IMG/VR virus record: IMGVR_UViG_3300033463_000098
Reading direction: 5' to 3' (one strand)
Length of the DNA stretch: 64,000 nucleotides
Source of the DNA: an uncultured virus (IMG/VR IMGVR_UViG_3300033463_000098)
Taxonomy: Duplodnaviria; Heunggongvirae; Uroviricota; Caudoviricetes
The notes beneath the pieces are model-generated. The model made no database searches, was not told where the DNA came from, and saw only the letters and a program-made list of their open reading frames with translations. Positions 1 through 64,000 of the stretch are shown here, in pieces. Numbering within the stretch: the stretch's first letter is position 1; the number at the start of each line of letters is the position of its first letter. The position numbers were made by a program, and so were the translations under genes.

Positions 1-294
1 TGCGCCATCTTCATATCGAAGTACTTTAAGAGAATTAGGCATTTCAGAAATAACACAACAAGGACGACCTGAAACTAGAATAATATCGCCTTTTTGAACT
101 CTATTAGTAGGAATAATAAAGAAAAAATCCTGGCCAATATCAAAAGCAAAATCATCACAATTTACAAGTGACCCAGTATCTACATTATAAGTTTTATAGC
201 CATTGCTGGTTTTAATAGCAATATCACCATTCATAGAAATTCGACACATACCATTAGCAACCTTACCAAACATATTATTAAACATATTATTCAT
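1..294 (-). CDS. hypothetical phage protein (3' end outside window)
   Basis: ATG at 294 with AAAGGAG RBS; reads MNNMFNNMFGKVANGMCRISMNGDIAIK... open to the window edge. Confidence 0.7.
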   Translation of the reverse strand, partial: MNNMFNNMFGKVANGMCRISMNGDIAIKTSNGYKTYNVDTGSLVNCDDFAFDIGQDFFFIIPTNRVQKGDIILVSGRPCCVISEMPNSLKVLRYEDGA

Positions 295-335
295 AAAATA
301 AATCTCCTTTTACTCATTTATATTTTAATTAAGAG

Positions 336-884
336 TTAATTACTCATTCCATAATCTATAATACGTAAACCAAACGTAGGATTATATCCTATATTAGATG
401 GATTATTTAAAATATCTTCTTCTACTAAATCTAAATAATCTATTACTTTTGGGATATTTCTAAAAAATTCTAAAATATCTTTATCAGTCATGTAAAGATA
501 ATGTAATTGTTTTCCCGCGAATAATAACGCTTCTGTATTATTATATTTATACACAAGTTCTTCATCTAATAATGGTGTAAATCGCGGAAAGCATAATACC
601 GGCAATCCACGTTTATCTATATAAGTATGGACTATTGGGGCCAAATAACATTTAATATATTCAGGTGAATTAAACCAGTTACCCCACTCAGTATATTGTT
701 GTTCTACTGCGCTCCAAGCAATTGAATTATTTTTACCAGAGTGATTATAAATACTATCAAATCCTTTATTATAAAATTCATCTAAAGAGGGATATTCCCA
801 TTTATTTAAATAATCATCTTCTGGTATACATTTTTGTATATATTCTTTAGAGGGGCCGAATGGGAGTATTAGGCGACTGCCCAT
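336..884 (-). CDS. protein-kinase-like (PKL-fold) protein, divergent
   Basis: C-terminal EDILNNPSNIG...LRIIDYG resembles the catalytic loop plus DFG-like motif of the kinase-like ORFs at 8243, 20218 and 21998. Confidence 0.55.
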   Translation of the reverse strand: MGSRLILPFGPSKEYIQKCIPEDDYLNKWEYPSLDEFYNKGFDSIYNHSGKNNSIAWSAVEQQYTEWGNWFNSPEYIKCYLAPIVHTYIDKRGLPVLCFPRFTPLLDEELVYKYNNTEALLFAGKQLHYLYMTDKDILEFFRNIPKVIDYLDLVEEDILNNPSNIGYNPTFGLRIIDYGMSN

Positions 885-1324
885 TACTCCCCATCCCCTA
901 ATAGTTCATTAATACGATTATGACGACGATTAGTATTAATTTCAACCTTTTCGCCAAAACCATTAATCTGTTCTACAGCATCAGATAGCCAATCATCAAG
1001 AGTGTCAATATAAGCTTTCGCGCGCTTAAAAAAAGCTTTATTTAGATTATCTTTCGCGCGAGAAAAAGCAATTAGCTTTCCAGTTTCCTCATTCCATTCA
1101 TCATCATCACTACAAGTAGCAACTCCAATAAACTTATTAGGCATAAAAAGCTTATTCTCAAGACGAGAAGGGTGCCAATAGTCATTACAATATGACTTAA
1201 TTGGGAGATTTTCATCTACAAACTTAATAAAGCACTTATTTGTATCTTCAATTATGCAAACTACCTTCTTCTTATCCTTATTGACAATAAAACGAGCATC
1301 CTTCTTAGAAATGTTGAACTTCAT
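884..1324 (-). CDS. hypothetical phage protein
   Basis: likely start MKFNISKK at 1324 after AAAGGAG; GVATCSDDDEWNEETG motif. Confidence 0.7.
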   Translation of the reverse strand: MKFNISKKDARFIVNKDKKKVVCIIEDTNKCFIKFVDENLPIKSYCNDYWHPSRLENKLFMPNKFIGVATCSDDDEWNEETGKLIAFSRAKDNLNKAFFKRAKAYIDTLDDWLSDAVEQINGFGEKVEINTNRRHNRINELLGDGE

Positions 1325-1340
1325 AATTTTTGTTTCTCCT

Positions 1341-2150
1341 TTAAAATCTCTTAATAATTTCAATATTTGGATGATTTTTTGTAAAAATACTATTTGTGGT
1401 ATAAATTTTAGTAATAAGATCAGGAATATCAATTAGCGATTGTCCATTTAAATTAGGCTTTAATACAGTATTTTCACAATGTGAAACCCAAACATAAATG
1501 TTATTCGCACCACGTTCTTTAAGTTGTTTCGCGGCTGAATAGATAGTACTTCCGCGCGAAAGAATATCATCACAAAGAATAATATCATGTCCTGCAATGA
1601 TATGACGTTCACCCGCGAGTCTAATTGATTCAATTTTTTGAGTTTCCCAATTTCGCTCTTTTACAAAGAAGCAATATGGTGTTTCAAAATAACTATGAAG
1701 TCTTTTCATAGAACCTTCATCAGGAAAACAAAGTGTTGCATCTTTATATACATCAAGTAGTTGTTGAATTTCCTTAGATGGATTTTCAACGCTTATTCTA
1801 TCTAAAAGAGCAATAGAAACATTTGAATGAGGATCATATGTATAAATTTTATAAAAATTCATCATATTGATGATATTACACGAATATTTTAGTGTAAACA
1901 CATCATCACTATTCTTAACCCTATCCATACGCCCATTAAAAATATATGGCATATTTAAAATTATCTTGTCAAAACAATTAGCATGCAGATGTTCTACTAA
2001 ATAATAAAGATAAAGCAATTCTTCATCTTTTTCATAAAGCCATGTAACTGTTAATGGATTTTTATCATAAGAAGGCAAATCAATTAATGTACGACAACTA
2101 CCATCATTGTAATGATTAAAAACAAGAACTTTATCCTCTAACTTAATCAT
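1341..2150 (-). CDS. prs: ribose-phosphate pyrophosphokinase-like (PRPP synthetase / possible Adps)
   Basis: MPYIFNGRMDR, YDPHS, FPDEG and the PRT motif IILCDDILSRGST...VWVSH. Confidence 0.85.
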   Translation of the reverse strand: MIKLEDKVLVFNHYNDGSCRTLIDLPSYDKNPLTVTWLYEKDEELLYLYYLVEHLHANCFDKIILNMPYIFNGRMDRVKNSDDVFTLKYSCNIINMMNFYKIYTYDPHSNVSIALLDRISVENPSKEIQQLLDVYKDATLCFPDEGSMKRLHSYFETPYCFFVKERNWETQKIESIRLAGERHIIAGHDIILCDDILSRGSTIYSAAKQLKERGANNIYVWVSHCENTVLKPNLNGQSLIDIPDLITKIYTTNSIFTKNHPNIEIIKRF

Positions 2151-2188
2151 AACTTCTCCTAATATTATTATTTTCTTTTTACATTATC

Positions 2189-2217
2189 ATTATAACAGAA
2201 ATTAAGTAAAAAGTCAA
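2189..2217 (-). promoter_or_regulatory. sigma70/sigmaA consensus promoter (similar ones near 2385-2413, 7362-7390, 9060-9087, 11732-11760, 15213-15241, 15332-15361, 15902-15930)
   Basis: TTGACT-17 nt-TATAAT with TGn extended -10 on the minus strand. Confidence 0.75.
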
Positions 2218-2351
2218 TTATTAGGTCTAGTAAGATAAAATGGGCGATCTTTTTCCTCTTTCAGTGGATGCTTTTCTAACCAATTCTCTACACCAGTAAC
2301 ACAAGCTGCCGCGAGGATAGTTCCTCCTAAACAAATAATTAACCAAAACAT
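2214..2351 (-). CDS. small membrane peptide
   Basis: MFWLIICLGGTILAAACV..., own promoter and AAGGAG RBS. Confidence 0.55.
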   Translation of the reverse strand: MFWLIICLGGTILAAACVTGVENWLEKHPLKEEKDRPFYLTRPNN

Positions 2352-2458
2352 ATATTATTATTCTCCTTTTCTTTTTCTATATATATTATAACAAAAAATA
2401 AGGGTGAAGTCAAATAAAAAATAATAAAATTTTATTATTAATTTTTCATGTCGTATAA

Positions 2459-4132
2459 TTATTGTAGAGCATAGAGTTCTGCTGCGACGGTCGTGATCTC
2501 GTAGTTTGTGTTGAGGGTGAAGGAGGCGCCGGACGCGATAGCGGTTTTAGCTTTGCAGAAGTTTCCGCCCCGGAAGAAGTATTTTCCCTGCGCGTAGGCT
2601 TGGGACGCGGTTGCGCCGTTCTCGGTCGGGGCAATACAGCTGCGGATCGCTGTGGTTTCATTGGCAATGAACAGACCGGAGTCCGCGCGGTATTCCACCA
2701 CAGTCGGGCCACAGTCCGCCCAGATCACATTATTCCCCAGCAGCGTTTTAACCTCGTTCGGGGTTAGCTGGTAGGTGACGGGTGTGGCGAGTTCGTAGCA
2801 TATACTCAATGGATTTGCGGTCAGATATGCCTTAAACTCGTCTAGCGTCATTTGCGTCGCGGAATTATCTAGCATCAAAAATAATGCGCCATCAGTGCGA
2901 AGCCCAAAGGTATATTTTGCAGCGCCCCACGCCGTAGATACTAGATAATTGGCAATAAAGTTTTGATAGTTACCGCTTGGCGAATATGTGGCCGCATTAT
3001 TCAAACCGAAGCGATTTACATAGCCAGCAGTTTCATACCAGTTCTCAGATTGAGAACCGTTATAGCTGTCAATCACCCTGTCAACCGTCAGCACGCCCGT
3101 GGTAACGTCCAGCGTGCCGCCGTAGACCGTGCCTGCGGTGGATTGCCAGGAGATGGGGTAGGTGGTGCCGTCACTGGCAGTTGTTGTAGGGGATACAACT
3201 ACATTCATTCCCGTCCAGCCGGTGATGGGGCAGATGTTGGAGTAGGGGGCGAAGGTTGCATCAGTAACAGAAGCAAAGCGAATCATCGGCTTTATAGTTT
3301 CCGTTCCAGAAATTGTAATCGGTGCGGCAACCATTGTCACAACGTATTCACCCGTTTCGCTTACACTGAAAGCCGCATCATTATTGTTGTAACTCGAGGC
3401 AATCACAGACCCACCAGAAGCCAGTTTTAACTGCATTCTTAAATCATTCGTTGGGTATGTACCGCCGTTCATTTTGTAGCTTCCGCTTTCCAGTGTAACT
3501 CTGCCAATTTCTTTTTCAACGACTCCACTACTACTTGAGCCAGATACAACAATTACACCGTCTGAACCTACCGTCCAAGTAATACCGTTCTGACTACCGT
3601 TTTCAAGAGTGCAAGGAAGTAGGTTCTTCCCACCGCCAGCAGGCCACGGGTTTGCATAGCCATGCAAATCTTGCACTGGATTAATATCGATAATTAAATC
3701 TTTAACTGGTATATTATCTCCACCATCTGAAAATGAAACTATATTCCCAGATGCGGTCTTTGTAATAACTAAATTTGAATTTTCTTCTTGTAAGGTATAT
3801 AATTCATCAATTGCTGAACTAAATGTGGCATCATTTTCTAATACACTTGTTATAATACCATCTATTTCATCAATTTTATTTGTATTTAAATCAATGTTGA
3901 TTTGCATATTTGCTATTATAGAAGTTATAGTAACATCTTCTCCAATAGATGTATTTCCTATTTTATCATTTATTTCTTGTATATTAGTAGTAAAAGTGTC
4001 AACAATACCCTCAGCACTAGTTATATAACTATCTAAATTTTTAATACCTGTCTCTATTTTATTTAATAATTCATCGCTTATTAAATCACCATTTGTCCAT
4101 TCAGTTTTTACATAATTTTCATATTGGAGCAT
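2459..4132 (-). CDS. putative virion fibre / receptor-binding-type structural protein
   Basis: 557 aa; N-terminal YVKTEWTNGDLIS...LNKIETGI, coiled coil, GGGKNLL, T/S/G-rich beta region, YELATP motif typical of phage fibre-like proteins. Confidence 0.55.
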   Translation of the reverse strand: MLQYENYVKTEWTNGDLISDELLNKIETGIKNLDSYITSAEGIVDTFTTNIQEINDKIGNTSIGEDVTITSIIANMQINIDLNTNKIDEIDGIITSVLENDATFSSAIDELYTLQEENSNLVITKTASGNIVSFSDGGDNIPVKDLIIDINPVQDLHGYANPWPAGGGKNLLPCTLENGSQNGITWTVGSDGVIVVSGSSSSGVVEKEIGRVTLESGSYKMNGGTYPTNDLRMQLKLASGGSVIASSYNNNDAAFSVSETGEYVVTMVAAPITISGTETIKPMIRFASVTDATFAPYSNICPITGWTGMNVVVSPTTTASDGTTYPISWQSTAGTVYGGTLDVTTGVLTVDRVIDSYNGSQSENWYETAGYVNRFGLNNAATYSPSGNYQNFIANYLVSTAWGAAKYTFGLRTDGALFLMLDNSATQMTLDEFKAYLTANPLSICYELATPVTYQLTPNEVKTLLGNNVIWADCGPTVVEYRADSGLFIANETTAIRSCIAPTENGATASQAYAQGKYFFRGGNFCKAKTAIASGASFTLNTNYEITTVAAELYALQ

Positions 4133-4177
4133 TTTTTTCCCTCCTTAAATAAAAAAAAGAAAGTTTTTAAACTTTCT

Positions 4178-4312
4178 TTAATTATTTTCTAATATTCGTT
4201 TTTGTCTAATAAGCGAGTTAATAAGATTTTTATTCATTTCTTCTCCTCGCGCACGCAGTAAATTAATACGATAATTAATCATTGCAATAGTAATTTCTTT
4301 GTTAAAAAACAT
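4178..4312 (-). CDS. small hypothetical protein
   Basis: MFFNKEITIAMINYRI..., AAGGAG RBS. Confidence 0.5.
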   Translation of the reverse strand: MFFNKEITIAMINYRINLLRARGEEMNKNLINSLIRQKRILENN

Positions 4313-4325
4313 ATTATTTTCTCCT

Positions 4326-4868
4326 TTAATCCCACAAATAATCAAAATATTTAGCTAATTCCATAAAAGTATTTTCAATAAGGGCTTGTCGCTCCTCTGA
4401 AATTTCTTTCATTCGCGCATAATATAATTCTCTTACTAAATCAAAATGTTCTTCACTCGTATTATATTCACAAGTTTCAGTAAAGTTTGAATGTTTATTA
4501 TTATGAAACTCCCATAAAGTATTCCATTCTTTATAATACTCATTTTTAGTTTCAACCCAAAAATCTTCATCATAAATGGTATCAATTACATCTGCCATAC
4601 TGTGAAGCCAATCATGCCATTTTTCTTCTGTTTCAAATGGCGCTACTCCTGGATGCGCGCACCCATGATCTGCCATATGCCGCAACATTGGTGGCAATAC
4701 TTCGCAAAACCAATTATCAATATTCCAAACATCAGTATAACAATATCCCTTTGTCGCGCGCATCCAACCATTTTTAATATTAATCCATATTTCTTTAAAC
4801 CATTTCCAGGGGTGGGTTAAAAAATAGCGCTTATTATAAGAGAAATCTGTTAATACATTCATACTCAT
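4326..4868 (-). CDS. hypothetical phage protein (Trp-rich)
   Basis: 180-aa ORF in a tightly packed operon. Confidence 0.75.
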   Translation of the reverse strand: MSMNVLTDFSYNKRYFLTHPWKWFKEIWINIKNGWMRATKGYCYTDVWNIDNWFCEVLPPMLRHMADHGCAHPGVAPFETEEKWHDWLHSMADVIDTIYDEDFWVETKNEYYKEWNTLWEFHNNKHSNFTETCEYNTSEEHFDLVRELYYARMKEISEERQALIENTFMELAKYFDYLWD

Positions 4869-5119
4869 ATTAAAATTCCCTCTAATTCTTTTAATTCTCT
4901 TACAAATTTTTCTGCTTTTTCTAGTGTATTAAAAACATAAAATTGTGTAAAATTATCATCTATATCTTTTTCAGGAAACACAGGTTGACCCCATTCAAAA
5001 TCTTCAATTCTACGAATACAATACTTACGTCCATTAAGATTAAAGGTAGAAACTACATTGTAATTATGATGAAAATTATTATATACATCAATGATATATC
5101 CATAGGAAGTTTCTTGCAT
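4865..5119 (-). CDS. hypothetical protein
   Basis: likely start MQETSYG at 5119 after GAGGAAG. Confidence 0.65.
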   Translation of the reverse strand: MQETSYGYIIDVYNNFHHNYNVVSTFNLNGRKYCIRRIEDFEWGQPVFPEKDIDDNFTQFYVFNTLEKAEKFVRELKELEGILI

Positions 5120-5210
5120 ACGCTTCTTCCTCCTCATAGTCATCAAAATGTGGAAACATTTGACTTTCAACCCATTCTGTATAAATGTCATCATATTGTG
5201 CTTTATTCAC
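5088..5210 (-). CDS. small acidic hypothetical protein
   Basis: GTG start after GGGAGG; 40 aa, MNKAQYDDIYTEW... Confidence 0.5.
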   Translation of the reverse strand: MNKAQYDDIYTEWVESQMFPHFDDYEEEEAYARNFLWIYH

Positions 5211-5223
5211 TATAATTCCTCCC

Positions 5224-5448
5224 TTAAAGTTTATACCCATAAAACTTATAAAAGACATTACCATCAGTAATATGGTCAGGCTCTAACCACATATGATTAC
5301 GAATAGCCCACGCTCGCACTAAATCAACTTCACTATCCCAAAGAGGATAATAAAAAGAAGTGGCTTTCTTTTCACGCGCCTTTTGAAGTTCTAATTCAAC
5401 GCTATAAATAACTGCTGGCTTTTCTTTCTTCTTCTTAAATATCGTCAT
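5224..5448 (-). CDS. hypothetical protein
   Basis: ORF overlapping the upstream gene in the operon. Confidence 0.65.
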   Translation of the reverse strand: MTIFKKKKEKPAVIYSVELELQKAREKKATSFYYPLWDSEVDLVRAWAIRNHMWLEPDHITDGNVFYKFYGYKL

Positions 5449-6172
5449 AATATTTTGTTTCCTTTACTTGTGATAGGACATAATTTCGCATAAGTCTTAC
5501 AAGGGTAGAATCATAAGTAACTAAACTATAATAATTAGGGTTATTATGTTTCCATTGCTTTAATCTTTCAGCAGATTTATCTTTCAAAGTTTCAAAAGTG
5601 TTTACAAACCATTCACGAGTTGGTAATTCAACAGTCTCATCAAAACGCATTTCCCAAGCTGGATGCCATACATTATATACAGAGTAGTTAGTACCAGTAA
5701 CTACAAAATCATTTTTAGATACAAAATCAGCAGAGTTAAGCAGAAACAATGCTCTTGACGCACTTTTCCTATTCACGCCATAGCGGTCAAGTGAATTAAG
5801 CATCATACCGCAAAGAGTACGAAGATATTCATCCCACACAAAACCTAAATACCCATTTTTATAGGCTAGCATTGCGTTAGTAAAATAACGCATTAACTCT
5901 GCAGTCGCAGGAAGAAAGTGTTTTTCGCGCGAGAAAAGTAGTTCAAGCGCGTTTACATTACCCTTACGAACTCCTTCATCAAACTTCATTACACTCATTA
6001 CGGAATGATGTTCTGGGTCAAAGTTCTCTGGAAGATCGTGTTTATCGACTTTATGATAACAATATAAGTCATTAAACTCTGGACAAAGTAGAAGTTTATA
6101 ATCTGTATCAGAGTCAGGGCCATCTAATCTATAATTTTGTGACCCATACAAGATTTTCATTGCAACTTTCAT
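5435..6172 (-). CDS. Pol-beta-superfamily nucleotidyltransferase
   Basis: N-terminal ILYGSQNYRLDGPDSDTDY = GS...DxD signature; GNVNALELLFS. Confidence 0.8.
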   Translation of the reverse strand: MKVAMKILYGSQNYRLDGPDSDTDYKLLLCPEFNDLYCYHKVDKHDLPENFDPEHHSVMSVMKFDEGVRKGNVNALELLFSREKHFLPATAELMRYFTNAMLAYKNGYLGFVWDEYLRTLCGMMLNSLDRYGVNRKSASRALFLLNSADFVSKNDFVVTGTNYSVYNVWHPAWEMRFDETVELPTREWFVNTFETLKDKSAERLKQWKHNNPNYYSLVTYDSTLVRLMRNYVLSQVKETKYYDDI

Positions 6173-6173
6173 T

Positions 6174-6362
6174 TTAATCCTCTAACTTTCTACCACAAAA
6201 AGGACAATAGTCAATTTCCATGGTAATTTCTTCTGTGTCATCTTTATAATGTTCTATAATAGTAATAGAAGGATTTGGATTAGAAAAAATTATAATTTTT
6301 CTATAGCCATGAGTAAAAGATTGCTTATTTACATTATAAGCGCTAGAACAATATTTACACAT
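6174..6362 (-). CDS. small Zn-ribbon protein
   Basis: MCKYC...YCPFCGRKL. Confidence 0.7.
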   Translation of the reverse strand: MCKYCSSAYNVNKQSFTHGYRKIIIFSNPNPSITIIEHYKDDTEEITMEIDYCPFCGRKLED

Positions 6363-6579
6363 TTGTATCCTCCATTAACTTCCTACCACATATTGGACAA
6401 TAATTAATTAAAACAGAAGTAGAACATTCCTGGGTACCGAAATCTCCCAACCAAACTTCGTGTTCTATATTTAGATAATGATGGTTATCCCAACTGTCTT
6501 TACACATTGTAATACGCCAATCATTATCGAGAGAAATATCATCTTCTACAAAATTATTACAAAAAGTACACTTTTCCAT
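6355..6579 (-). CDS. small Zn-ribbon protein
   Basis: MEKCTFC...YCPICGRKL, AAGGAG RBS. Confidence 0.7.
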   Translation of the reverse strand: MEKCTFCNNFVEDDISLDNDWRITMCKDSWDNHHYLNIEHEVWLGDFGTQECSTSVLINYCPICGRKLMEDTNV

Positions 6580-6580
6580 T

Positions 6581-6916
6581 TTAATCTCCTTTATACAATT
6601 CTTGGGCTTTATCTTCTTTTCCCCACCAGATGTAATAATCATATAGAGTTTCACGCTGCGCGCGGGTCATTGGCTTCTCTTTTGAAGTAGTAAGCATAGG
6701 CTCTCCATATGCTGGACTATCAAGCAGAAGAAAACCTCTATCATAGACTAGAAAATCTACAGGATAATCATACTGTAAATGATAAAAGTCATCATATTGA
6801 TTATTTTGATCAAGATAATCAAACGCCCATTCTGTATGCTCTCCCCATTCAACGGGAATATAATTTCCTGTTGGAGCAATAAACCCATAAGGACTTATAT
6901 CATCAGTAAAAATCAT
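6581..6916 (-). CDS. hypothetical protein
   Basis: MIFTDDISPYGFIAPTG..., start overlaps the upstream stop. Confidence 0.7.
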   Translation of the reverse strand: MIFTDDISPYGFIAPTGNYIPVEWGEHTEWAFDYLDQNNQYDDFYHLQYDYPVDFLVYDRGFLLLDSPAYGEPMLTTSKEKPMTRAQRETLYDYYIWWGKEDKAQELYKGD

Positions 6917-7332
6917 ATTATCCTTTCCGCGGCAAAACCGCAATCAGTCGTATAATGGATATTTTTAATACCCATTTGTTTTATTGCCGCCATACACGCA
7001 TTACACGGGCGAGCCATTCCAAGCTTGCCATCGCGTAATTCACGATAAACATAGATATGAACTTTGGAGAAATCAATATCAAGATATTGAATTTTTGAAA
7101 GTGCCATGGCTTCTGCATGAAGTTTACAAGGCAGATAACGATTACCGCTATCTTTATAACGCCATTTATTATATTTTGCCTGATAAGTATGGGTTCGGTC
7201 AGTATTAAAACCCTTAGCAAGGACGGTGCCTTTATAGGAAACTACTGCTCCTATGCGCGCACGCCCGCAACCGCTATAATCTGCTTTGAAACTACATTCT
7301 CTTGCCAACTTAAACAAGTGCGAGTCAGACAC
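6913..7332 (-). CDS. cytidine/dCMP deaminase-family Zn-dependent deaminase
   Basis: HAE and PCxxC (LHAEAMAL; ARPCNAC) motifs. Confidence 0.85.
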   Translation of the reverse strand: MSDSHLFKLARECSFKADYSGCGRARIGAVVSYKGTVLAKGFNTDRTHTYQAKYNKWRYKDSGNRYLPCKLHAEAMALSKIQYLDIDFSKVHIYVYRELRDGKLGMARPCNACMAAIKQMGIKNIHYTTDCGFAAERII

Positions 7333-7397
7333 TTTTTTCTCTCCTTTTCTTTTATATAAATATTATAACATAAATTTAAAAGTTAGTCAAATATTGA

Positions 7398-8237
7398 CTA
7401 ACTTTCTTTAAATTCAAAGTGCTTATTAATAAAATCTCTATTCTGTGTAAAAACTGGAATATCTTTATCAATAAACCACTTATTTCGTTCTACCGTAATA
7501 CCAGTGCCATCTGGCAAAGAGTATTCCACCTTCATAGGCTTTTTATAAATCGCAACACCATTTTTAAACCAATTAGGTTCATTGGCCCAATTGATATTTT
7601 TCTTTTGCCAGAGCATTTCTTGAATTTCATTACAATTCTTGCCCTGTAACTGATTATGAGAAAAATTAGCTTGGCCTAAAAGTTGAATAGAATTACGAAT
7701 ACAATCTGTTTGACGCCAGTATAAACAATTAACTACTTCCTCACGAGGAATAATAAAAGCACGGCTGTCAAATACACATAGCTTATTATGATATGCTTCA
7801 CTATGCTTCATTAATAATTGATACTTTTCATCTTCAATTTTCCCATCTAAATAATGATCAAGATATTCATCTTCAATTGATTCATTAAAACTTTCTTTAA
7901 AGAAAATAGACGCCATTGCCGCACTAATACTTACGATCTTTTGTAAATTATTACCAAACCAAGGTTCAGTATTAATATTCTCATAATCAGTTAGTACAAG
8001 TGTAATTTCATCACTTTGTGTATAAGCGAATTTACAGCCAGAAATATTTTCTGCTAATTTTAATGCAGTTTGATGCATAGCTGCGGCAAACGCGATATCA
8101 TATGGGCGTGCAAATCCCTTGGTAAAGGAATGAAATGCACGACCATCAACACGTACAACTACAACTTGTCGCTTAGGAAGATAAATACGATAGCAATTTT
8201 CATATGCCTTAAAACGATCACCCATTTTATCAATCAT
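7398..8237 (-). CDS. thg1: tRNA(His) guanylyltransferase Thg1-like protein (3'-5' polymerase)
   Basis: VVVRVDGRAFHSFT, AYTQSDEIT, FDSRAF and WRQTDC motifs. Confidence 0.92.
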   Translation of the reverse strand: MIDKMGDRFKAYENCYRIYLPKRQVVVVRVDGRAFHSFTKGFARPYDIAFAAAMHQTALKLAENISGCKFAYTQSDEITLVLTDYENINTEPWFGNNLQKIVSISAAMASIFFKESFNESIEDEYLDHYLDGKIEDEKYQLLMKHSEAYHNKLCVFDSRAFIIPREEVVNCLYWRQTDCIRNSIQLLGQANFSHNQLQGKNCNEIQEMLWQKKNINWANEPNWFKNGVAIYKKPMKVEYSLPDGTGITVERNKWFIDKDIPVFTQNRDFINKHFEFKES

Positions 8238-8242
8238 AATAA

Positions 8243-9025
8243 TTACTCCTCGCTGCTATCACAATAATCATATCCCTTATGATAGCCAGAAAAATCAATA
8301 AAAACCATATGACCATCAACATCGCCAATGTTACCGCCGTGAAGGTCATTGATATTTTCTTCATACATAAAATCAGTTAGTTCAGCATAAGCCTCTTCAC
8401 CATATTCATACACGAACTCTACCGCTACACTAATATTCTTATCACGCATAGGGCTCGTAATTTTCTTAGCAAGCTTGAGATAATCAGGTGCATCCATGGG
8501 CCTAGGCTTAGAAGAGTGCCAACCAGCTTTACGATAAGCATAAAGAGGAATAGAAATCGTCACAGGATGAATATCGCCAAAGTAATCTTCATACCTAGCA
8601 AATTCTTCATCAAAACTATCGTCATAATAATAGTCAAAATCAAAGTGACGAGTAATATCATTGAAATCGTAGAACATAATAGTCTTAGTATAAGAACCAA
8701 GATATTCTACTTCCGTAAAATACTGGTCAAAACCTCGCGCCTTTGCTCTTTCATAAATGCCATGTTCGCGCGCACAACAAGAGCCGCCGTCATTATCTTC
8801 ATCAACATCAAACTTAATAACATAATCGTAGTTGTCATCTACGATACATCCACGAGTCGCGCCAAAATAGATATTAATGTTTTCGGGCACACTAATATCA
8901 TCAATGCTGCCGCTAATATCACTCGCGCTCACAGGCTGCTGGAAAAATATATCAAAATACAGAGAGTTGTCAAGCATGTTATCCAGAATTGCGGAAAAGT
9001 GAGACATAACAGCGCTCTTATTCAT
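8243..9025 (-). CDS. protein-kinase-like (PKL-fold) protein
   Basis: GATR...YVIKFD, CAREH, NDLHGGNIG, VFIDFSG. Confidence 0.75.
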   Translation of the reverse strand: MNKSAVMSHFSAILDNMLDNSLYFDIFFQQPVSASDISGSIDDISVPENINIYFGATRGCIVDDNYDYVIKFDVDEDNDGGSCCAREHGIYERAKARGFDQYFTEVEYLGSYTKTIMFYDFNDITRHFDFDYYYDDSFDEEFARYEDYFGDIHPVTISIPLYAYRKAGWHSSKPRPMDAPDYLKLAKKITSPMRDKNISVAVEFVYEYGEEAYAELTDFMYEENINDLHGGNIGDVDGHMVFIDFSGYHKGYDYCDSSEE

Positions 9026-9094
9026 ATGAATTATTTCCTTTCTTTCGTTTCTATATATATTATAATATAATTTTTACTTTTTGTCAAGAAATAA

Positions 9095-9364
9095 TTAATA
9101 TAAATCCTCGCTAAATAATTCGGTGGGCTCTTTCCATCTTGGAATTTGGTAAGCGGCTTGCGCGCGTTTAAAGGCTTCTGCGCGTGAAACAAATTCTTCT
9201 TTTCTTTCTAATTCATTCCAATCAATAAAGCCCTGTTCTACTGTATCTTTATCATATTCACATCCTATTTGCTTCATCCATAAGAAGAAATCTGGGTGCC
9301 TATGAATTTTAAAAACTTGTCTTTTTCCATTTACAGTAGCACGACAAGCCGCGGATGTAATCAT
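9095..9364 (-). CDS. hypothetical phage protein
   Basis: QGFID...FVSRAEA...LFSEDLY. Confidence 0.7.
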   Translation of the reverse strand: MITSAACRATVNGKRQVFKIHRHPDFFLWMKQIGCEYDKDTVEQGFIDWNELERKEEFVSRAEAFKRAQAAYQIPRWKEPTELFSEDLY

Positions 9365-9365
9365 T

Positions 9366-9572
9366 TTATTCTCCTTTGTTTATCATAAAATTTATTAAAT
9401 CTGATATTGAACAATTTGCATTTTGAGTTTGCATTATTTGATTTGTAGCTAATGAATAAGGGATATTTAATATAGGATTTTCTAATGTAACATGTGCTTC
9501 TCCTATATTATTTATTACTACATTTAATAATGTTCCGCAACATGGGCAAATTACAGTCCCATAATTAGTCAT
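9366..9572 (-). CDS. small CxxC protein
   Basis: ICPCCG. Confidence 0.6.
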   Translation of the reverse strand: MTNYGTVICPCCGTLLNVVINNIGEAHVTLENPILNIPYSLATNQIMQTQNANCSISDLINFMINKGE

Positions 9573-9828
9573 CTTCCAACAACCCCGTTCTTCGCATCAT
9601 ATTTTCCCAAGATATTGATGATGGATGATTCCACCAATCATTAATTACCTTTCCAGTGGATGTATCTTCTCTATAAACCCATTCTGGTGTTGCCGTTGTA
9701 GAGGGCATTGTCTTTACTCCACCATTACAATACCAACATTGTGGTGTATCTGGTGAATATACCCGCCCACATTTGGGACAGGTCCATCCTTGCCTTCCCC
9801 AATTAATATAATTTGGATCGTAATACAT
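9565..9828 (-). CDS. small Zn-ribbon protein
   Basis: GWTCPKCGRVYSP...CWYC. Confidence 0.7.
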   Translation of the reverse strand: MYYDPNYINWGRQGWTCPKCGRVYSPDTPQCWYCNGGVKTMPSTTATPEWVYREDTSTGKVINDWWNHPSSISWENMMRRTGLLEDD

Positions 9829-9830
9829 AA

Positions 9831-9998
9831 TTAACTCACCCCATTGTATTCTTTATCTAATGGAACTTCAATAGCATTTTTACATAACGGGCAATAAATT
9901 ACAGTTCCATAGATATCTTTTGCATTATAAGCTAATAGGCTACCGCATTTATCGCAGGTAGCCAATAGCCCAGGAAATGCCTTACTTAAAATAATCAT
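9831..9998 (-). CDS. small Zn-ribbon protein
   Basis: MIILSKAFPGLLATCDKCG...YCPLCK (below the ORF-track cutoff). Confidence 0.6.
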   Translation of the reverse strand: MIILSKAFPGLLATCDKCGSLLAYNAKDIYGTVIYCPLCKNAIEVPLDKEYNGVS

Positions 9999-10178
9999 GA
10001 GAAACCACTTTTATTTTTATTATTGTAGAACAATAGGAAAAATATAACAATAATTAAAATTAATATATATCCCATTATGTTTCATCCTTACCAATATAAA
10101 TTGGTTTACAATTTCTAAAAATTTTTAACAAATAATGTAAAGGAATAAATTTCCTTAAATCTTCTTCACTATAATACC

Positions 10179-11060
10179 TCATTTTGCCTCCACATCAGCC
10201 GCATGTAGTATCATAATTTTATTCCAAAGTTCTTCACCAAGGCGTCGCCGCCATACAGCAATACCTTGTTCATTAAAAGGGAGCATATGATAATTAACTA
10301 ATTGTACAGTTTCCATAGAAGCGCCCATATTCATTGCGATATAAGCGCTATACATTTCGTGCCCGAAGTAATGCGCAATACCCTCATCATCATAAGAACG
10401 AGTATATGCCTTACCAATGTCATGCATACCCGCGGCAATAATTAATTTTTCAGCATCATCATCTGACATTTGTGGTAATTTAAGCTTACTAATAGTTTCC
10501 GTAAGATGTTCGCATAAAGTAAGAGTATGATGAGGATTATCCTGATTTCCAGCATTATCTACATCTTTCCATACTTGTCTACTAAAACAAACCCTTTCAT
10601 AATTCGCGGGAGAAATTATTCCAATTTTGTTCCAACCTTCATTCTCTACGGGAAACTGAAATGCGCGTACCTGCTTATCAATTACATATTCAGGCACCTT
10701 GCGCTTACGATTGTTATTCCACTCCTTACATACAGAAATAGGAGTGTTAAAAACAACACAACGAAAGTAGGTTTCGGGAAAACGGGCCCGAAGCTGCTGC
10801 AACAAATGGATGCGCCGCTTCATAGATAGGTTAGTAGCACAGTAACATACATTTTCACCGCGAGAAAGAGCCTCACAAGTGCGGCGATACATAATATCAA
10901 AAACTTTTGCAGGATTATCCTGACAATTTTCATCGCCATAGAGTTCGCCGCGAATAGTATCACTATCTAATAGGGTACAAGGAAGATTATGATGCTTATA
11001 GGTATGCGCCCAAGTAGTCTTACCAGAGCCAGACAAACCAATAGTCATAACAAATTCCAT
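10179..11060 (-). CDS. polynucleotide kinase (P-loop) fused to HD phosphoesterase
   Basis: GLSGSGKT Walker A, DSDTIR, ATNL, RKRKVP; C-terminal PHH...EH...HDIGK...GHE...HM...D HD domain. Confidence 0.85.
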   Translation of the reverse strand: MEFVMTIGLSGSGKTTWAHTYKHHNLPCTLLDSDTIRGELYGDENCQDNPAKVFDIMYRRTCEALSRGENVCYCATNLSMKRRIHLLQQLRARFPETYFRCVVFNTPISVCKEWNNNRKRKVPEYVIDKQVRAFQFPVENEGWNKIGIISPANYERVCFSRQVWKDVDNAGNQDNPHHTLTLCEHLTETISKLKLPQMSDDDAEKLIIAAGMHDIGKAYTRSYDDEGIAHYFGHEMYSAYIAMNMGASMETVQLVNYHMLPFNEQGIAVWRRRLGEELWNKIMILHAADVEAK

Positions 11061-11064
11061 ATTA

Positions 11065-11421
11065 TTATCCTTTCTGAATAAATTTTGCGTTTTCCTTAAA
11101 AATCTTTCTCTTATCAAGCGGCACTTCGCCTATAAACCAAAGAGAACGGGTATCACGAAAATGTCCATCATTAAAGCGAATAGCATAATATTCGCCGCCC
11201 ATACCACGTGTGTCATCATCATTGCTGCCAATGCGGTAGAGTTTATGGTTAATAACCGCATATTCATGCTTTGAGTCTACCACAAAACGCGCAGCTTGTA
11301 AGTCCCAAAAGAAAATAGGGTAACAACTTGGATTACTACAAACATAAGTGTTTCCGCCCGCGGAAAAATATAACTCATCTTCTGTAATCTCGTGGCCGCA
11401 AATATAGCACCTCTTACTCAT
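11065..11421 (-). CDS. hypothetical Zn-finger protein
   Basis: CYICG...CSNPSC. Confidence 0.65.
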   Translation of the reverse strand: MSKRCYICGHEITEDELYFSAGGNTYVCSNPSCYPIFFWDLQAARFVVDSKHEYAVINHKLYRIGSNDDDTRGMGGEYYAIRFNDGHFRDTRSLWFIGEVPLDKRKIFKENAKFIQKG

Positions 11422-11426
11422 AATAA

Positions 11427-11699
11427 TTACTCCCAAGAAATAACCATTGTTCGCGCATCAGCGGGGTAGCGTTGTGGGTATCTAACATTAGTAAAAGAGA
11501 CATTATATCCTCTTTTAGTTAGATAATCAAATGCCATATCTTGATATGTAGGGTTTTCAATCACAAAAGAACAAGAATAACGACCAAGTTCAGCATTAGT
11601 ATTAATACTAGTACGAATATTGTCCAACACCCTATTCCACTTTTCATTCAAACTTGCAACAGTTATTTCACGTGCGGCATTAGCAGTCATAATATCCAT
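11427..11699 (-). CDS. hypothetical protein
   Basis: promoter and RBS upstream; ends ISWE. Confidence 0.7.
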   Translation of the reverse strand: MDIMTANAAREITVASLNEKWNRVLDNIRTSINTNAELGRYSCSFVIENPTYQDMAFDYLTKRGYNVSFTNVRYPQRYPADARTMVISWE

Positions 11700-11782
11700 A
11701 ATTATTATTTCCTTTCTTTCTTTCTATAATAATTATAGCAGGAATTAAAAAAGAAGTCAAGTATCTTTTTCTTTAAATTACT

Positions 11783-12076
11783 TTAATCATCACTCGGCTC
11801 CACTATTTCTTCTGTAAGTTCTAATCCAGTATAACCTTTATGTGCAAGATCTATACCAAATTTAATTGCTTCTATAAAGTCATAAGCAGTAAATAAATCA
11901 CGACCAATAATAGCATCTTCTGGACATTCGCATAAATCACAAACGCGAAAGCGTCCTTTAAAATTATCATAATTCCATTCTATTTTTTGCGCGCAAATCC
12001 TATCATTATAGTCATCATGATATTCAGTTATTGTCATCGGATATTTCATTTTGTTTTTTAAAACCTTCAACCGCAA
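11783..12076 (-). CDS. hypothetical protein
   Basis: CECPEDAIIGRDL; start may be the ATG at 12049. Confidence 0.65.
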   Translation of the reverse strand: MRLKVLKNKMKYPMTITEYHDDYNDRICAQKIEWNYDNFKGRFRVCDLCECPEDAIIGRDLFTAYDFIEAIKFGIDLAHKGYTGLELTEEIVEPSDD

Positions 12077-12199
12077 TTACCTCATAATTAGAAAAGAAAT
12101 AGCCGCAAAACCAACAGGTTTCGCGCAATTCTTTTTGCTCCATGCGGCAATTGTGACAGATTAGTTTATTCTCCTTTCTCACTAAATGTGTAATCATAT

Positions 12200-12472
12200 T
12201 TATTTCTCCACAGGTTCATAAGTCTCTTCAAAGACATCGTTGTGAATGGGATAAATTTCTCCTTTTGGTCCCTTAATAATCCAATTACCCCAGAAACAAG
12301 ACATATTCCCTTCTAATGTAGGAATTACTAAACCTTCCTCATTCATCCAAATATCATAATCATGTATCCATTCTGGCGCGCTTTTAGACCATTCAAGATA
12401 TTCGCGCCCAGTAGGACGATGTATAGGAATACGAACTGCTTCAACTGGAATTGGTTTCTTCACATACAACAT
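12200..12472 (-). CDS. conserved phage protein (KKPxxVEA / TLEG / GxKGExYP family)
   Basis: KKPIPVEA, IPTLEG, WIIKGPKGEIYP...FEETYE. Confidence 0.75.
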   Translation of the reverse strand: MLYVKKPIPVEAVRIPIHRPTGREYLEWSKSAPEWIHDYDIWMNEEGLVIPTLEGNMSCFWGNWIIKGPKGEIYPIHNDVFEETYEPVEK

Positions 12473-12482
12473 AGTTCCTCCA

Positions 12483-12764
12483 TCACGGGTTAATTACTCT
12501 AATTATCCCGCAAATTTCATCATCTTTTATAAACCATTTAATTAGATTATTTTCTAACAAAGCCTCACCAAATTCACGCGCAATATCTTTTTGCGCATAA
12601 ATAGTTATTATATTTGGTACAATACGTACAGCCTTTAATGTAGAATAATCTAATTGAATGGTTTCAATTTTGGGCATACTGCCCCTAATTCTATTTAAAG
12701 AAGTATACTCATCACAAGTATAACCACCAAGTTTTTTAATTATCCAATTCTTTAATTTTTTCAT
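12483..12764 (-). CDS. hypothetical protein
   Basis: packed operon ORF. Confidence 0.65.
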   Translation of the reverse strand: MKKLKNWIIKKLGGYTCDEYTSLNRIRGSMPKIETIQLDYSTLKAVRIVPNIITIYAQKDIAREFGEALLENNLIKWFIKDDEICGIIRVINP

Positions 12765-13083
12765 TTATTTTTTCTATTAGCCCCTCACGAACTTCATTTA
12801 CAATCGCGTCTGAAACTAAGTCATATTTTTCAAAAGCATCACATATTGAATTAATACCTGAAATTGCACCTTGAGCATAAAAAAGCTCAAAATTTTTCAT
12901 TTGCTCTTGTGTCATACGATTTACGAACCATTCATTAATTTGGTCTGTATTCATTGCTTTAAAGTCTACATCAAAAAGTTTTTCTAAATACTCTAATTTA
13001 AGACTGCGTAATTTATAAATACCAAGTTCATGTTCTTGCATTGCTTGAAGATATTCCCAAGTTTTATTAGTAAAAATTTTCAT
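12736..13083 (-). CDS. hypothetical protein
   Basis: packed operon ORF. Confidence 0.65.
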   Translation of the reverse strand: MKIFTNKTWEYLQAMQEHELGIYKLRSLKLEYLEKLFDVDFKAMNTDQINEWFVNRMTQEQMKNFELFYAQGAISGINSICDAFEKYDLVSDAIVNEVREGLIEKINEKIKELDN

Positions 13084-13361
13084 AGCGTTAAATCCTTCAT
13101 TGAAATGTCACCAGTTTTTAGTGCAAGGGCAAGAAGCGGCAAAAAGTCAGGTCTATCTTTATTAGATTGCGCGATTTGCGCCTTAACATATCCAGTTAAA
13201 TTTACTTCTGTAAGTGGGCAATCAGGCATACGTTGATCGCGCGTGGGAAAATTATAACCATGTGAGTAATGAGTAATCCCGCAAGTTGGATAATCACTAC
13301 TTTCATTCAATATTGGACACTCATCACAACAGTTTGGCATTATCATATTTGCTACAACCAT
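13080..13361 (-). CDS. Cys-rich hypothetical phage protein
   Basis: MPNCCDECP...C...DCPL. Confidence 0.7.
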   Translation of the reverse strand: MVVANMIMPNCCDECPILNESSDYPTCGITHYSHGYNFPTRDQRMPDCPLTEVNLTGYVKAQIAQSNKDRPDFLPLLALALKTGDISMKDLTL

Positions 13362-13371
13362 ACTATTCTCC

Positions 13372-13560
13372 TTACCAAATTAAATAATCTAAATAATCAG
13401 GTTCAAGTCCAAGTTCTGAAGCAACAATATCTTCTGCTTCTTGAAAATTTCCACGACCAATCGCTGTGAGGACTTCCTCGCGGCAGTCCTCAACAATATT
13501 AGTTGCTTCAAGTTCAGAAATACCGTCACGCCGCATAAGGATTTCTACAATTTTATTCAT
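13372..13560 (-). CDS. hypothetical protein
   Basis: start MNKIVEILMRRDG after GGAG; ends LGLEPDYL. Confidence 0.7.
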   Translation of the reverse strand: MNKIVEILMRRDGISELEATNIVEDCREEVLTAIGRGNFQEAEDIVASELGLEPDYLDYLIW

Positions 13561-13867
13561 TCTTTGTCTCCATTCTTGCGCCGCAATATGGGCAATATGG
13601 TGTTTTTTCGCCATCGGCTATTTCAACGCTACATGCCGTACATACTAATGCCCTATGATTTATCACGCACCAATCGCATTCCGTCATCCATCTTTTTTCA
13701 ACCCACCTTGCGTGCACCACTGGCGCAGCGTCCACGGCGTGCTCAAGTTCCAAATATTGCTCTATTTCTGCTGCAATATGTATCGGACATGTAGTATCAT
13801 TTAGAACAGTTTGAATATTACTTCTAAATGACGCCCTTGAAATTAAATCATCTGCCGTTTTATTCAT
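13553..13867 (-). CDS. Zn-ribbon phage protein
   Basis: VVHARW...CTAC...YCPYCGARM. Confidence 0.7.
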   Translation of the reverse strand: MNKTADDLISRASFRSNIQTVLNDTTCPIHIAAEIEQYLELEHAVDAAPVVHARWVEKRWMTECDWCVINHRALVCTACSVEIADGEKTPYCPYCGARMETKNE

Positions 13868-14049
13868 TTTATGTTATCCTTCTTTTTAATAGTATTTATA
13901 AATGCTTTTACATATTCTTCGTCATAATGGGAGAGATGCATAACCGCAATACAATCTTCGCAATAATATGACATACAATTCATATTTGGTACTTCTTTTA
14001 GTATCATACGGCCGCCACAATATGGACATTCAACATTAAAACTATTCAT
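13864..14049 (-). CDS. small Zn-ribbon protein
   Basis: CPYCGG...CEDC. Confidence 0.65.
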   Translation of the reverse strand: MNSFNVECPYCGGRMILKEVPNMNCMSYYCEDCIAVMHLSHYDEEYVKAFINTIKKKDNIK

Positions 14050-15181
14050 CTTCTTTCGTTCCTATCTCGGTTGTTTCCATTTCTGCCATAATGTAAGAAG
14101 CCAAAGTGCGCGCACGCATTTCCGCGAAGAAATCAATTGCATCTTCCACCTTATTATCTAACTTTGCATATAGATAACTACGAATGGGAGGTTTATAAGT
14201 ATTAGCATAGCGTGCAAAATCACGACGCTCGGGGGTATCATATCCAGAAACTACCTTATAAGCAATTTCCGAAAGATTCACTAGGTTTCCAATTTCATTT
14301 AATACATTTTGCGCGAACTCTTCAAATTCAGGGTAGTAAGCAACAAAATCATCCAAAGAATCATTCTGCCACATTTCTACCACTCGTAGAGTAGTAAGCG
14401 GCCCATTACCCCTAATTTTATGCAGCCGCAGGTACTCGTCGCCCTTAATCTTAATTCTATTAAAATTCTTATCGCAAACTACATAACCTTCTTCATCTTC
14501 ACCCATTTCATGCGCGGCCATAACACACTCAGAAAGAGAATGATGCGGGAAAAGCGCAGGGTGGAGTATTCCTTCCACATTAAACTCTTCATCTATCTCA
14601 GTATCATTTTCCATATCACGGCAGCCCAAATACCAAAGATGAATACCTTCATACTGAATTACTATATGGTTGTAGGGAGAGGTAAGTTCAAACATATAGC
14701 AACGAGTAGGATTTAAAGCATACCAGAAATCAGGAATGTTTGAAATAGCATCGGCAACTAGTAAGCCATAAGAGGTTTCGCCGCATCCCGCGGAAAAAGC
14801 ATTAATACTACCATTAGTAGAGATATGCCATAAATTATTGTCATACCAAATTTTAATTAAGGAACCATCAACCTTCTGCTGGACGGAGGCAGTTTCCCAA
14901 TCAATTTCATGTACCGCAGAGTGCTGCTCACCATAATTGAAGAACTTATCAAAAGGATGGCAAACGCAAATCCATTCACCTGCATCATTTTTGCGGAAAA
15001 TAGAACCACGCGCTTCCTGCACCAGCTTAGAACTCATATTAGAATTAATCATATTATACTTTAAAATCCAATATTCAACATCATTTATAGTATCACTATG
15101 AATTTCAATATTGTAGGGTTCAGCCGCAAGTAACTCTTGCCAATTATCGGGGTGGTTATTCAGGAACTTCACTAATTCCAT
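14042..15181 (-). CDS. T4 Rnl1-like RNA ligase
   Basis: EARG, PFDKFFNYGE, KVDGS (motif I), FELTSP, EEGYVV, RIKIK. Confidence 0.88.
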   Translation of the reverse strand: MELVKFLNNHPDNWQELLAAEPYNIEIHSDTINDVEYWILKYNMINSNMSSKLVQEARGSIFRKNDAGEWICVCHPFDKFFNYGEQHSAVHEIDWETASVQQKVDGSLIKIWYDNNLWHISTNGSINAFSAGCGETSYGLLVADAISNIPDFWYALNPTRCYMFELTSPYNHIVIQYEGIHLWYLGCRDMENDTEIDEEFNVEGILHPALFPHHSLSECVMAAHEMGEDEEGYVVCDKNFNRIKIKGDEYLRLHKIRGNGPLTTLRVVEMWQNDSLDDFVAYYPEFEEFAQNVLNEIGNLVNLSEIAYKVVSGYDTPERRDFARYANTYKPPIRSYLYAKLDNKVEDAIDFFAEMRARTLASYIMAEMETTEIGTKEDE

Positions 15182-15367
15182 TTGAATTCTCCTCTTCTTT
15201 TTCTTCAATATTATTATAACATAATTTTTGCCGCAAGTCAAGACTTGGTTCTTCTCCAAAATAGTTCTTCCACCAATTCCAAAATTCCTCATCAATTGGA
15301 TATTCAGTCATACCATCACCTTCTTTTCTCTTATTATAACATATAAAATTTTAAATGTCAAATATTT

Positions 15368-15421
15368 CCCTTCCCCTTGGGGAAGGGTGGTTATAGAAAT
15401 CGCGCAGCGATTTCTATAACC
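15368..15421. repeat. two adjacent perfect inverted repeats (9 bp and 15 bp arms)
   Basis: CCCTTCCCC-tt-GGGGAAGGG and GGTTATAGAAATCGC-gca-GCGATTTCTATAACC. Confidence 0.8.
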
Positions 15422-15579
15422 GGGGTTGGGGGTAAGTAAAGGGATATAACAACCTTTAAATAAAATCCAAAAACAAAAATGAAATTGAAATTGAAATTGC
15501 AAATAGGGAGGGGTTTCGGGACACCTAGAAACTATATATGCGGGGAAACACCAAGTAAAAAATGAAATTGAAATTGCAA

Positions 15580-15876
15580 CTATACCATTTCGCGCACCCT
15601 TACTTCCACTTTACACTCCATCGCCGTATATGTTAAATCTATTTTCTTATGATAGTCAGGATTGGTTTCATTGGTTCTTACTACATCTACTTGAATATTA
15701 TTTTTAACCAACATTCTTACATAAAGAAGTAATTCATCAATAAAAGATTGAAGCTTTTTACTATGGTAGGAGAGTTCATTATATTTTCGCTTTTCTTTCT
15801 CTTTTAACACTGCCATCTCCAATTCCTTTAACTCATTGTCGCTTAATGCCGCAAAACGCATATCCATATCACACAT
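15580..15876 (-). CDS. hypothetical protein
   Basis: own promoter and AAGGAG RBS. Confidence 0.65.
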   Translation of the reverse strand: MCDMDMRFAALSDNELKELEMAVLKEKEKRKYNELSYHSKKLQSFIDELLLYVRMLVKNNIQVDVVRTNETNPDYHKKIDLTYTAMECKVEVRVREMV

Positions 15877-16271
15877 TCTCCTTTATTATTTCTTTACTAT
15901 AAGTATAACATAAAAAATGATAAAAGTCAAGAAGAAAAACGCATAGGGGATTGCGTCTAAGTAAATACATCTATGTAAACAAAGGAAGGGAAGGAGTAGT
16001 AAAGGTAGTAGTAAAGGTTGGAGGGGTCGTTTTTGGAAGGGTAGGTCAAAAATTTCGGTAGGAAAATTTGGTAGGGTGGTGGAGGGGTAGGAAATTGGTA
16101 AGGATGGTGGATGGGAGTGCCCGAAATTTCAACACTTGTCAAGTATTTTATTCTATAAGATTAAGGAAAAAATTCTAGATTTTAATTATATAGGTTTTCG
16201 CGCGCGTCATAAAATGGTAGTGGAGACCTAGAATTGTAAAGAAAGTTAGTGAAAAATGTCGAAAAAAATTT

Positions 16272-16312
16272 TGTCCGGGGGTGTATAAGACACCCCCGGA
16301 CACTTTTTTTTT
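16272..16312. terminator. 13-bp inverted repeat with T/A tracts, probable terminator downstream of the helicase
   Basis: TGTCCGGGGGTGT-ataag-ACACCCCCGGACA. Confidence 0.6.
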
Positions 16313-16331
16313 CTATATTTTAGCAGTTCTA

Positions 16332-17582
16332 CTAAAAATTGTCCTTCTTTTTTATAACATGTCCATAATAAATACCAGTTCCTGACTGTTCAATTTCGTA
16401 ATATTGTTCTAAATCTTTCTTCAATGAAGTCCATTTACGTGGGTAGTCCATTTCCTTTATTAAATCTTCTTTATCTTGTTTAGTTAATTTCCTATTTAAA
16501 TAGCTTTGTGGCACAATCCATTCCTGCTTTGATATCTCAGTGAGTGATTTATTGCGTCGCATTTCTCTTTTCTCAGTTTCCGCAGCTTGACTATCATAAT
16601 TGTATTGAATTTGCCAGTCTCCGCGCTTGCGTCCAGGAAATTGTATTTGAATATCTTTGTTGCCGCTATGTACTATAACAATTTGTACATTATCATCTAC
16701 TAAATTCCAACCAGTAGCGTATGCTTCTGTGGCAATAATATCATCAATATTATCTGGGTAATTATGTTGATATTTTAAATGTTCAATAGTGGCTAATTGG
16801 GTGGTTGAAAGTTGTTTAGTAGAGTGGCGTGACCATAGACACATTACATTGCGCCCTGTATTTTGTTTGATTTCGCGCGCAAACTGCTCTGCGAGTTCAA
16901 TAGTGGGCGCGAAGATAAGGCGCTTGACATCTGGGTTTGAAGCCAATAGGGTGTGAACATTGGTATATGAGTATTTCTGGAATACTTCATATGCCATTAA
17001 TTGTTCTTGAATTTGTATTTCATTTATATAGGATTTTAGGCGCGGCCACTTTTCTAGGTTATCCGCGGTCGCGGTTAAACCAAACCACCAAACTCCTTGA
17101 AGTTCAGCCCAGTGGAAGAGAGTGTCTATGGCTACATAAGAGAGTGACTCATGCGCGAGTAGCAAACAAATCACTTCTTTATCACTTTCTGGGTTGCGTC
17201 GCCATATGTTGGCTTCATCTATGCGGACATATTTAATTAAATTATGAATTTCGTCGCACGCCACATAATCAAACATTGCAGAAGTGATTTCGCCGCGCTT
17301 TACCATCGCGCCAAATTTTTGATAGTTTAAAATATATGGTTTTTCCAGCTTTTCGCCCCACATTTGACATTCATCTAACGCAATTTTTTCTTCTTCTCCC
17401 ATTGTGGTGTCTATGAGAATGAGGCAACGCTGTGGCAAAATGCCTAATTGTTCTGGAATAGTGTGGATTGCGGCGGTAGTTTTACCCTGGCCGGTTTGCG
17501 CATTGATTAAATTCAATCGGCCTTTTTGATATTGCTGCTGCGTGGTGGTTAATGCTTCTGATAAATGGAGTCCTTCTTTCAT
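16332..17582 (-). CDS. superfamily 2 (DExH) helicase-like protein
   Basis: AQTGQGKT (I), ACDEIH (II), GLTAT (III), ATEAYATG, QFPGRKR (VI). Confidence 0.8.
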   Translation of the reverse strand: MKEGLHLSEALTTTQQQYQKGRLNLINAQTGQGKTTAAIHTIPEQLGILPQRCLILIDTTMGEEEKIALDECQMWGEKLEKPYILNYQKFGAMVKRGEITSAMFDYVACDEIHNLIKYVRIDEANIWRRNPESDKEVICLLLAHESLSYVAIDTLFHWAELQGVWWFGLTATADNLEKWPRLKSYINEIQIQEQLMAYEVFQKYSYTNVHTLLASNPDVKRLIFAPTIELAEQFAREIKQNTGRNVMCLWSRHSTKQLSTTQLATIEHLKYQHNYPDNIDDIIATEAYATGWNLVDDNVQIVIVHSGNKDIQIQFPGRKRGDWQIQYNYDSQAAETEKREMRRNKSLTEISKQEWIVPQSYLNRKLTKQDKEDLIKEMDYPRKWTSLKKDLEQYYEIEQSGTGIYYGHVIKKKDNF

Positions 17583-17821
17583 AATTTATTAAAATCCTTA
17601 TAATAATCAAATTTTATATTATTAGAAATATGTATATAAATATATTTATTAGGAGAGTAACCGCCACCAAACCATTCTTTTTCTTTTCTCTTTACATCTT
17701 CAAAATATTTGTCATCTATACAAAGATAACAAATGGGTCCTTTTAATCCAACACCTATAAGTGGTGAATTTAAACTTTCTATATAATTTAAGTCATCTAT
17801 ATGAACAAGAGTAGCATACAT
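17579..17821 (-). CDS. hypothetical protein
   Basis: start MYATLV after AAGGAAGTG. Confidence 0.55.
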   Translation of the reverse strand: MYATLVHIDDLNYIESLNSPLIGVGLKGPICYLCIDDKYFEDVKRKEKEWFGGGYSPNKYIYIHISNNIKFDYYKDFNKL

Positions 17822-18143
17822 AATTTTCACTTCCTTATTTTTTTTATTTTTCAAAAGAAAAGTATTTATTTTATTTTAAAATTATTTTAATTTATTTTAA
17901 TAAAAGAAAAAATTTTTTTAATAATAAAAAATAAATAATAAAAATTATTTAAATAAAAAATTTAAATAAAATTTTATTTGACAATTTTTCAAATCCATGT
18001 TATAATAGAATGGGATATTTTTTTTAAAAAAATATTTCCAGCTTTTTCGCCGCAGCCTAGCCATTCGCCTATTGGTCGTACCCGTGGGCCATCGGCATTT
18101 TCCCACGACTTTTATCCCGCGAAAAATTTTTTCTTCGCAGGTT

Positions 18144-18283
18144 TTCAGCTTGTATGTAATTTCCAGCTTTCCAGCTCATGGTTCCAGCTAGCCAGCCACT
18201 TCCAGCTTGTAGCTTCCAGCCTACGGGCCCGTTTCATTCCAGCTTTCCAGCCTGGCCAGGATTTCCAGCTTGCGGGCCAGCTT
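18144..18283 (+). repeat. CCAGC(T)-rich short repeat tract
   Basis: about a dozen (C)CAGC(T/C) words in 140 bp. Confidence 0.85.
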
Positions 18284-18364
18284 TATCATAAGCCTCTCCC
18301 CTCCCTCTCTAAAAATATTATAACATAATTTTATACCAAAGTCAAATGGTAGGATTTAGCGCGT

Positions 18365-18444
18365 TAGCATGGTAAAGTGGTAGCATGGTAAAGTATTACT
18401 ATATTAAAGTGCTACTATGGTAACATAGTAGCATAGTAAAGTGT
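18365..18444 (+). repeat. five degenerate 16-bp tandem repeats (TAGCATGGTAAAGTnn)
   Basis: units at 18365, 18381, 18397, 18413, 18429. Confidence 0.8.
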
Positions 18445-18564
18445 TTCAAATTGTTGACTTTTTGTAAATTAAATGGCCCGGGTATTATAATTTACATAGT
18501 TTTAACTTGACATGTTATAAATTATGATATATAATAAATGTATAAAAAGAAAGGAAATAAAAAT

Positions 18565-19248
18565 ATGGCATTGAAAATTTTGAGTAACAACAACATTACC
18601 TGTAATACTCATGATAGTGGTATTTATTTCTTTGGAGAACGCGGTCTTACCCCTGACGGCGAAGTATTTTGCTCCGTAAAGATTGGATGGGGTAGCGATT
18701 TATCAAAACGTATTTCTCAATATAAAACTTATAGTTGCCAATTATTCCATCAGCAACACCATGTTTTAACTAAAAAACTACCTGTTCCGCATGGATATGA
18801 TATGGAAACTTTTGCACATGCTATGCTTGTGCTGCTTGCTATTGGTTTGCCTTCATATAGCCGTGAATGGTTTTATGTAAGTGAGCCAGTATATTTTGAA
18901 TTGTGTAAAGACCCGTGGCAGATTTTTGATGTTAATAGAATGGAAGAACTAATTAAATTAGCGGAAAAAACTAAAAAGAACAATCGTTATTATATCAATA
19001 AAACTGAATATGATAAAATTTATCAACATGATAAGATGATGACAGAGCAAGTTATTGCTCGTGAAGATATTATTAAACGACAAGCAGAAGAAATTGAAGC
19101 ATTAAATAAAACAAAACAATCTTATTTTGAACTTATTCAGGCTTATGAAGAAGATAATAAATTTAAACAATATTATTATGAATATAGTATTAGATTTCAT
19201 CTTGCTCCATGGTGGAAAAAAATATTGATGGCATTGAATATTATTTAA
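18565..19248 (+). CDS. T5orf172/MUG113-like (GIY-YIG) domain protein with C-terminal coiled coil
   Basis: GIYFF...VKIGW...RISQYKT...E...H...REWF. Confidence 0.65.
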   Translation: MALKILSNNNITCNTHDSGIYFFGERGLTPDGEVFCSVKIGWGSDLSKRISQYKTYSCQLFHQQHHVLTKKLPVPHGYDMETFAHAMLVLLAIGLPSYSREWFYVSEPVYFELCKDPWQIFDVNRMEELIKLAEKTKKNNRYYINKTEYDKIYQHDKMMTEQVIAREDIIKRQAEEIEALNKTKQSYFELIQAYEEDNKFKQYYYEYSIRFHLAPWWKKILMALNII

Positions 19249-19334
19249 GAGGGTTACTCCCTCTTTTTTTTAATTACATGTAAATTAAACTACCCGGGCA
19301 CTCTATTTAACATTCCCTTAATAAAAAGAGGACT

Positions 19335-20051
19335 TTACGTCCTCTTTACATCCATCCAACAGTTGCGGCGGATGCCCTTGCCGTAGGGCATTGCTTTATG
19401 GCTGTCAAAGCATCGCCGCATGATATACGCTTCAATGAGAACATCTTCAAGTCCTTTGTGTTCTTCTTCAAATTGCGGCGAAAGTGTCAAGTAGCGGTAA
19501 ACATTTTCCGCGCTGGTGCTGATATTGCGCGCCTTTTTGTTTGTGCCATGACCGTTGCCGGAAAAAAGCTGATTTTCTTCACAGAAGCGGCGATATGTAA
19601 TGCGCTGGCAAATGGTTTGACAAGCCATATTCCAGATACAAACAAAGTTCGTATTGCGCGGGAAAAAGTATCTGTGTTTAGACTTTGTTAACCATCTTTG
19701 CGTGGTGTTGAGGGCGTTGCGGTCAAAGTGAGCGTTATAGGCAGCTACATCGTGAATATTATATTTCTCCATGAGGTCGAGAACATAGCGGCGGGCGGTG
19801 TAGAAGTCAACCATCTTGCGGTCGCCCGCATGAATAGCATCGACATATTCGGAAATCTTATTGGCATAGTAGGCAGTCCGCATGAGTTCGCGCTCATAAA
19901 CGAAAATGTCGCGGATAACGAAAGAAAAACTTTCGTAGATGTTACCCTGTTTGTCCGCAACCACACCGCCCAGATCGTAAACTAGCGGCTGTTCCAGTCC
20001 GTTTGTGGTTTCGGTGTCCAGAATCAGATAATACTTGATGCGCTTGTCCAT
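19335..20051 (-). CDS. DnaQ/DEDDh-like 3'-5' exonuclease
   Basis: LDTETT, AYNAHFDR, EEHKGLEDV. Confidence 0.85.
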   Translation of the reverse strand: MDKRIKYYLILDTETTNGLEQPLVYDLGGVVADKQGNIYESFSFVIRDIFVYERELMRTAYYANKISEYVDAIHAGDRKMVDFYTARRYVLDLMEKYNIHDVAAYNAHFDRNALNTTQRWLTKSKHRYFFPRNTNFVCIWNMACQTICQRITYRRFCEENQLFSGNGHGTNKKARNISTSAENVYRYLTLSPQFEEEHKGLEDVLIEAYIMRRCFDSHKAMPYGKGIRRNCWMDVKRT

Positions 20052-20217
20052 GAAGTGTATCTCCTTTCTTTGATGATATAAGTATATCATAGGCAGGAAA
20101 AGAAGTCAAGTTAAGTATTGGTTAATTTAATAACCCGGACAATATAGTTAATGAAGATTTAACTTGACCTTTCGCGCTTGCGGGTGTATAATGTAATTGA
20201 AAGTGAGGGGATGACTT

Positions 20218-20730
20218 GTGAAGTCCAATTACATTGTGAGAGCAAAGAAGTTTATGCGCGATTTCCTGCCTTATCTTGAGGCGTATGAATTTGTGGGCAG
20301 AGCCGTCCTTGCTTATAATGAAGCAAAGCACCGTCATGTTGAACATTATCATGGTTTAGTTAGGCAGTGCGTATGCTTGTCTGATTATGCTATCAAATGG
20401 GATTATAATGAATATTATGCTGATATTTATGGCGGGTGCAAGGAAGAAGTTATTAACTATAACTTCGCTCGCGAGCATGGCTATGAGTATCTTTTCGCGG
20501 AAATTACGCCGATTGAAATTTGTGGGCGTGTGTTTTATGTAATGCCGCGCGTGAAAAAGTTAGCAATTACGTTTGATGAATATGAACCCGATAACCGGCT
20601 GTCATATGATGAATATGAGTTTGTTTTTGGGGTTATGGGATTGCATGATATGCATGATGAAAACTGGGGCTTGGTTAATGGAAAAGTGAAAATCATTGAC
20701 TATGCGAATTATAAGAGAGAGGATGAATAA
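20218..20730 (+). CDS. protein-kinase-like (PKL-fold) protein
   Basis: GLVR...YAIKWD, CKEEV, HDMHDENWG, KIIDYA. Confidence 0.75.
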   Translation: MKSNYIVRAKKFMRDFLPYLEAYEFVGRAVLAYNEAKHRHVEHYHGLVRQCVCLSDYAIKWDYNEYYADIYGGCKEEVINYNFAREHGYEYLFAEITPIEICGRVFYVMPRVKKLAITFDEYEPDNRLSYDEYEFVFGVMGLHDMHDENWGLVNGKVKIIDYANYKREDE

Positions 20731-20962
20731 TCCTTTCTTTTTTATCTTTATGTTAATTATATAGTCCGGGTCATATAATTAACCGTCTTTTAACTTGACT
20801 TTTCTTAGATTTTCTGTTATACTATAATTGTTCCAAGGGCAGGGAGGTAAGGACGAAGAGCCAAGAATTAACAAAGTCTTAACTTGACTTTCCGCTGAAT
20901 CTCTGCTATAATAATCACAGAAAGGGCAAGGAAAAGCCCAAAAAACCAGAAAGGGAAACAAT

Positions 20963-21283
20963 ATGTCTATGAACGCCGCTGAGATCAAGTCCACCGCTCG
21001 CCAGATGACCATCGCTGCTATCATGCCCGCCTTGATGGAGAACGACGCTGTGAAGTTCGCGGATGCGTCCTTTGCCATCCTGCAGACCGTTGACGGTCAG
21101 GAAGTTTGGACGGAAGTTACCGTCAAGTCCAAGGCGTACAAGCCCACCAAGGTGTCGCCCGCGTTCGACCCCTTTGAGGCCGCGGAGGCGTGGGAGGCCG
21201 AGAAGAAAATCAAGGCCGATGCCAAGGCTGCCAAGGAAGCTGAGAAGGCCGCAAAGCTTGCGGCGAAAGAGGAGAAGGCGTAA
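20963..21283 (+). CDS. hypothetical protein with Ala/Lys-rich C-terminal tail
   Basis: promoter, conserved leader, GC-rich codons; paralog of 26211 and 26734. Confidence 0.8.
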   Translation: MSMNAAEIKSTARQMTIAAIMPALMENDAVKFADASFAILQTVDGQEVWTEVTVKSKAYKPTKVSPAFDPFEAAEAWEAEKKIKADAKAAKEAEKAAKLAAKEEKA

Positions 21284-21361
21284 GCCTTCTTCTTTTTTTT
21301 TATGGTATTGTTAATTAAATAGCCCGGGTATTAAAGTTAATATAAAATTAAAGAAGCGTGA

Positions 21362-21670
21362 TTAACACGCTTCTTTTGTTGCGGTTACGACAATACCAAT
21401 TTCATTGGTATTAATATAGCAATCGCCATATTCAGTTTTGATAGCAACGTCATATCCCATTGCTTGAAGTTTTTCAATGCTAATACGGATATTCTTAACG
21501 AGATCGGTTACACGCTGGCGTGCTTCTATTTCGCGCCGTTTCTTAACAATCTCCATGAGATCGTTAACAAACGGCTCAAGCTGGTCTGTTTTCATTGCGA
21601 GAACATCTTCCGCGAGCATGGCGAGAGCGGTTTCATTATATTCAGAAGAATGGTGCGAAACATCTTTCAC
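21362..21670 (-). CDS. hypothetical protein
   Basis: second gene of a two-gene cassette. Confidence 0.65.
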   Translation of the reverse strand: MKDVSHHSSEYNETALAMLAEDVLAMKTDQLEPFVNDLMEIVKKRREIEARQRVTDLVKNIRISIEKLQAMGYDVAIKTEYGDCYINTNEIGIVVTATKEAC

Positions 21671-21825
21671 GAATTTTTTGCTCCTTTCAAATTTTCCATC
21701 ATTAGGAGAATCTTTTCATACTCTTCCGCATAGCGGTAACGGTCAAACATTGCGAGACGTAAGCGGCGAATTTTAGGAGAACAAGGTTGCCGCGCAATCC
21801 ATTTACGAATTTTATCAAAGTCCAT
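21667..21825 (-). CDS. small hypothetical protein
   Basis: start MDFDKIRKW after AAAGGAG. Confidence 0.6.
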   Translation of the reverse strand: MDFDKIRKWIARQPCSPKIRRLRLAMFDRYRYAEEYEKILLMMENLKGAKNS

Positions 21826-21997
21826 TAGTTTATTGCTCCTTTCATTTTCTATATATATAATAGCAGAAATTAAATTAAAAGTCAAGTTAATAGTTTGTTA
21901 ATTTGAATAACCGGGCACCTTATTTTACATAATCTTAACTTGACTTCATATGTGATTTATTGTATAATGATATTAGAAAGCGAAAGGAGATTAGCCT

Positions 21998-22516
21998 ATG
22001 AAGTCTGATTATCGTGTTCGTGCGGAGAAGTTCCTGCGGTCTGTGTTCCCCTATATTCAGAACGTGCTGTCTGATGAGGACGCCGTTGCCGACGCAATCG
22101 CGGACTATAACCGCCATCACTCCCGCAAGGTGGAAGTCAACTATGGCTCCGCGCGGATTGCCCTCATTACCTCTGACTATGTGGTAAAGTGGGACTATGA
22201 TGAGGACAATGTTGCGGACATTGGCGGCTGTGAGAAAGAATGGGAAGTGTATTGCCGCGCGTGTGATGCTGGTATGTCCCATCTTTTCGCGGAAAGCACG
22301 TTGATTGACTATTGCGGCGTTACCTTTGAGATTATGCCGCGAATCAGGGCAATTGGTCCCACTCATCATAAGTATGATTTTCTTTATATGATTTCGGCGG
22401 CAGAGGAAATTTGGCTGCGTGAAAATGGCATATTGTACGACCTTCACCACTGGAATTGGGGTATTATGCGCAATAAGCCTGTGATTGTGGACTATGCCTA
22501 CATTGAAACGGAATAA
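21998..22516 (+). CDS. protein-kinase-like (PKL-fold) protein
   Basis: GSAR...YVVKWD, CEKEW, YDLHHWNWG, VIVDYA; paralog of 20218. Confidence 0.78.
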   Translation: MKSDYRVRAEKFLRSVFPYIQNVLSDEDAVADAIADYNRHHSRKVEVNYGSARIALITSDYVVKWDYDEDNVADIGGCEKEWEVYCRACDAGMSHLFAESTLIDYCGVTFEIMPRIRAIGPTHHKYDFLYMISAAEEIWLRENGILYDLHHWNWGIMRNKPVIVDYAYIETE

Positions 22517-22623
22517 CCGCATAAGCGGTTATTTTTTTATAGGAATGTTAATTTTATAGCCCGGACTATATATTTAACATATGGTTAATAAAAGAAAATC
22601 CCGCCTTGCGGCGGGATTTTAGA

Positions 22624-23010
22624 TTAGGCAAGCCGGTAGGTATTCGCCTTGCCCTTGGCCTCGGTCTTGATCAGTTCGGGCGCCATCTCCCGCAGGAGAA
22701 CCGCCTGAACCTTGCCGACAGTGAAATCGGCGGGCAGTTCGCCCTTGGCGACCTCAAAGAGATCCTTGGCGGTGATGTCCGCGGTGAGATAGTTCCGCAG
22801 AACAGGGGCGACCTTGGCGATCAGTTCCGCCCGCGCCTTGGCGTTCTGCTCCTTGCGCTTGGCGTTCTGCTTCGCCTTGGAAGCGTCAGAGCGGGACTTG
22901 CCAAGCTGGGCGACCATCTTGGAAATGACCTCGCGGACTTCGGTCTCGGTCTCGGGGATGAAGGTCAGAGCGGTGGACAGAGCGGCGGACTTGGTGATGA
23001 TGTTCTTCAT
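22624..23010 (-). CDS. putative winged-helix DNA-binding protein
   Basis: ITAKDLFE...FTVGKVQAVL...KANTYRL pattern; paralog of 24466. Confidence 0.6.
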   Translation of the reverse strand: MKNIITKSAALSTALTFIPETETEVREVISKMVAQLGKSRSDASKAKQNAKRKEQNAKARAELIAKVAPVLRNYLTADITAKDLFEVAKGELPADFTVGKVQAVLLREMAPELIKTEAKGKANTYRLA

Positions 23011-23275
23011 AATGATACCCTTTCTGGTTTGTGAGGTTTTCCTTCCTCTGTTGTGTATTCATTATAGCACTTTCGCGCTAGAATGTCAAGTTAACTGTTT
23101 GTTAAGAGTTTCGGGGTTGGCTTTGGGATTTGTTTTCCTTCCCTCTCAACAAATATAGTATAGCAGAATTTGAAATGAAAGTCAATACTTTTCTATGTAA
23201 AGATTAAGTAAAATACATAGTCCGGACTACATAATTAACATTGATTTAATAAAAGAATTAAGGCCCTGATGGGCC

Positions 23276-24292
23276 TTAATATCTGAAATCGCTTCCCATA
23301 TATTCCGCGAGGCGGTTAATCCTATTCATAAGCCCACGGCAATAATTGGAAACATCGCCGCCAGTTTCTTCTATTTTCGCGTCAATGTATGCCGTGATAG
23401 CATCAAAAACCGCGTAACATTCTACCATGTTAGGAACCTGCCGACGCATACAAAATTCATCGGTGCCGCCCAAGTCACGGAAGGGGAAGAACTTAATGCC
23501 GGGGGTCACGGCATGTTTTGTCGCAATCTTTGAAAGGATGAAAGTTTCGATTTCTGCGTCATTCAATGCGGTGTGAGACTCAATAAAGTCATACTTATTA
23601 ATCAAATACTGATAAGAAGATTCAGCGGAAGTTTTGAAGAATGTGCCGGAGTTGGTGAACATGCCGTGATTGATACATTCATTTTTATAGGTTGCGTTAT
23701 TAAGAAGGTGAGTAGTTGCCAAACCCCAAAGGTCAAACAACATATACTCATTGCCATGAAAACGGAAAATATCGGCTTCAAAATCAGGGTCGCCCTTATC
23801 TTTTCCCTTATTATCTGCGATAAAGGCCGCGCTCCTGCGCTGGAGATTTTCCCAAGCGAAGTAGTCAGGGCTATAAAGCTCACGGATATAAAGATCGGTG
23901 AAGGGAATGGCCTTTTTGAAATCGAACATGGCATTGAACGCGCCCACAGCGTCAACCTTCCCCAAGTCCTCAATAAAAATTTTCATAACATCATTCCAAG
24001 GTAAGACAGAAGTTTCGCTACGGGAAAGCATTTCAAGATAGATAGGACGCTTTTCGGCATAATATGCCGTGTTAAAGATGGCGGGAACAGAAAAGGTTTC
24101 GGCAATCAGAAATTGCTTTTTGTCATAGATATGGCCCTTTCGGTCGGTGATAGTCCACCCAATGTCATAAACAAGGGGCTTCGCAATCGCAATACGCTTT
24201 TTGCGCTCGGGGTCGCCCTGCGCGATTTCATTTGCGAAAGGGAGGGTCGCGGTTTCCGTATCAACTACCATGAAATACAATTTCTTCGCCAT
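23276..24292 (-). CDS. DnaQ/DEDDh-like 3'-5' exonuclease
   Basis: VDTETA, AFNAMFDF, ESHTALNDA; paralog of 19335. Confidence 0.85.
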   Translation of the reverse strand: MAKKLYFMVVDTETATLPFANEIAQGDPERKKRIAIAKPLVYDIGWTITDRKGHIYDKKQFLIAETFSVPAIFNTAYYAEKRPIYLEMLSRSETSVLPWNDVMKIFIEDLGKVDAVGAFNAMFDFKKAIPFTDLYIRELYSPDYFAWENLQRRSAAFIADNKGKDKGDPDFEADIFRFHGNEYMLFDLWGLATTHLLNNATYKNECINHGMFTNSGTFFKTSAESSYQYLINKYDFIESHTALNDAEIETFILSKIATKHAVTPGIKFFPFRDLGGTDEFCMRRQVPNMVECYAVFDAITAYIDAKIEETGGDVSNYCRGLMNRINRLAEYMGSDFRY

Positions 24293-24465
24293 TTTTAAAT
24301 CCTTTCTGGTTTACGGTGTTTTCCTTCACCTGATGGATATATTATAACACGGGGGAAGGGTTATGTCAATAGATTTTTATGTTAAGTCTGAGTGAATTAG
24401 ATGGGCCGGGAAATAAAATTAACATAGGGTTAAAAGAAGAACCGCCCTCGCGGGCGGTTCTTTTG

Positions 24466-24798
24466 TTACGCCTTCGTAAAGGTGAAGGCGTTCTTGCCGT
24501 TGTCGTGCTTAACGACCTCGTCGTTCCAGTAGTTACGCAGAGCGTAACCGACCTTGTTCGGGGTGAAGCCCTGCGGCCACTCGTCGCTCGCTTCAAAGAT
24601 TTCCTTCGCCGTCATCGGCTCGTTGCCCATCACGCCGAAGGCGATTTCCTTCGCCTCGTCGTAGGCGATGCGGTTCGCGTCGCGCTTCGCGTTCAGACGC
24701 TCATACTCGGCGTTGACTTCCTCGCGCAGAACAGACAGGTCAACAGTCTCGTCGCCGTTCAGGTAGTTGCGGATGGCTTCCAGAGTGTTCTTCTTCAT
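24466..24798 (-). CDS. putative winged-helix DNA-binding protein
   Basis: MTAKEIFE...FTPNKVGYALR...KNAFTFT. Confidence 0.6.
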   Translation of the reverse strand: MKKNTLEAIRNYLNGDETVDLSVLREEVNAEYERLNAKRDANRIAYDEAKEIAFGVMGNEPMTAKEIFEASDEWPQGFTPNKVGYALRNYWNDEVVKHDNGKNAFTFTKA

Positions 24799-24894
24799 AG
24801 TGTTATGTCCTTTCTGGTTTGTTGGGTTTTCCTTCCCTTTGATGTATTTATTATAGCACCGATTGGCTATAATGTCAAGTTAAGAGTTTGTTAA

Positions 24895-25035
24895 GGTTTA
24901 TCCCTTTTCGTTCGCCTTAACCAAATGCCTGCGGCTTCTCTCGCTTATTGGGAACAGGCAGTCGTAAGTTGCGGGGAGTACTTCGCGGGTACCAACGCGG
25001 TGAGTGGGCTATCCCCTGTTTCCTGCCCTCTCAAC
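24895..25035 (-). ncRNA. possible small non-coding RNA
   Basis: own TTGACA-17-TATACT promoter (about 25042-25070); GC-rich ~140 nt with no convincing RBS-led ORF. Confidence 0.35.
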
Positions 25036-25087
25036 ATATTTAGTATATCACGATTTCCGCTCTTTGTCAAGTTAAGATTTCGTGAAG

Positions 25088-25162
25088 TGGTGAGGGTGGC
25101 GGGAATCGAACCCGCGATACATGGATTAAAAGTCCATTGCCATACCACTTGGCTACACCCTC
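25088..25162 (-). tRNA. tRNA-Lys(UUU) with encoded CCA
   Basis: acceptor GAGGGTG/CACCCTC-A-CCA, anticodon arm ATGGA-CTTTTAA-TCCAT, T arm GCGGG-TTCGATT-CCCGC. Confidence 0.93.
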
Positions 25163-25304
25163 ATGTTTTGGGTTTTGGTTTCCCTCGCCCTCAACTGAAT
25201 ATAGTATAGCAGAAATTGAATGAAATGTCAATAGTTTAGAAGGTAAAGATTGTGTAAAGTATAGTGCCCGGACTATATATTTTACATAGAGTTAAAAGAG
25301 AACA

Positions 25305-25493
25305 CTATGCGTTCTCCCATTCTTCCCATGACTCCCAAAAAAGACCCCAATCATCACATTCTTCCATGGGGTCGTTAATGTAACAAACCCCGCCGCCATA
25401 ATAGGGGCAATCGGTACCGTTACACGGGCAATAAACCCATTCGCGCTTGCCAGTGTTGCGGTCAAAATGCTTACCATCACTTTCTCTAATCAT
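25305..25493 (-). CDS. small Cys-rich protein
   Basis: MIRESDG...YCPCNGTDCPYY...C...C; GGGAGG RBS. Confidence 0.65.
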   Translation of the reverse strand: MIRESDGKHFDRNTGKREWVYCPCNGTDCPYYGGGVCYINDPMEECDDWGLFWESWEEWENA

Positions 25494-25662
25494 AATAGTC
25501 CTCCCAATCTTCATAGGCTTCAATCTCGTATTCGTGTTCAAAGTTATAGTCCTTTTTCTTGTTAGGAATAATCTTGGTTACGGGATTGATGTTACCCCAA
25601 TCGCCGCGAATCTTGCGGACAACTTCATAGGTGGAATTGGTGTTCTTCTTATTCTTCTTCAC
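25486..25662 (-). CDS. small hypothetical protein
   Basis: GTG start after AAGGGGG; MKKNKKNTNSTYEVVRKIRGDWG... Confidence 0.55.
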   Translation of the reverse strand: MKKNKKNTNSTYEVVRKIRGDWGNINPVTKIIPNKKKDYNFEHEYEIEAYEDWEDYYD

Positions 25663-25820
25663 TTCTAAACCCCCTTTGATTTTAGGATTATGGTTTATCT
25701 CTTGGTTCTGAAACTATTATATCAAAAACAAAATGAAATGTCAAGTTAAAGGATTATTAACTTTATAACCCGGCTAGAATAATTAACATGATTTTAAAAT
25801 GAAATTAGAGGAATGGTTAA

Positions 25821-26090
25821 TTACCATTCCTCGTCTATGGAACCGCAGATTTCAAACATGTCACATCCACAATAGGGGTCATAGTTGGATTCGTCCACAT
25901 CATCGGGAATATTATCTTCATAATCTTCGGGGTCGTAAATTTCATTGCCCCAAAAATAAACGATGTTTTGAGGGTCGTTATATTCAACCTTTTCTACAAC
26001 CTCATAGAGACCGTGAAGGTGATGGTCAGCAAGGACAATAGCATCTTCGGGCACATTCTGGAGTTCCCTAATCAGTTCTTTAACAGTCAT
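25821..26090 (-). CDS. acidic hypothetical phage protein
   Basis: MTVKELIRELQNVPEDA. Confidence 0.75.
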   Translation of the reverse strand: MTVKELIRELQNVPEDAIVLADHHLHGLYEVVEKVEYNDPQNIVYFWGNEIYDPEDYEDNIPDDVDESNYDPYCGCDMFEICGSIDEEW

Positions 26091-26210
26091 AATTAAAATC
26101 TCCTTTCTTTTTCTATAAATAATATAGCATATTAAAAGAAAATTGTCAAGTTAATTATTAGTTAATTATATAATCCGGGCAATATAATTAACATAGAAAT
26201 AAAAAGGGGA

Positions 26211-26582
26211 TTACTCCCCTTCCTTTTCCTTTTTCGCGGCTTCGCGCTTGGCCTTGTCCTTGGCTGCCTTTTCCGCGCGGGCGGCGGCCTGTTCGGCCTT
26301 CTTCGCCTTCTTCGCGTTGTAGTCGGCAATCTCGGACTCCATGAGTTCTTCCGCGCTCATGTCCTCGCGCAGTTCGGCAACGATGGCGCCAATGCGGATG
26401 TAACGCTCCGCACCGTTAACATCCTTCATGAGGATGCCAAACTGGCGGTCGTTGATCTTCTCAAACCTGATAACGCTGTCCGCGATGTCGGAATATTCCT
26501 CATCGTCAAAGTAGTCGGGGAACATGAAGTGGAAAACTTCGTTGCGGAGAATGGAATCGACGACGGCCTTGGAAATCTTCAT
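26211..26582 (-). CDS. hypothetical protein with Ala/Lys-rich tail
   Basis: conserved leader, GC-rich codons. Confidence 0.8.
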   Translation of the reverse strand: MKISKAVVDSILRNEVFHFMFPDYFDDEEYSDIADSVIRFEKINDRQFGILMKDVNGAERYIRIGAIVAELREDMSAEELMESEIADYNAKKAKKAEQAAARAEKAAKDKAKREAAKKEKEGE

Positions 26583-26733
26583 AGTGTTTGCCCTTTCTGG
26601 TTTGGAGTGTTTTCCTTCACTTGTTGATATAAGTATAGCAGAAATTTAGGTAAATGTCAATACTTTTTTGTGTTAATTATCGGTAAAATAGAGTGGCCGG
26701 GCTATTAAATTAACATTGAATTAAAGAAGGGGA

Positions 26734-27132
26734 TTACTCCCCTTCGTGAATCATGGCATCAAGACCCTTTTCGTTAAGGTTCTTGATAACCTTGCGGGCG
26801 TTGCGCTTGCGCTCCTTTTCCTTTTCGGCGCGCTCTGCCTTTTCCTTGCGCTTGGCTTCCTTGTCCGCCTTATCCGCGAGGACAAGTTTCCAATCTTCGG
26901 CGGCGGCGTAACCGTCGTAAGCGTCATAGCCGCCATCGCCATTGCGGGAACCGCGAGGGATAGAGACTTTGATGAGGGCAAACTTTTCGTTACCTTCGGC
27001 ATCAACAACAGGCATTGCGAGTTCGCTTGCGCTAACGGGCATCACATCGGTTTCGTAGTGTTCGGACAGAAAGTTAATGAACGCGGCGAGAATGTCATTG
27101 CGGATTGCGGTTTCAAGAGACGCTTTACTCAT
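26734..27132 (-). CDS. hypothetical protein with Lys/Glu/Ala-rich tail
   Basis: start MSKASLE after the conserved leader. Confidence 0.8.
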   Translation of the reverse strand: MSKASLETAIRNDILAAFINFLSEHYETDVMPVSASELAMPVVDAEGNEKFALIKVSIPRGSRNGDGGYDAYDGYAAAEDWKLVLADKADKEAKRKEKAERAEKEKERKRNARKVIKNLNEKGLDAMIHEGE

Positions 27133-27207
27133 GGATGTTATCCTTTCTGGTTTTTTAGTGTTTTCCTTCACTTTCTGGATATAGTATAGCAGATTTGGGG
27201 AGAAAAG

Positions 27208-27360
27208 TCAAGTTAAGATTTCTTTAATTTCTTTCTTAATAAATTTAATCTTACATTCTTTACAGTAATAAATCTTAGGATATTTGGGCTGTTTGTTTCT
27301 TTCTACCCATAACGCACCTTGATGACATTTGGGGCAAAGACTCCAATATCGGTTAATCAT
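27208..27360 (-). CDS. small Zn-ribbon protein
   Basis: MINRYWSLCPKC...YCKEC; AAAGGAG RBS; stop lies within the next -35 box. Confidence 0.6.
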   Translation of the reverse strand: MINRYWSLCPKCHQGALWVERNKQPKYPKIYYCKECKIKFIKKEIKEILT

Positions 27361-27481
27361 TTGACTTTCTCCTTTCACTTTCTATAAATAGTATAGCACA
27401 ATTTTTATAAAAAGTCAAGTAAATTATTTGTTAAATTTATAGTCCGGCAAATTTAGTTAACATGAAATTAAAAAAAGTCGG

Positions 27482-27928
27482 CTACGCTGCCGACTTTACA
27501 AATTCTGTTAAGATTGTGAAAATTTCACTGGGTTCATATGCCGCGCCGTTGCCCCATGTGTCACGATTTTTCGCTTCATCATCAAACAGGCAACCGCTGC
27601 CGCAAGTTTCCCATTTGTTAGTACCATATGGAACGATTTTAATTTCATCCCATTTAACAGACGGCAGGTGAAGGCCAAGCCAAAACATTTTCGCGCCCGT
27701 CACAAGTGCGTCATATTCCGGCGTGCTGGACTTTGACAACCAAGAAATAACGCCGATTTCATAACCCATTTTCTGAAGGCGATTCAGATAGCGGGCAAGT
27801 CGCGAAAGATTCACAAGCGGGCGGGCGATTTCATAGGGCGTCGGGTCGCCGTCAATCAACATCGGAAGCCAGTTCTGAACCCCGTAAAGATCAGCGATTG
27901 TCCCATCCATGTCAAACCAGATTTTCAT
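27482..27928 (-). CDS. HAD-family phosphatase / 5'(3')-deoxyribonucleotidase-like
   Basis: MKIWFDMDGTIADL (DxDGT), K...LFDD. Confidence 0.8.
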   Translation of the reverse strand: MKIWFDMDGTIADLYGVQNWLPMLIDGDPTPYEIARPLVNLSRLARYLNRLQKMGYEIGVISWLSKSSTPEYDALVTGAKMFWLGLHLPSVKWDEIKIVPYGTNKWETCGSGCLFDDEAKNRDTWGNGAAYEPSEIFTILTEFVKSAA

Positions 27929-28065
27929 ATTGTGTTTGCTCCTTTCCTGTTCTGATATAAGTATATCAAAAATGGGGTAAAAAGTCAAGTTAAGATTATG
28001 TTAAATAGGCGGCCCGGGCATTATAGTTAACATTGATATAAAAAAAGTATAGGTGATACCTATAC

Positions 28066-28443
28066 TTAATTTTGTATGAAATAAAGTTTATGTATGTGGC
28101 GGTAAGTATGTTCAATAATTTCAACTTCGGATTGCCATTGGTCTGGATGCCAATTGATTTCTATGTTTTCACAATGCGCGGCATAATAATTTTTAACAAA
28201 GTCTACGGCTTTATTATAATTATTTGCGCGGTTGACAAGTTCTTGTTGTTCGGTGATAAGGCGTGTTTTTGCTTTGTCTTTCAATTCACCATCGGGGTAA
28301 AGTTCGACACAGCAGCGAGCAGTTTCTACGATGCTAACTTGGGCTTGTAGCCGTTTTGACATTACTAGCGCGGTGTCCCATTGCCGCTTATATTCCAACG
28401 TCCAGTTATTGTAATTCTTCACAGCTTTCTTCTTTCCAAACAT
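28066..28443 (-). CDS. hypothetical protein
   Basis: promoter, RBS and terminator within one cassette. Confidence 0.7.
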   Translation of the reverse strand: MFGKKKAVKNYNNWTLEYKRQWDTALVMSKRLQAQVSIVETARCCVELYPDGELKDKAKTRLITEQQELVNRANNYNKAVDFVKNYYAAHCENIEINWHPDQWQSEVEIIEHTYRHIHKLYFIQN

Positions 28444-28760
28444 ATTTTTATGCTCCTTTCAGCTTGTGCCTTAATTATAACAGCTTTCCAGCCTGCTGTC
28501 AAGTTAAGATTCTGTTAAGTCTAGCTTGTGACTGGCAACGCAAACAACCGGAACGCATCCGGCAATTAACACAAATTTAATCTGTGCTTTACTCAAAGTT
28601 AACACTTCCTTAACTTAAACATAACAATCACCTCTGTTACCTATATTCCACCATAGGGTATTGTACCACATTCGCGGCGAGTTGTCAAGTTAATTGTGTG
28701 TTAATTAGAGTGCCCGTGCAATTTGTTTAACATAGGATTTACATAAAAAAAATTGGCTCC

Positions 28761-28970
28761 TTAGCGGCGCCAATTTTTGTCATTTTCGGTGATTTCGCCG
28801 GTGTCGGGCGTGAACTGGTAGAATTTGCCATTATCGCAGTGGATGTTAATTTGGAAGAAATTGTTAACTTCCATTTTTTCAATCGCGGGAATGTTGAAAG
28901 TCCAACCAAAGAAAGCATCAAACGCGGCGAGAGCGCCTTCAAAATCGCGGAAAGACATTGCCTTATTCAT
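28761..28970 (-). CDS. hypothetical protein
   Basis: MNKAMSFRDF after GAGGAG. Confidence 0.7.
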   Translation of the reverse strand: MNKAMSFRDFEGALAAFDAFFGWTFNIPAIEKMEVNNFFQINIHCDNGKFYQFTPDTGEITENDKNWRR

Positions 28971-29112
28971 TGTTTGTTCTCCTCTCAATTCGTCGTTTTT
29001 TATTTTATTATATCATATATTTTTGATTTGTCAAGAGGTTTTTAATGTAAAATATTGGTTAACTATAATGCCCGGGCTATATAGTTTACATATGCTTAAT
29101 ATAAGAAAAGGG

Positions 29113-29421
29113 TTAGCACCATGCTAACCCCATTGTGCGCCAGTTGAGAATTGAAAGTTGGTTACATTCGCGGCCGATTTTCATTGCTTCACGCTTTGTG
29201 TTAACGCGTTTGGATTTATCAATGTAATAAATCCCGTCGCTGTACCAAATGCCGCAATTGCCTTTGTATGCTTTTACGGCGTTAATTGCTTCGCGTGCGT
29301 CTTTGGTTTCGATGCCTTCGGTTGCTACTTGCCATCCGGTTTTATAGGTGATGATTTTCCCGCGCTTCAAAGTCAGGCCGTCATTGTTAGAGAGCTTGCG
29401 AATGGTACGAATGTTAATCAT
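29113..29421 (-). CDS. hypothetical phage protein
   Basis: MINIRTIRK after GAGAGG. Confidence 0.7.
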   Translation of the reverse strand: MINIRTIRKLSNNDGLTLKRGKIITYKTGWQVATEGIETKDAREAINAVKAYKGNCGIWYSDGIYYIDKSKRVNTKREAMKIGRECNQLSILNWRTMGLAWC

Positions 29422-29546
29422 GGTGGAAACCTCTCTTTCGTTTGTTTCTGATATGATTATACACCTTGGGCATACGATTGTCAAGTTAAAAGTGTGTAAA
29501 CTATATAGCCCGGATAATATAATTAACATTGAGTTTACGAAAAGTA

Positions 29547-29783
29547 TCACCCATGTGGGTGATACTCATATCGTGCGCACATAGACGCGTAACGATAAGC
29601 GACACGGTAAAGATCGCTGTCGTTAAGCGGCTGGATGTAAGTTGGGTAGGGTTCGCCGCTTTCATAGATAGCGGCATGGCGTGCGCCGTCAATAACGACA
29701 AATTTAACACGCACATAGCAAGTCTTGCCCTGAAGAGAAAAGCCATCAACATCACGAAACATCAACATAACAACAACCTCCAA
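29547..29783 (-). CDS. hypothetical protein (start uncertain)
   Basis: fills a cassette between promoter and hairpin. Confidence 0.5.
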   Translation of the reverse strand: MEVVVMLMFRDVDGFSLQGKTCYVRVKFVVIDGARHAAIYESGEPYPTYIQPLNDSDLYRVAYRYASMCARYEYHPHG

Positions 29784-29904
29784 TATCTTGATTACAGTAA
29801 CAGTATAACATAAAAAGTAAAATAAAGCAAGTTAATTGTACGTAAAATATATAGCCCGGGCAATATAATTAACATAGCAATAATAAAAAAAGAATTGAGT
29901 TACC

Positions 29905-30048
29905 TCAATTCTTTACAACGATTTTGAGAAACCAAAGATATTGTGGCTGTTCATAAGACAGATAATCAACCGCAATGCGCGCTTTAAGTTTATCATAGAA
30001 AACGATGGTCTTTGTTTCTGCGGTATTGGTTACGATGTACTTTGTCAT
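29905..30048 (-). CDS. small hypothetical protein
   Basis: MTKYIVTN after GGGAGG. Confidence 0.6.
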   Translation of the reverse strand: MTKYIVTNTAETKTIVFYDKLKARIAVDYLSYEQPQYLWFLKIVVKN

Positions 30049-30187
30049 GATTTTATCCTCCCTTGATTTATTGACTATATTATACCACAACAAGAAAAGA
30101 AAAGCAATGATTCTAAATGTAAAATTTGGGGAAATTAAAAAGCCCGGGGTATATAATTAACATTTGTATAATAAAAAATTTGAGGGA

Positions 30188-30373
30188 TTAATCCCTCAAA
30201 TCTTTTTCTGAAATGATGGTCATGCTGCCGAAAAGGTAGATAGTCGGATCATAAATCTTGTTGCGGTTGTTCCACAGGAAATTGCGGGCGGCGCGAGTAG
30301 TGTAGAAGAATTCGTCCTTGAGATCAAAAGAGTTCATGTCGATGTAGTAGATGACATAAAGCGGAAGATTCAT
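30188..30373 (-). CDS. small hypothetical protein (paralog of 31193)
   Basis: shared FYTTRAARNFLWNNRNKI. Confidence 0.75.
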   Translation of the reverse strand: MNLPLYVIYYIDMNSFDLKDEFFYTTRAARNFLWNNRNKIYDPTIYLFGSMTIISEKDLRD

Positions 30374-30489
30374 AGTGACAACCTCTTTTCTTGATTTCTT
30401 GAGTATAGTATACCATATACATACGGAAAAGTCAAATTAAATAATGGTAAACTATAATGCCCGGGATATGTATTTAACATAGATATAAT

Positions 30490-30662
30490 AAAAACCGTGG
30501 CGGTTAGCTACTCTGCCACGGTTGGCTCAAACATTACTGATTCGCCACATCAGCAGGGAACGGTTCTCCAAATTTGGGCATCCCATTTCTACCGCCAAGT
30601 AGTGGTTAGCCCTTGCATCAGTAGGGCGGCATCCTATCAACGCTCCTCTCTCCCTTTCGACA
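30490..30662 (-). ncRNA. possible sRNA (or 37-aa TTG-start peptide) cassette
   Basis: TTGACT-17-TATAAT promoter, GC-rich body, ACCGTGGC...GCCACGGT-TTTT terminator. Confidence 0.4.
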
Positions 30663-30758
30663 AGTCTATTATAGCAAAAAATCCAATAGAAGTCAAGTTA
30701 AAAGCAAGTAAAATAGAATGAACGTACAATGTAATTAACATAAATAAAAAAATTGGGA

Positions 30759-31046
30759 TTACTCCCAATTTTCAATATATCCACTATAACGAATATTGAT
30801 GATAATATCATCATAAATTATTTCTGTTCCGTTATCTTCCATAATCGCGGCGATAATATCGCCCTTTTCATAATCTTCAATGTCGCTCCACAACCATTCA
30901 TTCCCATTAAAATCAATAAGAATGAGCATGTTTTGCGCGCGATCAATGTCATTTACAAAAAAGGTTTGCGGGTAAATTTCGGCGCGAGCGGTAGAAAAAG
31001 CAACGACCATAGCAAACAGAGCAATGATGGCGATAAACTTCTTCAT
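30759..31046 (-). CDS. secreted/exported small protein
   Basis: signal peptide MKKFIAIIALFAMVVAFSTARA|E. Confidence 0.75.
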   Translation of the reverse strand: MKKFIAIIALFAMVVAFSTARAEIYPQTFFVNDIDRAQNMLILIDFNGNEWLWSDIEDYEKGDIIAAIMEDNGTEIIYDDIIINIRYSGYIENWE

Positions 31047-31192
31047 AAATATTCTCCTTCTGGTTTTTAAGTGTTTCCTTCACTTGTTGTATATAGTATA
31101 ACACGAGATTATTATAGAGTCAAGTTAAATAATTGTAAAGGGCAATAAACGTACATTCTATTTAACATTGAAATAATAAAAGAAATGAAGGA

Positions 31193-31378
31193 TTAATCCT
31201 TCAAATCTTTTTCGGAAATTTCAGTCATGCTGCTGAAAAGATAGATAATTACATCATGAATTTTGTTACGATTATTCCAAAGAAAATTGCGGGCGGCGCG
31301 GGTAGTATAGAAATAACGGTAAATCGCGGCATTAGTGTTGTTGTCAATGTAATCAATAGAATACAGAGGGAGACTCAT
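31193..31378 (-). CDS. small hypothetical protein (paralog of 30188)
   Basis: MSLPLY...SEKDLKD. Confidence 0.75.
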   Translation of the reverse strand: MSLPLYSIDYIDNNTNAAIYRYFYTTRAARNFLWNNRNKIHDVIIYLFSSMTEISEKDLKD

Positions 31379-31439
31379 AGTAAATACCTCATTTTCGGGA
31401 TTGTTGGTTGCTTTCCTTTGGAACAATTATATTATAGCA

Positions 31440-31690
31440 AATGAAAATGAAATTGTCAATATGAAATTAGGAAATTTAATTTGAAATTAACATAAGTTTG
31501 GGGGTATTAAAAATGAAAATGAAATTGCATTTTAGGAATATAAAATGAAATTAAAATTGAAATTGAAATTATGGGAAATGAAAATGAAATTGCATAATGG
31601 GATATTTCATATTAAATAAAAATGAAATTTCAGGAAAATGTTTAAAAATGAAATTCTAAAAAATATTACAATAAAATAAAATGAAATTGC
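31440..31690 (+). repeat. AAATGAAATT(G) repeat tract
   Basis: more than 10 copies; the same word occurs at 15478-15500 and 15560-15577. Confidence 0.75.
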
Positions 31691-31869
31691 ACGTGTAAAC
31701 ATAAAGTAAAGAATAAAGTACGTGTATTTGAATTAACATAATTATAACAGATAATTTTATTTAGTATTATGTTTATTATTGCTATTATTTTTAGTACGTT
31801 ATATAAATTTATGTTTTTATATATTAATGTGTTTTTATATAGAGTTAATAAAATATTAAATAGTATAAT

Positions 31870-31907
<38 letters not shown>

Positions 31908-32032
31908 AATTATAATATTATTTATTTTGTTATTAATATTATTACAATTAATAATATTGCTGAGTATTTTTATTATTATTATTATTAATTATGTTTATTT
32001 AATTTATTTATTTTATAAATTAATAAATTATA

Positions 32033-32203
32033 TTAATGGAAAAAAGCTGGCAAAAGAATTAAGAATAAAAGTGCGATAATTAGAGTAATACTATCAAAAA
32101 TATAACCGCTAATCAACAATATAACTTTTTTAATATCGTTAAAAGTTAACCTATAAAACCACATTTTAATTTTATAAGAAAAGGAATTTCGAGAACGTTT
32201 CAT
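32033..32203 (-). CDS. small membrane protein
   Basis: MKRSRNSF...ITLIIALLFLILLPAFFH; AAGGAG RBS. Confidence 0.55.
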   Translation of the reverse strand: MKRSRNSFSYKIKMWFYRLTFNDIKKVILLISGYIFDSITLIIALLFLILLPAFFH

Positions 32204-32446
32204 GGCTTATATCTCCTTTTTGTTTCTATACATATATTATACTATAGTTTTATTATAAAAGCAAGTATAAAATTAAAGCTATATTATGACAAAATATTTA
32301 TAAGATTTAATTTTTAAGTCTAATTTATTTTAATTTTATGTTAATTGTATTCAACGCGCATTTCAATTTACTTTTTTTTAACTTGACATTTCATTTCCAT
32401 TTTGCTATAATATGTATAACACAGAAAAGAAAGGGGATTTTTTAAA

Positions 32447-32587
32447 ATGAAAGTTTACGTTATTGATTGCAATGGTTTTCAAGGTAGTGCTTACTATTCT
32501 CGTTTTGATGAAGCGCAAGCCGCGGCCATTTGGCGTACTAATTGCACAGGTATGGAATGGAAAGTGCGGGAGTTAATACTCCCGTAA
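32447..32587 (+). CDS. small hypothetical protein
   Basis: TTGACA-17-TATAAT, AAAGGGG RBS, MKVYVIDCNG... Confidence 0.65.
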   Translation: MKVYVIDCNGFQGSAYYSRFDEAQAAAIWRTNCTGMEWKVRELILP

Positions 32588-32710
32588 TTTCATTTTAAGT
32601 TTATGTTAACTGCACTGCACGTTGTTTATATTTTACAATTTTTTAACTTGACTTTTCATTCTCAATATGCTATAATCATTCTAGAAACAAACGAAAGGGG
32701 ATTTCCTAAA

Positions 32711-32860
32711 ATGACTAAGCATAATACCGTTCGCGTGTGGGAAGATTTGACCGATCAGGAACAGATTTATATGTGGTGGGGCTATAACGCGGCAAATCCC
32801 GATGATCCAGTTTCATTTCCAACTTTTGATGAAATGATGCAGGGATTCACTTTTGAGTGA
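32711..32860 (+). CDS. small hypothetical protein
   Basis: MTKHNTVRVW after promoter and AAAGGGG. Confidence 0.65.
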   Translation: MTKHNTVRVWEDLTDQEQIYMWWGYNAANPDDPVSFPTFDEMMQGFTFE

Positions 32861-32940
32861 ATCCCATAATTTATATTATCATAATGTTAATTATATAGCA
32901 CGTAAATTTTAATTAACATAATTTTAAAATAAATGGTATG

Positions 32941-33126
32941 TTAAACATACCATTTCATAATATGCATTGCTTCTTGAATCTCGCGGCACGACCACGTTTC
33001 AAACGTAATTATTAAATAACCATCTTCAAGTCGTTCCGTCATGTAATCAAGTCCGGCATCTGCCAACTGCTCATACATGTGCTCAAGAGAAGAATTGATC
33101 TCAATGATAAAAGACTTTACGAACAT
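32941..33126 (-). CDS. small hypothetical protein
   Basis: promoter and GAGG RBS. Confidence 0.65.
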   Translation of the reverse strand: MFVKSFIIEINSSLEHMYEQLADAGLDYMTERLEDGYLIITFETWSCREIQEAMHIMKWYV

Positions 33127-33307
33127 TTGGAATTTACCTCGCTTTCCTAACTTTCAAGAATATCCTATCATACAAATTCCAAAATGTCAAGTTAATTGAT
33201 TGTTAATTACAATGGACGTACTGTATATTTTACATACTTTTTACTTGACATTTCGTAAATGATATGATATACTATTTATAGAATTAAAGAAAGGAATGGT
33301 ATCCCGA

Positions 33308-33571
33308 ATGAAAAAGATTATTCTTGCGGTTGTCCTGTGTGCTCTTGCTTGCCTATGCCTCACTGGTTGTCAACTTGGGAACCGTCAGATCGGTTTTGAC
33401 ACCAAGCAACGATTTGATGAAGCCATTATCTTTACGCCAACATATGAAGTTGTTAGCGGTGACATCGAATCATGGCGCGATTTTTCCGAGTCGGATGTTG
33501 TACAAGTTACTATCGGCGGTGTCACTTATCTTACACATTACAGTAATGTCATCCTGATTAGGCATAATTAA
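33308..33571 (+). CDS. phage lipoprotein
   Basis: MKKIILAVVLCALACLCLTGC lipobox. Confidence 0.75.
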   Translation: MKKIILAVVLCALACLCLTGCQLGNRQIGFDTKQRFDEAIIFTPTYEVVSGDIESWRDFSESDVVQVTIGGVTYLTHYSNVILIRHN

Positions 33572-33656
33572 CGCGAGCAATCGCGTTTTTCTTTATGATA
33601 ATGTTAATTTTATTACACGTTCTATTGAATTAACATAAATATAATAAAGCGTAGAT

Positions 33657-33920
33657 TCAATATCTACGCTTTTTGTTTTTAAGATGTTTAGCGCTTTGCT
33701 GGTTAAAACGTTCATAAGCGCTGATTTTACGATATTCTCTATATTCTGTTTCGGTGATTTCCTTGCCATAGATTGCCATGCGTGTATGCTTAACGCTCGG
33801 CATCTTGCGCGCGATGTCGCACGCTTCAAGTAAGTTGTTTGCCGCGATTGCGAACTTGATCTCAGTGCTGTGGCCTACGCCGCAATGACCTCTGTGACAC
33901 ATGACCATGTAGAACTTCAT
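33657..33920 (-). CDS. hypothetical protein
   Basis: MKFYMVMCHRGHCGVG...MPSVKH. Confidence 0.7.
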   Translation of the reverse strand: MKFYMVMCHRGHCGVGHSTEIKFAIAANNLLEACDIARKMPSVKHTRMAIYGKEITETEYREYRKISAYERFNQQSAKHLKNKKRRY

Positions 33921-34212
33921 TGGAAAAACCCCTTTCGTTTGTTTCTATATATATTATATACAATTAGAGAACAGATGTCAAGTAAAGATACAATTAAGAT
34001 TATTGCACGCACTTTTTTCTTTAAGTAAAATTAACTTTAGTTTTTATTTTATTTCAATATTTTTAATTTATATTTAGCATTTTAATAACTTGATTATCCG
34101 TTTTATTATATTTTAATTTTTATTTATGTCTTTAAATTTTGCTCTCATTTTCAAGCTGCTCTCTTATTCCCATTCTCAACTCCAACTCCGTATTTTATTT
34201 TCGGCTCTAGGT

Positions 34213-34338
34213 CCAGCCCCAGCCCAGCTTCCAGCCCGGCCCAGCCTCCAGCTCACCCCAGCTTGCAGCCTAATCCCAGCTTCCAGCTTCCAGCTTCCAT
34301 AAGAACTTCCAGCTTGCAGCTTCCAGCTTGCAGCTTCC
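34213..34338 (+). repeat. CCAGC(T)-rich short repeat tract
   Basis: about 14 (C/G)CAGC words, e.g. CCAGCTTCCAGCTTCCAGCTT. Confidence 0.85.
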
Positions 34339-34406
34339 TCACACGTATAAGGTCCGGCGGGCGCGGGCGCTGTCGCTCTTGGCCTGCACTGTATGCATGG
34401 ATCCCG

Positions 34407-34566
34407 GAATACGTGTATCATTGTATACAATGATACATGTGTGCGCGAATACGTGTATGCTTGTATACAATGATACATGCGTGCGAGAATACATGTATAC
34501 AATGATACATGTATATGCAACTTTGAGTTGCTTGCAACTTTGAGTTGCTTGCAACTTTAAGTTGCA
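34407..34566 (+). repeat. 40-bp direct repeats containing a 24-bp palindrome, then three 17-bp palindromic repeats
   Basis: GAATACGTGTATnnTTGTATACAATGATACATGnGTGCG x2 plus a partial copy; TGCAACTTTRAGTTGCW x3 at 34516, 34533, 34550. Confidence 0.85.
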
Positions 34567-35046
34567 TTTTTGTCTTTTGTCCAAATGTTTCATTTTTGTT
34601 ACACTCCGTCATATTTCTGTAATATCCTGATTTCATGTTCATTGTAACATGGCTTGTTAAAAAACGAATGAAAAAGAGTGTACAGCAATTTTTTTAACGT
34701 TTTTAGTGTACAGTATTTATAAATTTTTTGTCTAGTAGCACTAAACTTTGGAACATAAAAAAACTAATAAGGTTTAGTATTTATAAACTTTTGCGTCTAT
34801 AATATAGAACAATATTAGAGCTGATTTTTTCTTTATTCTGAAAAGAACACGTAAAGAAACGCATTTTTTGTTGTGCAATATGTATAATAAAAATATAGCT
34901 ATTTTATGCGCCTGGACGATTTTTGTTAATTTTTTTGGCAAGGGTGTTGACAGATTTTTGACTCTTTACTATAATGATTATACTAGCAATATGACTAGCA
35001 CAATCGAACACGCGACGCGGCGTAAAGCGTAGGAAGGAAGGATAGT

Positions 35047-35472
35047 ATGTTGTATTTCACGCTTGACCATGAACTTTTTCTCAACGGTGTTTCTCGCGTT
35101 GTCTACGATAACGTATGGAACCACATTGAACTCAATCCGCGCTTTGACTTTGGTGATTTTCGCGTGAACTTCGATTTAGATGTTGTTGCATGGATTGATG
35201 CCGAACAGTCTAATTGCATCATTGACAAGGTGAATGTCTCTGCATGGGTGTACGAACATTCCATTATTGAAGTAGATGTGAATGTGTATGGTCACGATGT
35301 AGAATTTGGAAAGCTTAATCCAGATTTCTCCAAAGCGATTGATTGCAATAGGCCTATTGACAACACAGTGCTATACAGAATGATAGTTGAGATTGTCAAA
35401 AAATCGGCAGGAATTGCGGCGTTTGAAGTAACACACAACATAACTAATGAATGGAGCCTTGAAGGGTTTTGA
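35047..35472 (+). CDS. hypothetical protein
   Basis: upstream TTGAC/TATAAT boxes and AGGAAGG RBS. Confidence 0.7.
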   Translation: MLYFTLDHELFLNGVSRVVYDNVWNHIELNPRFDFGDFRVNFDLDVVAWIDAEQSNCIIDKVNVSAWVYEHSIIEVDVNVYGHDVEFGKLNPDFSKAIDCNRPIDNTVLYRMIVEIVKKSAGIAAFEVTHNITNEWSLEGF

Positions 35473-35975
35473 CAGCTAACACGCCCACAATTAACCGAAC
35501 ACATAACGACAGAATAAGAAGGGAGTTAATTACAATGACGATGGCGCTTAAGATGTTCCTTGCTTATATCCGTGTGCTTGCAATTGATTTTTTCGCGGTG
35601 CCGATTGAAAAACCGGATGGATTATATATTGGTTTAATTGCTCCGGATATTTTCGCGGCGGCTTTTGGTTCAAAATTGATTTATCGTAGGAAGGGAGAAC
35701 GTTTTGCACGTCTGCGGAGAATGTACAGCCCTATTAACGTTTGTCCCGTATTGCGTCCCGTTTTGCAAGTAAAGACAATATATAAACGTTTGAATGACGT
35801 CCCGCCGCATTGTGGAATGGTAGCGCGCGGTTTTGAAAAGGTAGTTGCGGAAACTTTGGGCGGTGAACACGTGGGAGATGATGCCGGGAATGTGGATGTG
35901 ATTCATCAAGTATATGGAAGAATAGAAATTAAGGTGGGAGAGGGTAGGTTATATTATGCAGGGACAATAAAATGA
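35469..35975 (+). CDS. hypothetical protein, possible PD-(D/E)xK nuclease
   Basis: GFEKVVAE...NVDV...RIEIKV near the C-terminus. Confidence 0.45.
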   Translation: MTANTPTINRTHNDRIRRELITMTMALKMFLAYIRVLAIDFFAVPIEKPDGLYIGLIAPDIFAAAFGSKLIYRRKGERFARLRRMYSPINVCPVLRPVLQVKTIYKRLNDVPPHCGMVARGFEKVVAETLGGEHVGDDAGNVDVIHQVYGRIEIKVGEGRLYYAGTIK

Positions 35976-35982
35976 TAGGACA

Positions 35983-36012
35983 AAAAAGCAAGGTTCAAAC
36001 CTTGCTTTTTTT
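35983..36012 (+). terminator. Rho-independent terminator
   Basis: AAAGCAAGGTT-ca-AACCTTGCTTT followed by a T run. Confidence 0.75.
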
Positions 36013-36219
36013 ATGCCTTTATTGTATACAAAGCCTATAGGCGGGCTATGTTTCGTGTATCTGCCTATGCTGATTCCAGGCGACCAGGGCCCCTCCCCAA
36101 CTCCCACCAACCCAAAAAATCTGCATCTATTCCACAACCCAAATACTTGACAAATTCTAAAAAATATGTTATCATCCATAGTGAAGGAAGTTGTATCTCC
36201 CAAACGGAGATGTAAGCAA

Positions 36220-37521
36220 ATGAAAAAAAAGTACTCACTCGACTATTCCATTGAACGTGACATCGACCGTCTTCGCGCGGTAGAAGAAACCCTTGACACG
36301 CTCGAAACCAACCCCTCAAATTCTGAATTAGAACAAATGGCCTCCTACATTCTATACGGCAAGGATGAGGAGGGCAAAAACGCAATACAGCGCGGCGAAA
36401 CAACCGATAGCGACAAACGCTACAAATCATTTCAGCGTGCGGCGGACAAAAATCAATCTCTTGATGAAATATTAGAAAATCCATTAGCTGACCAACAGGC
36501 GCTTCAAACCTTGGAAACCCGCTACATATATACTAAGAAAAAGCCCTCCATAAAAAAACCAAAATATGACGCTAATGGGAACCTTATAGACCCCGGCGAC
36601 AGCGATATTCCCGGTATGGTAGAACTTTGGAACGACATTGCGCGCTTAGACCACATCGCGCAAGTAAATGAGGGCAAAATACCACCCGACGAAGATACCC
36701 AAATCTTCACTGATTCCTATCGTTTCTACCAATTTAAACATGCCCTAATAGATATTAAAAGGCATCAATATTATTTGAAAGATGCCTACAAACCCACCCT
36801 TCACTTCCTCGCTATCACCCCGCCCAAAGCCCAAACCTACAATTGGGACGTGGATTCTTATTACTGGATGCCGCTAGATAAATGGCAAACACGAGTGGAT
36901 AACGCCCTCCTACACACTATCTCCAAAAATATAGAGGACTATGAAACTCGCCAAAACGAAAAAGGCGAAACAGAAGTAAAATGGGTAGTGCGCCAGCACC
37001 ATTTTGATTGGGAAGACCCCGCGCACATAAAGGCTTTAATAAACCATTATAGTAATTTATATATGGAATTGCGCGAAAAACTTGATAGTTGGGGCCGCAC
37101 CCTACTATATGACTTTGACCGCTACTTTGATATGGCAGGCTTCTCACCAGTGCGCGAATACATACTCACCCGCAAGATAGATAAAGCGTCTTATCCTGAA
37201 ATAGTAGAGGAACTACAAACTAAATTCGGCCTAAAATATAATGAAAATCACCTATGCACCATTCTTTCCAAAGAAATACCAGAGAAAATGGCACTCGCGG
37301 CAAAAAAGCATCGTATGCTCTTAACCACCCCGCAAGAAGAACGTAAACGTTGTTTTACCTGTAAACAATGGCTCCCACGCAACAACTACTTCTTCGCTAC
37401 AAACAACAGCCGCAAGGATAAATTCGCCTCTAATTGTAAAGAGTGCGAGCGCAAGAAAAGAGTAGCAAAAGGAGGTCAGACAAATTATGACAGACGTAAT
37501 AAAGACTCGCAAGTGCTATAA
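36220..37521 (+). CDS. phage protein with C-terminal HTH-like and CxxC Zn-finger regions
   Basis: start MKKKYSLDY after GGAG; CFTCK...CKEC; lies upstream of the terminase. Confidence 0.7.
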   Translation: MKKKYSLDYSIERDIDRLRAVEETLDTLETNPSNSELEQMASYILYGKDEEGKNAIQRGETTDSDKRYKSFQRAADKNQSLDEILENPLADQQALQTLETRYIYTKKKPSIKKPKYDANGNLIDPGDSDIPGMVELWNDIARLDHIAQVNEGKIPPDEDTQIFTDSYRFYQFKHALIDIKRHQYYLKDAYKPTLHFLAITPPKAQTYNWDVDSYYWMPLDKWQTRVDNALLHTISKNIEDYETRQNEKGETEVKWVVRQHHFDWEDPAHIKALINHYSNLYMELREKLDSWGRTLLYDFDRYFDMAGFSPVREYILTRKIDKASYPEIVEELQTKFGLKYNENHLCTILSKEIPEKMALAAKKHRMLLTTPQEERKRCFTCKQWLPRNNYFFATNNSRKDKFASNCKECERKKRVAKGGQTNYDRRNKDSQVL

Positions 37522-38419
37522 GTGTAAGCAAGAAAAGCCTGAATACGATTTTGTGCGTTCTCCCTCCAAATTTCTACCTCATGGCCGCAGTTATATTTGT
37601 ACCTCTTGTTTGGAGAAAATGGTAGCCCAGGATAATATGAATGAGGTGGATAAACTTTGTCAATTTTTGGATGTACCATTTGATATTAATGCGTATACTG
37701 CCCTATACAAAATACACGGCGACCGCACCTTATCCGCTTACTTTAACACCTTACTTGACGACCACTATGCTTCTACTTCATGGGCTGATGAAAATGAAAG
37801 ATGGCGCATCGCGCGCGAACAAGGTACATTTGACGATGAAGTAAAAGAATTGAGTGAAGCGAAAATGGTGCGATTGAAAAAAACTTGGTCTCCCGCTTAT
37901 TCAACCGATGATCTTCTTTTCCTAGAAGACTACTACAACCAAATCATTGCAACACAAAACGTTTCCACTCCTATTCTCCAGCACTATGCGCGCGACCTTT
38001 GTGAAATAGAATTGCGCATTAAAAAAGGTTTGCGCGAAGGCGCTGATATAAAAAAGGATATGGACGCGCGCGATAATATAATAAAAATTGCAAGATTTGA
38101 AGCATCTAATGCGAAAAACGCAGCTGACTTTGAATCTGTAGGTGAACTTATGGTTTACTACGGCAAAAAAGGTTGGCATCCAAAATGGCACTCTGAACCT
38201 AAAGATAGTGTAGACTTTATGATGCAAAATGTGCAAAATTATTTGAAGCGCTTAGTCACTAATGAGGGTAATTTTGCGGAACAAGTAGAAGAAAAGCGCG
38301 AACGCTATAATATGACGGAGCGTTTAGAAGATATTGAAAATGAGGCGGTAGATTTTGATGAAACTGCGGACGTGGAGTTTGAGGGCGATGCAGATTTAGC
38401 CCGTGAGTTAGATGGATGA
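37487..38419 (+). CDS. Zn-finger packaging-region protein (possible terminase small subunit)
   Basis: CYKC...CTSC; immediately upstream of and overlapping TerL. Confidence 0.5.
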   Translation: MTDVIKTRKCYKCKQEKPEYDFVRSPSKFLPHGRSYICTSCLEKMVAQDNMNEVDKLCQFLDVPFDINAYTALYKIHGDRTLSAYFNTLLDDHYASTSWADENERWRIAREQGTFDDEVKELSEAKMVRLKKTWSPAYSTDDLLFLEDYYNQIIATQNVSTPILQHYARDLCEIELRIKKGLREGADIKKDMDARDNIIKIARFEASNAKNAADFESVGELMVYYGKKGWHPKWHSEPKDSVDFMMQNVQNYLKRLVTNEGNFAEQVEEKRERYNMTERLEDIENEAVDFDETADVEFEGDADLARELDG

Positions 38420-40190
38420 ACGAATTTTGCGCGATGGCATACCAATTGAAAAAGGCGTTGTTTTAACAAAAGAATTTTTGGACACTAATCAATTACTATT
38501 TACTAACTATCTTAATTATTGGCTTTTATATCCAGACCTATTCTTAGATAGTATCCAAAGTTCAGAAGATGCAAAAAATTTCCATCTAATGCCTTTTCAG
38601 CGCATTGCTTTGCGCGCGAGTATGCGTTATCGCTATCATTTCTGGACTGCTACTCGTGCTACATCTAAATCTTTTACAGCCTATTTAAGTGCTTTTGTGC
38701 GGGCGACCCTATTACCAGGCTCCACCATCATGATTGCTTCTGATACGAAGGGAACTGTTATTCAGATTGCAAAAGCAAAATTTGAAGAAATTTTCCGCCA
38801 TTGGCCTTTATTACGCAATGAATTGGCTACGCGGCAAGATGATGGTAAGACTGGTCAGAAAGCTAGCGGCAACTACTACGAACTTTATCTTAAAAATGGC
38901 AGTATGATTTCTGTTGTTTCTAAAGATACTAGCCGTGGTTTGCGCGCGACTGCTGCAATTTTGGAGGAGGCCGCATTAATAGATGAAGTGCCTTACAATG
39001 AAGTATTGTGGCCGCAAATGAATATTGCGCGCAAAGAAGTTGACGGCTCTTTAAATCCCGAAGAACCGACCGCATCACAAATTTTCATTACTACCGCGGC
39101 GGCAAGAACTGTTTTTATGTATGGTAAGTTAATAGAATGTACAGTTAATGCGGTTTTGCGGCCCGATGAATATTTTTCTTGGGGCCTTAGTTATGAGATT
39201 CCACTACATTATGGCTTATTAGATAAAGCTACAATTTTAGACCAACGTTATTCATCCACTGTATCGGAAGAATCATTCGCGCGCGAATCACTATCAATTT
39301 GGAGTGGTAATAATAAAGAAGCGTGGTTTGATTCTAAACGATTAGCAAAGCGCAGAACTTTATTAAAATGTGAGAGAAAAGCACAGGAAAATTTTACTAA
39401 TCCAAACACATTTTATATAGTAAGTGCGGACGTAGCAAGATATGCTGCTAATACTGCGATTACAGTAATTAAAGTTTTACCTGGAAAAGATTCTTTTAAA
39501 AAGAATGTAGTTTATACAGAAGTTATTCATGGGGCTAACTACATAACAGAGCAAGCCCCTCGCTTGAAAAAGCTTATTCAACTTTTTGACCCGCGCGAAA
39601 TAGTTATTGACGGTAATGGCCCAGGAATTGGGTTACTTGATGCAATGGTTCTTCCATCTTATGACCAAAAAACAGGTGAGCAATTCCCAGCTTATTATAC
39701 TTTCAATAATGAGCACCATTTGCCGCCAGATAAAAAGAATGAAGTAGAAGAACCAATTAAAGAATTAAATGCTATAATTTATGACATTAAAGCTGGTTCA
39801 TCTAATGATGATTTAATCCATTCAAACTTTTTCTCACAAATAAATAATGGCACGGTGTCATTTCTTGCAAATGAGCGTATAGTAAAAGATAAACTTATGA
39901 AAACAAAGAGAGGGCAACGCATGTCTCTTTTTGATAGGCGAGTTTTCTTACTACCTTATGAAATGACTTCGCGTCTTATGGACGAAATTAATAATTTGAA
40001 ATTAAAACCTACTGGGGTACAAAATCAATTTAAAGTGGAACGTATTTCTACTTCTATTGAGAAAGACCGTTTTTCAAGCTTAGAATATGGATTGTATAGA
40101 GTAAAATATTATGAGGATAAAGCTTTAAAGAAAAAGAAAAAACGAGACTTTGGGCAATATGCTTTTTTCAGTCCTAAAAACAGGAGGTGA
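38412..40190 (+). CDS. terL: terminase large subunit
   Basis: LMPFQ, TRATSKS Walker A, RGLRA, ILEEA Walker B, SADVAR, VIDGNGPG, KDRFSS nuclease motifs. Confidence 0.88.
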   Translation: MDERILRDGIPIEKGVVLTKEFLDTNQLLFTNYLNYWLLYPDLFLDSIQSSEDAKNFHLMPFQRIALRASMRYRYHFWTATRATSKSFTAYLSAFVRATLLPGSTIMIASDTKGTVIQIAKAKFEEIFRHWPLLRNELATRQDDGKTGQKASGNYYELYLKNGSMISVVSKDTSRGLRATAAILEEAALIDEVPYNEVLWPQMNIARKEVDGSLNPEEPTASQIFITTAAARTVFMYGKLIECTVNAVLRPDEYFSWGLSYEIPLHYGLLDKATILDQRYSSTVSEESFARESLSIWSGNNKEAWFDSKRLAKRRTLLKCERKAQENFTNPNTFYIVSADVARYAANTAITVIKVLPGKDSFKKNVVYTEVIHGANYITEQAPRLKKLIQLFDPREIVIDGNGPGIGLLDAMVLPSYDQKTGEQFPAYYTFNNEHHLPPDKKNEVEEPIKELNAIIYDIKAGSSNDDLIHSNFFSQINNGTVSFLANERIVKDKLMKTKRGQRMSLFDRRVFLLPYEMTSRLMDEINNLKLKPTGVQNQFKVERISTSIEKDRFSSLEYGLYRVKYYEDKALKKKKKRDFGQYAFFSPKNRR

Positions 40191-41746
40191 ATAGCGTGAA
40201 AGAAAGACCAAAATATGACTTTTCGCAATTTAAAGTGCGATTAAAAGATCGTTCTTTAAAACGATTGCCTATTTCAGATCGTGTATATTCACGATGGGGA
40301 TATAAATCAAGTAATGCGGTACAAAGCCGCGATTTTGAAATAGATGAAATAGAGCAAATTATTCGTGAAGGCGATATAGAAACTTTGCGTGAATTATCTC
40401 GCTATTATTATAGGACAAATGGAGAATATCATAACAATATTGATTTTCTCGCGCGTTTATTTACATATGACAGTGTAGTAATACCGCTCTTTCAAGAGGG
40501 CAAGGGTTCAAAAACTCAAATTTTAAAAGCATTTTATAACGCTTGCGAATTTATAGATAATTTAGATTTGCCTAATGCTTTAATGCATATTACTACTGAA
40601 TGGCTAAAGACGGGTATATATAATGGGATATTAAGAAAAGATGGTAATAAAGCAGTAATACATGATTTACCATTAAGGTATTGCCGCACTCGTTATAAAG
40701 ATTATAACAATTTAAATATTTTAGAATTTAATCTTTCTTACTTTAATAGATTCCTAGATGAAGAAGAAAGAATAGCGATGGTAAAAACTTTCCCAAAAGA
40801 AGTTCAAGACGCTTATTTCTCCTTAAATGAGACGTTAAACTATTGGGTTGAATTACCAGCTGCTTCGGGTGGAATATGTTTTTGTTTCGCGGATGAACCT
40901 ATACCAATGTTAATTTCAAGTATTCCCGAATTAAAGCAGTTAAAAGATGCGGTAAAAAGAGAAGAAAAACGTGATGAAAACGAGTTGTTTAAATTACTTA
41001 TTCAACAGATGCCTATTACCAGCGATGGAGAATTGGTATTCCAATTAGATGAAGTTGCGGAAATACACGCTTCTGTTGCAGATATGCTTTCAGGCTCTGA
41101 TACCGTAGACATCCTTACTACATTTGGTGAAACAAAATTAGAAAGTTTACAACAAACTTCTGCCGCGGCACAATCTACTGATCGTATTGAAAAATATAAG
41201 AAAAACGCCTACGACGCATTAGGCCGTAGTTCTATAATTTTCAATGCGGATGGAAGTTCTACTCTTGCTTATTCTATTAAGAAGGATGAAGCAATTATGA
41301 AGGCATTTTTAAATGCTTATGAAACTTGGTTAAAATTTATTCTTAATGAAGAATTTGCTCGTCCTAATTTAACTTTTGATTTTGAAATACTGCCAATTAC
41401 TGTATTTAACCGCAAAGAATTACAACAATCATATTTTAGTGGCGCACAATATGGATATTCTAAAATGTATGCCGGTGTTGCAATGGGTGTAAAACAAAGG
41501 GATCAATTGAGTCTAATGAATTTTGAAAATGAATTCTTAGAAATGTCAAGTAAAATGGTGCCACTACAATCTTCTTATACTACATCAGGAACTGCTGTGG
41601 CTAATGAAGAAAAAAGTAAAACTACGACACAAACTACTACAAAATCTAATGAGAATAAGGACATAAATAATAAGGGAGGACGACCAGAACTTCCCGACGA
41701 AGAAAAATCTGAAAAAACACAGGCCAATATTGCGGCCGCAGGTTAA
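40187..41746 (+). CDS. portal protein
   Basis: 519 aa directly after TerL; C-terminal GGRP motif. Confidence 0.75.
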   Translation: MNSVKERPKYDFSQFKVRLKDRSLKRLPISDRVYSRWGYKSSNAVQSRDFEIDEIEQIIREGDIETLRELSRYYYRTNGEYHNNIDFLARLFTYDSVVIPLFQEGKGSKTQILKAFYNACEFIDNLDLPNALMHITTEWLKTGIYNGILRKDGNKAVIHDLPLRYCRTRYKDYNNLNILEFNLSYFNRFLDEEERIAMVKTFPKEVQDAYFSLNETLNYWVELPAASGGICFCFADEPIPMLISSIPELKQLKDAVKREEKRDENELFKLLIQQMPITSDGELVFQLDEVAEIHASVADMLSGSDTVDILTTFGETKLESLQQTSAAAQSTDRIEKYKKNAYDALGRSSIIFNADGSSTLAYSIKKDEAIMKAFLNAYETWLKFILNEEFARPNLTFDFEILPITVFNRKELQQSYFSGAQYGYSKMYAGVAMGVKQRDQLSLMNFENEFLEMSSKMVPLQSSYTTSGTAVANEEKSKTTTQTTTKSNENKDINNKGGRPELPDEEKSEKTQANIAAAG

Positions 41747-41751
41747 GGAGA

Positions 41752-43065
41752 ATGGCTATGGATAAACAAATTCCTATTTATTTTGATAGCGTCATAGTCT
41801 CTTCACCTTTAGAAAGAATTACTGAAAGTAATAAAAACTTGGGTCGCTTAAAAGTGCGCGTTTTCACTAAATATGGAAACCGCAATGGCTCTTATATTAC
41901 TGATGCTGTAGCAGAGCAACTTATTAAAAGTGCGACAAGAGGAGATACCCCAGTAATTGGATTTTTTGATCCACAGTCTCAGACTTGGGCATCTCATACT
42001 GGTCCTACATTAGCAAATGGCTATGGCTATGTAGAAAATTTTGAAGGATGGCAAACTTTCACTGATACAGATGGTGTTGCTAGAGATTATGCCGTATTTT
42101 CTGTAATTTTATTTACAAAATATTTTGAGGAAGCCCAAAAAGTATTAGGTCAAAATCAAAGTATGGAATTAGATATTAATTCTATTACTGGTGACTGGGC
42201 TAATATTGATGGCAATGAATATTATGTATATAAAACCGCGGAAATGCTTGGTTTCTGTATTATTGGAGACCATGAACCTTGTTTTTCTGTGTCTGCTTTC
42301 TTTTCAAAGAATGATGACACTTATAATACACAATATGATAAGTTCTCTTCACTTTTGTCTGACCTCAAGGCTCAAGTTGAAGAGGCACAAAATGTTCAAA
42401 AGGGAGGAGAACAACCAATGAATGAATTTGAAAATCAGGAAGTTGTAGAAGAAGTTGTTGAAGAGACTCCCGCAGTAGAAGAAGAAGTAAAAGTTGAAGA
42501 AACTGCTACTGATTTTGAAGCCGAAGCAGAAGTTGAAGCTGAAGTAAAAGAAGAAAATGAAGAAGCAGTAGAAGAAACTGAAACTGAAACCGAAACTGAA
42601 GTTGAGGAAGTTGTTGAAGAACCTTCTGAATATGACTTACTACAAGAGCGTTTTAATGCCCTACAGACTTCCTATGATGAATTAGAACAGCAACTAAATG
42701 ATGCGCAGACTCGTATTAATGATTTTGAACAGTCTCAAACTGCGCTAAATGCTGAAATTGAAAATTTACGTTCTCAAAATACACAATTACAAACTTCTCT
42801 TGAAGCTTATCAAGCACAGCAAGTAGAAGCTGAAAATATTCGTAAAAACGAATTAGTAGAAAAATATGAAAATCTTCTAACTGAAGAAGAAATTAACCCA
42901 ATTAAAGAAACAGTAAAAGACTTTTCATATGATGAATTGGAATCTAAGTTAGCGATTACATTTGCTAATAAAAAGATCACTGGCGCGGAATCTAAGAAAG
43001 TACCGCTACCAGAACCTGAAGAATCTCAATTCGCTTTACTCATGAAAAGGTATCGTAAAAATTAA
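41752..43065 (+). CDS. prohead protease / scaffold protein
   Basis: NRNGSYI, QSMEL, GFCIIG...EPCF protease-like N-terminus; Glu-rich coiled-coil C-terminus. Confidence 0.72.
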   Translation: MAMDKQIPIYFDSVIVSSPLERITESNKNLGRLKVRVFTKYGNRNGSYITDAVAEQLIKSATRGDTPVIGFFDPQSQTWASHTGPTLANGYGYVENFEGWQTFTDTDGVARDYAVFSVILFTKYFEEAQKVLGQNQSMELDINSITGDWANIDGNEYYVYKTAEMLGFCIIGDHEPCFSVSAFFSKNDDTYNTQYDKFSSLLSDLKAQVEEAQNVQKGGEQPMNEFENQEVVEEVVEETPAVEEEVKVEETATDFEAEAEVEAEVKEENEEAVEETETETETEVEEVVEEPSEYDLLQERFNALQTSYDELEQQLNDAQTRINDFEQSQTALNAEIENLRSQNTQLQTSLEAYQAQQVEAENIRKNELVEKYENLLTEEEINPIKETVKDFSYDELESKLAITFANKKITGAESKKVPLPEPEESQFALLMKRYRKN

Positions 43066-43079
43066 GGAGGGAAATAATT

Positions 43080-43697
43080 ATGGCTCTAAAAAGATTTCCA
43101 CTAACAAGTGCTAATAGCCTATCTAGCAAGTATCGCCCAGGCGAGAAGCTATATGCAACCCTAGAGCTAAATCAGGTTGCTTTCCCAAAGACTGGTATGG
43201 TAGTTTCTCAGACTCCTCTATCTGACGATTTTACTCTAGCCGCTCCTTGCGAGAATGGTATGTGGGTAGTCGCCGATAAGGCTGCTGGCGTTATCGCCGC
43301 TCCTGCTGCTGCTACTGATAAGCCTATTGGTATTGTTTATACTACTGAAAAAGAATATGATATGTATCATTATGGTCTACAGACTTTTGGTCGCAAGATC
43401 GCTGGTGACTATCCTCGTGTTGGTCTACTAGGTATTGGTGATACTGTTACTACAAATTGCCTACAGTACAATGAAAGTGAGTTCGCTAATGACGCTGCTC
43501 TATTCACTGCACTAGAGGACATTGCCACTACTCCTCTATATGTTATTCCTGGTGTAGCTGGCGCGACTGCCGTTGAAAAGGCTGTTCCACAAATTACTGC
43601 TAGTAAACCTGGTTCTGGTATTTATGCTAAAGTCGTTAAGTTCTACACTGTACCTAATGGCGAAAAGGGCGTTAAGTATCAGATCATTAGTCTATAA
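43080..43697 (+). CDS. capsid decoration / minor head protein
   Basis: between scaffold and MCP; CENGM motif; highly biased codons. Confidence 0.6.
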   Translation: MALKRFPLTSANSLSSKYRPGEKLYATLELNQVAFPKTGMVVSQTPLSDDFTLAAPCENGMWVVADKAAGVIAAPAAATDKPIGIVYTTEKEYDMYHYGLQTFGRKIAGDYPRVGLLGIGDTVTTNCLQYNESEFANDAALFTALEDIATTPLYVIPGVAGATAVEKAVPQITASKPGSGIYAKVVKFYTVPNGEKGVKYQIISL

Positions 43698-43712
43698 TAG
43701 GAGGTGCGAACT

Positions 43713-44810
43713 ATGAATAATCTACAGGTTTTAATGAATGGTGTTTTCGGCCGCAAGGTTCCTGCTGAGTTCGCCGCCGAAAATTATGACTATGAAGCTG
43801 CTCTACATGATGAGCTAGTAAAGCTTCTATGCGATGACAAGGGTCGTTTTGATCGTAAAAAGTATCGTCGCAATAAGATTGAATTATTTGAGCTACTAGA
43901 GCAAAATCTAGAAGAAGTTCTACCACAGAGCATTGCGAACGCACTTGATATGTTTACTGAAGTTATTCGCGTTCCACAGGGCTCTCGCTTAGAGTTCCGC
44001 GTAACTCGCGGCAAGCAGCGTGGTCGTCAGTTTGTTACTCGTGCTACCGAGTCTGGTAACTATGAAACCTTCCGTCTAGACCGTGATCGTTTTGATGTTT
44101 ATACTCAGGCAATCGGCGGCGCTGGATATGTTGATTTCGAGCGTTACCTAGATGGCGTTGAGAGTATGACTGATATTTATGATGTTATTCAGCAAGGCAT
44201 TATTGACCGTATTTTTGAAATGGTTCAGGAAACTCTACTAAATTCTTGGAATCTAGCTGGACGTCCTGCAAAGAATAAGGTCATTGCTTCTGGTTTCGAT
44301 CCAGCTGCTATGGTTAAGCTATGCAACGTAGTTGCTGCTTATGGTTCTCCAGTTATTTACTGCTCACCAGAGTTTGCTGCTGAGATGGTAAATGCTATTG
44401 TATATAATACTGCTGTTAAGATTTCTGATCAGGATATGATTGAAGTCCGCGAGCGTGGTTATATCGGTCGCTTCCGTGGCTTCCCAGTGGTTGTAATGCC
44501 ACAGTCCTATACTGACGAAACCAATGAGAAGTCAGTAATGAATCCTTCTTTCGCTTATGTAATTCCTGCTGGTAAGGAAAAGCTAATCAAGCTAGGCTTT
44601 GAGGGCTCTCCTTATTTCCGCGAGTGGGATGACCATGAGGGCGATAATTCTATCGTACTACAGGGCTATCTAAAGGTTGGCGTTGGCATGGTTGGTACTC
44701 CTAATTATTGGGGCATCTACTATAATGCTGGCATTGAAGCTGATGGCTGGAAGGATTATAATGATAGTCTAGATGCAAGCATTGCTAGTGCATATGCTGC
44801 TGCTCACTAA
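43713..44810 (+). CDS. major capsid protein
   Basis: about 365 aa, position in the head module, GGAGG RBS, GYIGRFRGFPVVVM, followed by a terminator. Confidence 0.8.
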   Translation: MNNLQVLMNGVFGRKVPAEFAAENYDYEAALHDELVKLLCDDKGRFDRKKYRRNKIELFELLEQNLEEVLPQSIANALDMFTEVIRVPQGSRLEFRVTRGKQRGRQFVTRATESGNYETFRLDRDRFDVYTQAIGGAGYVDFERYLDGVESMTDIYDVIQQGIIDRIFEMVQETLLNSWNLAGRPAKNKVIASGFDPAAMVKLCNVVAAYGSPVIYCSPEFAAEMVNAIVYNTAVKISDQDMIEVRERGYIGRFRGFPVVVMPQSYTDETNEKSVMNPSFAYVIPAGKEKLIKLGFEGSPYFREWDDHEGDNSIVLQGYLKVGVGMVGTPNYWGIYYNAGIEADGWKDYNDSLDASIASAYAAAH

Positions 44811-44832
44811 TTTAATATAAAAATCACTACAT

Positions 44833-44869
44833 GGGGTGGGTGAGAATCTCACCCGCCCTATTTTCTTTT
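44833..44869 (+). terminator. Rho-independent terminator
   Basis: GGGTGGGTGAGA-a-TCTCACCCGCCC then T tract. Confidence 0.75.
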
Positions 44870-44892
44870 TGAGTTAAAGGAGGAATAAAATT

Positions 44893-45342
44893 ATGTCAAA
44901 AATTACTTTAAAGAATATTAGTTCTGCTACTGTTGTTGTTGGTTCTCCAAATAGTAATGTTAAAACCCGCAGTTTAGCCCCAAACCGTGTTATCACTCTT
45001 ACACCAGAAGAGTATGAAGATTTGATGTATGAGCCTGGAGTTCAAAATATGATTCGCGGCGGATATATTAAATTTGATGGTGTGGCGGAAGATAGGGCGG
45101 TTATTGAGACACCTTCTAATGTATTAGAAAAAGATTCTATTATTAGAATGATTGATAATAGGGATATTACTTCTTTTGCTAAATATATTAAGGTTGCTCC
45201 ATCCGCGGCTAAAGATACAATTGTGCAATATGTAGTAGATAATAATATTACTGATAATGCTTTTACCGCTCTAATTAAGAAATATTGTGATATAGATGTT
45301 ATACAGGCTATTACTGTAAAACATCAAGCAGAGGAAAAATAA
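44893..45342 (+). CDS. head-module hypothetical protein
   Basis: AAGGAGG RBS, module position. Confidence 0.7.
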   Translation: MSKITLKNISSATVVVGSPNSNVKTRSLAPNRVITLTPEEYEDLMYEPGVQNMIRGGYIKFDGVAEDRAVIETPSNVLEKDSIIRMIDNRDITSFAKYIKVAPSAAKDTIVQYVVDNNITDNAFTALIKKYCDIDVIQAITVKHQAEEK

Positions 45343-45345
45343 AAA

Positions 45346-45834
45346 ATGGCTACGCCCTTTCTCAAAGTATATGATGCCTTTTTGGCGCGAATAACCGCGG
45401 ATGAATGGACTGTTGAGGAAGAACTCGCAATCGTAGAGCGGGATTGGCAAGAACTTCTTAACATGGCAATTTTTAGGTTTAAATATCCGCGTGTTAGTTT
45501 AGAAAAAGAGCAACTAGAATCTACGGGAGAAGAGAACCCGCATGAATTGAAGCAATATCAATTTGTTGAAGATTTAACTAATGATGAAATTCAACTGTTG
45601 GCTTTATATATGAAACATGAATGGGTTAAACGCTGTATTGCTAGTTGGGAAAATATAAGGCAACTATATGCTGATAAAGACTTTTCACAAGCAAATCATT
45701 TAGATAAATTAAATAAGTTAGAGGCGGCACTTCAAACAGAAGTGCGAAAAGCGGAGGGTATTTATGATCGTTCGCGCGAAAAGCGCCCAGCTTATTTATT
45801 TAAAAAATTAGCAGGTAAGAAAAATGCCTTATGA
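45346..45834 (+). CDS. putative head-tail adaptor
   Basis: MATPFLKVYDAFL...DFSQANHL; position. Confidence 0.55.
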   Translation: MATPFLKVYDAFLARITADEWTVEEELAIVERDWQELLNMAIFRFKYPRVSLEKEQLESTGEENPHELKQYQFVEDLTNDEIQLLALYMKHEWVKRCIASWENIRQLYADKDFSQANHLDKLNKLEAALQTEVRKAEGIYDRSREKRPAYLFKKLAGKKNAL

Positions 45835-46096
45835 TGTAACATTTGACGGCTATAAAAATAAATTAAAAGGCCGTCTTTATGGAGTGCTTTGTGAAAAGGA
45901 AAAGAATGGTGAATGGGAGAAGTTTCTTGATTCTATTATAATTGAATTAGAAGGCCTGGGGCCAAATTGTATTAATTATTGGCCTTTATTAGGAAAATTA
46001 AATTCATTGCGGCATTTGTCTTATGAATATTTTAGAAAGACAATTTTTGAATGTATGAATTTAGTTGGAAGCCTTGAATTGATGGATATAGAATGA
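45824..46096 (+). CDS. hypothetical protein
   Basis: overlapping operon ORF. Confidence 0.65.
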   Translation: MPYDVTFDGYKNKLKGRLYGVLCEKEKNGEWEKFLDSIIIELEGLGPNCINYWPLLGKLNSLRHLSYEYFRKTIFECMNLVGSLELMDIE

Positions 46097-47289
46097 GTTA
46101 TTTAGATGTATATTTTTCGCGTATTAATCATTTGGGTGAAACGACCGGAGAACGCATTAGAAATGGCGGTATTCGGTCTTTTGAAAAATGGTTAGCGGAA
46201 TCTCCACATACTATTAGAAATTTATCAGTTGAACGAGGAATTTATTTTGAAGGGATTGTTCTTACAAATAAGGATAAAGAACATGAAAAAATAATGTTCC
46301 TTAATGTTGCTAATAATATTCCTCTTTTAATTGGAGATATTATGAATTGGACGCTTGATGATGGTACTATTGAAAAATGGATACTCATTCAAGAAGAAAA
46401 GAAAGTAAATGGAACTTATAGAACATTTTGGATTGTTAGATGCAATTATTTAATGAAATGGATTGACTCTGAAGGTCATTTACAACAATCTTGGTCTTAT
46501 TTTGTTAGTTCATTAGATAGTAAAATTAAAGGTAACTTTAGAACTTGGAATTCACTTATTACACCACAGCCTAATAAATATGCGGAATTATTATTACCGC
46601 GTTATCCTATAGATGTTGCTACAAACTTTATAGTAGAAAAAGAATCATGGACTGTAGTTGAATATGACCATACTAGTGTGCCTGGAATTATATATCTTTC
46701 TTTAACTGAAGGCAAGGTTAATGCTTATTATGATGATATTGTAAATAGTATTGCTGATATTGATAAATTAGCTGATTATAATTTAGAAATACCATCATCA
46801 ATACAAATTTTCCATTTAAATGATGAAATTAATCCTATTTTTACATTAACAAAAAATGGTGAACCTAGCAATGAAGAGATAGAGTTAATAACTACTGATA
46901 AGGCAATAGTAAGGAAAATAAATGGTAAATTAATTGCAGTTGGAGAAGGAAATGTTACTATAATTATACAGTTAAAGGGGCATCCTGAAATTCAAAAAAC
47001 AATTGAAATACAAGTTGGAAATGAAGAACAAGAATTTTCAGCTTATATTGAAGGCCCTGATACTATTCGTTTAGATCGTGAACAACAATATGTATTAAAA
47101 GGCTTTGATACAATAAATAATGCTACTTTTGTATTATCTAATGAAACTTATGCTAAAATTATTTCTCAATATGAGAATACTTGTATTATTCATGCAAATG
47201 CTAATAATAAATTAGGAAGTGTAACATTAAAAGCTATTTATAATAATCAAGAATTTGAAAAAGAAATAAAAATTATTCCATTATGGTAG
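46093..47289 (+). CDS. putative head-closure protein with C-terminal Ig-like domains
   Basis: RCNYLMKW; beta-rich C-terminal G.V.I repeats. Confidence 0.55.
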   Translation: MSYLDVYFSRINHLGETTGERIRNGGIRSFEKWLAESPHTIRNLSVERGIYFEGIVLTNKDKEHEKIMFLNVANNIPLLIGDIMNWTLDDGTIEKWILIQEEKKVNGTYRTFWIVRCNYLMKWIDSEGHLQQSWSYFVSSLDSKIKGNFRTWNSLITPQPNKYAELLLPRYPIDVATNFIVEKESWTVVEYDHTSVPGIIYLSLTEGKVNAYYDDIVNSIADIDKLADYNLEIPSSIQIFHLNDEINPIFTLTKNGEPSNEEIELITTDKAIVRKINGKLIAVGEGNVTIIIQLKGHPEIQKTIEIQVGNEEQEFSAYIEGPDTIRLDREQQYVLKGFDTINNATFVLSNETYAKIISQYENTCIIHANANNKLGSVTLKAIYNNQEFEKEIKIIPLW

Positions 47290-47298
47290 GTGATTTAA

Positions 47299-47799
47299 AT
47301 GGCAAATATTGCTGGACAAAGACGCTTTGCTGTAATGGGCATGAACACTTTCCTAATTGCTAATAAATTAATGCAAAATCAACGCATTTGTCGTTTATTA
47401 AAATATAATGTTCGTGATCCATTTAATCCTGAGCGTCCTGATGTAGATGGTTTAGAATTAATACATAAACAAATTCTTATCGTTCCTAAAATTTATGATG
47501 ATTCGCGCGAAGAAATGTCATATGTTACTGCTATTTTTGATGATTTTGTAGTTAATCAAATTAATACAGATTTTAAAGTTTCTACGGTTCGTTTTGATAT
47601 TGCTTGTCCTTATGATAAGTGGATTTTAGAAGAGCAAACTTTAAGACCATATCTTATTATGGAGGAAATAGATAAGATGTTCAATCAAGGAAAACTTGCG
47701 GGAATTGGAAATTTGCAATTCTATCGCGCGGATAATCTTACATTATCCCCTTGGATTGGCGGTTATTCTATGAGATATAAAGTTAATGAATTTAACTGA
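47299..47799 (+). CDS. putative tail terminator/completion protein
   Basis: position; LRPYLIMEEIDKMFN...GIGNL. Confidence 0.5.
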   Translation: MANIAGQRRFAVMGMNTFLIANKLMQNQRICRLLKYNVRDPFNPERPDVDGLELIHKQILIVPKIYDDSREEMSYVTAIFDDFVVNQINTDFKVSTVRFDIACPYDKWILEEQTLRPYLIMEEIDKMFNQGKLAGIGNLQFYRADNLTLSPWIGGYSMRYKVNEFN

Positions 47800-48568
47800 T
47801 AATGAGACTTTAAAATTTTTATGTGGTGTACCTGTATTATTGGATGATATTTGCGCGATTTATCCTGTGACATTACGTCAAATTGTTGAATTAGGATATG
47901 ATAATTTTCAAAGATATTTAAGTATTTTACTTATAGAAAAAGAAGTAGATGCTGATAAACAAAAAGATAATGAATTGGCACAACTACTTACAGATTTAAC
48001 CGATTTCCAATATTTATTAATGTTTTCTGCTTTGGATAAAGAAGTTAACCGTGTTTTAAGAGAAGCTTTTAATTTTTTTACGCACGAAACAATTACTATT
48101 TCTTTGGATCCTGCACAAATCATTATAGGGCCAATTGAAGAAAAACACTTATTAACAGAAGAGAAATTTTATGATTTTCGGCGCATACTTAAAAAAATGT
48201 ATTTTATAGACCAAGATGTAGAAGAAATTGTAATTAATTCTGATGATTCTCCATCTGTTAAGAAATTAAAAATGCAAATGCGCGCAAATCGTGAAAAAGT
48301 TAAGCGTGCGAAAGCAAAACAAGCAGAGCGCGAAAAAAATGACTTACGTTTCTCTGATTTGATTGGCAGTGTAACTATTAATGATTGCGGATTAAATATA
48401 AATAATATATGGGATATTACATATTACGCTTTTCACGACCAGCTGAAAAGAATGGGATGGCGTGATCAGTTTAATATAAACAATCAAGCCGCTTTGGCTG
48501 GTGCTAAATTGAAAAAATCACAATTAAAGCATTGGATGCGTTCCATTGCGAGCTCTGACAAATCATGA
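47786..48568 (+). CDS. tail-module protein (possible assembly chaperone)
   Basis: IWDITYYAFHDQLKR motif; position. Confidence 0.5.
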   Translation: MNLTDNETLKFLCGVPVLLDDICAIYPVTLRQIVELGYDNFQRYLSILLIEKEVDADKQKDNELAQLLTDLTDFQYLLMFSALDKEVNRVLREAFNFFTHETITISLDPAQIIIGPIEEKHLLTEEKFYDFRRILKKMYFIDQDVEEIVINSDDSPSVKKLKMQMRANREKVKRAKAKQAEREKNDLRFSDLIGSVTINDCGLNINNIWDITYYAFHDQLKRMGWRDQFNINNQAALAGAKLKKSQLKHWMRSIASSDKS

Positions 48569-48588
48569 TTTTATAGGAGGTAACTCAC

Positions 48589-49542
48589 ATGGCTGTTAAT
48601 ATTTTTGATAAGTATGGTATTAAGGAAGTTGCCAACGTTTATTTTGAGGCCCTAGAAGATGACCCTAAGTCTAATGTTTATAAGGGTGACATCGTTCTAT
48701 TCCTAGATACCCTAAAAACTTCTACAATTGAGACATCTGCTGAGACTACTGATGCTACTGGTGGTTGGGGCAATCCTAAGCTAATTTCTTGGGACTATGG
48801 TAAGGAAATTACCTTAACCCTAACTGATGCTCTAATTTCTCTAGAGTCTCTACGTTTCATGATGGGCGGCGCTATTCATAAGCCTGCCGCTGCTGAAACA
48901 GTTATCGTTCGTCATACTGAAGAAGTTGTTGTAACTTCTGATGCTGGCGTTGTACCACTACCAAAGGATCATATTACTGGTAATACTTATTCTGCTATTA
49001 CTGCTAGCGCTGATCATCCAATTCGTCTAATTAATATGACAACTGGTGTTCGTACACAGCTAACTAGTGGTTCTTTTGATGGCACTGCTGTTATCAATTT
49101 TAAGAATAAGGCTATGACTGGTTCTGATTCTACTATTGCTTCTGCTAAGGGCGATCATATTCGTATTTTCTGGGAAGAAGTTGTAACTGGCGACGCTAAT
49201 GCTGATGCCGCTGTTGAAGTAACAATTTCTCCTGAAACCTTCCCTGGTACTTATCGTGTAGTTGGTGATACCTTCATGCGTTCACAGGCTACTGGTAAGG
49301 ATGAAGCTTTCCAGTTTATTATTGGTAAGGCAAAGGTACAGTCTAGTGTTACTCTAACTCTAGAAGCTGAAGGCGATCCTTCTACCTTTGAGATGACTCT
49401 ACAGGTACTACGTGCTGATAACGAGCGCGGCGATAAGGAAATGATGAAGCTAATTCGTTACGGTGGTGCAGCTGCTGATAGCACTAGCACTGGTAATGAT
49501 ATTGGTTCTATCGGTGAGGCCGTATCATCTGGTAATCTATAA
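48589..49542 (+). CDS. major tail (tube) protein
   Basis: LDTLKTSTIE, GGWGNPKLISWD, FPGTY, LTLEAEGDPSTF; biased codons; terminator after. Confidence 0.72.
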   Translation: MAVNIFDKYGIKEVANVYFEALEDDPKSNVYKGDIVLFLDTLKTSTIETSAETTDATGGWGNPKLISWDYGKEITLTLTDALISLESLRFMMGGAIHKPAAAETVIVRHTEEVVVTSDAGVVPLPKDHITGNTYSAITASADHPIRLINMTTGVRTQLTSGSFDGTAVINFKNKAMTGSDSTIASAKGDHIRIFWEEVVTGDANADAAVEVTISPETFPGTYRVVGDTFMRSQATGKDEAFQFIIGKAKVQSSVTLTLEAEGDPSTFEMTLQVLRADNERGDKEMMKLIRYGGAAADSTSTGNDIGSIGEAVSSGNL

Positions 49543-49553
49543 TTAAAAATTTT

Positions 49554-49584
49554 AAACTGGGGCTGAAAAGCCCCAGTTTTTTTT
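49554..49584 (+). terminator. Rho-independent terminator
   Basis: AAACTGGGGCT-gaaa-AGCCCCAGTTT followed by a T run. Confidence 0.8.
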
Positions 49585-49596
49585 AAGGTGAACTAA

Positions 49597-50439
49597 ATGA
49601 TAGATCAATATTTTGGTATTAAAGAACTTTATGAGGTCGTTTTAAAAGCCAAAACTCCAATGATATTTGGTTCTAGAAAATTAGAAGCAGGAGAACCTGT
49701 TTTATATTTTGAAAATGTGAATATGTCTATGTTATCTGAAAAACGTACTCCAATCATGGCGCGCGGAGGTTGGTCCAATATGCCGCGTGTTATTTGGGAG
49801 GACAGTTCAGAAATAAGATTTTCATTATCTGAGGGCGTAATGTCGTCTATTGGTATGTCAATTCTTTTTAGTTCGTCTATGACTGAATTAAAGGAGAATG
49901 AAACAATTTTGGTGCAAAAACGCGAAGGTCCATTTGATTTAGATAGTGATCATGGATTTTTTATCAAGTACATGCCTGATTTAAGTAAAAAGGCTTTTAT
50001 TTTTGAATATGATAAAGATGTTGCTCAAAAGAAAGTATATGGAAAACTAAAAGAAAAAAGCGGTTTTCCTTTTATTGAGGTTTATGAAGATAAGGAATTA
50101 AGTATATTAGGGGATATAACAAAACAATATATAATAGATTATTATTATAAATATAATGATGCCGCGTTAATTTACTTAATTCAAAAGGAACGATTTAATG
50201 GATTATTCACTCTTGAGGGTAAGTTTTACTCTAAGGATGAAAATGATGGCTTAAATTATACTAATTTAATTTATATGCCAAAAGTAAGAGTCGTGAGTGA
50301 TATTAACTTACGCTTGGGAGAAAGGGCTGATCCAACTACGTCCGTTTTTAATATAATTGGCTTGCCTGAACAAACGGGCGAAAGTAAAAATTTGATAGTG
50401 AAAATAACTAGATTAGATCAAGATATTGACGCTTTATAA
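49597..50439 (+). CDS. tail-tube-like paralog
   Basis: FGIKELYEV / RGGWSNMPRVIWE parallel YGIKEVANV / TGGWGNPKLISWD of 48589. Confidence 0.6.
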   Translation: MIDQYFGIKELYEVVLKAKTPMIFGSRKLEAGEPVLYFENVNMSMLSEKRTPIMARGGWSNMPRVIWEDSSEIRFSLSEGVMSSIGMSILFSSSMTELKENETILVQKREGPFDLDSDHGFFIKYMPDLSKKAFIFEYDKDVAQKKVYGKLKEKSGFPFIEVYEDKELSILGDITKQYIIDYYYKYNDAALIYLIQKERFNGLFTLEGKFYSKDENDGLNYTNLIYMPKVRVVSDINLRLGERADPTTSVFNIIGLPEQTGESKNLIVKITRLDQDIDAL

Positions 50440-50477
50440 CCCACTTCCTGTGTAAGGGAAGTGGGTTTATTTTTTTT
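50439..50477 (+). terminator. Rho-independent terminator
   Basis: ACCCACTTCC...GGAAGTGGGT then T tract. Confidence 0.7.
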
Positions 50478-50499
50478 CGTGAAAAAGGGGTGAGAAATA

Positions 50500-53400
50500 A
50501 TGGGAGCACAGGGAGCACAAGTTGTTGTTGATGTTGGCGTACAACTTAAAGTATTACAGTCATCTATTGCAGAGTTACAAAAATCTTTAAGCGGTATTAG
50601 TGTAGATAGTAGTACATTTAAAAAAGCTGCGGCGGAAATTGAAAAGATGACTAAAGCTATGCAATCTTTTCAATCACAAACATCTAAAGCTTTTACTTCT
50701 CAACAACAATTTAATAAAGCTGAAAGTTCTTTAGATAAAATTGAAGAATCATTAATTAAAGTACAACAAATTATATCTAATGTAAAATTTTCTGAATTAA
50801 AACTAGATTCTTCTCAATTAGAAATTTTTAAACAATTAAAAACAGAGTTAGAACAGGCTGAAGCTGCTTATACTAATTTTCAAAATGCATTAAAGCAACA
50901 AGCTATTGCAAATTTTGATTTAAAAAGTTTGGGTATAAATGCTTCTGAAGTTAAAGGTTCATTAGATGAAATAAAAAGTGTTGTAGAAAGTCATATTACT
51001 GTTGTAAAAAATAGTATTACTAGCTTAAATAGTGATATAGAAGCATTAAAAACAAAACTTGAAAATTTAAAATCTTTAAATGAGTCTTTAACTAATAAAA
51101 CCAATTCAACCGGTATACCAGAACAATATAATAAATTTTTAAAGAAAAATAGTAAAACTGGTGAATATGATGGTTTTAAGGGTGGAAAAGTTAGTGGCAG
51201 ACAACAATTTATTGATCAAGTTATTAATGATTATCAATTAGGTAAAGAAGACATTGAAAAATTAAAAACTTTAACATTTAATCAAATTAAGCAAATGTTT
51301 CAAGAAATTGCTAACAGCGCGGGAGAAGCTGTACCAAACAATATGCTTTCAGGCGCGGCTGATAGAGTAAATGAAGAAATTGATAAGGTTAAAGATAAAA
51401 TTTCTACTGCGGAAACTACTGCTGAAGGATTAAGTGATTTAAAAGTTAACATAGAAGCTACAATGAATGATGAGGGTGCTACAGAAAAGTTACAAGAATT
51501 AGGTAATGAAGCACAAAATGCTGGTGATAAAGTTAAATCTTTTGAAACTAATGCGCAAAGTGCCGCAGCAGCCCCTCAAGCATTAACTTCATCTTCTAGT
51601 ACACTTACTTCTGCTTTGCAAGGTTTAGTAGATCAATTAAATCAATCTAATGTTGCCTTTACCCAAATGCAACAAAAAGTTCAAACTTTACAAGGTATAA
51701 AACAAGCAATTGTTAATTTTACTGGATTTCATAGTATTTTAAATTTAGTAAAATCTGCAATTAAAGAAGCGGCTTCAACTATTAAAGAACTTGATAGTAC
51801 AATGAACGCAATTTCTATTGTTACTAATATGTCTACTAGTGACTTGTGGAAACAGGCGGATGCTTATAGTCAAATGGCACAGAACTATGGCGTAAGTATT
51901 AGTGGCGCATATCAAGTTTCTAAAATTTACTATCAGCAAGGTTTGCAGACTAATGAAGTATTAACCTTAACTAATGAAACTTTGAAATTATGTAAAGTTT
52001 CTGGATTAGATTATGCTACTTCTACCGACTATATGACAACTGCGTTACGTGGTTTCAAGATGGAAATGTCAGAAGCCTCAACTGTCGTTGACGTTTATTC
52101 ATCTTTGGCATCTACAACAGCGGTTTCACAAGGTGAGTTAGCTGAAGCTATGTCTAAGACTGCTTCATCTTTGGAATCTGTTGGAACTTCATTCCAAGAA
52201 GCATCTTCAATGATTGCTACAATGGTAGCTGTTACTCGTGAATCTGCTACTAATATTGGTACTGCGTTGAAATCTATTGCTTCTCGTTATGGTGAATTAA
52301 CTAAGAGTACTGATGAATTAACTACTGATGCTGATGGACAGGTTGTAAGTTTTAACAAGGTTGATAAAGCATTGCAATCCGTTGGTATTACAATTCAAAC
52401 TACTGATGGGCAATTTAGAAGTTTTACTGATGTAATTACTGAATTGTCTGGTAAATGGGACCAATTATCATCTACACAACAGCGTTATATTGCTACACAG
52501 ATGGCTGGTAATAGACAACAGTCTCGTTTCTTAGCATTAGTTAGTAATGGGCAAATGTTACAGCAGAATTTAAATACTGCTAATAATAGTGAAGGTATTG
52601 GTACTGCACAAGCGTTAAAAGCTATGGACTCTTTAGAGAGTAAATTAGCACAACTTAAAACTGCGTATCAACAGTTTTATGTTACTATGGGCGCTGAAAA
52701 TGTTTGGAAAGCAGCGGTTAGCGGTTTAACTAGTTTTACTAATAGTTTAAATGCTTTACCTAAATTATTTGGAACAATTCCAGTAACTGCGATTACTATA
52801 ATTTATAATGGCGCTACTTTAGTTTCATCATTACTATTAAAATTGGTTTCAAAATTGGGCGCGACTTTAGGCTCTTCTATTAAAACAGAAATGAGTAGAA
52901 TAGGTGGAGAGACAAAAGAAGAGGTTAAAGCACAAACTGAACAAATAGTTCAAGAAGTACAAAACACTATAACTAATAAGGTTGATTTAAGTACTATTTT
53001 TAATACAGATTCTATTAGTGCTAATGAAATATCTTCTAAATTAACAGAAATAGTTAGCGGATTAAATTTTGAATTTAATCCTGATGGCACCGTTAAAACT
53101 GATAATTTTAAAGTTGATATTGATGCAGTTAAAAATGAAATACAAACTAAATTAGGAGAAGCAGTAAATACAGATGCTTTGAATAAAGCATTTGAAACTA
53201 TACAAGATCCTCAAGGTTTAGTAAATTTTTTTCAATCATTAGGAGTAGTTATTCCTGGAGCGACGCAAGCAGTTAATAGTTTCTCAGATAAATTATTAGC
53301 TGCAGAAGGAACTATTAGTGGAGTAGGTAAAGCTTTACAAATTTTAAGTCAATTATTTAATGACGGTACAAGAACTGGACAAATATTATCTTCTGCTGTA

Positions 53401-56400
53401 TTAGGTGTTGGTGCAGCTTTAGCTGGTCTTATACCGATTTTAAAAGTCCTAAAAGGACAAGCAACGACTAATGTTTATATAGCTGCGGCAACAGCTATTT
53501 TAACAGTAATTACTTCTATATCTTCTATAATTGATGCTGTTGAAAATAAAACAAAATATTTAGAAAAAGAAGCAGAACAATTAAAGAATACAATGACCCA
53601 AATTAAAGCGGATGAAAAAACTTTACAATCTGGGTATGAAAAATATAAGCAATTAGAAGCTGCACGTTATGAAAGTGCAGAAGCTGCTCAAGAGTATCAA
53701 ACTCAAGTTGATAATTTAGCCGATAGTTTCCCTGAATTAGTGAGCGGTTTTGATAGCGCTGGTAATGCAATTATTACATTAGAAAATTTAGAGGACGCTT
53801 TAAAAACAGCAAGAGAAAAAACTGCACAAGCAACAGTTGATGCTTTAGAAAAAGAGAATGAGTTATTGCAATCTCGTTTAAATGACGCTAAAAAGAATGC
53901 TAAAAATACTAATAATTCAGTTTCTGGGGATGTAAAGCAAAGTATTAATTCTAACCTTCCAACATTTTATGATACAAATACTGGTTCTGTATATGATGCG
54001 ACTGATGGAATTTATAGTTATCTTTATAATGTATTTTTTGCTATTGATTCTAGTTTAGTAGAAGAATCAAATTCATTAGAAGATTTAAAAGAACAGATTT
54101 TAGCGTTAGATCCTAATGATTATAACGATAGCGAGAGAGAACTAATACAAAAAGTACAGGACTATTTAAATTCTCCAGCTTCTATAGTAGAGAATTTTAT
54201 GAATAATTTTAATTCTTATGATTTTACTACTACAGAAGGCCAAGAAGCTTTTAATAAATTTGTTACAGCGTGGCATAGTGCAGATGAGTCTATTACTAAT
54301 TTAAGAGAAACGTTAAGCGATGATGCAGTAGAGGCTATTGAAAGTTTAATTACTGAAGTTGATACTATAATTTCTTCAGATAATAAATTAAGTCAATCTG
54401 GTGGGACATTATCATCTGCTTATTTACAATTAAAGTTTGCTTATAATAATATGTATACTTGGATCGGTGAGCAAGCTAATAATGCTTTAATGCTATCTAA
54501 TTATATTAATCAATCATTTGAAAATCAAAAAGAATATAAAACATTAAAAGATTATTATGAAAACGCTGCTGACCAAGCTGTTAAAGAATTTAATGAAGCT
54601 TTTACTGGTTTAAGTCAAGAAACTCAAGAATGGTTAAATTCTATAGATTCTACTAAATATACTGCTGAACAAATAAAACAAATTCTTGTAAATAAGGGAG
54701 AATTTAAACGAACAGAAGATATACCTGATATTTTAAGTAATGCAATAGATGCTACATATTCTACTGGTGAAGAGGCGTTTAATAGAGTAAAAACTAATTT
54801 TGAATCTGCAACTAAAGCGATTAATAATTTAAAAATAGATAATAAAAAAAATACTGGATTAGATGGTGCTATTAAAGCATTTAATACATATAAAACTGCT
54901 GTAGTGGATATGTTTGATGATGATAAATATACAAATTTATCAGGTGAAGCAGCTAATTTTATTAATACACAATCAGATCAAATAAAAAAATTAATTAGTC
55001 AAGGAATGTATACTCAAGCAGAAAATTTATCTAGTTTAATGACTCAATTAGTTAATTTAATATTTAATAGTAATCTTGATTTAGATTCTCAAACTGAATT
55101 AGTTAATATTTTAAAGACTGCAAATTTAAATACAATAGAAGGAATAAATGCTGCGATAAAGGCTATTAAAGCTTCAGATAAAATAGATCAATCAGCTGTA
55201 AATGATTTAATAACTGAATTAGAAACGCGAATGAAAAATATTCAAGAAAATGTTATTATATCATATGAAGCATCTTTAGATAATGTATTATCAATCATTG
55301 AAACTGATGAAAAAGTGGTTTCTAAAATAACTTCTGGTATGTCTATGTCAGAAGTACAAACTTTAATTGCTAAAGCTAATTCTTTAGGGTTAACTGATTG
55401 GAATATTGGTGATGAAATAGTACAACAGGGCGATAAATTTATAGTTACTGCTGAAAATGTTAAAACTTTTTTTGCTGAGTATAAAGCATCAATAAGTAAA
55501 AATTTAGATGATGCTAATACCGCTTATACTAATTTATATAATGATTTAAATAATATAGGATTAAGTGATCTTGATTTAAGTAGTATATCTACAACCGCAG
55601 AAAAATTATATAATTTATATAATGCGGGCAATACGAAAGTAAAAGAATTATTTGAACGTTACGGAATAGAAATTCAACACGATGGCACTGATATAGCAAC
55701 AATAGAAACAACTTTAAAACAAGTAAAAGAAGCTAAATCTAATGCTGAAGCCGCGCTTAATAGTGCAGTTGATGTTATGACACAAACTGCTCTTTGGGCA
55801 TTAGGTGAATATTCTGATGTTTGGCATAATGCAGAAGGTAAATTTGATTATAAAGGAATGGATATAGCTTTAACTAGCTCTATTGATGAATTAGATGTTA
55901 CTACTAGAGCAGCAGTTAAAAAAATTCAATCTGGGCTTAGTACTTTATTATCTGATTATATTTCTAAAATGGGCCAAATTGATTGGAGTGATTATGAAAA
56001 TAGCGGTATTGAGTCTAATTTATTAGCTGAAATGAAGCAAAGAGCACAGGATTCAAATACTAGTTTTGAAGAATTTATTAATACATATGTCGTTTTAACT
56101 GGTAAAACTGAATCTGAAATCAATTCTATGTTGATATCTGCGCGAGATATACAAAATAAAGCTTCAATTGTTGACGCTTTAAAGAGTATAATAACTTCTT
56201 ATGATAATTTTACATATGAAGTTGCGGCAAAATATGCTTCTGCTATTGGTATTACAGTTACTGATTTATTAAATAATGCAAATAAATATGGAATTTCAGA
56301 TAATGGTTTAGGTGGCTATCAATTTGATTATGATAAATTATTAGCAACAGTTAGAGAAAATGCCTCTAATATGTTACAAAGTGAATATAATGAAATGATA

Positions 56401-59400
56401 AGCCAATTAAATGCCGCTAAGCAAAAAGCTTCTGCTAAACAAAGTAATGCTATTTCTACTATTATTGCTAATAGAAATAAATTAACTGACGAAAATATTC
56501 TTGCTTTAGCTAATAGTTTAGAAACAAATTATGATGCTATATTTAATGAATTAAATCTTACTTTGAATTCTGATGGTACTAGCTATTCAGTAGATTTAAG
56601 TAGCTTACAAACTTTAATTAAAAATCATAAAATTGAAGTTACTGATGAGATTGAAGAAATTATCGCGGTTTTAATTGATAATAGTTTTAGTTCTATTTCT
56701 AATTTAATTTCTAATCAGTCAAAAGGCATAACAAGTCTTGAGACTATGCAGAAAACGGTTAATGAGATTAATAAGTTATTAGGTGAAAACGCTAATTATG
56801 ATATTTCTGATTTATATAGTTATAATGCAGAATTAAAAGCATATCAATTAAATCATAAAGGTTTTATGGCTTCACTTGCAGCGATGAAAGTTCAATTAGA
56901 TGCTGCGGATGCATCTGAGAAAAAAATTATTCAACAAAATATAAATTCTCAATTACAATCATTGGCTGAAAATATTGATATTAGTGGTTATATTAATGCT
57001 ATTGGCACATTAGATTATTCTAAAATTTATTCTAATTTTACTAAATCTATTGATAATTATAACACGGCTGTTGAACAATTAGAAGGAAATACAGAATTAG
57101 CAGTTTATGAAATAGCTAATGCTTTATATCTTGGTGGTGCAAATGCTGTTAAGGCGGCAGAAGCTGTTGCCGCGGCACAAGGCAAAACTCTAACTTCAGA
57201 TGAAATTTCTACTATATATAAGAGTGCTGTAACTCGTTTAAATATTACTGTAGAACAAGTAGCATCTTCTACTGGTTCTATTATAGATAAAGCTGCAGCA
57301 GATATTATTAATGCACATGGTGGAAAGGCTACAGAAATTGGAAATAGCGGTCAATATTTAGTTGAAGCTGTTAGCAATTTGTATTTTGCTTATGCTGATT
57401 TATTACAACAAATGCGTGAAACCGCGGGTGCAACAACTGCTGAAATAAATGCTATTGCTGCTAAAATGTTAAGTAGTAATATGACTGGAACTGGTCAATT
57501 CGCAACAACAGAACAGAATGTTATTAATGCTTTAAGTAATGCTGCGAATATGACTTATGCGCAGTTTGGAGAATTACTCGCAAATGCTGGCGTAGAGCTT
57601 TCACAACGATTGGTTGATCAATTATCTGAAGCAAATGTAATTAAACAACTAGGCGGAGAAAAAATGGCTATTCTTGATTTTTCTGCTTTAGCTAAAATTT
57701 TTGATTGGGATTTAAATTCTGATGAGTATATTTCTGCATTTAAAACTTATAATGATTCTTTAATTGGGTTAAATAGAAAAGCAGAAAACGCTATTGTTAG
57801 TGAAATTAATAGTTTAAGTAGTGCTAAGGGTGGCGACTGGTTAAATATTACTCAATTATGGAGTACTTTACAAAGTAAATTAGAAAATCAAGTTTTAAAT
57901 ATTATTGATGCTGCGGGCGCTCCAATTCAATTAACAGCCTTTGATTTATTAAAATCAAAATTAGAAGAATATGGCGCTACATTAGATGATGGTATTTTAA
58001 AATTAGATTCTGATGCTAATATCGCTGGTGCAATAACCACCTTAACTAATTATGCACAAGAATATGGTGATTTATTACAATCTGATGTTGCTTCATTAGC
58101 AGATACATTAGATAATGTGTTGAAATCATTTGCTTCTTCTATTGAAACCGCACTTTCTGGTTCTTTAACAAAGAGTGGAGCGGTTGATTTAACTAATATG
58201 GTTAAATCACTTGGATTAGATAATGTTCAACTTAATTTTACTGAAACAGCGAATGGATTAAAATTAAGCTATCAATCTGCTGCGCAGCTTTGTATTGAAT
58301 TAAAAAAATCAAATAACGAAGCTGGTAAATTAGTATTTGATAAAGTTTATGCTTCTTTGACTTCTGCTAGTGAAGAATTTTCTACTATACAACAGACTTC
58401 AATGAAGATAAAAGATACTCAAAATCAAATAGAAGCAATAGAACGTCAAATTAATGAAAGTTTATCTAAGCAAGATGGATATGATGCAGAACGAGTTGCT
58501 AATTTACAGAAACAAAAATCTAGTTTACAAGATCAATTATCATTATATGATCAAATTAAGAAAAAGCAATCTGCTAGTGCCGATTCTTATAATTTTATGA
58601 ATAACAAAACTCCAAGTTATTTAGATGGAGTAACAAATTATTGGAATTCTGTTGGAACAGCATTTAATTCTATGAATACTGCTGCTTCATCTGGGAAAAT
58701 GAGTATTCAAGATTTCCAGAATATTATTAATGAAATGAATTCTTTAGCTGCTTCTACTGGAAAAGAATTAAAATTTATGGGACAAACTTTAAGTGGAAGT
58801 TCTGAAGATGCTGCGAATTTAATTAATACTGGTTTAAAATATCTTGAAAATGTAGATGGAAAAGGAGTACAAATTAATTTATCTAAATTAGGTACTGAAT
58901 TAAAGGTTGGTACTAGTAATATGCAAAGCGGCTTTAAAGAAGGAGTTCAAGCTATGGCAAAAAGTCAAGTTGAATTACTTGATGCCGCGATTCAATTACT
59001 TGAAGTTGTCGTACAAATGGAAGCTTTAGGTGATATTGATGTAGATAATGATAATACACTTGATTTAAATGAAATATTTAATGTTGAGTATGATGGAACA
59101 GATGAAAATGGTAATAAATTAACAGCATTTAATGAAAATTATACCAAGTGGGCCGAACAAGTAATGGAAGCTTCAAAGACTAATACAGACCTTGAAGCTG
59201 GTTTAAAAAGTATTTCTATTAATGGCCATACTATGGAGGAGTACATTGATGCTGCGACAGGCTCTATTGAAGAACAATCAAAAAAATTTGAAAAATTAAA
59301 TATTTCTGAACAAGAATATGCAGCTGTAATGCAGGCTTTTTATGAAGCGGTACAAAATGGCGATTATAATTTAGAAAATATTTCTGCGTCTGTTTGGGAA

Positions 59401-62400
59401 ACTTTTGAAAAAATTATGCCTGATGGTACTACTATTAAAACACCAAGTCGTACTATTGTTATTTCTGGGCAAACTCACTGGTCTATTGATTGGACTTCAG
59501 AGAATACTCAGAATTTAGTTAGCTATGTTGAAAAAACTCTTAAAACTGATGAAGCTGGTGCAAAAGAAGCTATTACTCAAGCAGTAGAAAGGACTGAAAA
59601 GGGTGAAGCAAAGGATATTACTGATGTACTTTATACTTTATCAGTAAGAGAAAATACTAAAATTAAAATTAATAAAGATGGTACAATTACTATTGGAGAC
59701 AAAACTTATAAACAAGGTACTGTTGATTATATAGAAGCTATTCAAAAAGAGGCTTTGCGTCAAGCGGGAATATCAGAAAAAAATATTAAAAGTAGTACTA
59801 CAAAAGGAAATGATAAGGGAGAAGTTATTGAAGCTGGTCAAATGACAGCTACTCTTAATTATGGAAAAGGGACTATATATGTTACTGCTGATGACAAAGG
59901 AAATTTAAAATATTATTCTGATGGCGGTACAGCTTATAATTCACCAAGTGCAGCAGCAGAGGCTACTGTTAAAGAAATTATTGAACATAAATATGGTAAT
60001 AGTTATAATGGTTTTAGTAAAGAAAAACAACAAGAAATATATAACACCGAATATTATGCTAGATGGAAAATTGCACCTAAAATTGAAACAGAAGTAACAG
60101 ATGCTAGTGGTGCAGGAATTAATTCTAGTAATGTTGCATCCGTGCGAGCATCAGCTGAAAAAATCGCTAATGCTTCTATAGAAGAAGTACAAGGATGGGT
60201 TGATGAAGCATTAAAAACTGGTGGAGATAATGGAGATGGCACTGTAACTATTACCGTTGATAATTTTTCTAAAACAGTTAGTGTTGAAAATGCTGCAAGT
60301 GAATTTTCTAGTGCAGCAAATGAAATAGCTGGACAAATTGATACTTCTTTAATTGGTAATATTCAAACAGCAATAGAAAACGCTTTTGCCGCGGATTCTT
60401 TTATAAACGCTATATCAACTGCAATGACGACTGGTATTACTCAAGCTTTTACTGCGGGAGAAGAGGGAACATCGTTTTCTGTCCCTGATTTAACTCTTAC
60501 TCCAACTTCTTTAACAGTTGATACTACAGATATTACTCCTAAATTAGATGCAGCTTCTGAAACTCCAACTATTGAAATAAGTACATTAACATTAAAACCA
60601 ACTGGTGACATTACAGTTGATATGACTGATAAAACACCAAAATTGGGTGATTCAGAAACTCAAACTGTTGATATTCCTACAGTGACTTTAAATGTTACTG
60701 GCGACGTTACTATTAATACTGGCACTAATGTACCAACGCTAGATAAAACTGAATTTACCATTCCTACAGCGATTAAAGCAGTTGCTTCAATTTTAAATTT
60801 AGATTTAGAAACAGCATCAAGTACAGTTATTAATAAAACTATACAAGAATTACCAGCAGATCAAAAATTAGAATTAGCTAAGGCTTTAGTAACAATTATA
60901 TCATTATCTCTTGATACTACAAATTCTACTTTAGATCCTAAATCTAAATCAATGGAAGGATTACCAAATGATCAGCAATTAGAAGCTAAAGAAGCTGTTG
61001 CGTTAATTAAAAAGATTAATCCTGATACGGTTGAGGCAGTGTTTGGTAATTTAACTTATACAATTCCAGAAGAAAATAAAACATTTAAAGTTTCTGATAT
61101 ATTTACAGCTTTAATTCAAACAATTAATGCTGAAACTATTAGTGGTGAAGGCGGAACTAATATTACTTTACCAGAATCCATAGATGTAGGTGGTAAAACA
61201 ATTCCAATCGCGCAAGCGTTGGCAATTATTCAGTCTGTTTCTGCGCAATTAGGCCAAGGTGTAGTGCCTGATTATAGTAGCGTCATACCAGAGGGCGATA
61301 TTGAAATTCATAAAAACATTGTTATTGTTGCTGATAATGTTAGTTTAGATGCTTCTAATGGCGGTAGTGTTGATTTGGGTACAATGAATGATAAATTAAT
61401 TGCACAAGCAAATCAAGCAGGAATTACTGCGGATAAAGTTAATACTTTAAATGAAAAATATAATGCTTTAGCTGATGCTATGGTTAATGTAGAAAAAACC
61501 GGTGGGAGTGAAGAATCATTAGAAAGTTTAACTTCCGCGGTTACAGAATATGGGACAGCTTTAGATAATATAAAAGATTCAGTAACTAATTTTGATATGG
61601 CTGATGATGTTGCAAGCTCTGTTGAGTCTACAAAGACTGCGATAGCGTCAACTGTAGAAGCATTAGGTGGTTCAATTCCAGAAGGATTTGCTACTGCTGT
61701 AGAAGCTGGAAAAGGCGAAATTGATACAGCAGTTTCTACTGCGGTACAAGATGTACCACAAGATATTAACGATGTTGTTGATATGAATTCACCATCTCAT
61801 ATGGCACAAGAATATGGCGAATCAATTCCAGAAGGTTTTGTATTAGGAGTTAATAATAAAGCCGGTGAAGTTGATACTGCGATTACTAATATGGTGTCTA
61901 ATATACCAACTGAAATTAATACTGTTATTAATTCTACTAATTGGAGTGGAATGGGGTCGCAAGTTAGTTCAGATTTAGCGTCTGGATTATCAAGTAACCA
62001 AGTATCTGTAGCATCCGCGGCAAAATCATTAGTGTCTGCGGTTACAGATAATTTAGATTTTTCTACTGTATCCACTTCAATTGGTAATGTAGATATCAAG
62101 TCAATAGATAAAGCAACATACGATAAGACTTTAGTCGTAGAAGATATTAAAGAGGGTAAAGCAAATATTAGTAATTTAACTGTTGGCGCAAATGCGGTAA
62201 CAGCTAATAAAACCTTATCTTCTTTACAGAATATGAATTTTTCATCTACATCTTCTTCTTTAAGTGGTGTGCAGGGCAGCTTAGATAAAATTAGTGGCGC
62301 ATCTTTTGGCAACTTTGATAGTTTAAAAGATAAACTTACTACCGCGACTACACAAGCGCAGAGTTTGTGGGATGTTGTGCAAAAATTTGCTAATCAAACA

Positions 62401-64000
62401 TTTACTGTTAATTTGAATCAAACTGGTGGTACAACTAATACAACTGAAAATAAAACAACAAATGAAACTAAAAATGTTACAGAAACAAAAACTGTTAATA
62501 CAGTTTCTAATACTACTGTTAATGTTGATACAAGTAGTGCGCAAAATTCTGCTAAACAATTAGCAACTACTTTAAGTTCTACTTTAGGCCCAGCAATAAC
62601 ACTTGCTAAAACTAAAATTTCAATATTAGCAACTGAAATGGGCAAAATACCCTCTAAAGCTACTTTAGTTTCTACTTTGGCAGCAGCTATGGCTAGTATT
62701 CCTACTGGTAAAGCCGCGCAGGTTTCTGCTTTAGCAACGCAAATGAGTAAAATACCTGATGTAGGCAATAGAATAAGTAATATTGTTTCTGCTTTAAAGA
62801 ATGTACCAAGTGGTAGTAAGTCATTATCAGTACAATTTAGATATACTACAAGTAAAGCTGGTGCTACTGGTAATATAGGTAATTTTGCACAAGCAAAAGG
62901 TAGCGGTAAAGCTTTAGCTTCAGGCTACAGGTCTACTTTAATGGGTGAACTTGGGCCTGAATTGGTTGTAAGTAATGGTAGATATTTCTTAGTTGGACAG
63001 AATGGTGCTGAATTTGTTGATTTAGCAAAGGATGCTATTGTATTTAACCATAAGCAAACTCAACGTTTGATGGAGCAAGGTGCGATTGGTTCTCGCGGAC
63101 GTGCTTTAACTAATGAAACTAATGCGGTTTCATTAGCGAAAGGTAGAAAACAGCCTGATGAAGGATTTGCTAGGGTTAAAACTCCTACATCTTATTCCGA
63201 TACTGGTGGCAGCGGAGGGGTAAAAAATAATACAGGAGCTCAAAAAACAAAAGCAATAACTGAGACAATTCGTTCAGTATCAGTTTCTCCAACACAATCA
63301 GAACAAATTAAACTTTATTCGTTTGCTAAAGGTAATATGAATGGTGGCCCTGCGATGGCGAGTGCGGCTGCGGCATTAGCAGCTTTGAAAGAAATTCGTG
63401 CAGCTTGGAAAGCATTAGAAAGCGCGACTGCTAAGACATTGGGTTCTAGCGCTGGTAAGAGCAGTGGTTCTAAGAGTGGTTCAGGTTCTAGTGGTAGTGG
63501 CGGTTCTGGTAGCGGCTCTAGTGGAAAAGGTTCTAGTGGAAAGAGCAGCGGTTCTGGTGGCTCTGGCGGTAGTGGCGGTTCTAGTGATTCTACTAAAGCT
63601 GCAGCGCAAGTTAAGAGTGTTACTGAAGATATAGAACGCTGGTATAATTTGGAACGTCAAATTGTTGAACTTGAAAAAGAAATTACTTATCAGCAAGCAT
63701 TAAGAAATAAATATGAGTCTGATAGAATTGCTAATGGTGAAAAGATTTATGAAACTTATCAAAAGGAATTAAGAGCTTTAGAAAAAGAAATTGTAAATCA
63801 GAATGAATTAGTAAGATTGCAAAAGAGTTTCTATGATGCTAGGCGAGCAGAATTAGCAAGTTCAGAATTTAAAAAAATATTTACTTATGATGAAAATGGT
63901 TTACAACAATATACAAGTAATAAACCCGGCAGTAATTTAGGATTAGATATATTAGAAAAATTGACTCAGCGTGATGAAAATGGTAAATTAATTAATAATG
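50500..64000 (+). CDS. giant tail tape measure protein (3' end outside window, at least 4500 aa)
   Basis: ATG at 50500 after GGGGTG; absent from the ORF track, consistent with no in-window stop; TP901-type core at about 51.8-52.7 kb (IKELDSTM...IGTALKSI...GNRQQSRFLAL), coiled coils, MGELGPE near 62941. Confidence 0.85.
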   Translation, partial: MGAQGAQVVVDVGVQLKVLQSSIAELQKSLSGISVDSSTFKKAAAEIEKMTKAMQSFQSQTSKAFTSQQQFNKAESSLDKIEESLIKVQQIISNVKFSELKLDSSQLEIFKQLKTELEQAEAAYTNFQNALKQQAIANFDLKSLGINASEVKGSLDEIKSVVESHITVVKNSITSLNSDIEALKTKLENLKSLNESLTNKTNSTGIPEQYNKFLKKNSKTGEYDGFKGGKVSGRQQFIDQVINDYQLGKEDIEKLKTLTFNQIKQMFQEIANSAGEAVPNNMLSGAADRVNEEIDKVKDKISTAETTAEGLSDLKVNIEATMNDEGATEKLQELGNEAQNAGDKVKSFETNAQSAAAAPQALTSSSSTLTSALQGLVDQLNQSNVAFTQMQQKVQTLQGIKQAIVNFTGFHSILNLVKSAIKEAASTIKELDSTMNAISIVTNMSTSDLWKQADAYSQMAQNYGVSISGAYQVSKIYYQQGLQTNEVLTLTNETLKLCKVSGLDYATSTDYMTTALRGFKMEMSEASTVVDVYSSLASTTAVSQGELAEAMSKTASSLESVGTSFQEASSMIATMVAVTRESATNIGTALKSIASRYGELTKSTDELTTDADGQVVSFNKVDKALQSVGITIQTTDGQFRSFTDVITELSGKWDQLSSTQQRYIATQMAGNRQQSRFLALVSNGQMLQQNLNTANNSEGIGTAQALKAMDSLESKLAQLKTAYQQFYVTMGAENVWKAAVSGLTSFTNSLNALPKLFGTIPVTAITIIYNGATLVSSLLLKLVSKLGATLGSSIKTEMSRIGGETKEEVKAQTEQIVQEVQNTITNKVDLSTIFNTDSISANEISSKLTEIVSGLNFEFNPDGTVKTDNFKVDIDAVKNEIQTKLGEAVNTDALNKAFETIQDPQGLVNFFQSLGVVIPGATQAVNSFSDKLLAAEGTISGVGKALQILSQLFNDGTRTGQILSSAVLGVGAALAGLIPILKVLKGQATTNVYIAAATAILTVITSISSIIDAVENKTKYLEKEAEQLKNTMTQIKADEKTLQSGYEKYKQLEAARYESAEAAQEYQTQVDNLADSFPELVSGFDSAGNAIITLENLEDALKTAREKTAQATVDALEKENELLQSRLNDAKKNAKNTNNSVSGDVKQSINSNLPTFYDTNTGSVYDATDGIYSYLYNVFFAIDSSLVEESNSLEDLKEQILALDPNDYNDSERELIQKVQDYLNSPASIVENFMNNFNSYDFTTTEGQEAFNKFVTAWHSADESITNLRETLSDDAVEAIESLITEVDTIISSDNKLSQSGGTLSSAYLQLKFAYNNMYTWIGEQANNALMLSNYINQSFENQKEYKTLKDYYENAADQAVKEFNEAFTGLSQETQEWLNSIDSTKYTAEQIKQILVNKGEFKRTEDIPDILSNAIDATYSTGEEAFNRVKTNFESATKAINNLKIDNKKNTGLDGAIKAFNTYKTAVVDMFDDDKYTNLSGEAANFINTQSDQIKKLISQGMYTQAENLSSLMTQLVNLIFNSNLDLDSQTELVNILKTANLNTIEGINAAIKAIKASDKIDQSAVNDLITELETRMKNIQENVIISYEASLDNVLSIIETDEKVVSKITSGMSMSEVQTLIAKANSLGLTDWNIGDEIVQQGDKFIVTAENVKTFFAEYKASISKNLDDANTAYTNLYNDLNNIGLSDLDLSSISTTAEKLYNLYNAGNTKVKELFERYGIEIQHDGTDIATIETTLKQVKEAKSNAEAALNSAVDVMTQTALWALGEYSDVWHNAEGKFDYKGMDIALTSSIDELDVTTRAAVKKIQSGLSTLLSDYISKMGQIDWSDYENSGIESNLLAEMKQRAQDSNTSFEEFINTYVVLTGKTESEINSMLISARDIQNKASIVDALKSIITSYDNFTYEVAAKYASAIGITVTDLLNNANKYGISDNGLGGYQFDYDKLLATVRENASNMLQSEYNEMISQLNAAKQKASAKQSNAISTIIANRNKLTDENILALANSLETNYDAIFNELNLTLNSDGTSYSVDLSSLQTLIKNHKIEVTDEIEEIIAVLIDNSFSSISNLISNQSKGITSLETMQKTVNEINKLLGENANYDISDLYSYNAELKAYQLNHKGFMASLAAMKVQLDAADASEKKIIQQNINSQLQSLAENIDISGYINAIGTLDYSKIYSNFTKSIDNYNTAVEQLEGNTELAVYEIANALYLGGANAVKAAEAVAAAQGKTLTSDEISTIYKSAVTRLNITVEQVASSTGSIIDKAAADIINAHGGKATEIGNSGQYLVEAVSNLYFAYADLLQQMRETAGATTAEINAIAAKMLSSNMTGTGQFATTEQNVINALSNAANMTYAQFGELLANAGVELSQRLVDQLSEANVIKQLGGEKMAILDFSALAKIFDWDLNSDEYISAFKTYNDSLIGLNRKAENAIVSEINSLSSAKGGDWLNITQLWSTLQSKLENQVLNIIDAAGAPIQLTAFDLLKSKLEEYGATLDDGILKLDSDANIAGAITTLTNYAQEYGDLLQSDVASLADTLDNVLKSFASSIETALSGSLTKSGAVDLTNMVKSLGLDNVQLNFTETANGLKLSYQSAAQLCIELKKSNNEAGKLVFDKVYASLTSASEEFSTIQQTSMKIKDTQNQIEAIERQINESLSKQDGYDAERVANLQKQKSSLQDQLSLYDQIKKKQSASADSYNFMNNKTPSYLDGVTNYWNSVGTAFNSMNTAASSGKMSIQDFQNIINEMNSLAASTGKELKFMGQTLSGSSEDAANLINTGLKYLENVDGKGVQINLSKLGTELKVGTSNMQSGFKEGVQAMAKSQVELLDAAIQLLEVVVQMEALGDIDVDNDNTLDLNEIFNVEYDGTDENGNKLTAFNENYTKWAEQVMEASKTNTDLEAGLKSISINGHTMEEYIDAATGSIEEQSKKFEKLNISEQEYAAVMQAFYEAVQNGDYNLENISASVWETFEKIMPDGTTIKTPSRTIVISGQTHWSIDWTSENTQNLVSYVEKTLKTDEAGAKEAITQAVERTEKGEAKDITDVLYTLSVRENTKIKINKDGTITIGDKTYKQGTVDYIEAIQKEALRQAGISEKNIKSSTTKGNDKGEVIEAGQMTATLNYGKGTIYVTADDKGNLKYYSDGGTAYNSPSAAAEATVKEIIEHKYGNSYNGFSKEKQQEIYNTEYYARWKIAPKIETEVTDASGAGINSSNVASVRASAEKIANASIEEVQGWVDEALKTGGDNGDGTVTITVDNFSKTVSVENAASEFSSAANEIAGQIDTSLIGNIQTAIENAFAADSFINAISTAMTTGITQAFTAGEEGTSFSVPDLTLTPTSLTVDTTDITPKLDAASETPTIEISTLTLKPTGDITVDMTDKTPKLGDSETQTVDIPTVTLNVTGDVTINTGTNVPTLDKTEFTIPTAIKAVASILNLDLETASSTVINKTIQELPADQKLELAKALVTIISLSLDTTNSTLDPKSKSMEGLPNDQQLEAKEAVALIKKINPDTVEAVFGNLTYTIPEENKTFKVSDIFTALIQTINAETISGEGGTNITLPESIDVGGKTIPIAQALAIIQSVSAQLGQGVVPDYSSVIPEGDIEIHKNIVIVADNVSLDASNGGSVDLGTMNDKLIAQANQAGITADKVNTLNEKYNALADAMVNVEKTGGSEESLESLTSAVTEYGTALDNIKDSVTNFDMADDVASSVESTKTAIASTVEALGGSIPEGFATAVEAGKGEIDTAVSTAVQDVPQDINDVVDMNSPSHMAQEYGESIPEGFVLGVNNKAGEVDTAITNMVSNIPTEINTVINSTNWSGMGSQVSSDLASGLSSNQVSVASAAKSLVSAVTDNLDFSTVSTSIGNVDIKSIDKATYDKTLVVEDIKEGKANISNLTVGANAVTANKTLSSLQNMNFSSTSSSLSGVQGSLDKISGASFGNFDSLKDKLTTATTQAQSLWDVVQKFANQTFTVNLNQTGGTTNTTENKTTNETKNVTETKTVNTVSNTTVNVDTSSAQNSAKQLATTLSSTLGPAITLAKTKISILATEMGKIPSKATLVSTLAAAMASIPTGKAAQVSALATQMSKIPDVGNRISNIVSALKNVPSGSKSLSVQFRYTTSKAGATGNIGNFAQAKGSGKALASGYRSTLMGELGPELVVSNGRYFLVGQNGAEFVDLAKDAIVFNHKQTQRLMEQGAIGSRGRALTNETNAVSLAKGRKQPDEGFARVKTPTSYSDTGGSGGVKNNTGAQKTKAITETIRSVSVSPTQSEQIKLYSFAKGNMNGGPAMASAAAALAALKEIRAAWKALESATAKTLGSSAGKSSGSKSGSGSSGSGGSGSGSSGKGSSGKSSGSGGSGGSGGSSDSTKAAAQVKSVTEDIERWYNLERQIVELEKEITYQQALRNKYESDRIANGEKIYETYQKELRALEKEIVNQNELVRLQKSFYDARRAELASSEFKKIFTYDENGLQQYTSNKPGSNLGLDILEKLTQRDENGKLINN

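What the first reader, a model, noticed from the sequence alone, without database searches (positions are those of the whole stretch)
18453..34035. Integron/shufflon-like gene-cassette array in a phage: ~30 autonomous cassettes joined by one 54-bp dyad site
SEEN: 30 copies of GTWAA-N6-GTWAA-N8-nnCGnn-N8-TTWAC-N6-TTWA, with exact spacing and inner consensus close to TGTTAATTATATAG-CCCGGG-CTATATAATTAACA (14-6-14). Between adjacent sites lies a unit of sigmaA promoter, RBS, one or two short genes (or a tRNA/ncRNA) and usually a terminator. The site occurs at tandem junctions, divergent promoter-promoter junctions (20120, 21896, 32339, 33201) and convergent terminator-terminator junctions (19279, 21309, 22546, 32885, 33602). 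I did not find it at the equally good promoters in 1-17 kb. KNOWN: a simple operator is not expected at terminator-terminator junctions. Dyad sites with a short central crossover are typical of site-specific recombinases (loxP-type 34-bp sites; 40-55-bp serine-integrase att sites), and a palindromic crossover permits joining in either orientation. T4-type PeSL promoter-stem-loop modules are the closest phage precedent I know, but they lack this architecture. INFERENCE: this is a recombinase-driven system that captures, excises, inverts and reorders early/host-takeover genes. No recombinase is recognisable in the window, so it may be encoded elsewhere or by the host.
Basis: partly seen in the sequence, partly recalled or inferred. 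Interest (0 to 1): 0.95.

Follow-up and report, generated by a model that had tools for sequence, protein, structure and literature searches.

The report
Dyad-punctuated early gene-cassette array in phage
A family of large cattle-gut phages keeps about thirty small, self-contained early genes in a row, each separated by the same 54-base mirror-symmetric DNA site, and genes are gained, lost and flipped at that site without any recognisable recombinase.

Summary
There are 30 copies of the 54-bp dyad at 18453-34035, against 0.1 expected, and none elsewhere in the window. Arrays of 28-41 copies sit at the same genome position in about 15 non-redundant related phage contigs, two of them complete (about 180 kb).

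Each half of the dyad is two phased hexamers (TGTWAA-N5-nGTWAA). It is locked to sigmaA-type -35 boxes at offsets of 0, 11 or 22 bp, and half-sites alone precede internal promoters. The arms do not covary, so it reads as a protein-recognition site and not as a hairpin.

Cassette content and order differ between relatives. Crossover points are enriched inside the dyad (16.1 of 22 against 9.0 expected) and about threefold at its centre. The two cleanest events map onto the invariant CG. Other events lie in the arms or flanks, so there is no single fixed crossover point.

No serine or tyrosine recombinase was found in two complete relatives. They do encode Sak4-like and RecJ-like recombination proteins and a conserved gyrase.

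My best reading is a regulatory boundary element that doubles as a recombination hotspot. This resembles T4 PeSL cassettes but uses a new kind of site. An integron- or shufflon-like recombinase system is not shown and not fully excluded. The binding protein is unknown.

The parts
18453..34035 (.). Whole array: 30 dyad sites bounding 29 cassettes. It lies between a helicase-like gene (16332-17582) and the late/structural module (36166 onward).
18453..18506 (.). Dyad 1, CCCGGG core; script class P/P (promoter to the right at 18507; the left call is doubtful).
19269..19322 (.). Dyad 2, CCCGGG core; terminators on both sides (T/T).
20110..20163 (.). Dyad 3; divergent promoters on both sides (20109 on the - strand, 20164 on the + strand).
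20741..20794 (.). Dyad 4; terminator to the left, promoter to the right (20795).
21299..21352 (.). Dyad 5; convergent junction, no promoter on either side.
21886..21939 (.). Dyad 6; divergent promoters (21885 on the - strand, 21940 on the + strand).
22536..22589 (.). Dyad 7; terminators on both sides.
23197..23250 (.). Dyad 8; - strand promoter 11 bp from the left edge (23185), terminator to the right.
24381..24434 (.). Dyad 9; - strand promoter offset by about 11 bp (24369), terminator to the right.
25243..25296 (.). Dyad 10; - strand promoter offset by about 11 bp (25231), terminator to the right.
25745..25798 (.). Dyad 11; - strand promoter abutting (25744).
26150..26203 (.). Dyad 12; - strand promoter abutting (26149).
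26672..26725 (.). Dyad 13; - strand promoter offset by about 11 bp (26660).
27419..27472 (.). Dyad 14; - strand promoter abutting (27418).
27989..28042 (.). Dyad 15; - strand promoter abutting (27988), terminator to the right.
28689..28742 (.). Dyad 16, hybrid core CCGT; - strand promoter abutting (28688).
29047..29100 (.). Dyad 17; - strand promoter offset (29034), terminator to the right.
29485..29538 (.). Dyad 18; - strand promoter abutting (29484).
29831..29884 (.). Dyad 19; terminator to the right; weaker -35 box (GCAA) to the left.
30119..30172 (.). Dyad 20; terminator to the right.
30436..30489 (.). Dyad 21, the last CCGG-type core; - strand promoter abutting (30435).
30697..30750 (.). 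Dyad 22, the first ACGT-type core; - strand promoter abutting (30696).
31124..31177 (.). Dyad 23, ACGT core; - strand promoter abutting (31123).
31695..31748 (.). Dyad 24; left end of a five-cassette segment that is inverted relative to most relatives.
32329..32382 (.). Dyad 25; + strand promoter abutting (32383).
32594..32647 (.). Dyad 26; terminator to the left, + strand promoter abutting (32648).
32875..32928 (.). Dyad 27; no promoter on either side.
33191..33244 (.). Dyad 28; divergent promoters (33190 on the - strand, 33245 on the + strand).
33592..33645 (.). Dyad 29; convergent junction; right end of the inverted five-cassette segment.
33982..34035 (.). Dyad 30, the most degenerate copy; - strand promoter abutting (33981).
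20868..20883 (+). Half-site only (TTAACA-N5-TTAAC), abutting the internal promoter at 20884.
23090..23105 (-). Half-site only, abutting the internal promoter at 23089.
24879..24894 (-). Half-site only, abutting the internal promoter at 24878.
25071..25086 (-). Degenerate half-site abutting the internal promoter at 25070, just downstream of tRNA-Lys.
27212..27227 (-). Degenerate half-site abutting the internal promoter at 27211.
28503..28518 (-). Half-site only, abutting the internal promoter at 28502.
25088..25162 (-). tRNA-Lys (UUU) carried as part of one cassette.

Best explanation
The 54-bp dyad is a protein-recognition boundary element of a hyperplastic early-gene region in a clade of roughly 180-kb phages of cattle-gut Firmicutes.

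Each half is a pair of phased hexamers (TGTWAA-N5-nGTWAA). This has the format of sites bound by tandem winged-helix regulators. It sits directly upstream of strong sigmaA-type promoters in a fixed helical register. Two halves placed back to back around an invariant CG make one symmetric module, and that module separates every self-contained unit of promoter, gene and terminator.

The same module recurs 30-40 times, so it is also the place where cassettes are exchanged, deleted, inserted and inverted. Most of this exchange is homology-guided, as with T4 PeSL cassettes, and probably uses the phage's own Sak4-like and RecJ-like recombination functions. There is an added, still unexplained preference for joining at the dyad centre. 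Exchange among copies also homogenises the sites within a genome (concerted evolution).

Shown: the anatomy, the phasing, the lack of hairpin covariation, conservation of the array across the clade, breakpoints within the site, and the absence of a classical recombinase.

Inferred: that a protein binds the site, that the array is expressed early, and which enzymes carry out the exchange.
For: Anatomy and conservation:
- 30 sites against 0.1 expected, found only in the array.
- Arrays of 28-41 sites sit at the same locus in relatives.
- The dyad is absent from the nearest cultured relatives, Phass-1 and Enterococcus phage EF1. In the scan of bacterial genomes it appeared only on phage-like MAG contigs, plus one chance hit inside a coding sequence.

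Protein site and not hairpin:
- There is no within-site arm covariation in the window: 7.37 against 7.49 of 16 variable columns, with 1368 of 2000 permutations at least as high.
- Pairwise site identity is only 0.65, and the longest shared exact run averages 8.9 nt.

Link to promoters:
- Of 465 promoter-bearing site sides, the -35 box lies at offset 0 in 373, at 10-12 in 69 and at 21-24 in 15.
- Six internal promoters carry only TTAACA-N5-TTAAC|TTGACA.
- Twelve equally good promoters outside the array lack the element.
- 43 of 60 half-sites are within one mismatch of TGTWAH-N5-TGTWAH. The whole window holds 81 such matches against 25.6 expected. The consensus comes from a passage in PMC4168254.

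Exchange at the site:
- Cassette order is largely collinear, with many insertions, deletions and replacements and one five-cassette inversion bounded by dyads.
- In 17 comparisons of 11 junctions, placing the join at a site edge cost up to 11-12 extra mismatches, against 0-3 for a central join.
- With anchors 40-100 nt away from the site, 16.1 of 22 crossovers fall in the site, against 9.0 under a uniform model and 11.4-14.5 under homology-weighted models.
- Clear crossovers occur in 11-bp identical arm runs.

Machinery:
- No PF00239 domain in 5 of 5 records and no PF00589 domain in 3 of 3.
- The complete relative encodes AAA_24 (Sak4-like), RecJ-like, ligase, GyrA/GyrB, GIY-YIG and HNH nucleases.

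Concerted evolution:
- Core type is genome-specific: all ACGT in some genomes, all CCGG in others, with hybrids in mixed genomes.
Against: - About a fifth of sites (115 of 537) have no promoter that I can detect on either side. Terminator-side halves are as conserved as promoter-side halves, at 27.3 against 27.2 bits. A pure promoter element does not predict this. It requires either a second function, such as insulation or cooperative binding, or maintenance by gene conversion.
- The centre holds about three times more crossovers than any homology-weighted model gives: 6.6 observed against 2.2-2.5 for positions 21-33, and 4.1 against 1.3-1.5 for positions 24-30.
- The two cleanest events used 3-bp and 6-bp central identities although 9-bp and 11-bp runs were available. 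Passive homology alone does not explain this.
- No binding protein has been identified. Pfam found no OmpR-type domain in the relative. Only a MarR-like protein, an HTH_36 protein and a GIY-YIG-HTH protein were seen.
- The promoters are already consensus, so there is no obvious need for an activator.
- The event counts are small (22, partly dependent), and there are no expression, binding or read-level data.
Confidence: 0.5

Rival explanations
1. Dedicated site-specific recombination. An unrecognised phage enzyme or a host recombinase synapses two dyads and exchanges strands at the invariant, self-complementary central CG. This captures, excises and inverts cassettes. Arm and flank crossovers would be a separate background of homologous events.
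For: - The central CG is invariant in 30 of 30 sites and near 100% in relatives.
- The cleanest recent cassette insertion/deletion (flanks 100% identical) joins within CCG at positions 25-27. A second event joins within GCACGT at positions 23-28, although an 11-bp identical run was available.
- There is a central excess of about threefold over the homology-weighted expectation.
- Hybrid cores CCGT (31) and ACGG (27) exist among 520 sites.
- The site is present at every junction type, and an inversion is bounded by dyads.
Against: - No serine- or tyrosine-recombinase domain was found in complete relatives.
- Only about 19% of crossover mass lies at positions 24-30, and 27% lies outside the site.
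- Several well-resolved joins lie in the inner or outer arms.
- One exchange between an ACGT-type and a CCGG-type site carried the whole core from one partner.
- A recombination site has no need for the strict helical phasing to promoters or for stand-alone half-sites at promoters.
Confidence: 0.17
2. The dyad is a preferred binding and cleavage site for the phage-encoded type II topoisomerase (GyrA/GyrB). Placed between densely packed, strongly transcribed units, it would relieve or insulate supercoiling. Occasional topoisomerase-mediated illegitimate joining at the 4-bp staggered cut (MCGK) would produce the centre-focused exchanges.
For: - The complete relatives encode GyrB and GyrA, including the C-terminal beta-propeller repeats, at 91-92% amino-acid identity against a proteome median of 62.5%.
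- The site is symmetric, with a 4-bp palindromic core, and is present at all junction types, including convergent ones.
- There is a central crossover excess.
- That type IIA enzymes cut with a 4-bp stagger, and that gyrase can mediate illegitimate recombination, is recalled knowledge. It was not checked in a paper here.
Against: - Known strong gyrase sites, as I recall them, show weak sequence consensus, unlike the sharply conserved GTTAA boxes.
- This reading does not explain half-sites at promoters or the phase lock.
- No test was possible with these tools.
- Whether the window's own genome has the gyrase genes was not seen, because they lie outside the 64 kb.
Confidence: 0.08
3. The dyad is purely a transcription operator or upstream element. 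For example, a host WalR/PhoP-type response regulator or a phage shut-off repressor binds it. It would have no special role in recombination, and breakpoints fall there only because it is the sole conserved sequence between unrelated cassettes.
For: - The phase lock to -35 boxes and the stand-alone half-sites.
- Resemblance to the WalR-type box.
- A precedent in a distantly related phage lineage: SPBRE repeats in SPbeta are bound by the repressor MrpR (PMC10516654, passages read).
- Stoperators of Cluster A mycobacteriophages are a further precedent (PMC9283540, abstract seen in the listing).
Against: - Sites occur without any promoter and are equally conserved there.
- The central crossover excess is not explained by homology.
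- The full dyad was not found in bacterial chromosomes, so it is not an ordinary host operator.
- No lysogeny module or integrase was found.
Confidence: 0.15
4. A sequence-specific nuclease breaks the dyad centre. This could be a phage homing-type GIY-YIG or HNH enzyme, or hairpin cleavage of the palindrome. Repair by homologous recombination with other copies or with co-infecting phages then gives crossovers that peak at the centre and decay outward.
For: - The crossover density is highest at the centre, lower in the arms and lowest in the flanks.
- The relative encodes two GIY-YIG proteins (one with a resolvase-type HTH) and two HNH proteins.
- The first cassette of the window carries a T5orf172 domain.
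- Concerted evolution of the sites fits frequent gene conversion.
Against: - A phage cutting its own genome at 30-40 places would be costly.
- The T5orf172 cassette is present in only 3 of the compared genomes.
- The GIY-YIG-HTH gene is poorly conserved between the two complete relatives: the best G003 match is 40% identical and not syntenic.
- There is no direct evidence of cleavage.
Confidence: 0.07

Closest known systems
PeSL (promoter-early stem-loop) mobile regulatory cassettes in hyperplastic regions of T4-type phages (Arbiol et al. 2010, PMC2839356; Comeau et al. 2014, PMC4122927; abstracts and outlines read)
   Same: - Small, mostly unknown-function early genes, each with its own strong sigma70-type promoter and terminator, clustered in a plastic region.
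- Insertions, deletions and replacements between close relatives occur by recombination within the repeated regulatory motif.
- No dedicated recombinase.
   Different: - In PeSLs the repeated element is the promoter plus the terminator stem-loop itself.
- Here the terminators are unique to each cassette. The shared element is a separate 54-bp four-box dyad with an invariant central CG, placed between terminator and promoter and present even at terminator-terminator junctions.
- The host group (Firmicutes) and phage lineage differ.
- Joins show a central excess.
- Mini-circles could not be tested.
SPBRE repeats bound by MrpR (YopR) in Bacillus phage SPbeta (PMC10516654; passages read)
   Same: - A conserved element repeated in intergenic promoter regions of a large Firmicutes phage whose portal is distantly related.
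- The SPBRE binder has a catalytically dead tyrosine-recombinase fold. This shows that a recombinase-like site can in fact be an operator.
   Different: - SPBRE is a 15-bp motif at about ten promoters of a temperate phage.
- Here the element is a 54-bp dyad with 30-40 copies, some at junctions without promoters.
- No integrase or lysogeny genes were found, and no homologue of the binder was tested.
Stoperators of Cluster A mycobacteriophages (PMC9283540; abstract seen in the search listing)
   Same: Dozens of copies of one repressor site are spread through intergenic regions, and they act beyond promoters by blocking elongation.
   Different: - Stoperators are short, asymmetric and oriented with transcription, as I recall. 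They occur genome-wide and are bound by the immunity repressor.
- Here the site is symmetric and confined to one array, and no repressor is known.
Integrons (IntI/attC) and the R64 shufflon (Rci/sfx)
   Same: Arrays of gene cassettes are separated by imperfect inverted-repeat sites, and cassette order or orientation varies.
   Different: - No integrase or Rci was found.
- The arms do not covary, unlike folded attC sites.
- The cassettes carry their own promoters and terminators and face both ways.
- Joins are not confined to one point.
dif (pdif) modules of Acinetobacter plasmids mobilised by host XerC/XerD (PMC13141974, PMC6449649; abstracts seen in the search listing)
   Same: Discrete accessory modules are bounded by short dyad sites and shuffled. 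The recombinase is not encoded by the element itself.
   Different: - dif sites are 28 bp, with arms that abut a 6-bp spacer, and they alternate in orientation (recalled).
- Here the conserved boxes lie 8 bp from the core and the site is symmetric.
- No test against a Firmicutes dif sequence was run.
WalR/VicR (OmpR-family) response-regulator boxes, TGTWAH-N5-TGTWAH (PMC4168254; passages read)
   Same: Each dyad half has two hexamers of that sequence class at the same 11-bp period, directly upstream of -35 boxes.
   Different: - Only 2 of 60 halves match exactly, and the outer hexamer usually has one mismatch.
- The conserved spacer, the CG core and the back-to-back arrangement have no WalR counterpart.
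- Binding was not tested.

Membership tests
Integron | Adjacent intI tyrosine recombinase | tested here: not met
   PF00589 was found in 0 of 3 related records, two of them complete. Pfam gave no such hit on window ORFs or on 194 of 246 ORFs of G002.
Integron | attC sites conserved in folded structure, with arms that pair and covary | tested here: not met
   Within-site arm complementarity equals between-site complementarity in the window: 7.37 against 7.49, with 1368 of 2000 permutations at least as high. Across 520 sites in relatives there is a small excess (8.24 against 7.37), which the two core subfamilies could explain.
Integron | Promoterless cassettes in a single orientation, expressed from a common promoter | tested here: not met
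   Each unit has its own near-consensus promoter and terminator, and units face both ways.
Shufflon / invertase systems | Dedicated recombinase (Rci or a serine invertase) encoded nearby | tested here: not met
   PF00239 was found in 0 of 5 records and PF00589 in 0 of 3.
Serine- or tyrosine-recombinase crossover site in general | All recombinant joins at one fixed central position | tested here: inconclusive
   The two cleanest events join at the centre, and there is a threefold central excess. However, about 81% of crossover mass lies outside positions 24-30, and several joins clearly lie in the arms.
PeSL-type mobile regulatory cassettes | Clustered in a hyperplastic region of small non-core genes, with content differing between close relatives | tested here: met
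   519 cassettes fall into 148 similarity families. There are many insertions, deletions and replacements and one inversion, while the flanking regions stay collinear. The genes are mostly of unknown family.
PeSL-type mobile regulatory cassettes | The repeated motif is itself the early promoter plus the terminator stem-loop | tested here: not met
   A promoter and a terminator flank the junction, but the conserved repeat is a distinct dyad between them. The terminator hairpins differ from cassette to cassette.
PeSL-type mobile regulatory cassettes | Breakpoints of insertions, deletions and replacements lie in the repeated motif | tested here: met
   11 of 11 informative events switch inside the site. 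16.1 of 22 crossovers fall in the site, against 9.0 expected under a uniform model.
PeSL-type mobile regulatory cassettes | Excised cassette mini-circles | not testable with these tools
Repeated phage operator (SPBRE/MrpR, stoperator) | A phage repressor binds the repeat | not testable with these tools
   No binding data are available. The only candidates are the MarR-like, HTH_36 and GIY-YIG-HTH proteins of G002.
Repeated phage operator (SPBRE/MrpR, stoperator) | Repeat located at promoters or in intergenic regions | tested here: met
   422 of 537 sites have at least one adjacent promoter in a fixed phase.
WalR/PhoP-type response-regulator box | Two TGTWAH hexamers separated by 5 bp | tested here: inconclusive
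   2 of 60 halves match exactly and 41 have one mismatch. The inner hexamer is perfect in 42 of 60 halves and the outer in 8 of 60. The window holds 81 matches against 25.6 expected.
dif/pdif Xer modules | 28-bp site with 11-bp arms abutting a 6-bp spacer, recognisable as dif-like | not tested
   No dif sequence from a tool was compared. By anatomy, the conserved boxes lie 8 bp from the core.

The most novel reading that the evidence does not exclude
The dyad array is a dedicated cassette-exchange platform of a new kind. A dyad-specific factor would mark every cassette boundary and direct a break or strand exchange to the invariant central CG. That factor could be an unrecognised phage protein, the conserved phage type II topoisomerase, or a host enzyme. 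Phages of this clade could then swap, invert and capture self-expressing early genes at defined points. This would be functionally analogous to an integron but built without an integrase, and the same site would also coordinate early transcription.
Probability: 0.2. Interest if true: 0.9.

Novelty: new variant of a known kind. Interest (0 to 1): 0.66.

Why it matters
Early "host-takeover" and anti-defence genes are the fastest-changing part of phage genomes, and how they are exchanged is known in detail only for T4-type PeSLs. This clade of large, uncultured cattle-gut phages shows the same logic with a different and much more structured site. The site has four phased boxes and an invariant centre, it evolves in concert within each genome, and crossovers concentrate on it.

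This gives a concrete and testable handle on several questions. What protein marks cassette boundaries? Does recombination there happen passively or is it targeted? Do transcription control and gene shuffling share one DNA element? The cassettes themselves form a ready-made catalogue of autonomous early genes, about 150 similarity families across the relatives, for anti-defence or takeover screens.

Tried and rejected
- Hairpin, cruciform or RNA-structure reading: rejected, because the arms do not covary and the site lies after terminators and upstream of promoters.
- The dyad as a promoter in its own right (TGTTAA-N17-TATAAT): rejected. The -10-like A2 base is present in only 17 of 30 sites and the -35-like hexamer is poor.
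- Near-identity DNA search of the phage collection: no match.
- Earlier notes of this scan: nothing by place or by sequence.
- Half-site linkage test on all reciprocal-best cassette pairs: no proximal/distal asymmetry (0.523 against 0.513). I judged this uninformative because of paralogues and concerted evolution, and replaced it with the close-pair analyses.
- My first conclusion, that crossovers are "not at the centre", was revised.
- The window's five-cassette inversion could be resolved only to cassette level. The flanks are too diverged to place the breakpoints at nucleotide level.
- Sequencing runs: 20 runs were listed, all kept as contigs, and no RNA holder was listed. There is therefore no read-level test of inversions, deletions or circles.
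- Atlas look-up of the abundant 106-aa cassette protein returned only unnamed viral clusters scoring below 0.9.
- The Rfam hits at 34385-34506 (mir-5014, on both strands, far below the gathering score) reflect a palindromic repeat, not an RNA family.
- The Cytobacillus match of the genome scan lies inside a coding-like stretch without the AT-rich arms, and I took it as chance.
- MAG labels for array-bearing contigs are inconsistent (Acutalibacteraceae, Eubacteriales, Gastranaerophilales, Acetobacter, Eggerthellaceae), so they were not used as host evidence.
- No search was made for DDE, HUH or other non-classical recombinases beyond the Pfam scan of G002. The 52 G002 ORFs not scanned were array ORFs, structural ORFs and 5 ORFs that cross locus boundaries.

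Full report
**The observation**

All lie at the stated coordinates between 18453 and 34035 and none lies elsewhere in the 64 kb. Shuffled sequence gave a mean of 0.10 matches. An alignment with flanks shows exact spacing, a central CG in 30 of 30 sites, and two blocks of core type. The core is CCGG-like from 18453 to 30488 and ACGT-like from 30697 to 34035. All 8 CCCGGG hexamers of the window are dyad centres.

The units between sites carry near-consensus TTGACA-17-(TGn)TATAAT promoters, ribosome-binding sites, one or two small ORFs and G+C-rich hairpins followed by T runs. The tool scan of the array found 99 promoter-like sites against 51.7 expected and 43 terminator-like sites against 15.7 expected. 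One tRNA-Lys rides in a cassette. Twelve equally good promoters outside the array lack the site.

**Context**

The window is part of a large phage. PHROGs and Pfam name the following:
- a portal protein and virion proteins;
- a protein in a PHROG labelled "sigma factor";
- an RNA-repair set (RNA ligase, Thg1-like, kinase/HD);
- nucleotide-metabolism genes;
- an ORF of more than 4500 codons that runs off the end of the window.

The portal's nearest cultured relatives, at 24-30% amino-acid identity, are Enterococcus EF1/VRE9-type phages, Phass-1, SPbeta-like phages and Lactococcus phages. Public runs that hold the stretch are labelled bovine gut metagenomes. The cassette genes are almost all of unknown family. 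They include two paralogue pairs and several small proteins with Lys/Ala/Glu-rich tails, and their G+C ranges from 0.30 to 0.61.

**Distribution**

An exact-pattern scan of viral contigs returned 109 stretches on 23 contigs. Eighteen contig regions hold 14 or more sites, and three of these duplicate others, leaving 15 non-redundant genomes with arrays of up to 41 sites.

In all of them the array lies between the same helicase-like gene and the same late module. In two records rated complete (184 kb with terminal repeats, and 181 kb) the sites occur only in that array.

The dyad is absent from Phass-1 and from Enterococcus phage EF1, where matches equalled the control. In 185,579 species-representative bacterial and archaeal genomes it appears only on phage-like MAG contigs, plus one apparent chance match. 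A metagenome scan found 232 or more further stretches.

**What the site is**

The arms of a site do not covary. Within-site complementarity at the 16 variable columns is 7.37, against 7.49 between sites, and 1368 of 2000 permutations were at least as high. Sites share on average only 65% identity and exact runs of 8.9 nt. This is the signature of a protein-recognition pattern, not of a selected hairpin.

Each half is two hexamers at an 11-bp period (nGTWAA-N5-TGTWAA). 43 of 60 halves lie within one mismatch of the published WalR/VicR box TGTWAH-N5-TGTWAH. I treat this as a lead on the class of binder, not as membership.

The outer hexamer abuts the -35 box as TTAAC|TTGACA. Over 537 sites in 18 contig regions, 465 site sides carry a promoter. 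The -35 box lies at offset 0 in 373 of them, at 10-12 in 69 and at 21-24 in 15, which is whole helical turns. Six internal promoters in the window carry only the proximal half (TTAACA-N5-TTAAC|TTGACA), without the core or the distal half. The half-site is therefore a promoter-linked element, and the dyad is two of them back to back around the CG.

Two further facts complicate this. First, 115 of 537 sites have no detectable promoter on either side. Second, halves that face terminators are as conserved as halves that face promoters, at 27.3 against 27.2 bits.

**Concerted evolution**

Core type is specific to each genome. Some genomes are all ACGT, others all CCGG, and mixed genomes are rich in the hybrids CCGT and ACGG. 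Identity at variable positions is 0.569 within genomes against 0.493 between them. Orthologous junctions therefore change together. This means either frequent gene conversion among copies or co-evolution with a binder. Conversion could also maintain the halves that serve no promoter.

**Exchange at the site**

Cassette order is largely collinear between relatives, but there are many insertions, deletions and replacements. The window carries a five-cassette inversion, from dyad 31695 to dyad 33592, relative to most relatives. Its ends could be fixed only to cassette resolution.

- In 11 informative insertion/deletion events between closer relatives, the switch of homology always fell inside the 54 bp.
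- Re-scoring 17 comparisons of 11 junctions, a join at the centre costs 0-3 extra mismatches. A join at a site edge costs up to 11-12.
- The cleanest case has flanks 100% identical and involves a 371-bp cassette. Its join is pinned to CCG at positions 25-27.
- With 952 unique junctions pooled from all fetched loci, and with anchors placed 40-100 nt away so that crossovers could fall anywhere in 135 positions, 22 events gave 16.1 crossovers in the site (9.0 expected if uniform), 6.6 at positions 21-33 (2.1 expected) and 4.1 at positions 24-30 (1.1 expected). A further 5.9 fell in the flanks.
- Weighting by the length of identical runs between the two partner sites explains the enrichment in the site and the arms (11.4-14.5 expected in the site). 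It does not explain the centre, where 2.2-2.5 are expected.
- Individual alignments show both kinds of event. Two joins use 3-bp and 6-bp central identities although 9-bp and 11-bp runs were available. Others lie in 11-bp arm runs or in the outer box.
- In a broader set of 99 junctions with unrelated neighbours, retained orthology declines gradually across the junction: 0.69, 0.53, 0.37, 0.33, 0.19, 0.09. There is no step at the centre.

Exchange is therefore real and focused on the site. It is partly homology-driven, with a modest central excess. That excess rests on few, partly dependent events.

**Enzymes**

No serine-recombinase domain was found in 5 of 5 related records. No tyrosine-recombinase domain was found in 3 of 3, including both complete genomes. 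Pfam on 194 of the 246 ORFs of 60 or more codons in the 184-kb relative found no recombinase. It did find the following:
- an AAA_24 (Sak4-like) protein, a RecJ-like exonuclease and a DNA ligase;
- DnaB and Pol III alpha;
- two GIY-YIG proteins (one with a resolvase-type HTH) and two HNH proteins;
- a MarR-like protein and an HTH_36 protein;
- GyrB and GyrA.

GyrA/GyrB (91-92% identity) and the MarR-like protein (88.6%) are far more conserved between the two complete genomes than the proteome median of 62.5%.

**Reading**

I commit to the composite explanation at 0.5. The dyad is a protein-bound boundary and regulatory element of an early-gene regulon. Its repetition makes it the exchange point for modular shuffling, using the phage's own homologous-recombination functions. 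This works like T4 PeSL cassettes (PMC2839356, PMC4122927; abstracts read) but with a different and more elaborate site.

The central excess, the invariant self-complementary CG and the promoter-less copies keep three other readings alive:
- a dedicated site-specific mechanism (0.17);
- a centre-directed break (0.07);
- a phage-gyrase site (0.08).

A pure operator with only incidental recombination gets 0.15. The SPbeta precedent is relevant here: repeated SPBRE elements turned out to be operators of MrpR, a catalytically dead recombinase-fold repressor (PMC10516654, passages read). It shows how a site that looks like a recombinase target can be regulatory.

Integron and shufflon membership fails on the recombinase, on arm covariation and on cassette design.

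**Limits**

- No binding, expression or read-level data are available.
- The host is unknown.
- Promoter and terminator calls are consensus matches only.
- The crossover statistics rest on 22 events.
- The window's own genome beyond the 64 kb was not seen. The nearest record held is a 49-kb fragment that is collinear with the window across the array.

Noticed in passing
window 18036-18290 and 34214-34346: Runs of CCAGCTT/TTCCAGC-type short repeats lie just outside both ends of the array, on the same strand. They may be coding repeats or boundary or origin-like elements.
   Followed up: partly
window 18356-18445: Four to five copies of a 16-bp-period repeat (GTAGCATGGTAAAGT-like) with an embedded palindrome lie between a - strand promoter (18345) and the first dyad. 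An extremely A+T-rich stretch lies at 17835-17975.
   Followed up: partly
window 34387-34566: Three 40-bp repeats rich in palindromes (ATACGTGTAT...TGTATACAATGATACATGT) are followed by three 17-bp repeats (TGCAACTTTGAGTTGCT). They give weak Rfam mir-5014 hits on both strands, well below threshold. This could be an origin or another operator cluster.
   Followed up: partly
window 50500-63999: A single open reading frame of more than 4500 codons runs off the end of the window, downstream of the virion genes. It was not analysed.
   Followed up: no
window 28588-28626 (- strand): Four GTTAA-type hexamers at 11-bp spacing lie inside a cassette, upstream of the internal promoter at 28502. This extended run of the half-site boxes resembles iterons.
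   Followed up: no
window 20963-21283, 22624-23010, 24466-24798, 26211-26582, 26734-27171: These are small early proteins of high G+C (0.51-0.61, against about 0.33 for the phage). Several have Lys/Ala/Glu-rich C-terminal tails. They belong to cassette families present in up to three copies per genome, and one is driven by tandem promoters. Their function is unknown.
   Followed up: partly
window 5435-15295: An RNA-repair or tRNA-repair gene set lies on the - strand: T4-type RNA ligase, Thg1-like guanylyltransferase, an AAA_33 kinase with an HD domain, and a nucleotidyltransferase. It may counter host tRNA-cleaving defences.
   Followed up: no
G002 (L117:718-5152) and G003: The complete relatives encode GyrB and GyrA at 91-92% amino-acid identity, among the most conserved proteins of the clade. 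They also encode an anaerobic ribonucleotide reductase, a ClpP-like protease, PhoH and a xanthine/uracil permease. A Dam-type methyltransferase is present in G002 but has no match in G003.
   Followed up: partly
window 19335-20090 and 23276-24292; 20218-20730 and 21998-22516: There are two paralogue pairs inside the array. One pair matches phrog_20187, which shows weak similarity to a DNA polymerase exonuclease subunit. The other pair matches phrog_4301. Cassettes therefore duplicate as well as move.
   Followed up: no
relatives, all arrays: Dyad core type (ACGT or CCGG) is nearly uniform within a genome but differs between genomes that share orthologous cassettes. The window is a two-block mixture, which suggests it is a recombinant of two lineages.
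   Followed up: partly

Follow-up and report, generated by a model that had tools for sequence, protein, structure and literature searches.

Seven cassette genes with a shared leader element

What is the role of a short hairpin that recurs, with changing stem sequence, just ahead of the ribosome-binding sites of seven genes in one phage genome? Structure adjacent to a Shine-Dalgarno sequence (SD) is usually taken as inhibitory, yet here compensatory changes preserve a probable pseudoknot in hundreds of genes on mobile elements, and its conservation is accompanied by a distinct type of SD and a distinct spacer.

The window analysed, a 64,000-nt stretch of an uncultured Caudoviricetes virus (IMG/VR record IMGVR_UViG_3300033463_000098), had been described in an earlier note as carrying hairpins upstream of seven cassette genes, and a check of each coordinate confirmed all seven. 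A strict hairpin pattern matches the window six times, against no match (mean 0.00) in 100 dinucleotide shuffles; a looser descriptor of stem, loop and linker matches seven times, against a mean of 0.19 and a maximum of 2 in 100 block shuffles. With a covariance model, exactly the seven copies are recovered at 33-56 bits, the next match in the window scoring 10 bits. One position needed adjustment: the hairpin placed at ~23035-23050 was about 2 nt off, its stem being 23033-23048. All seven copies lie 9-12 nt downstream of the -10 box of promoters of the type TTGAC/TGNTA(T/C)AAT, and the 7-nt SD stands 8-10 nt from the ATG.

The first cassette, on the plus strand, opens with a sigma-A-type promoter (20884..20912), followed by the putative pseudoknot and SD at 20924..20954, with the first helix, P1, at 20924-20927/20936-20939, the loop at 20928-20935, a CC dinucleotide at 20946-20947 and the SD at 20948-20954; its gene (20963..21283) encodes 106 aa with no Pfam family and a GC3 of 0.78. 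The remaining cassettes are on the minus strand. In cassette 2, the promoter (23061..23089) precedes element and SD at 23019..23048 (P1 23048-23045/23036-23033, CC 23027-23026, SD 23025-23019) and a gene (22624..23010) for 128 aa with GC3 0.83 and no Pfam family over the cut-off, judged by eye to be a paralogue of the 24798 gene of cassette 4. Cassette 3 has its promoter at 24341..24369, element and SD at 24301..24330 (P1 24330-24327/24318-24315, CC 24309-24308, SD 24307-24301) and a gene (23276..24292) whose 338-aa product is assigned to phrog_20187; an element-free paralogue at 19335-20051 also matches a DNA polymerase exonuclease profile. Downstream of the cassette 4 promoter (24850..24878), element and SD at 24809..24837 include a 3-bp P1 (24837-24835/24826-24824; CC 24817-24816, SD 24815-24809), and the 110-aa product (24466..24798) is predicted to form a long helix and a winged-helix-like domain (pLDDT 81), for which a fold search gave no PDB match at E<=0.001 and weak matches to winged-helix folds. 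Cassettes 5 and 6 have promoters at 26632..26660 and 27183..27211, element and SD at 26592..26621 (P1 26621-26618/26609-26606, CC 26600-26599, SD 26598-26592) and 27142..27172 (P1 27172-27169/27160-27157, CC 27150-27149, SD 27148-27142), and genes at 26211..26582 (123 aa, the closest Atlas clusters being unnamed and viral without exception) and 26734..27132 (132 aa, no Pfam family). Cassette 7, with its promoter at 31095..31123, has element and SD at 31054..31085, including a 5-bp P1 (31085-31081/31073-31069), a 7-nt loop and CC at 31063-31062; its SD, AGAAGGAG, is of the non-abutting, GGAG-bearing class, and its gene (30759..31046) encodes 95 aa with a hydrophobic N-terminus and no Pfam family over the cut-off. 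A Pfam scan of the seven carrier genes gave no match over the cut-off. That the carriers are mostly GC-rich genes, as had been proposed, is true of the window (five of seven with a GC3 of 0.60 or more) but not across gene families (0.47 vs 0.44, p=0.64).

A probable compact pseudoknot

The hairpin is very probably half of a larger fold; its earlier description had overlooked the pairing of the loop with the CC downstream. Covariation makes it very probable that the leader adopts an H-type pseudoknot fold, compact at about 24 nt, in which the loop GG forms a second helix, P2, with the CC directly before the SD. P1 has 3-6 bp, mostly 4, and L1 is A-A or A-G; P2 has 2-3 bp, including an invariant G-C beside the junction and a second pair that covaries freely; L2, of 2-5 nt, has A as its last base, and L3, of 5-6 nt, has AAA or ACA at its 3' end. 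The 3' end of P2 directly meets the 7-nt SD, RGAAAGG.

The claim that the stem covaries with pairing kept is well borne out: in 206 viral copies collected with the stem left free, the P1 positions are paired in 204, 206, 206 and 179. This is the unbiased test, because alignments A1 and A2 (124/239 cores) were selected for paired P1 and equal length, which makes their P1 counts circular. Matches in a loose viral scan are mostly due to chance. In a test with both partners of P2 left free, matches with a stem of at least 4 bp are Watson-Crick in 62 of 66 cases (51 G-C, 10 C-G, 1 U-A), against only 21 of 63 where the stem is shorter. When the loop base was forced off G, all five matches with a stem of at least 4 bp were compensated in the linker, and a one-sided linker change with the stem kept was seen in 0 of 2. 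Across 357 copies, which share descent and were counted, as for all statistics here, without a tree, the loop-linker pair is G-C in 260, C-G in 77, A-U in 15 and U-A in 5, with G-C and A-U copies mixed within one genome. Loop variants replacing GG (AACG, AAAG, AAUG, AGCCG and AGCUG) have compensating changes downstream, and in six promoter-linked variants with a 3-bp P2 the third pair swaps between G-C and C-G.

L3 ends in ACA in 8 of 15 A-U-closed stems vs 2 of 191 others, as a minor-groove triple would predict. The junction G-C pair, being invariant, has no covariation support of its own; a scan for changes at this pair gave 0 of 50 unique matches with a stem of at least 3 bp. A metagenome scan for P2 variants returned chance matches, 0 of 112 unique ones among the matches listed having a stem of at least 4 bp. 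Exceptions are one four-member family with A.A at P2, the copy L411, which lacks the loop-linker pairing, and L833:4918, where an abutting SD is followed by AG.

Folded with ViennaRNA, P1 is marginal in the window leaders (z -0.2 to -2.8), and five of the seven have the expected stem in their minimum-energy structure. An alternative mini-hairpin between the CC and the GG of the SD is also offered in five of the seven; as a conserved feature, this switch hairpin was rejected, since CG, CU and CA variants are unable to form it.

A distinct Shine-Dalgarno sequence and spacer

Statistically, the SD of carriers avoids the usual G-rich core, and its distance to the start codon is about 3 nt shorter than in leaders of the same phages that lack the element. 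RGAAAGG is the complement of the final 7 nt of the Clostridia 16S tail. Most carriers were retrieved with AGAAAGG fixed, so the rate at which the SD abuts P2 is biased, and it is the following bases and the spacer that are free to vary. Following GAAAGG, AG or GG (giving a GGAG or GGGG core) is found in one of 124 carriers vs 101 of 155 element-free leaders, and AG in none of 352 carriers; a G-rich core is present in 1 of 206 copies where the SD abuts P2, as against 13 of 24 where it does not. The median spacer from SD to start is 8 (n=124 carriers); in 37 leaders that have this short SD but no element it is 11 (p=4.5e-13), and counting by family gives the same 8 vs 11 (35 carrier and 83 element-free families). 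From the end of P2 to the start codon the distance is mostly 14-17 nt. By family, the carrier SD is also the weaker (-10.2 vs -12.4 kcal/mol), and an AGG-N-AU extension is mildly enriched (71 vs 49+-6 of 352).

Distribution on mobile DNA

The element recurs across many phages and mobile elements of Clostridia. Counted over 343 copies, it precedes 94 unrelated protein clusters, and the carriers are large phages, integrase islands, one relaxase element and one inovirus-like prophage. Copies are single per leader, upstream of unrelated genes, and the 5' flank of the element is not conserved. The placing of the hairpin in the 5' leader agrees with most copies, which adjoin promoters 7-15 nt downstream of a -10 box, but not with copies that follow stop codons within operons; some stand behind a separate 5' hairpin. 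Among the genomes sampled, no copy was found upstream of host core genes, and the four carrier types share no protein that we could find in the DNA compared. G001, the record nearest to the window, has the same six strict copies. The window itself represents a gut or rumen phage in which seven early genes open with a small knotted RNA set against the ribosome-binding site.

An Rfam search, proposed earlier as a check, gave tRNA-Lys as the sole match to the window at gathering score and, at E<=10, nothing of note over 18-35.5 kb, leaving the element with no Rfam match. No published description was found in the literature covered, mostly open-access main texts; the motif lists that accompany PMC5737381 and later microbiome RNA surveys may have a bearing on how new the element is. 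Codon adaptation per gene is significantly higher in carriers (0.62 vs 0.39), but the excess vanishes when counting is by family (0.39 vs 0.36, p=0.59). Codon bias was thus rejected as evidence for high expression of the carriers, which is left unsupported.

Candidate roles of the element

The unusual ribosome-binding site at every recurrence suggests an undescribed way to start translation. The reading that we tentatively prefer is that the pseudoknot keeps its fold on the initiating 30S subunit and takes the place of the SD core. The host 30S would bind the leader with the pseudoknot still folded; P2 would abut or stack on the short SD-antiSD helix, substituting for the missing GGAG pairs, and with the inner anti-SD unpaired the helix could take up, or shift to, a position about 3 nt closer to the P site. 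In that case the element would be a portable initiation module for the first-expressed genes of phages and other incoming elements, whose transcription relies on sigma-A promoters of the host; the least secure step is that output goes up and not down. An enhancer acting through host ribosomes should also occur in host genes, and that none was found among the genomes sampled counts against this reading. More doubtful is its fuller form, in which the 24-nt pseudoknot would bind to the platform of the host 30S, set against a shortened SD helix, and would readjust the SD-start geometry, an IRES-like initiation used by incoming DNA only, for first-expressed genes and possibly with priority over host messages. 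An anticodon-loop mimic was dropped on the reasoning that the SD stands between element and start codon.

SD-adjacent H-type pseudoknots known so far repress, the preQ1-I element of Carnobacterium still attenuating translation when the SD is placed 10 nt further off (PMC11625349). On such a model a small ligand or protein would stabilise the pseudoknot and block the 30S, the ligand possibly being a pyrimidine recognised by the last A of L2, which is invariant, while the weak SD would widen the dynamic range and the early genes would be shut off together. The topology is that of class I preQ1 riboswitches (RF00522), very small H-type pseudoknots with a short P2 that ends at the first SD bases and an A-rich L3 along P1 (PMC11625349); the marginal fold of the element alone makes a stabiliser plausible, the weaker SD of carriers agrees, and in T4 the leader pseudoknot of gene 32 serves as a repressor site (PMC3014915). 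Where preQ1-I conserves its pocket-floor pair, however, the corresponding pair here varies as counted above. The specificity UC/AC before the P1 3' strand is absent, A replacing the ligand-reading C in 26 of 26 free-loop variants (by eye) and in the window copies; A-A or A-G (AA, AG or GA in the free-loop set) stands atop P1 instead of U/UU; and the element is shorter, with a variable closing pair, and lies on mobile DNA. RF00522 has no match in the window at E<=10 and none at element positions in five carriers, and no queuosine synthesis or transport genes were seen downstream among the seven window genes and some of the 94 clusters scanned. Those unrelated clusters lack pathway logic, no shared protein links the four carrier types in the DNA compared, and an unfolded ON state leaves the 3-nt shorter spacer unexplained, so that we regard an off switch, the leading rival, as unlikely. 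The T4/T2 gene 32 operator is likewise an H-type pseudoknot in a phage 5' leader that acts on translation, but it sits 67 nt ahead of a single gene, whose own product binds it (PMC3014915); a far-upstream operator with an AU-rich tract to the ribosome-binding site and a single autoregulated gene is a pattern not seen here, where the pseudoknot abuts the SD, close to the start, ahead of many protein clusters.

An effect on mRNA stability would fit the position of most copies close behind a -10 box: the pseudoknot, alone or together with a parked ribosome, would block 5'-to-3' decay, as 5' roadblocks stabilise Bacillus mRNA (PMC3997798), or the GGAG-free SD would escape a RegB-like cutter, RegB being known to cut GGAG in early SDs (PMC3014915). 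Bacillus-type stabilisers, however, rest on 5'-end occlusion or a strong SD, whereas the SD here is weaker and some copies are internal to operons or behind another hairpin; RegB was not found over the cut-off in five complete phage records, GGGG is avoided as well as GGAG, and the spacer shift is unexplained, which together make stability or nuclease evasion improbable. Still less probable is a decoy for a type III toxin on abundant early mRNAs. ToxI/CptI antitoxins are small H-type pseudoknots with A-rich loop contacts, phage pseudo-ToxI is known, and the element is confined to mobile DNA, but the antitoxins are tandem non-coding repeats cut out by the linked toxin (PMC5086642), while the element is single-copy per gene and locked to the SD, with a non-conserved 5' flank and an SD coupling that a decoy does not explain. 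An inverted repeat close to the promoter, recognised as double- or single-stranded DNA, would account for the few G-U pairs in P1 (5 of 824 cells, judged low for an RNA helix), but a double-stranded site cannot give loop-linker covariation, and the element is fixed to SD and start codon rather than to the promoter; we give this reading hardly any credence. The CsrA/RsmA target proposed earlier is a conserved, unpaired GGA in a loop. GGA does occur in 323 of 357 loops, about 20 nt from the SD, and again in the SD, but the loop GG is paired and is swapped with compensation downstream, 34 of 357 loops do without GGA, and csrA was found in none of five related phage records and none of five carrier host genomes (possibly incomplete, and perhaps not including the host of the window). 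A CsrA/RsmA operator is therefore barely credible, and what stands of the earlier cis-regulatory proposal is a cis RNA element, conserved and covarying, that is coupled to the ribosome-binding sites of early cassettes.

If, as in our preferred reading, the folded pseudoknot is compatible with the ribosome, it would add a rule to those by which Firmicutes initiate translation and supply a portable 35-nt expression part for Clostridia; should it act as a switch, phage early genes would be governed as a group by a riboswitch-like or operator element smaller than preQ1-I. The natural compensatory variants open either case to a few reporter constructs. A Firmicute parallel for the geometry is the extended SD of Staphylococcus aureus, in which the position of the SD helix on the platform is tied to spacer length and the two change together, extra start-proximal pairs lengthening the spacing (PMC13009471); here, by contrast, the pseudoknot on the 5' side is accompanied by a shorter helix and a shorter spacing.

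The leader hairpins and their stem

All seven leader hairpins of the earlier note are present in the window, exactly where it placed them or within 2 nt, and all lie 9-12 nt downstream of a -10 box. The Shine-Dalgarno (SD) sequence that it placed after each was also found: AAACC, and then the SD, lie downstream of all seven. A strict hairpin pattern gives six matches in the window versus none in 100 shuffles, and a covariance model built from 88 copies of the element scores the seven window copies at 33-56 bits and all else in the window at 10 bits or less.

The covariation claimed for the stem (P1) holds well beyond the window. A scan of viral sequences in which nothing but loop and downstream box was fixed yielded at least 186 stretches. 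Pairing was counted in 206 distinct copies among the matches listed, copies close to locus ends being left out; with the stem unconstrained, the four loop-proximal positions are paired in 204, 206, 206 and 179 of the 206, each position showing three or four Watson-Crick types, with G-U in just 5 of 824 P1 cells. A fifth position is paired in 68 of these copies. Of 95 copies from the genome collection, 84 have a stem of at least 3, and the remaining 11 are mostly chance matches in unrelated taxa.

A loop-linker helix

The standard loop is found in 218 of 245 distinct downstream boxes; 26 of the 27 non-standard boxes, read by eye, have a variant loop that keeps its GG, the CC being likewise kept. 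This joint retention suggested a helix between loop and linker (P2), which was then tested by scans. When loop base 3 was forced off G and its partner left free, 15 distinct matches were obtained; all five with a stem of at least 4 are compensated (two A-U, three C-G), and three of the other 10 are Watson-Crick. The scan for an intact loop with a changed linker gave two matches, neither with a stem. With a 7-nt loop and both P2 partners free, 129 distinct matches were parsed. In 66 of them the stem reaches at least 4, and P2 is G-C in 51, C-G in 10, U-A in 1 and A.A in 4, the last being one unrelated family without a promoter; 21 of the remaining 63 are Watson-Crick.

Longer forms of P2 also exist. 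A scan for a 3-bp P2 returned 20 stretches, nine with a stem of at least 4; six of these nine, on six contigs and all behind promoters, pair completely and show swaps at the third pair; the other three are incompletely paired. Loci L189 and L222 carry additional 3- and 4-bp forms. The junction G-C pair showed variation in 0 of 50 in a scan for a changed junction, and a single genome with mixed copies has one G-C and three A-U at P2. Gap-free alignments, in both of which P1 was preselected, give 84 G-C, 2 A-U and 2 C-G among 88 copies, and 27 G-C, 6 C-G, 2 A-U and 1 U-A among 36. A P2-blind descriptor finds P2 paired in 357 of 370, a rate that is biased because most loci were fetched with GG/CC fixed; of its 13 misses, five are ACA forms that were parsed wrongly. 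An ACA end of the A-rich loop L3 goes with 8 of 15 A-U-closed stems versus 2 of 191 others, which hints at a base triple. We conclude that the element is a real, uncatalogued RNA motif, a pseudoknot whose structure is well supported.

The fold resembles that of preQ1-I, but the element lacks the specificity base, the L1 base, the gene context and the Rfam score of that family. The tests applied speak against the CsrA-type site proposed in the earlier note. Membership tests likewise led us to reject the type III antitoxins and the gene 32 operator, and the literature searches yielded no description of the element.

Coupling to the ribosome-binding site

The 16S tail from a carrier genome ends CCUCCUUUCU (mature end assumed), so that RGAAAGG, which starts immediately after P2, matches its last 7 nt. 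The promoter-proximal genes collected from the window and loci L001-L080 number 422, of which 137 have the element and 285 do not. GAAAGG followed by AG or GG occurs in 1 of 124 carriers versus 101 of 155 non-carriers, and followed by AG in none of 352 carriers overall. A G-rich SD core is found in 13 of 24 carriers whose SD lies off P2 (window copy 31080 is of this non-abutting kind and has a GGAG-bearing SD) versus 1 of 206 whose SD abuts it. The median spacer is 8 nt in carriers (n=124). Once hidden variants and G-core leaders are set aside, the 37 non-carriers that share this short SD have a median of 11 (p=4.5e-13), and counting per family again gives 8 versus 11. Start mis-calls were rejected as the cause, a start codon standing at codon 2 in only 1 of 137 carriers. 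Codon bias differs between carriers and non-carriers per gene, not per family, which speaks against a simple enhancer story.

If ribosomes bound only after the pseudoknot had melted, carriers should have an ordinary SD and spacer. They have a different solution, mutually exclusive with the ordinary one, from which we infer, tentatively and from sequence, that the 30S subunit binds the leader while the pseudoknot stays folded. The competing explanation is an off switch of the preQ1-I kind, in which the pseudoknot would block the 30S; we consider it unlikely, yet keep it in view because, according to PMC11625349, a ligand-stabilised pseudoknot next to the SD represses even when the SD is unburied. 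Less likely still are an mRNA stabiliser, an antitoxin decoy, a CsrA site and an element acting at the DNA level. Were the 30S to bind the folded leader, a short terminal SD helix might stack on P2, shifted toward the P site, or the subunit might be captured in a 7-bp register and then slide by 3 nt. Both sub-models are compatible with the data. AGG-N-AU, which bears on the slide, is mildly enriched (71 versus 49+-6 of 352 carriers), and in a Firmicute the spacer varies together with the position of the SD helix, according to PMC13009471.

Distribution on mobile DNA

The element precedes 94 protein clusters (343 copies), four of which account for 230 copies. Five complete phage records, of 179-200 kb, hold 2-8 copies each, all within one 1-10 kb cluster; further carriers are integrase islands, a relaxase/ParAB element and a Zot-bearing inovirus-like prophage. 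Island copies sit after stop codons within operons, which ties the element to the ribosome-binding site and not to the transcript start. No protein is common to all carrier types among five such regions, the window and L001-L080; islands and phages have a helicase in common, and islands and the inovirus an integrase.

A pattern search of 401 genomes of the class gave 30 matches versus about 25 for a reversed control (eye count), one of them a near-genuine copy. With only 47-58 candidates per genome scored, the element model exceeds 29 bits in a single genome of the 150 from the class, namely the seed, and in four of the 121 from the family, of which those other than the seed are the same island family. 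A Clostridia island family (L831, L832, L834, L865-L867), possibly a satellite of these phages, has an integrase, a helicase related to window 16332-17582 and a run of at least three paralogous genes of ~140 aa, most with the element. The gene at L209:2034-2582, beside a copy of the element and with no Pfam match, may resemble a type III toxin.

The phage and other features of its cassettes

The window is a portion of a large tailed phage, judging by its sequence: 40-50 kb matches portal and virion-protein profiles, and the capsid region has distant relatives among Enterococcus, Clostridioides and gut phages. Genome records bearing the element point to a host among the Clostridia. Three genes at 7398-8237, 10179-11060 and 14042-15259 (-) encode a Thg1 guanylyltransferase, an AAA_33+HD kinase/phosphatase and a T4-type RNA ligase, likely a tRNA repair set.

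About 30 small cassettes occupy 18.5-35 kb, most consisting of a consensus sigma-A-type promoter, one gene and a terminator; tRNA-Lys(UUU) has a separate cassette of its own (25088-25162, -). Between terminator and -35 in most cassettes (18463-33234) lies a 33-bp dyad box, TGT(T/A)AA-N8-CCGGG or GTACGT-N9-TT(T/A)AC, with 30 matches over both strands at ~22 sites; it is probably recognised, as DNA, by a regulator of the phage or the host. A 60-nt non-coding unit (20824-20883, +) between tandem promoters at 20795 and 20884 is kept in 16 of 80 loci. Four gene-free, promoter-driven folding units on the minus strand are candidate small RNAs: 24896-25042 and 28506-28660, each with look-alikes in 3 of 80 loci, and 30491-30668 and 23093-23157, each with look-alikes in 1 of 80. 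None has an Rfam match; the last has the AAGGAAAA loop without the stem. A non-coding, strongly AT-rich stretch lies at 31460-32030 (GC 0.22 in 31-32 kb), and a block of direct and inverted short repeats at 34330-34620.

Element-free leaders at 27418, 21940 and 28502 resemble the 5' arm of the element fused directly to an AAAGGAG SD, a junction as expected from deletion between the two AAGG repeats; the element might be lost or gained in this way. Further small hairpins, of the GTTCC..GGAAC and GGTTG-AGGGAAA-CAACC types, stand at the 5' end of transcripts, frequently upstream of the pseudoknot, and were found in L032, L047, L051, L061 and L072 and in islands L193, L199 and L244.

Follow-up and report, generated by a model that had tools for sequence, protein, structure and literature searches.

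What does a palindrome do that recurs at the gene junctions of a phage array, and why does its core switch from CCGG to ACGT along that array? This question is raised by the window, the whole stretch of 64,000 nucleotides analyzed here. Its source is a large cattle-gut phage, in which a 52-base mirror-symmetric site separates small early genes. The sequence-only reading of this DNA had invoked serine-type strand exchange at the central CG, with two zones that might be cassette pools of different age or donor, or be separated by specificity or by methylation state.

Census and conservation of the junction site

A profile scan of the window with the central 8 bp masked yielded 29 strong sites, with the C of the CG at 18479-33618 (Table 1), and a 34-bp IUPAC pattern with up to three mismatches gave 27 matches compared with a shuffle mean of 0.01 (100 shuffles). 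All strong sites (29/29) carry the central CG. Their cores comprise 20 CCGG, one CCGT, seven ACGT and one ACGC, in the order 15 CCGG, CCGT (28715), five CCGG, three ACGT, ACGC (32355) and four ACGT; the left core base forms two runs, equalled in 0/100000 shuffles. The masked scan thereby reproduced the earlier counts of 20 CCGG, one CCGT and seven ACGT sites. Of the two ACGC sites reported before, 32339 (centre 32355) is strong, whereas 33992 (centre 34008) is a sub-threshold, terminal site with one arm decayed, whose CG still lies at the usual distance from a promoter. ACGC does not count as a hybrid of the two cores, since a true hybrid is ACGG or CCGT; the core at 32355 is a point variant, because the orthologous site in the all-ACGT locus L205 is ACGT. 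The cores resemble parS and Noc sites and AraR boxes in their middle bases only, and this likeness was set aside.

Table 1. Coordinates of the array, its zones and individual sites in the window
Feature	Position	Strand	Remark
Array of ~28 promoter-gene-terminator cassettes	18454..34034	.	29 complete palindromes of 52 bp plus a decayed end site
CCGG zone, 21 sites (20 CCGG, 1 CCGT)	18454..30488	.	site scan
CCGG-zone centres, first half	18479, 19295, 20136, 20767, 21325, 21912, 22562, 23223, 24407, 25269, 25771
CCGG-zone centres, second half	26176, 26698, 27445, 28015, 28715, 29073, 29511, 29857, 30145, 30462
CCGT site	28690..28741	.	adjoins a cassette with 92-93% identity to those of ACGT-type phages
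Cassette within CCGG zone, 69-aa ORF 28761-28970	28716..29073	-	best matches 93%, 92%, 92%, ACGT-type arrays
ACGT zone, 8 sites (7 ACGT, 1 ACGC)	30698..33644	.	site scan
ACGT-zone centres	30723, 31150, 31721, 32355, 32620, 32901, 33217, 33618
Six-cassette block collinear with all-ACGT locus L205	31120..33660	.	2224/2511 aligned bases identical
ACGC site, point variant of ACGT orthologue	32330..32381	.
Intact site between two convergent terminators, no promoter adjoining	32876..32927	.	same at 19295, 21325, 22562, 33618
Decayed terminal site, ACGC core	33983..34034	.	promoter-facing arm still TTTAC-TTGACA, usual spacing
Promoter-facing arm, example	32355..32411	+	boxes +12, +23; TTGACA +28 (32383); 17-bp spacer; TG-TATAAT
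Secondary array promoter, example	20866..20912	+	tandem TTAACA-N5-TTAAC box; without palindrome or CG

The comparison set comprised 34 arrays with 638 sites from related phages. Two duplicate contigs, three near-duplicate or divergent arrays, and a further 19 duplicate loci, two divergent arrays and three divergent loci were left out of the counts, and the nearest record (G001) is 100% identical to the window over the array and hence not independent. As only CG-centred sites were retained in the later-added loci, CG invariance was assessed not on the 638 sites but by the centre-masked scan, which found the CG in 462/469 strong sites, with duplicate contigs and the window counted in.

The site is about 52 bp long, not 34. 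Across 1259 GG- or GT-type half-sites, arm positions 7, 9, 10, 12, 13, 15, 16 and 24-26 are 88-99% conserved, so the earlier statement that only the CG is invariant holds within the central 8 bp but not for the arms. C16 (91-92%) is base-specific, as are T7, T9, A10 and the CG, while positions 3-6 are free; conserved and free positions alternate in a manner resembling a protein footprint. Mean identity between sites is 68%. No palindromic covariation was detected apart from a weak signal at position 2, and none of six sites folded into a hairpin beyond a z of -2.2. A target-site duplication was rejected (adjacent sites share 4.76/10 free bases vs 4.25 for others; 8/543 near-identical), and faster change at the centre, which looser thresholds had suggested, was not established (0.025 vs 0.019 per base, 25 close pairs).

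The palindrome occurs at head-tail, tail-tail and head-head gene junctions, between terminator and promoter, and every cassette has its own promoter. Sites are restricted to one 17-21 kb region in three relatives (G002, G003, G005), and no such array was present in the host chromosomes searched. Sites between convergent terminators keep 21.0/22 positions (n=36), compared with 21.0 elsewhere (n=305), and terminator-facing arms are conserved at least as well as promoter-facing ones. Given this equal conservation between convergent terminators, local promoter control alone is an insufficient explanation.

Cassette exchange and the position of crossovers

In related phages, 301 site junctions had an unrelated neighbour and 195 a related one, which agrees with the earlier proposal that the sites are places of cassette exchange. 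ORFs are gained, lost or replaced with crossovers spread over the element, and 38/994 shared cassette pairs lie in opposite orientations. Serine recombinase sites and integron attC arrays likewise place a palindrome with an invariant central dinucleotide at each cassette junction. At serine recombinase sites, the crossover falls on the central 2 bp and each half-site stays with its flank; tyrosine recombinases require a shared overlap of 6-8 bp, and integrons a covarying single-strand hairpin. The array shares the inverted-repeat layout with these systems, but differs from them in its off-centre crossovers, the lack of a detected recombinase or integrase and of a covarying hairpin, and its promoter in each cassette.

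Clean chimeric triples numbered only seven, and junction pairs are not phylogenetically independent. The CG was excluded as crossover in 5/7 mappable chimeric sites, the remaining two intervals include the centre, and all seven overlap the conserved block 8-15 bp from it, which is also where two sites mostly share their longest identical stretch. The estimated fraction of exchanges within 4 bp of the centre was 0.09 (n=26) or 0.06 (n=50), with a 95% limit of 20-29%; simulated centre-only data gave 1.00. The log-likelihood was -654.7 for the centre-only model and -518.2 for a uniform model over +/-26 (n=26), a rejection by more than 130 log units, and a +/-4 model was also rejected. The inner halves of a site are inherited together (rho 0.65 and 0.55), and the linkage of half-sites to the neighbouring cassette, with which they had been expected to travel, is not tight (0.49 at +2..+11, 0.42 at -11..-2). 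Loose linkage and breakpoints away from the CG are the outcomes that the sequence-only reading had itself named as refuting it, and for the bulk of events the breakpoints do so.

A serine recombinase exchanging strands at the 2-bp CG is therefore highly improbable. The near-invariance of the CG speaks for it, as does the self-complementarity of the dinucleotide, which permits both orientations and hence the inverted pairs; the two intervals that include the centre and the upper limit for central events are also compatible with it. Hybrid cores occur at the free-assortment frequency in most mixed arrays, as expected if exchange is central but equally if each half changes independently. Against it stand the centre-only model, the co-inherited inner halves and the enzymes: PF00239 was absent from 5 relative records (3 complete; the window itself is an incomplete genome) and PF07508 from 5 complete relatives. 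The tyrosine or integron reading found no support either, given the free positions 3-6, the missing covariation, the failed +/-4 model, the weak folds and the absence of PF00589 from 5 relative records, 3 of them complete.

The off-centre breakpoints could instead reflect a site-specific enzyme that binds the arms and makes staggered cuts ~9-13 bp to each side of the CG; the central ~20 bp would then be inherited as a block via heteroduplex, with promoter phasing secondary. This is consistent with the position of all seven chimeric intervals, the symmetric linkage and co-inheritance of the inner halves, the intactness of promoterless sites and several conserved core proteins without a family match. 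However, a model with breaks only at 8-13 fitted much worse than the uniform one (-638 vs -567), in many exchanges the arm is replaced as far as 23-26, the tandem box of the arms also fronts non-junction promoters, and no candidate enzyme was found among the proteins examined, the core proteins of no known family showing no recombinase-like match. We regard such a cutter as rather unlikely.

It is highly doubtful that the sites are strong sites of the phage's own gyrase between highly transcribed units, with occasional breaks starting recombination. Two relatives (G002, G003) do encode GyrA and GyrB, and the gyrase motif is described as symmetric, with a periodicity of 10.75 bp in the flanks of its 36-bp centre (PMC6379681); as given there, it is degenerate and 130 bp long, whereas the site in the window is base-specific, extends no further than +/-26 and is held in register with the -35.

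General phage recombination probably deletes, inserts, moves and inverts the cassettes, with crossovers mostly in the conserved arm blocks. It can use the sites as homology because 68%-identical repeats bound every cassette, and G003 encodes a Sak4-like annealase (E 6e-51) and a Holliday-junction resolvase (E 9e-19) as putative agents. Counting against this route, the mean site identity lies beyond the 20% divergence at which Sak4 is reported to anneal (PMC5928155).

Promoter phasing and candidate regulators

The arms consist of two boxes in tandem, TTWACA-N5-TTAA(C), which face the same side of the helix and adjoin a sigma70-type -35; two such arms stand back to back around [CA]CG[GT] to form the junction site. 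The -35 lies at +28 in 423/500 and at +39 in 65/500 promoter matches (488/500 together). TTWAC also abuts the -35 in 193/241 array promoters unlinked to a site (both boxes in 104), compared with 0/116 promoter-like matches outside arrays. In these uncultured gut phages of 170-185 kb, some 30 strong promoters of a single region share the phased site; the capsid proteins of the phages match those of phAss-1 and of Enterococcus and Clostridioides phages at 25-40%. G004 has a different 20-bp palindrome at 18-20, 28-30, 39-41 and 48-50 in 9, 20, 4 and 2 of 35 cases; some relatives carry a 19-bp element with ACGT or ATGT in the equivalent place, and other palindromes stand at this location in relatives.

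The boxes lie near -40 and -51, and UP-element proximal and distal subsites are placed at -43 and -53 (PMC4495994). The arms could accordingly be UP-element-like boosters for host RNA polymerase, made symmetric by gene conversion and read by no dedicated regulator, which would also account for the boxes at secondary promoters. We consider this quite unlikely, as the base-specific conservation exceeds that of a loose A/T-rich element, terminator-facing arms are at least equally conserved, position 2 alone is homogenised, and relatives use other palindromes in the same place.

Our preferred explanation, held with moderate confidence, combines a regulator docking site, homology for cassette exchange like that of PeSL cassettes, a core set by lineage and a mosaic window. 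The palindrome would be the docking site of a sequence-specific DNA-binding protein, probably phage-encoded, that controls strong host-type promoters of an accessory early-gene region. Repression or shut-off would be likelier than activation, because the promoters are near consensus. None of the candidate binders was convincing or tracked the site type. A conserved 119-aa winged-helix protein differs little among ACGT-type G002, CCGG-type G003 and G008, the last of which has a different junction element. The adjoining helicase-like gene is ~23% identical in G006, yet the G006 site is the same; 9 residues are common to its two CCGG-type copies, compared with up to 23 for other pairs. The Sak4-like gene, the only one of 64 proteins that groups G005 with G002, is shared by G004. 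The small cassette proteins at 22624 and 24466 are further candidates.

Known regulators offer partial parallels. OmpR/PhoB-type boxes such as that of WalR (TGTHH-N6-WGTNDD; PMC10746227) also form pairs 11 bp apart beside a promoter; 64/1272 half-sites match this pattern fully and 798 with one mismatch (counts without a shuffle control), and PF00486 proteins were absent from 5 records. Upstream-bound regulators that touch RNA polymerase include CRP at -61.5 and phi29 p4 at -71.5 (PMC3445967). Here, site centres would lie near -62.5 and -73.5, one helical turn apart, if TTGAC starts at -35, but there is no sequence relation, and the site is much longer and kept also without an adjacent promoter. 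As in a multi-site operator, a repeated intergenic motif is tied to promoters. One motif is likewise repeated between phage genes in the SPBRE of SPbeta, read by MrpR (PMC10516654), and in mycobacteriophage stoperators (PMC9283540), each described as read by one regulator, a known repressor. According to PMC9283540, stoperators also stand away from promoters, as do some sites here. As described in these reports, both motifs are 13-15 bp and genome-wide, with stoperators asymmetric, whereas the present site is 52 bp, symmetric and confined to one region.

Core type, mosaicism and relation to known cassettes

An Fst-like value across 21 arrays was 0.70 at position 2, 0.29 at position 4 and at most 0.13 elsewhere, and where a cassette has homologues in both kinds of phage, its half-sites are of G type in CCGG phages and of T type in ACGT phages. 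By these comparisons, which base adjoins the CG, G or T, is a trait of the whole lineage, most likely set by a preference of the putative binding protein. The window's ACGT zone is collinear with L205 and 88.6% identical to it, in support of the earlier idea of cassette pools from different donors. The window is a mosaic in which the core switch marks a block shared with an ACGT-type relative, adjoining a resident CCGG block with which it has not yet mixed; the ACGT block was probably taken into this phage from a related phage. The cassette bordered by the CCGT site is apparently a recent acquisition inside the CCGG zone, and the site itself is most simply read as an ACGT-type import that has undergone one change.

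That host restriction or methylation sets the core, the phage avoiding a tetramer cut by the host or needing the central C methylated, is very unlikely. Non-CG centres were TG in 6/6 cases among the 638 sites (a partial count, the later loci being CG-filtered), and relatives with the 19-bp element show ACGT or ATGT in that place; both observations speak for it. But CCGG-type arrays show no purging of ACGT at other positions, both array types are depleted in CCGG, both cores coexist in the window, and a C5 methyltransferase was found in 1/5 records (G008) and not in G002, G003, G004 or G005; with none in either ACGT-type G002 or CCGG-type G003, methylation state gained no support as the divider of the zones.

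A bolder, rather unlikely alternative holds that a new phage protein controls all early promoters and directs exchange by staggered off-centre cuts; its specificity would flip between CCGG and ACGT across lineages, rewriting ~60 half-sites at once, and the window would show such a sweep under way, its two pools being under different control.

Among the closest known counterparts are the PeSL cassettes of T4-type phages (PMC2839356; PMC4122927). There, too, accessory ORFs of a variable region lie between terminator-promoter elements, the crossovers that swap cassettes fall at different points of the element, and no dedicated recombinase is reported; mini-circles have been shown for PeSLs. The PeSL layout given there consists of a stem-loop, an AT-rich stretch and a promoter, with no long palindrome, whereas this phage, which by the capsid matches is not T4-type, adds a 52-bp base-specific palindrome, three junction orientations, inversion and two lineage-specific cores. 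No published description of the element was found in the literature searched, which covered few subscription journals. The general design is known from PeSLs; what is new is the map of breakpoints and an account of why the core switches.

Taken together, an attractive serine-integron reading is replaced by a testable regulator-site reading, in which accessory genes would be swapped at the very site that is phased with the promoters. With its two core types, the system lends itself to a natural experiment: how may a regulator change specificity in step with dozens of its sites? The window carries both types.

Anatomy of the sites and layout of the array

A profile scan of the window with the central 8 bp masked returned 29 sites, and the CG in the middle is present in every one (29/29). 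Their cores comprise 20 CCGG, one CCGT, seven ACGT and one ACGC; the ACGC core at 32355 arose from ACGT by a single substitution. A thirtieth, decayed site with an ACGC core lies at the array end. Core types are zoned along the array far beyond chance, and the masked scan bears out the switch of cores around a constant CG that the sequence-only reading had described. The feature is real and was correctly seen, and it is larger than that reading saw: the consensus (TTAA-N4-ATGTWAA-TTANA-N3-[CA]CG[GT]-N3-TNTAA-TTWACAT-N4-TTAA) spans roughly 52 bp, and conservation is 88–99% at ten positions of the arm.

The window is a portion of a large tailed phage genome, with portal, scaffold, a sigma-factor-like gene and a tape-measure-sized ORF on its right side and RNA repair and nucleotide genes on its left. 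The closest deposited capsids are only 25–40% identical to that of the phage, and five bovine gut metagenomes contain at least half of the stretch, three of which may be its origin. The interval from 18.4 to 34.0 kb is divided into some 28 small units, most of which have one or two ORFs together with a terminator and a near-consensus sigma70-type promoter. Several cassette genes have a common leader, which is present in relatives too. The A+T-rich cassettes are possibly a non-coding RNA or origin-like element. CCAGCT clusters similar to those beside both array ends occur at the array ends of four related phage genomes (G002, G003, G004, G005), and the cumulative GC skew of the window turns near 16 kb; these features may mark either an origin or long-terminal-repeat ends.

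Features of the window and their coordinates
Feature	Position	Strand	Remark
SF2 helicase-like gene	16332-17582		Adjoins left array end region; distant copies next to arrays of related genomes G004 and G006
Dense CCAGCT repeat clusters	18163-18277; 34224-34323		Beside both array ends
Paralogous cassette pair	19335-20090 / 23276-24292		
Paralogous cassette pair	20218-20730 / 21998-22516		
Paralogous cassette pair	30188-30373 / 31193-31378		One copy in each core zone
Two related small cassette proteins	22624-23010 and 24466-24798 (-)		In most arrays, often several copies
Leader AAGGAAAA...AAACCAGAAAGG, examples	23000-23050, 24290-24340, 26590-26630, 27140-27180, 31050-31090	-	Upstream of cassette genes
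tRNA-Lys(TTT) gene	25088-25162	-	Within cassette having its own promoter
Very A+T-rich cassettes	31400-32330		AAATGAAAT repeats, sparse coding; ~89% conserved in related locus L205
Tape-measure-like open frame	50500-63999		At least 4500 codons; extends past window end

Core type in relatives and in the window

Relatives were gathered by pattern and protein searches, giving 34 non-duplicate arrays that together contain 638 sites (369 ACGT, 193 CCGG, 33 CCGT, 30 ACGG, 13 other). The sites of G002, G003 and G005 are restricted to a single 17–21 kb region, and no array was found in host chromosomes, the genome collection yielding 20 stretches (19 single sites and one 3.4-kb contig with three). The majority of arrays are nearly pure, as in G006 (33/33 CCGG), G002 (31/32 ACGT) and L205 (24/24 ACGT). 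Differentiation among arrays peaks at the base beside the CG (0.70), with 0.29 at position 4 and at most 0.13 at all others. In seven of the eight other mixed arrays, hybrid cores are near the expectation under free assortment (e.g. 15 vs 13.8, 11 vs 11.9), and one is short of them (4 observed, 8.4 expected, p = 0.018); the window holds 1, where free assortment of halves predicts 11.

Window cassettes 22–27 are collinear with L205 cassettes 5–0 at 84–91% identity, and 2224 of 2511 bases are identical when 31120–33660 is aligned to this locus. Among the 21 cassettes left of 30723, seven lack a homologue and the rest chiefly match ACGT-type arrays at 72–86%, with two higher values, 89% for the boundary cassette and 92–93% for the one at 28716–29073, which adjoins the CCGT site. 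Core type is accordingly a property of the genome rather than of individual cassettes, and the window has a mosaic make-up. The collinearity with L205 and the cassette identities also support the proposal that the two core zones represent different donor pools. Judged from these identities, the later arrivals would be the ACGT block together with the lone cassette at 28716–29073; an alternative to late arrival would be an unconverted remnant.

Distant relatives carry different palindromes at the same junctions, either elements of 19–20 bp (e.g. TTAGATGTT-N-AACATCTAA) or GC-rich cores with TTAAC arms. At this junction place, the 19–20 bp palindromes of G004 and of loci L007, L010, L222, L281, L289, L291 and L318 have ACGT or ATGT in each half, an alternation that suggests C/T interchange or a methylated C. 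With TAG read as a residue, the open-frame share rises from 0.44 to 0.86 in G004, a much better reading, and from 0.71 to 0.90 in G006, a partial effect; the window (0.76 vs 0.85) does not stand out.

Position of cassette exchange

Grouping of the 604 cassettes gave 219 families, and their order is shuffled: families of at least eight members border 4–40 distinct families. Of 994 shared cassette pairs, 38 are inverted, among them four window cassettes at 31.7–33.6 kb relative to G002. Serine recombinases exchange strands at the central two bases, and such an exchange at the CG had been proposed. Linkage to the shared cassette was assessed at 26 junctions where cassette pairs of at least 92% identity abut an unrelated neighbour, counting each end a single time. 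It was 0.05 at −30 to −20 bp from the site centre, 0.19 at −19 to −12 and 0.42 at −11 to −2 on the outer side, and 0.49 at +2 to +11, about 0.6 at +12 to +26 and 1.03 at +27 to +30 on the near side; this profile places exchange within the site, off its centre. When a single breakpoint per junction was assumed for these related genomes, a centre-only model had a log score of −654.7 against −518.2 for a uniform ±26 model, itself indistinguishable from block models. The share of breakpoints within 4 bp of the centre was 0.09 (95% range 0–0.29, n = 26) at 92% identity and 0.06 (0–0.20, n = 50) at 88%, compared with 1.00 in control data simulated as centre-only. The inner halves of the site are inherited together. 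In seven chimeric sites, a small set of triples in which one site joins two sites of another array, the breakpoint interval excludes the CG in five, one of them breaking cleanly at −19 to −9 with no novel base, and includes it in two; it overlaps the conserved block 8–15 bp out in 7/7. Given the central exchange expected of serine recombinases, these off-centre breakpoints refute a serine mechanism for the bulk of events.

Complete relatives gave no match to resolvase, integrase or large serine recombinase families; a Sak4-like annealase and a Holliday-junction resolvase were matched. Sak4 can anneal oligonucleotides that differ by as much as 20%, and its activity on its own is weak (PMC5928155). 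The sites are diverged by 32% from each other, identical stretches being about 9 bp long, and in view of that 20% limit, naming the Sak4-like annealase as the exchange enzyme is a guess.

Promoter phasing and comparison with known elements

The −35 element (TTGACA) starts 28 bases from the site centre in 423 of 500 promoter matches and 39 bases from it in 65. Four −35 distance classes, 10–11 bp apart, accompany the shorter palindrome of G004, and the distance peaks at 19 in seven loci with a 19-bp palindrome. The arm TTWACA-N5-TTAAC also precedes array promoters without a palindrome: the proximal box is found in 193/241 of these, some being missed weak sites, with the CG present in 27, and in 0/116 promoter-like matches outside arrays. 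The arms show no covariation, and folding is weak. By its anatomy, the element is a predicted double-stranded protein-binding site tied to the promoter face, at a position comparable to CRP at −61.5 and phi29 p4 at −71.5 (PMC3445967).

Tail-tail sites are fully conserved, which disfavours a purely local promoter role; in two syntenic pairs, 0/44 conserved positions changed vs 11/40 free positions. Such conservation could stem from a roadblock, from looping of a repressed region or from frequent conversion. No cognate binding protein was found among the candidates examined in relatives. The two small cassette proteins are candidate site binders; their C-terminal parts appear winged-helix-like by eye, and family searches gave no match.

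We found no prior description of the element in the literature, where phage genome tables in supplements may hold one. The site system works like PeSL, the terminator-promoter cassette element of T4-type phages (PMC2839356, PMC4122927), with a multi-site operator built in, as in the phage repressor operators SPBRE or stoperators (PMC10516654, PMC9283540); it belongs to neither the PeSL, the SPBRE nor the stoperator class.
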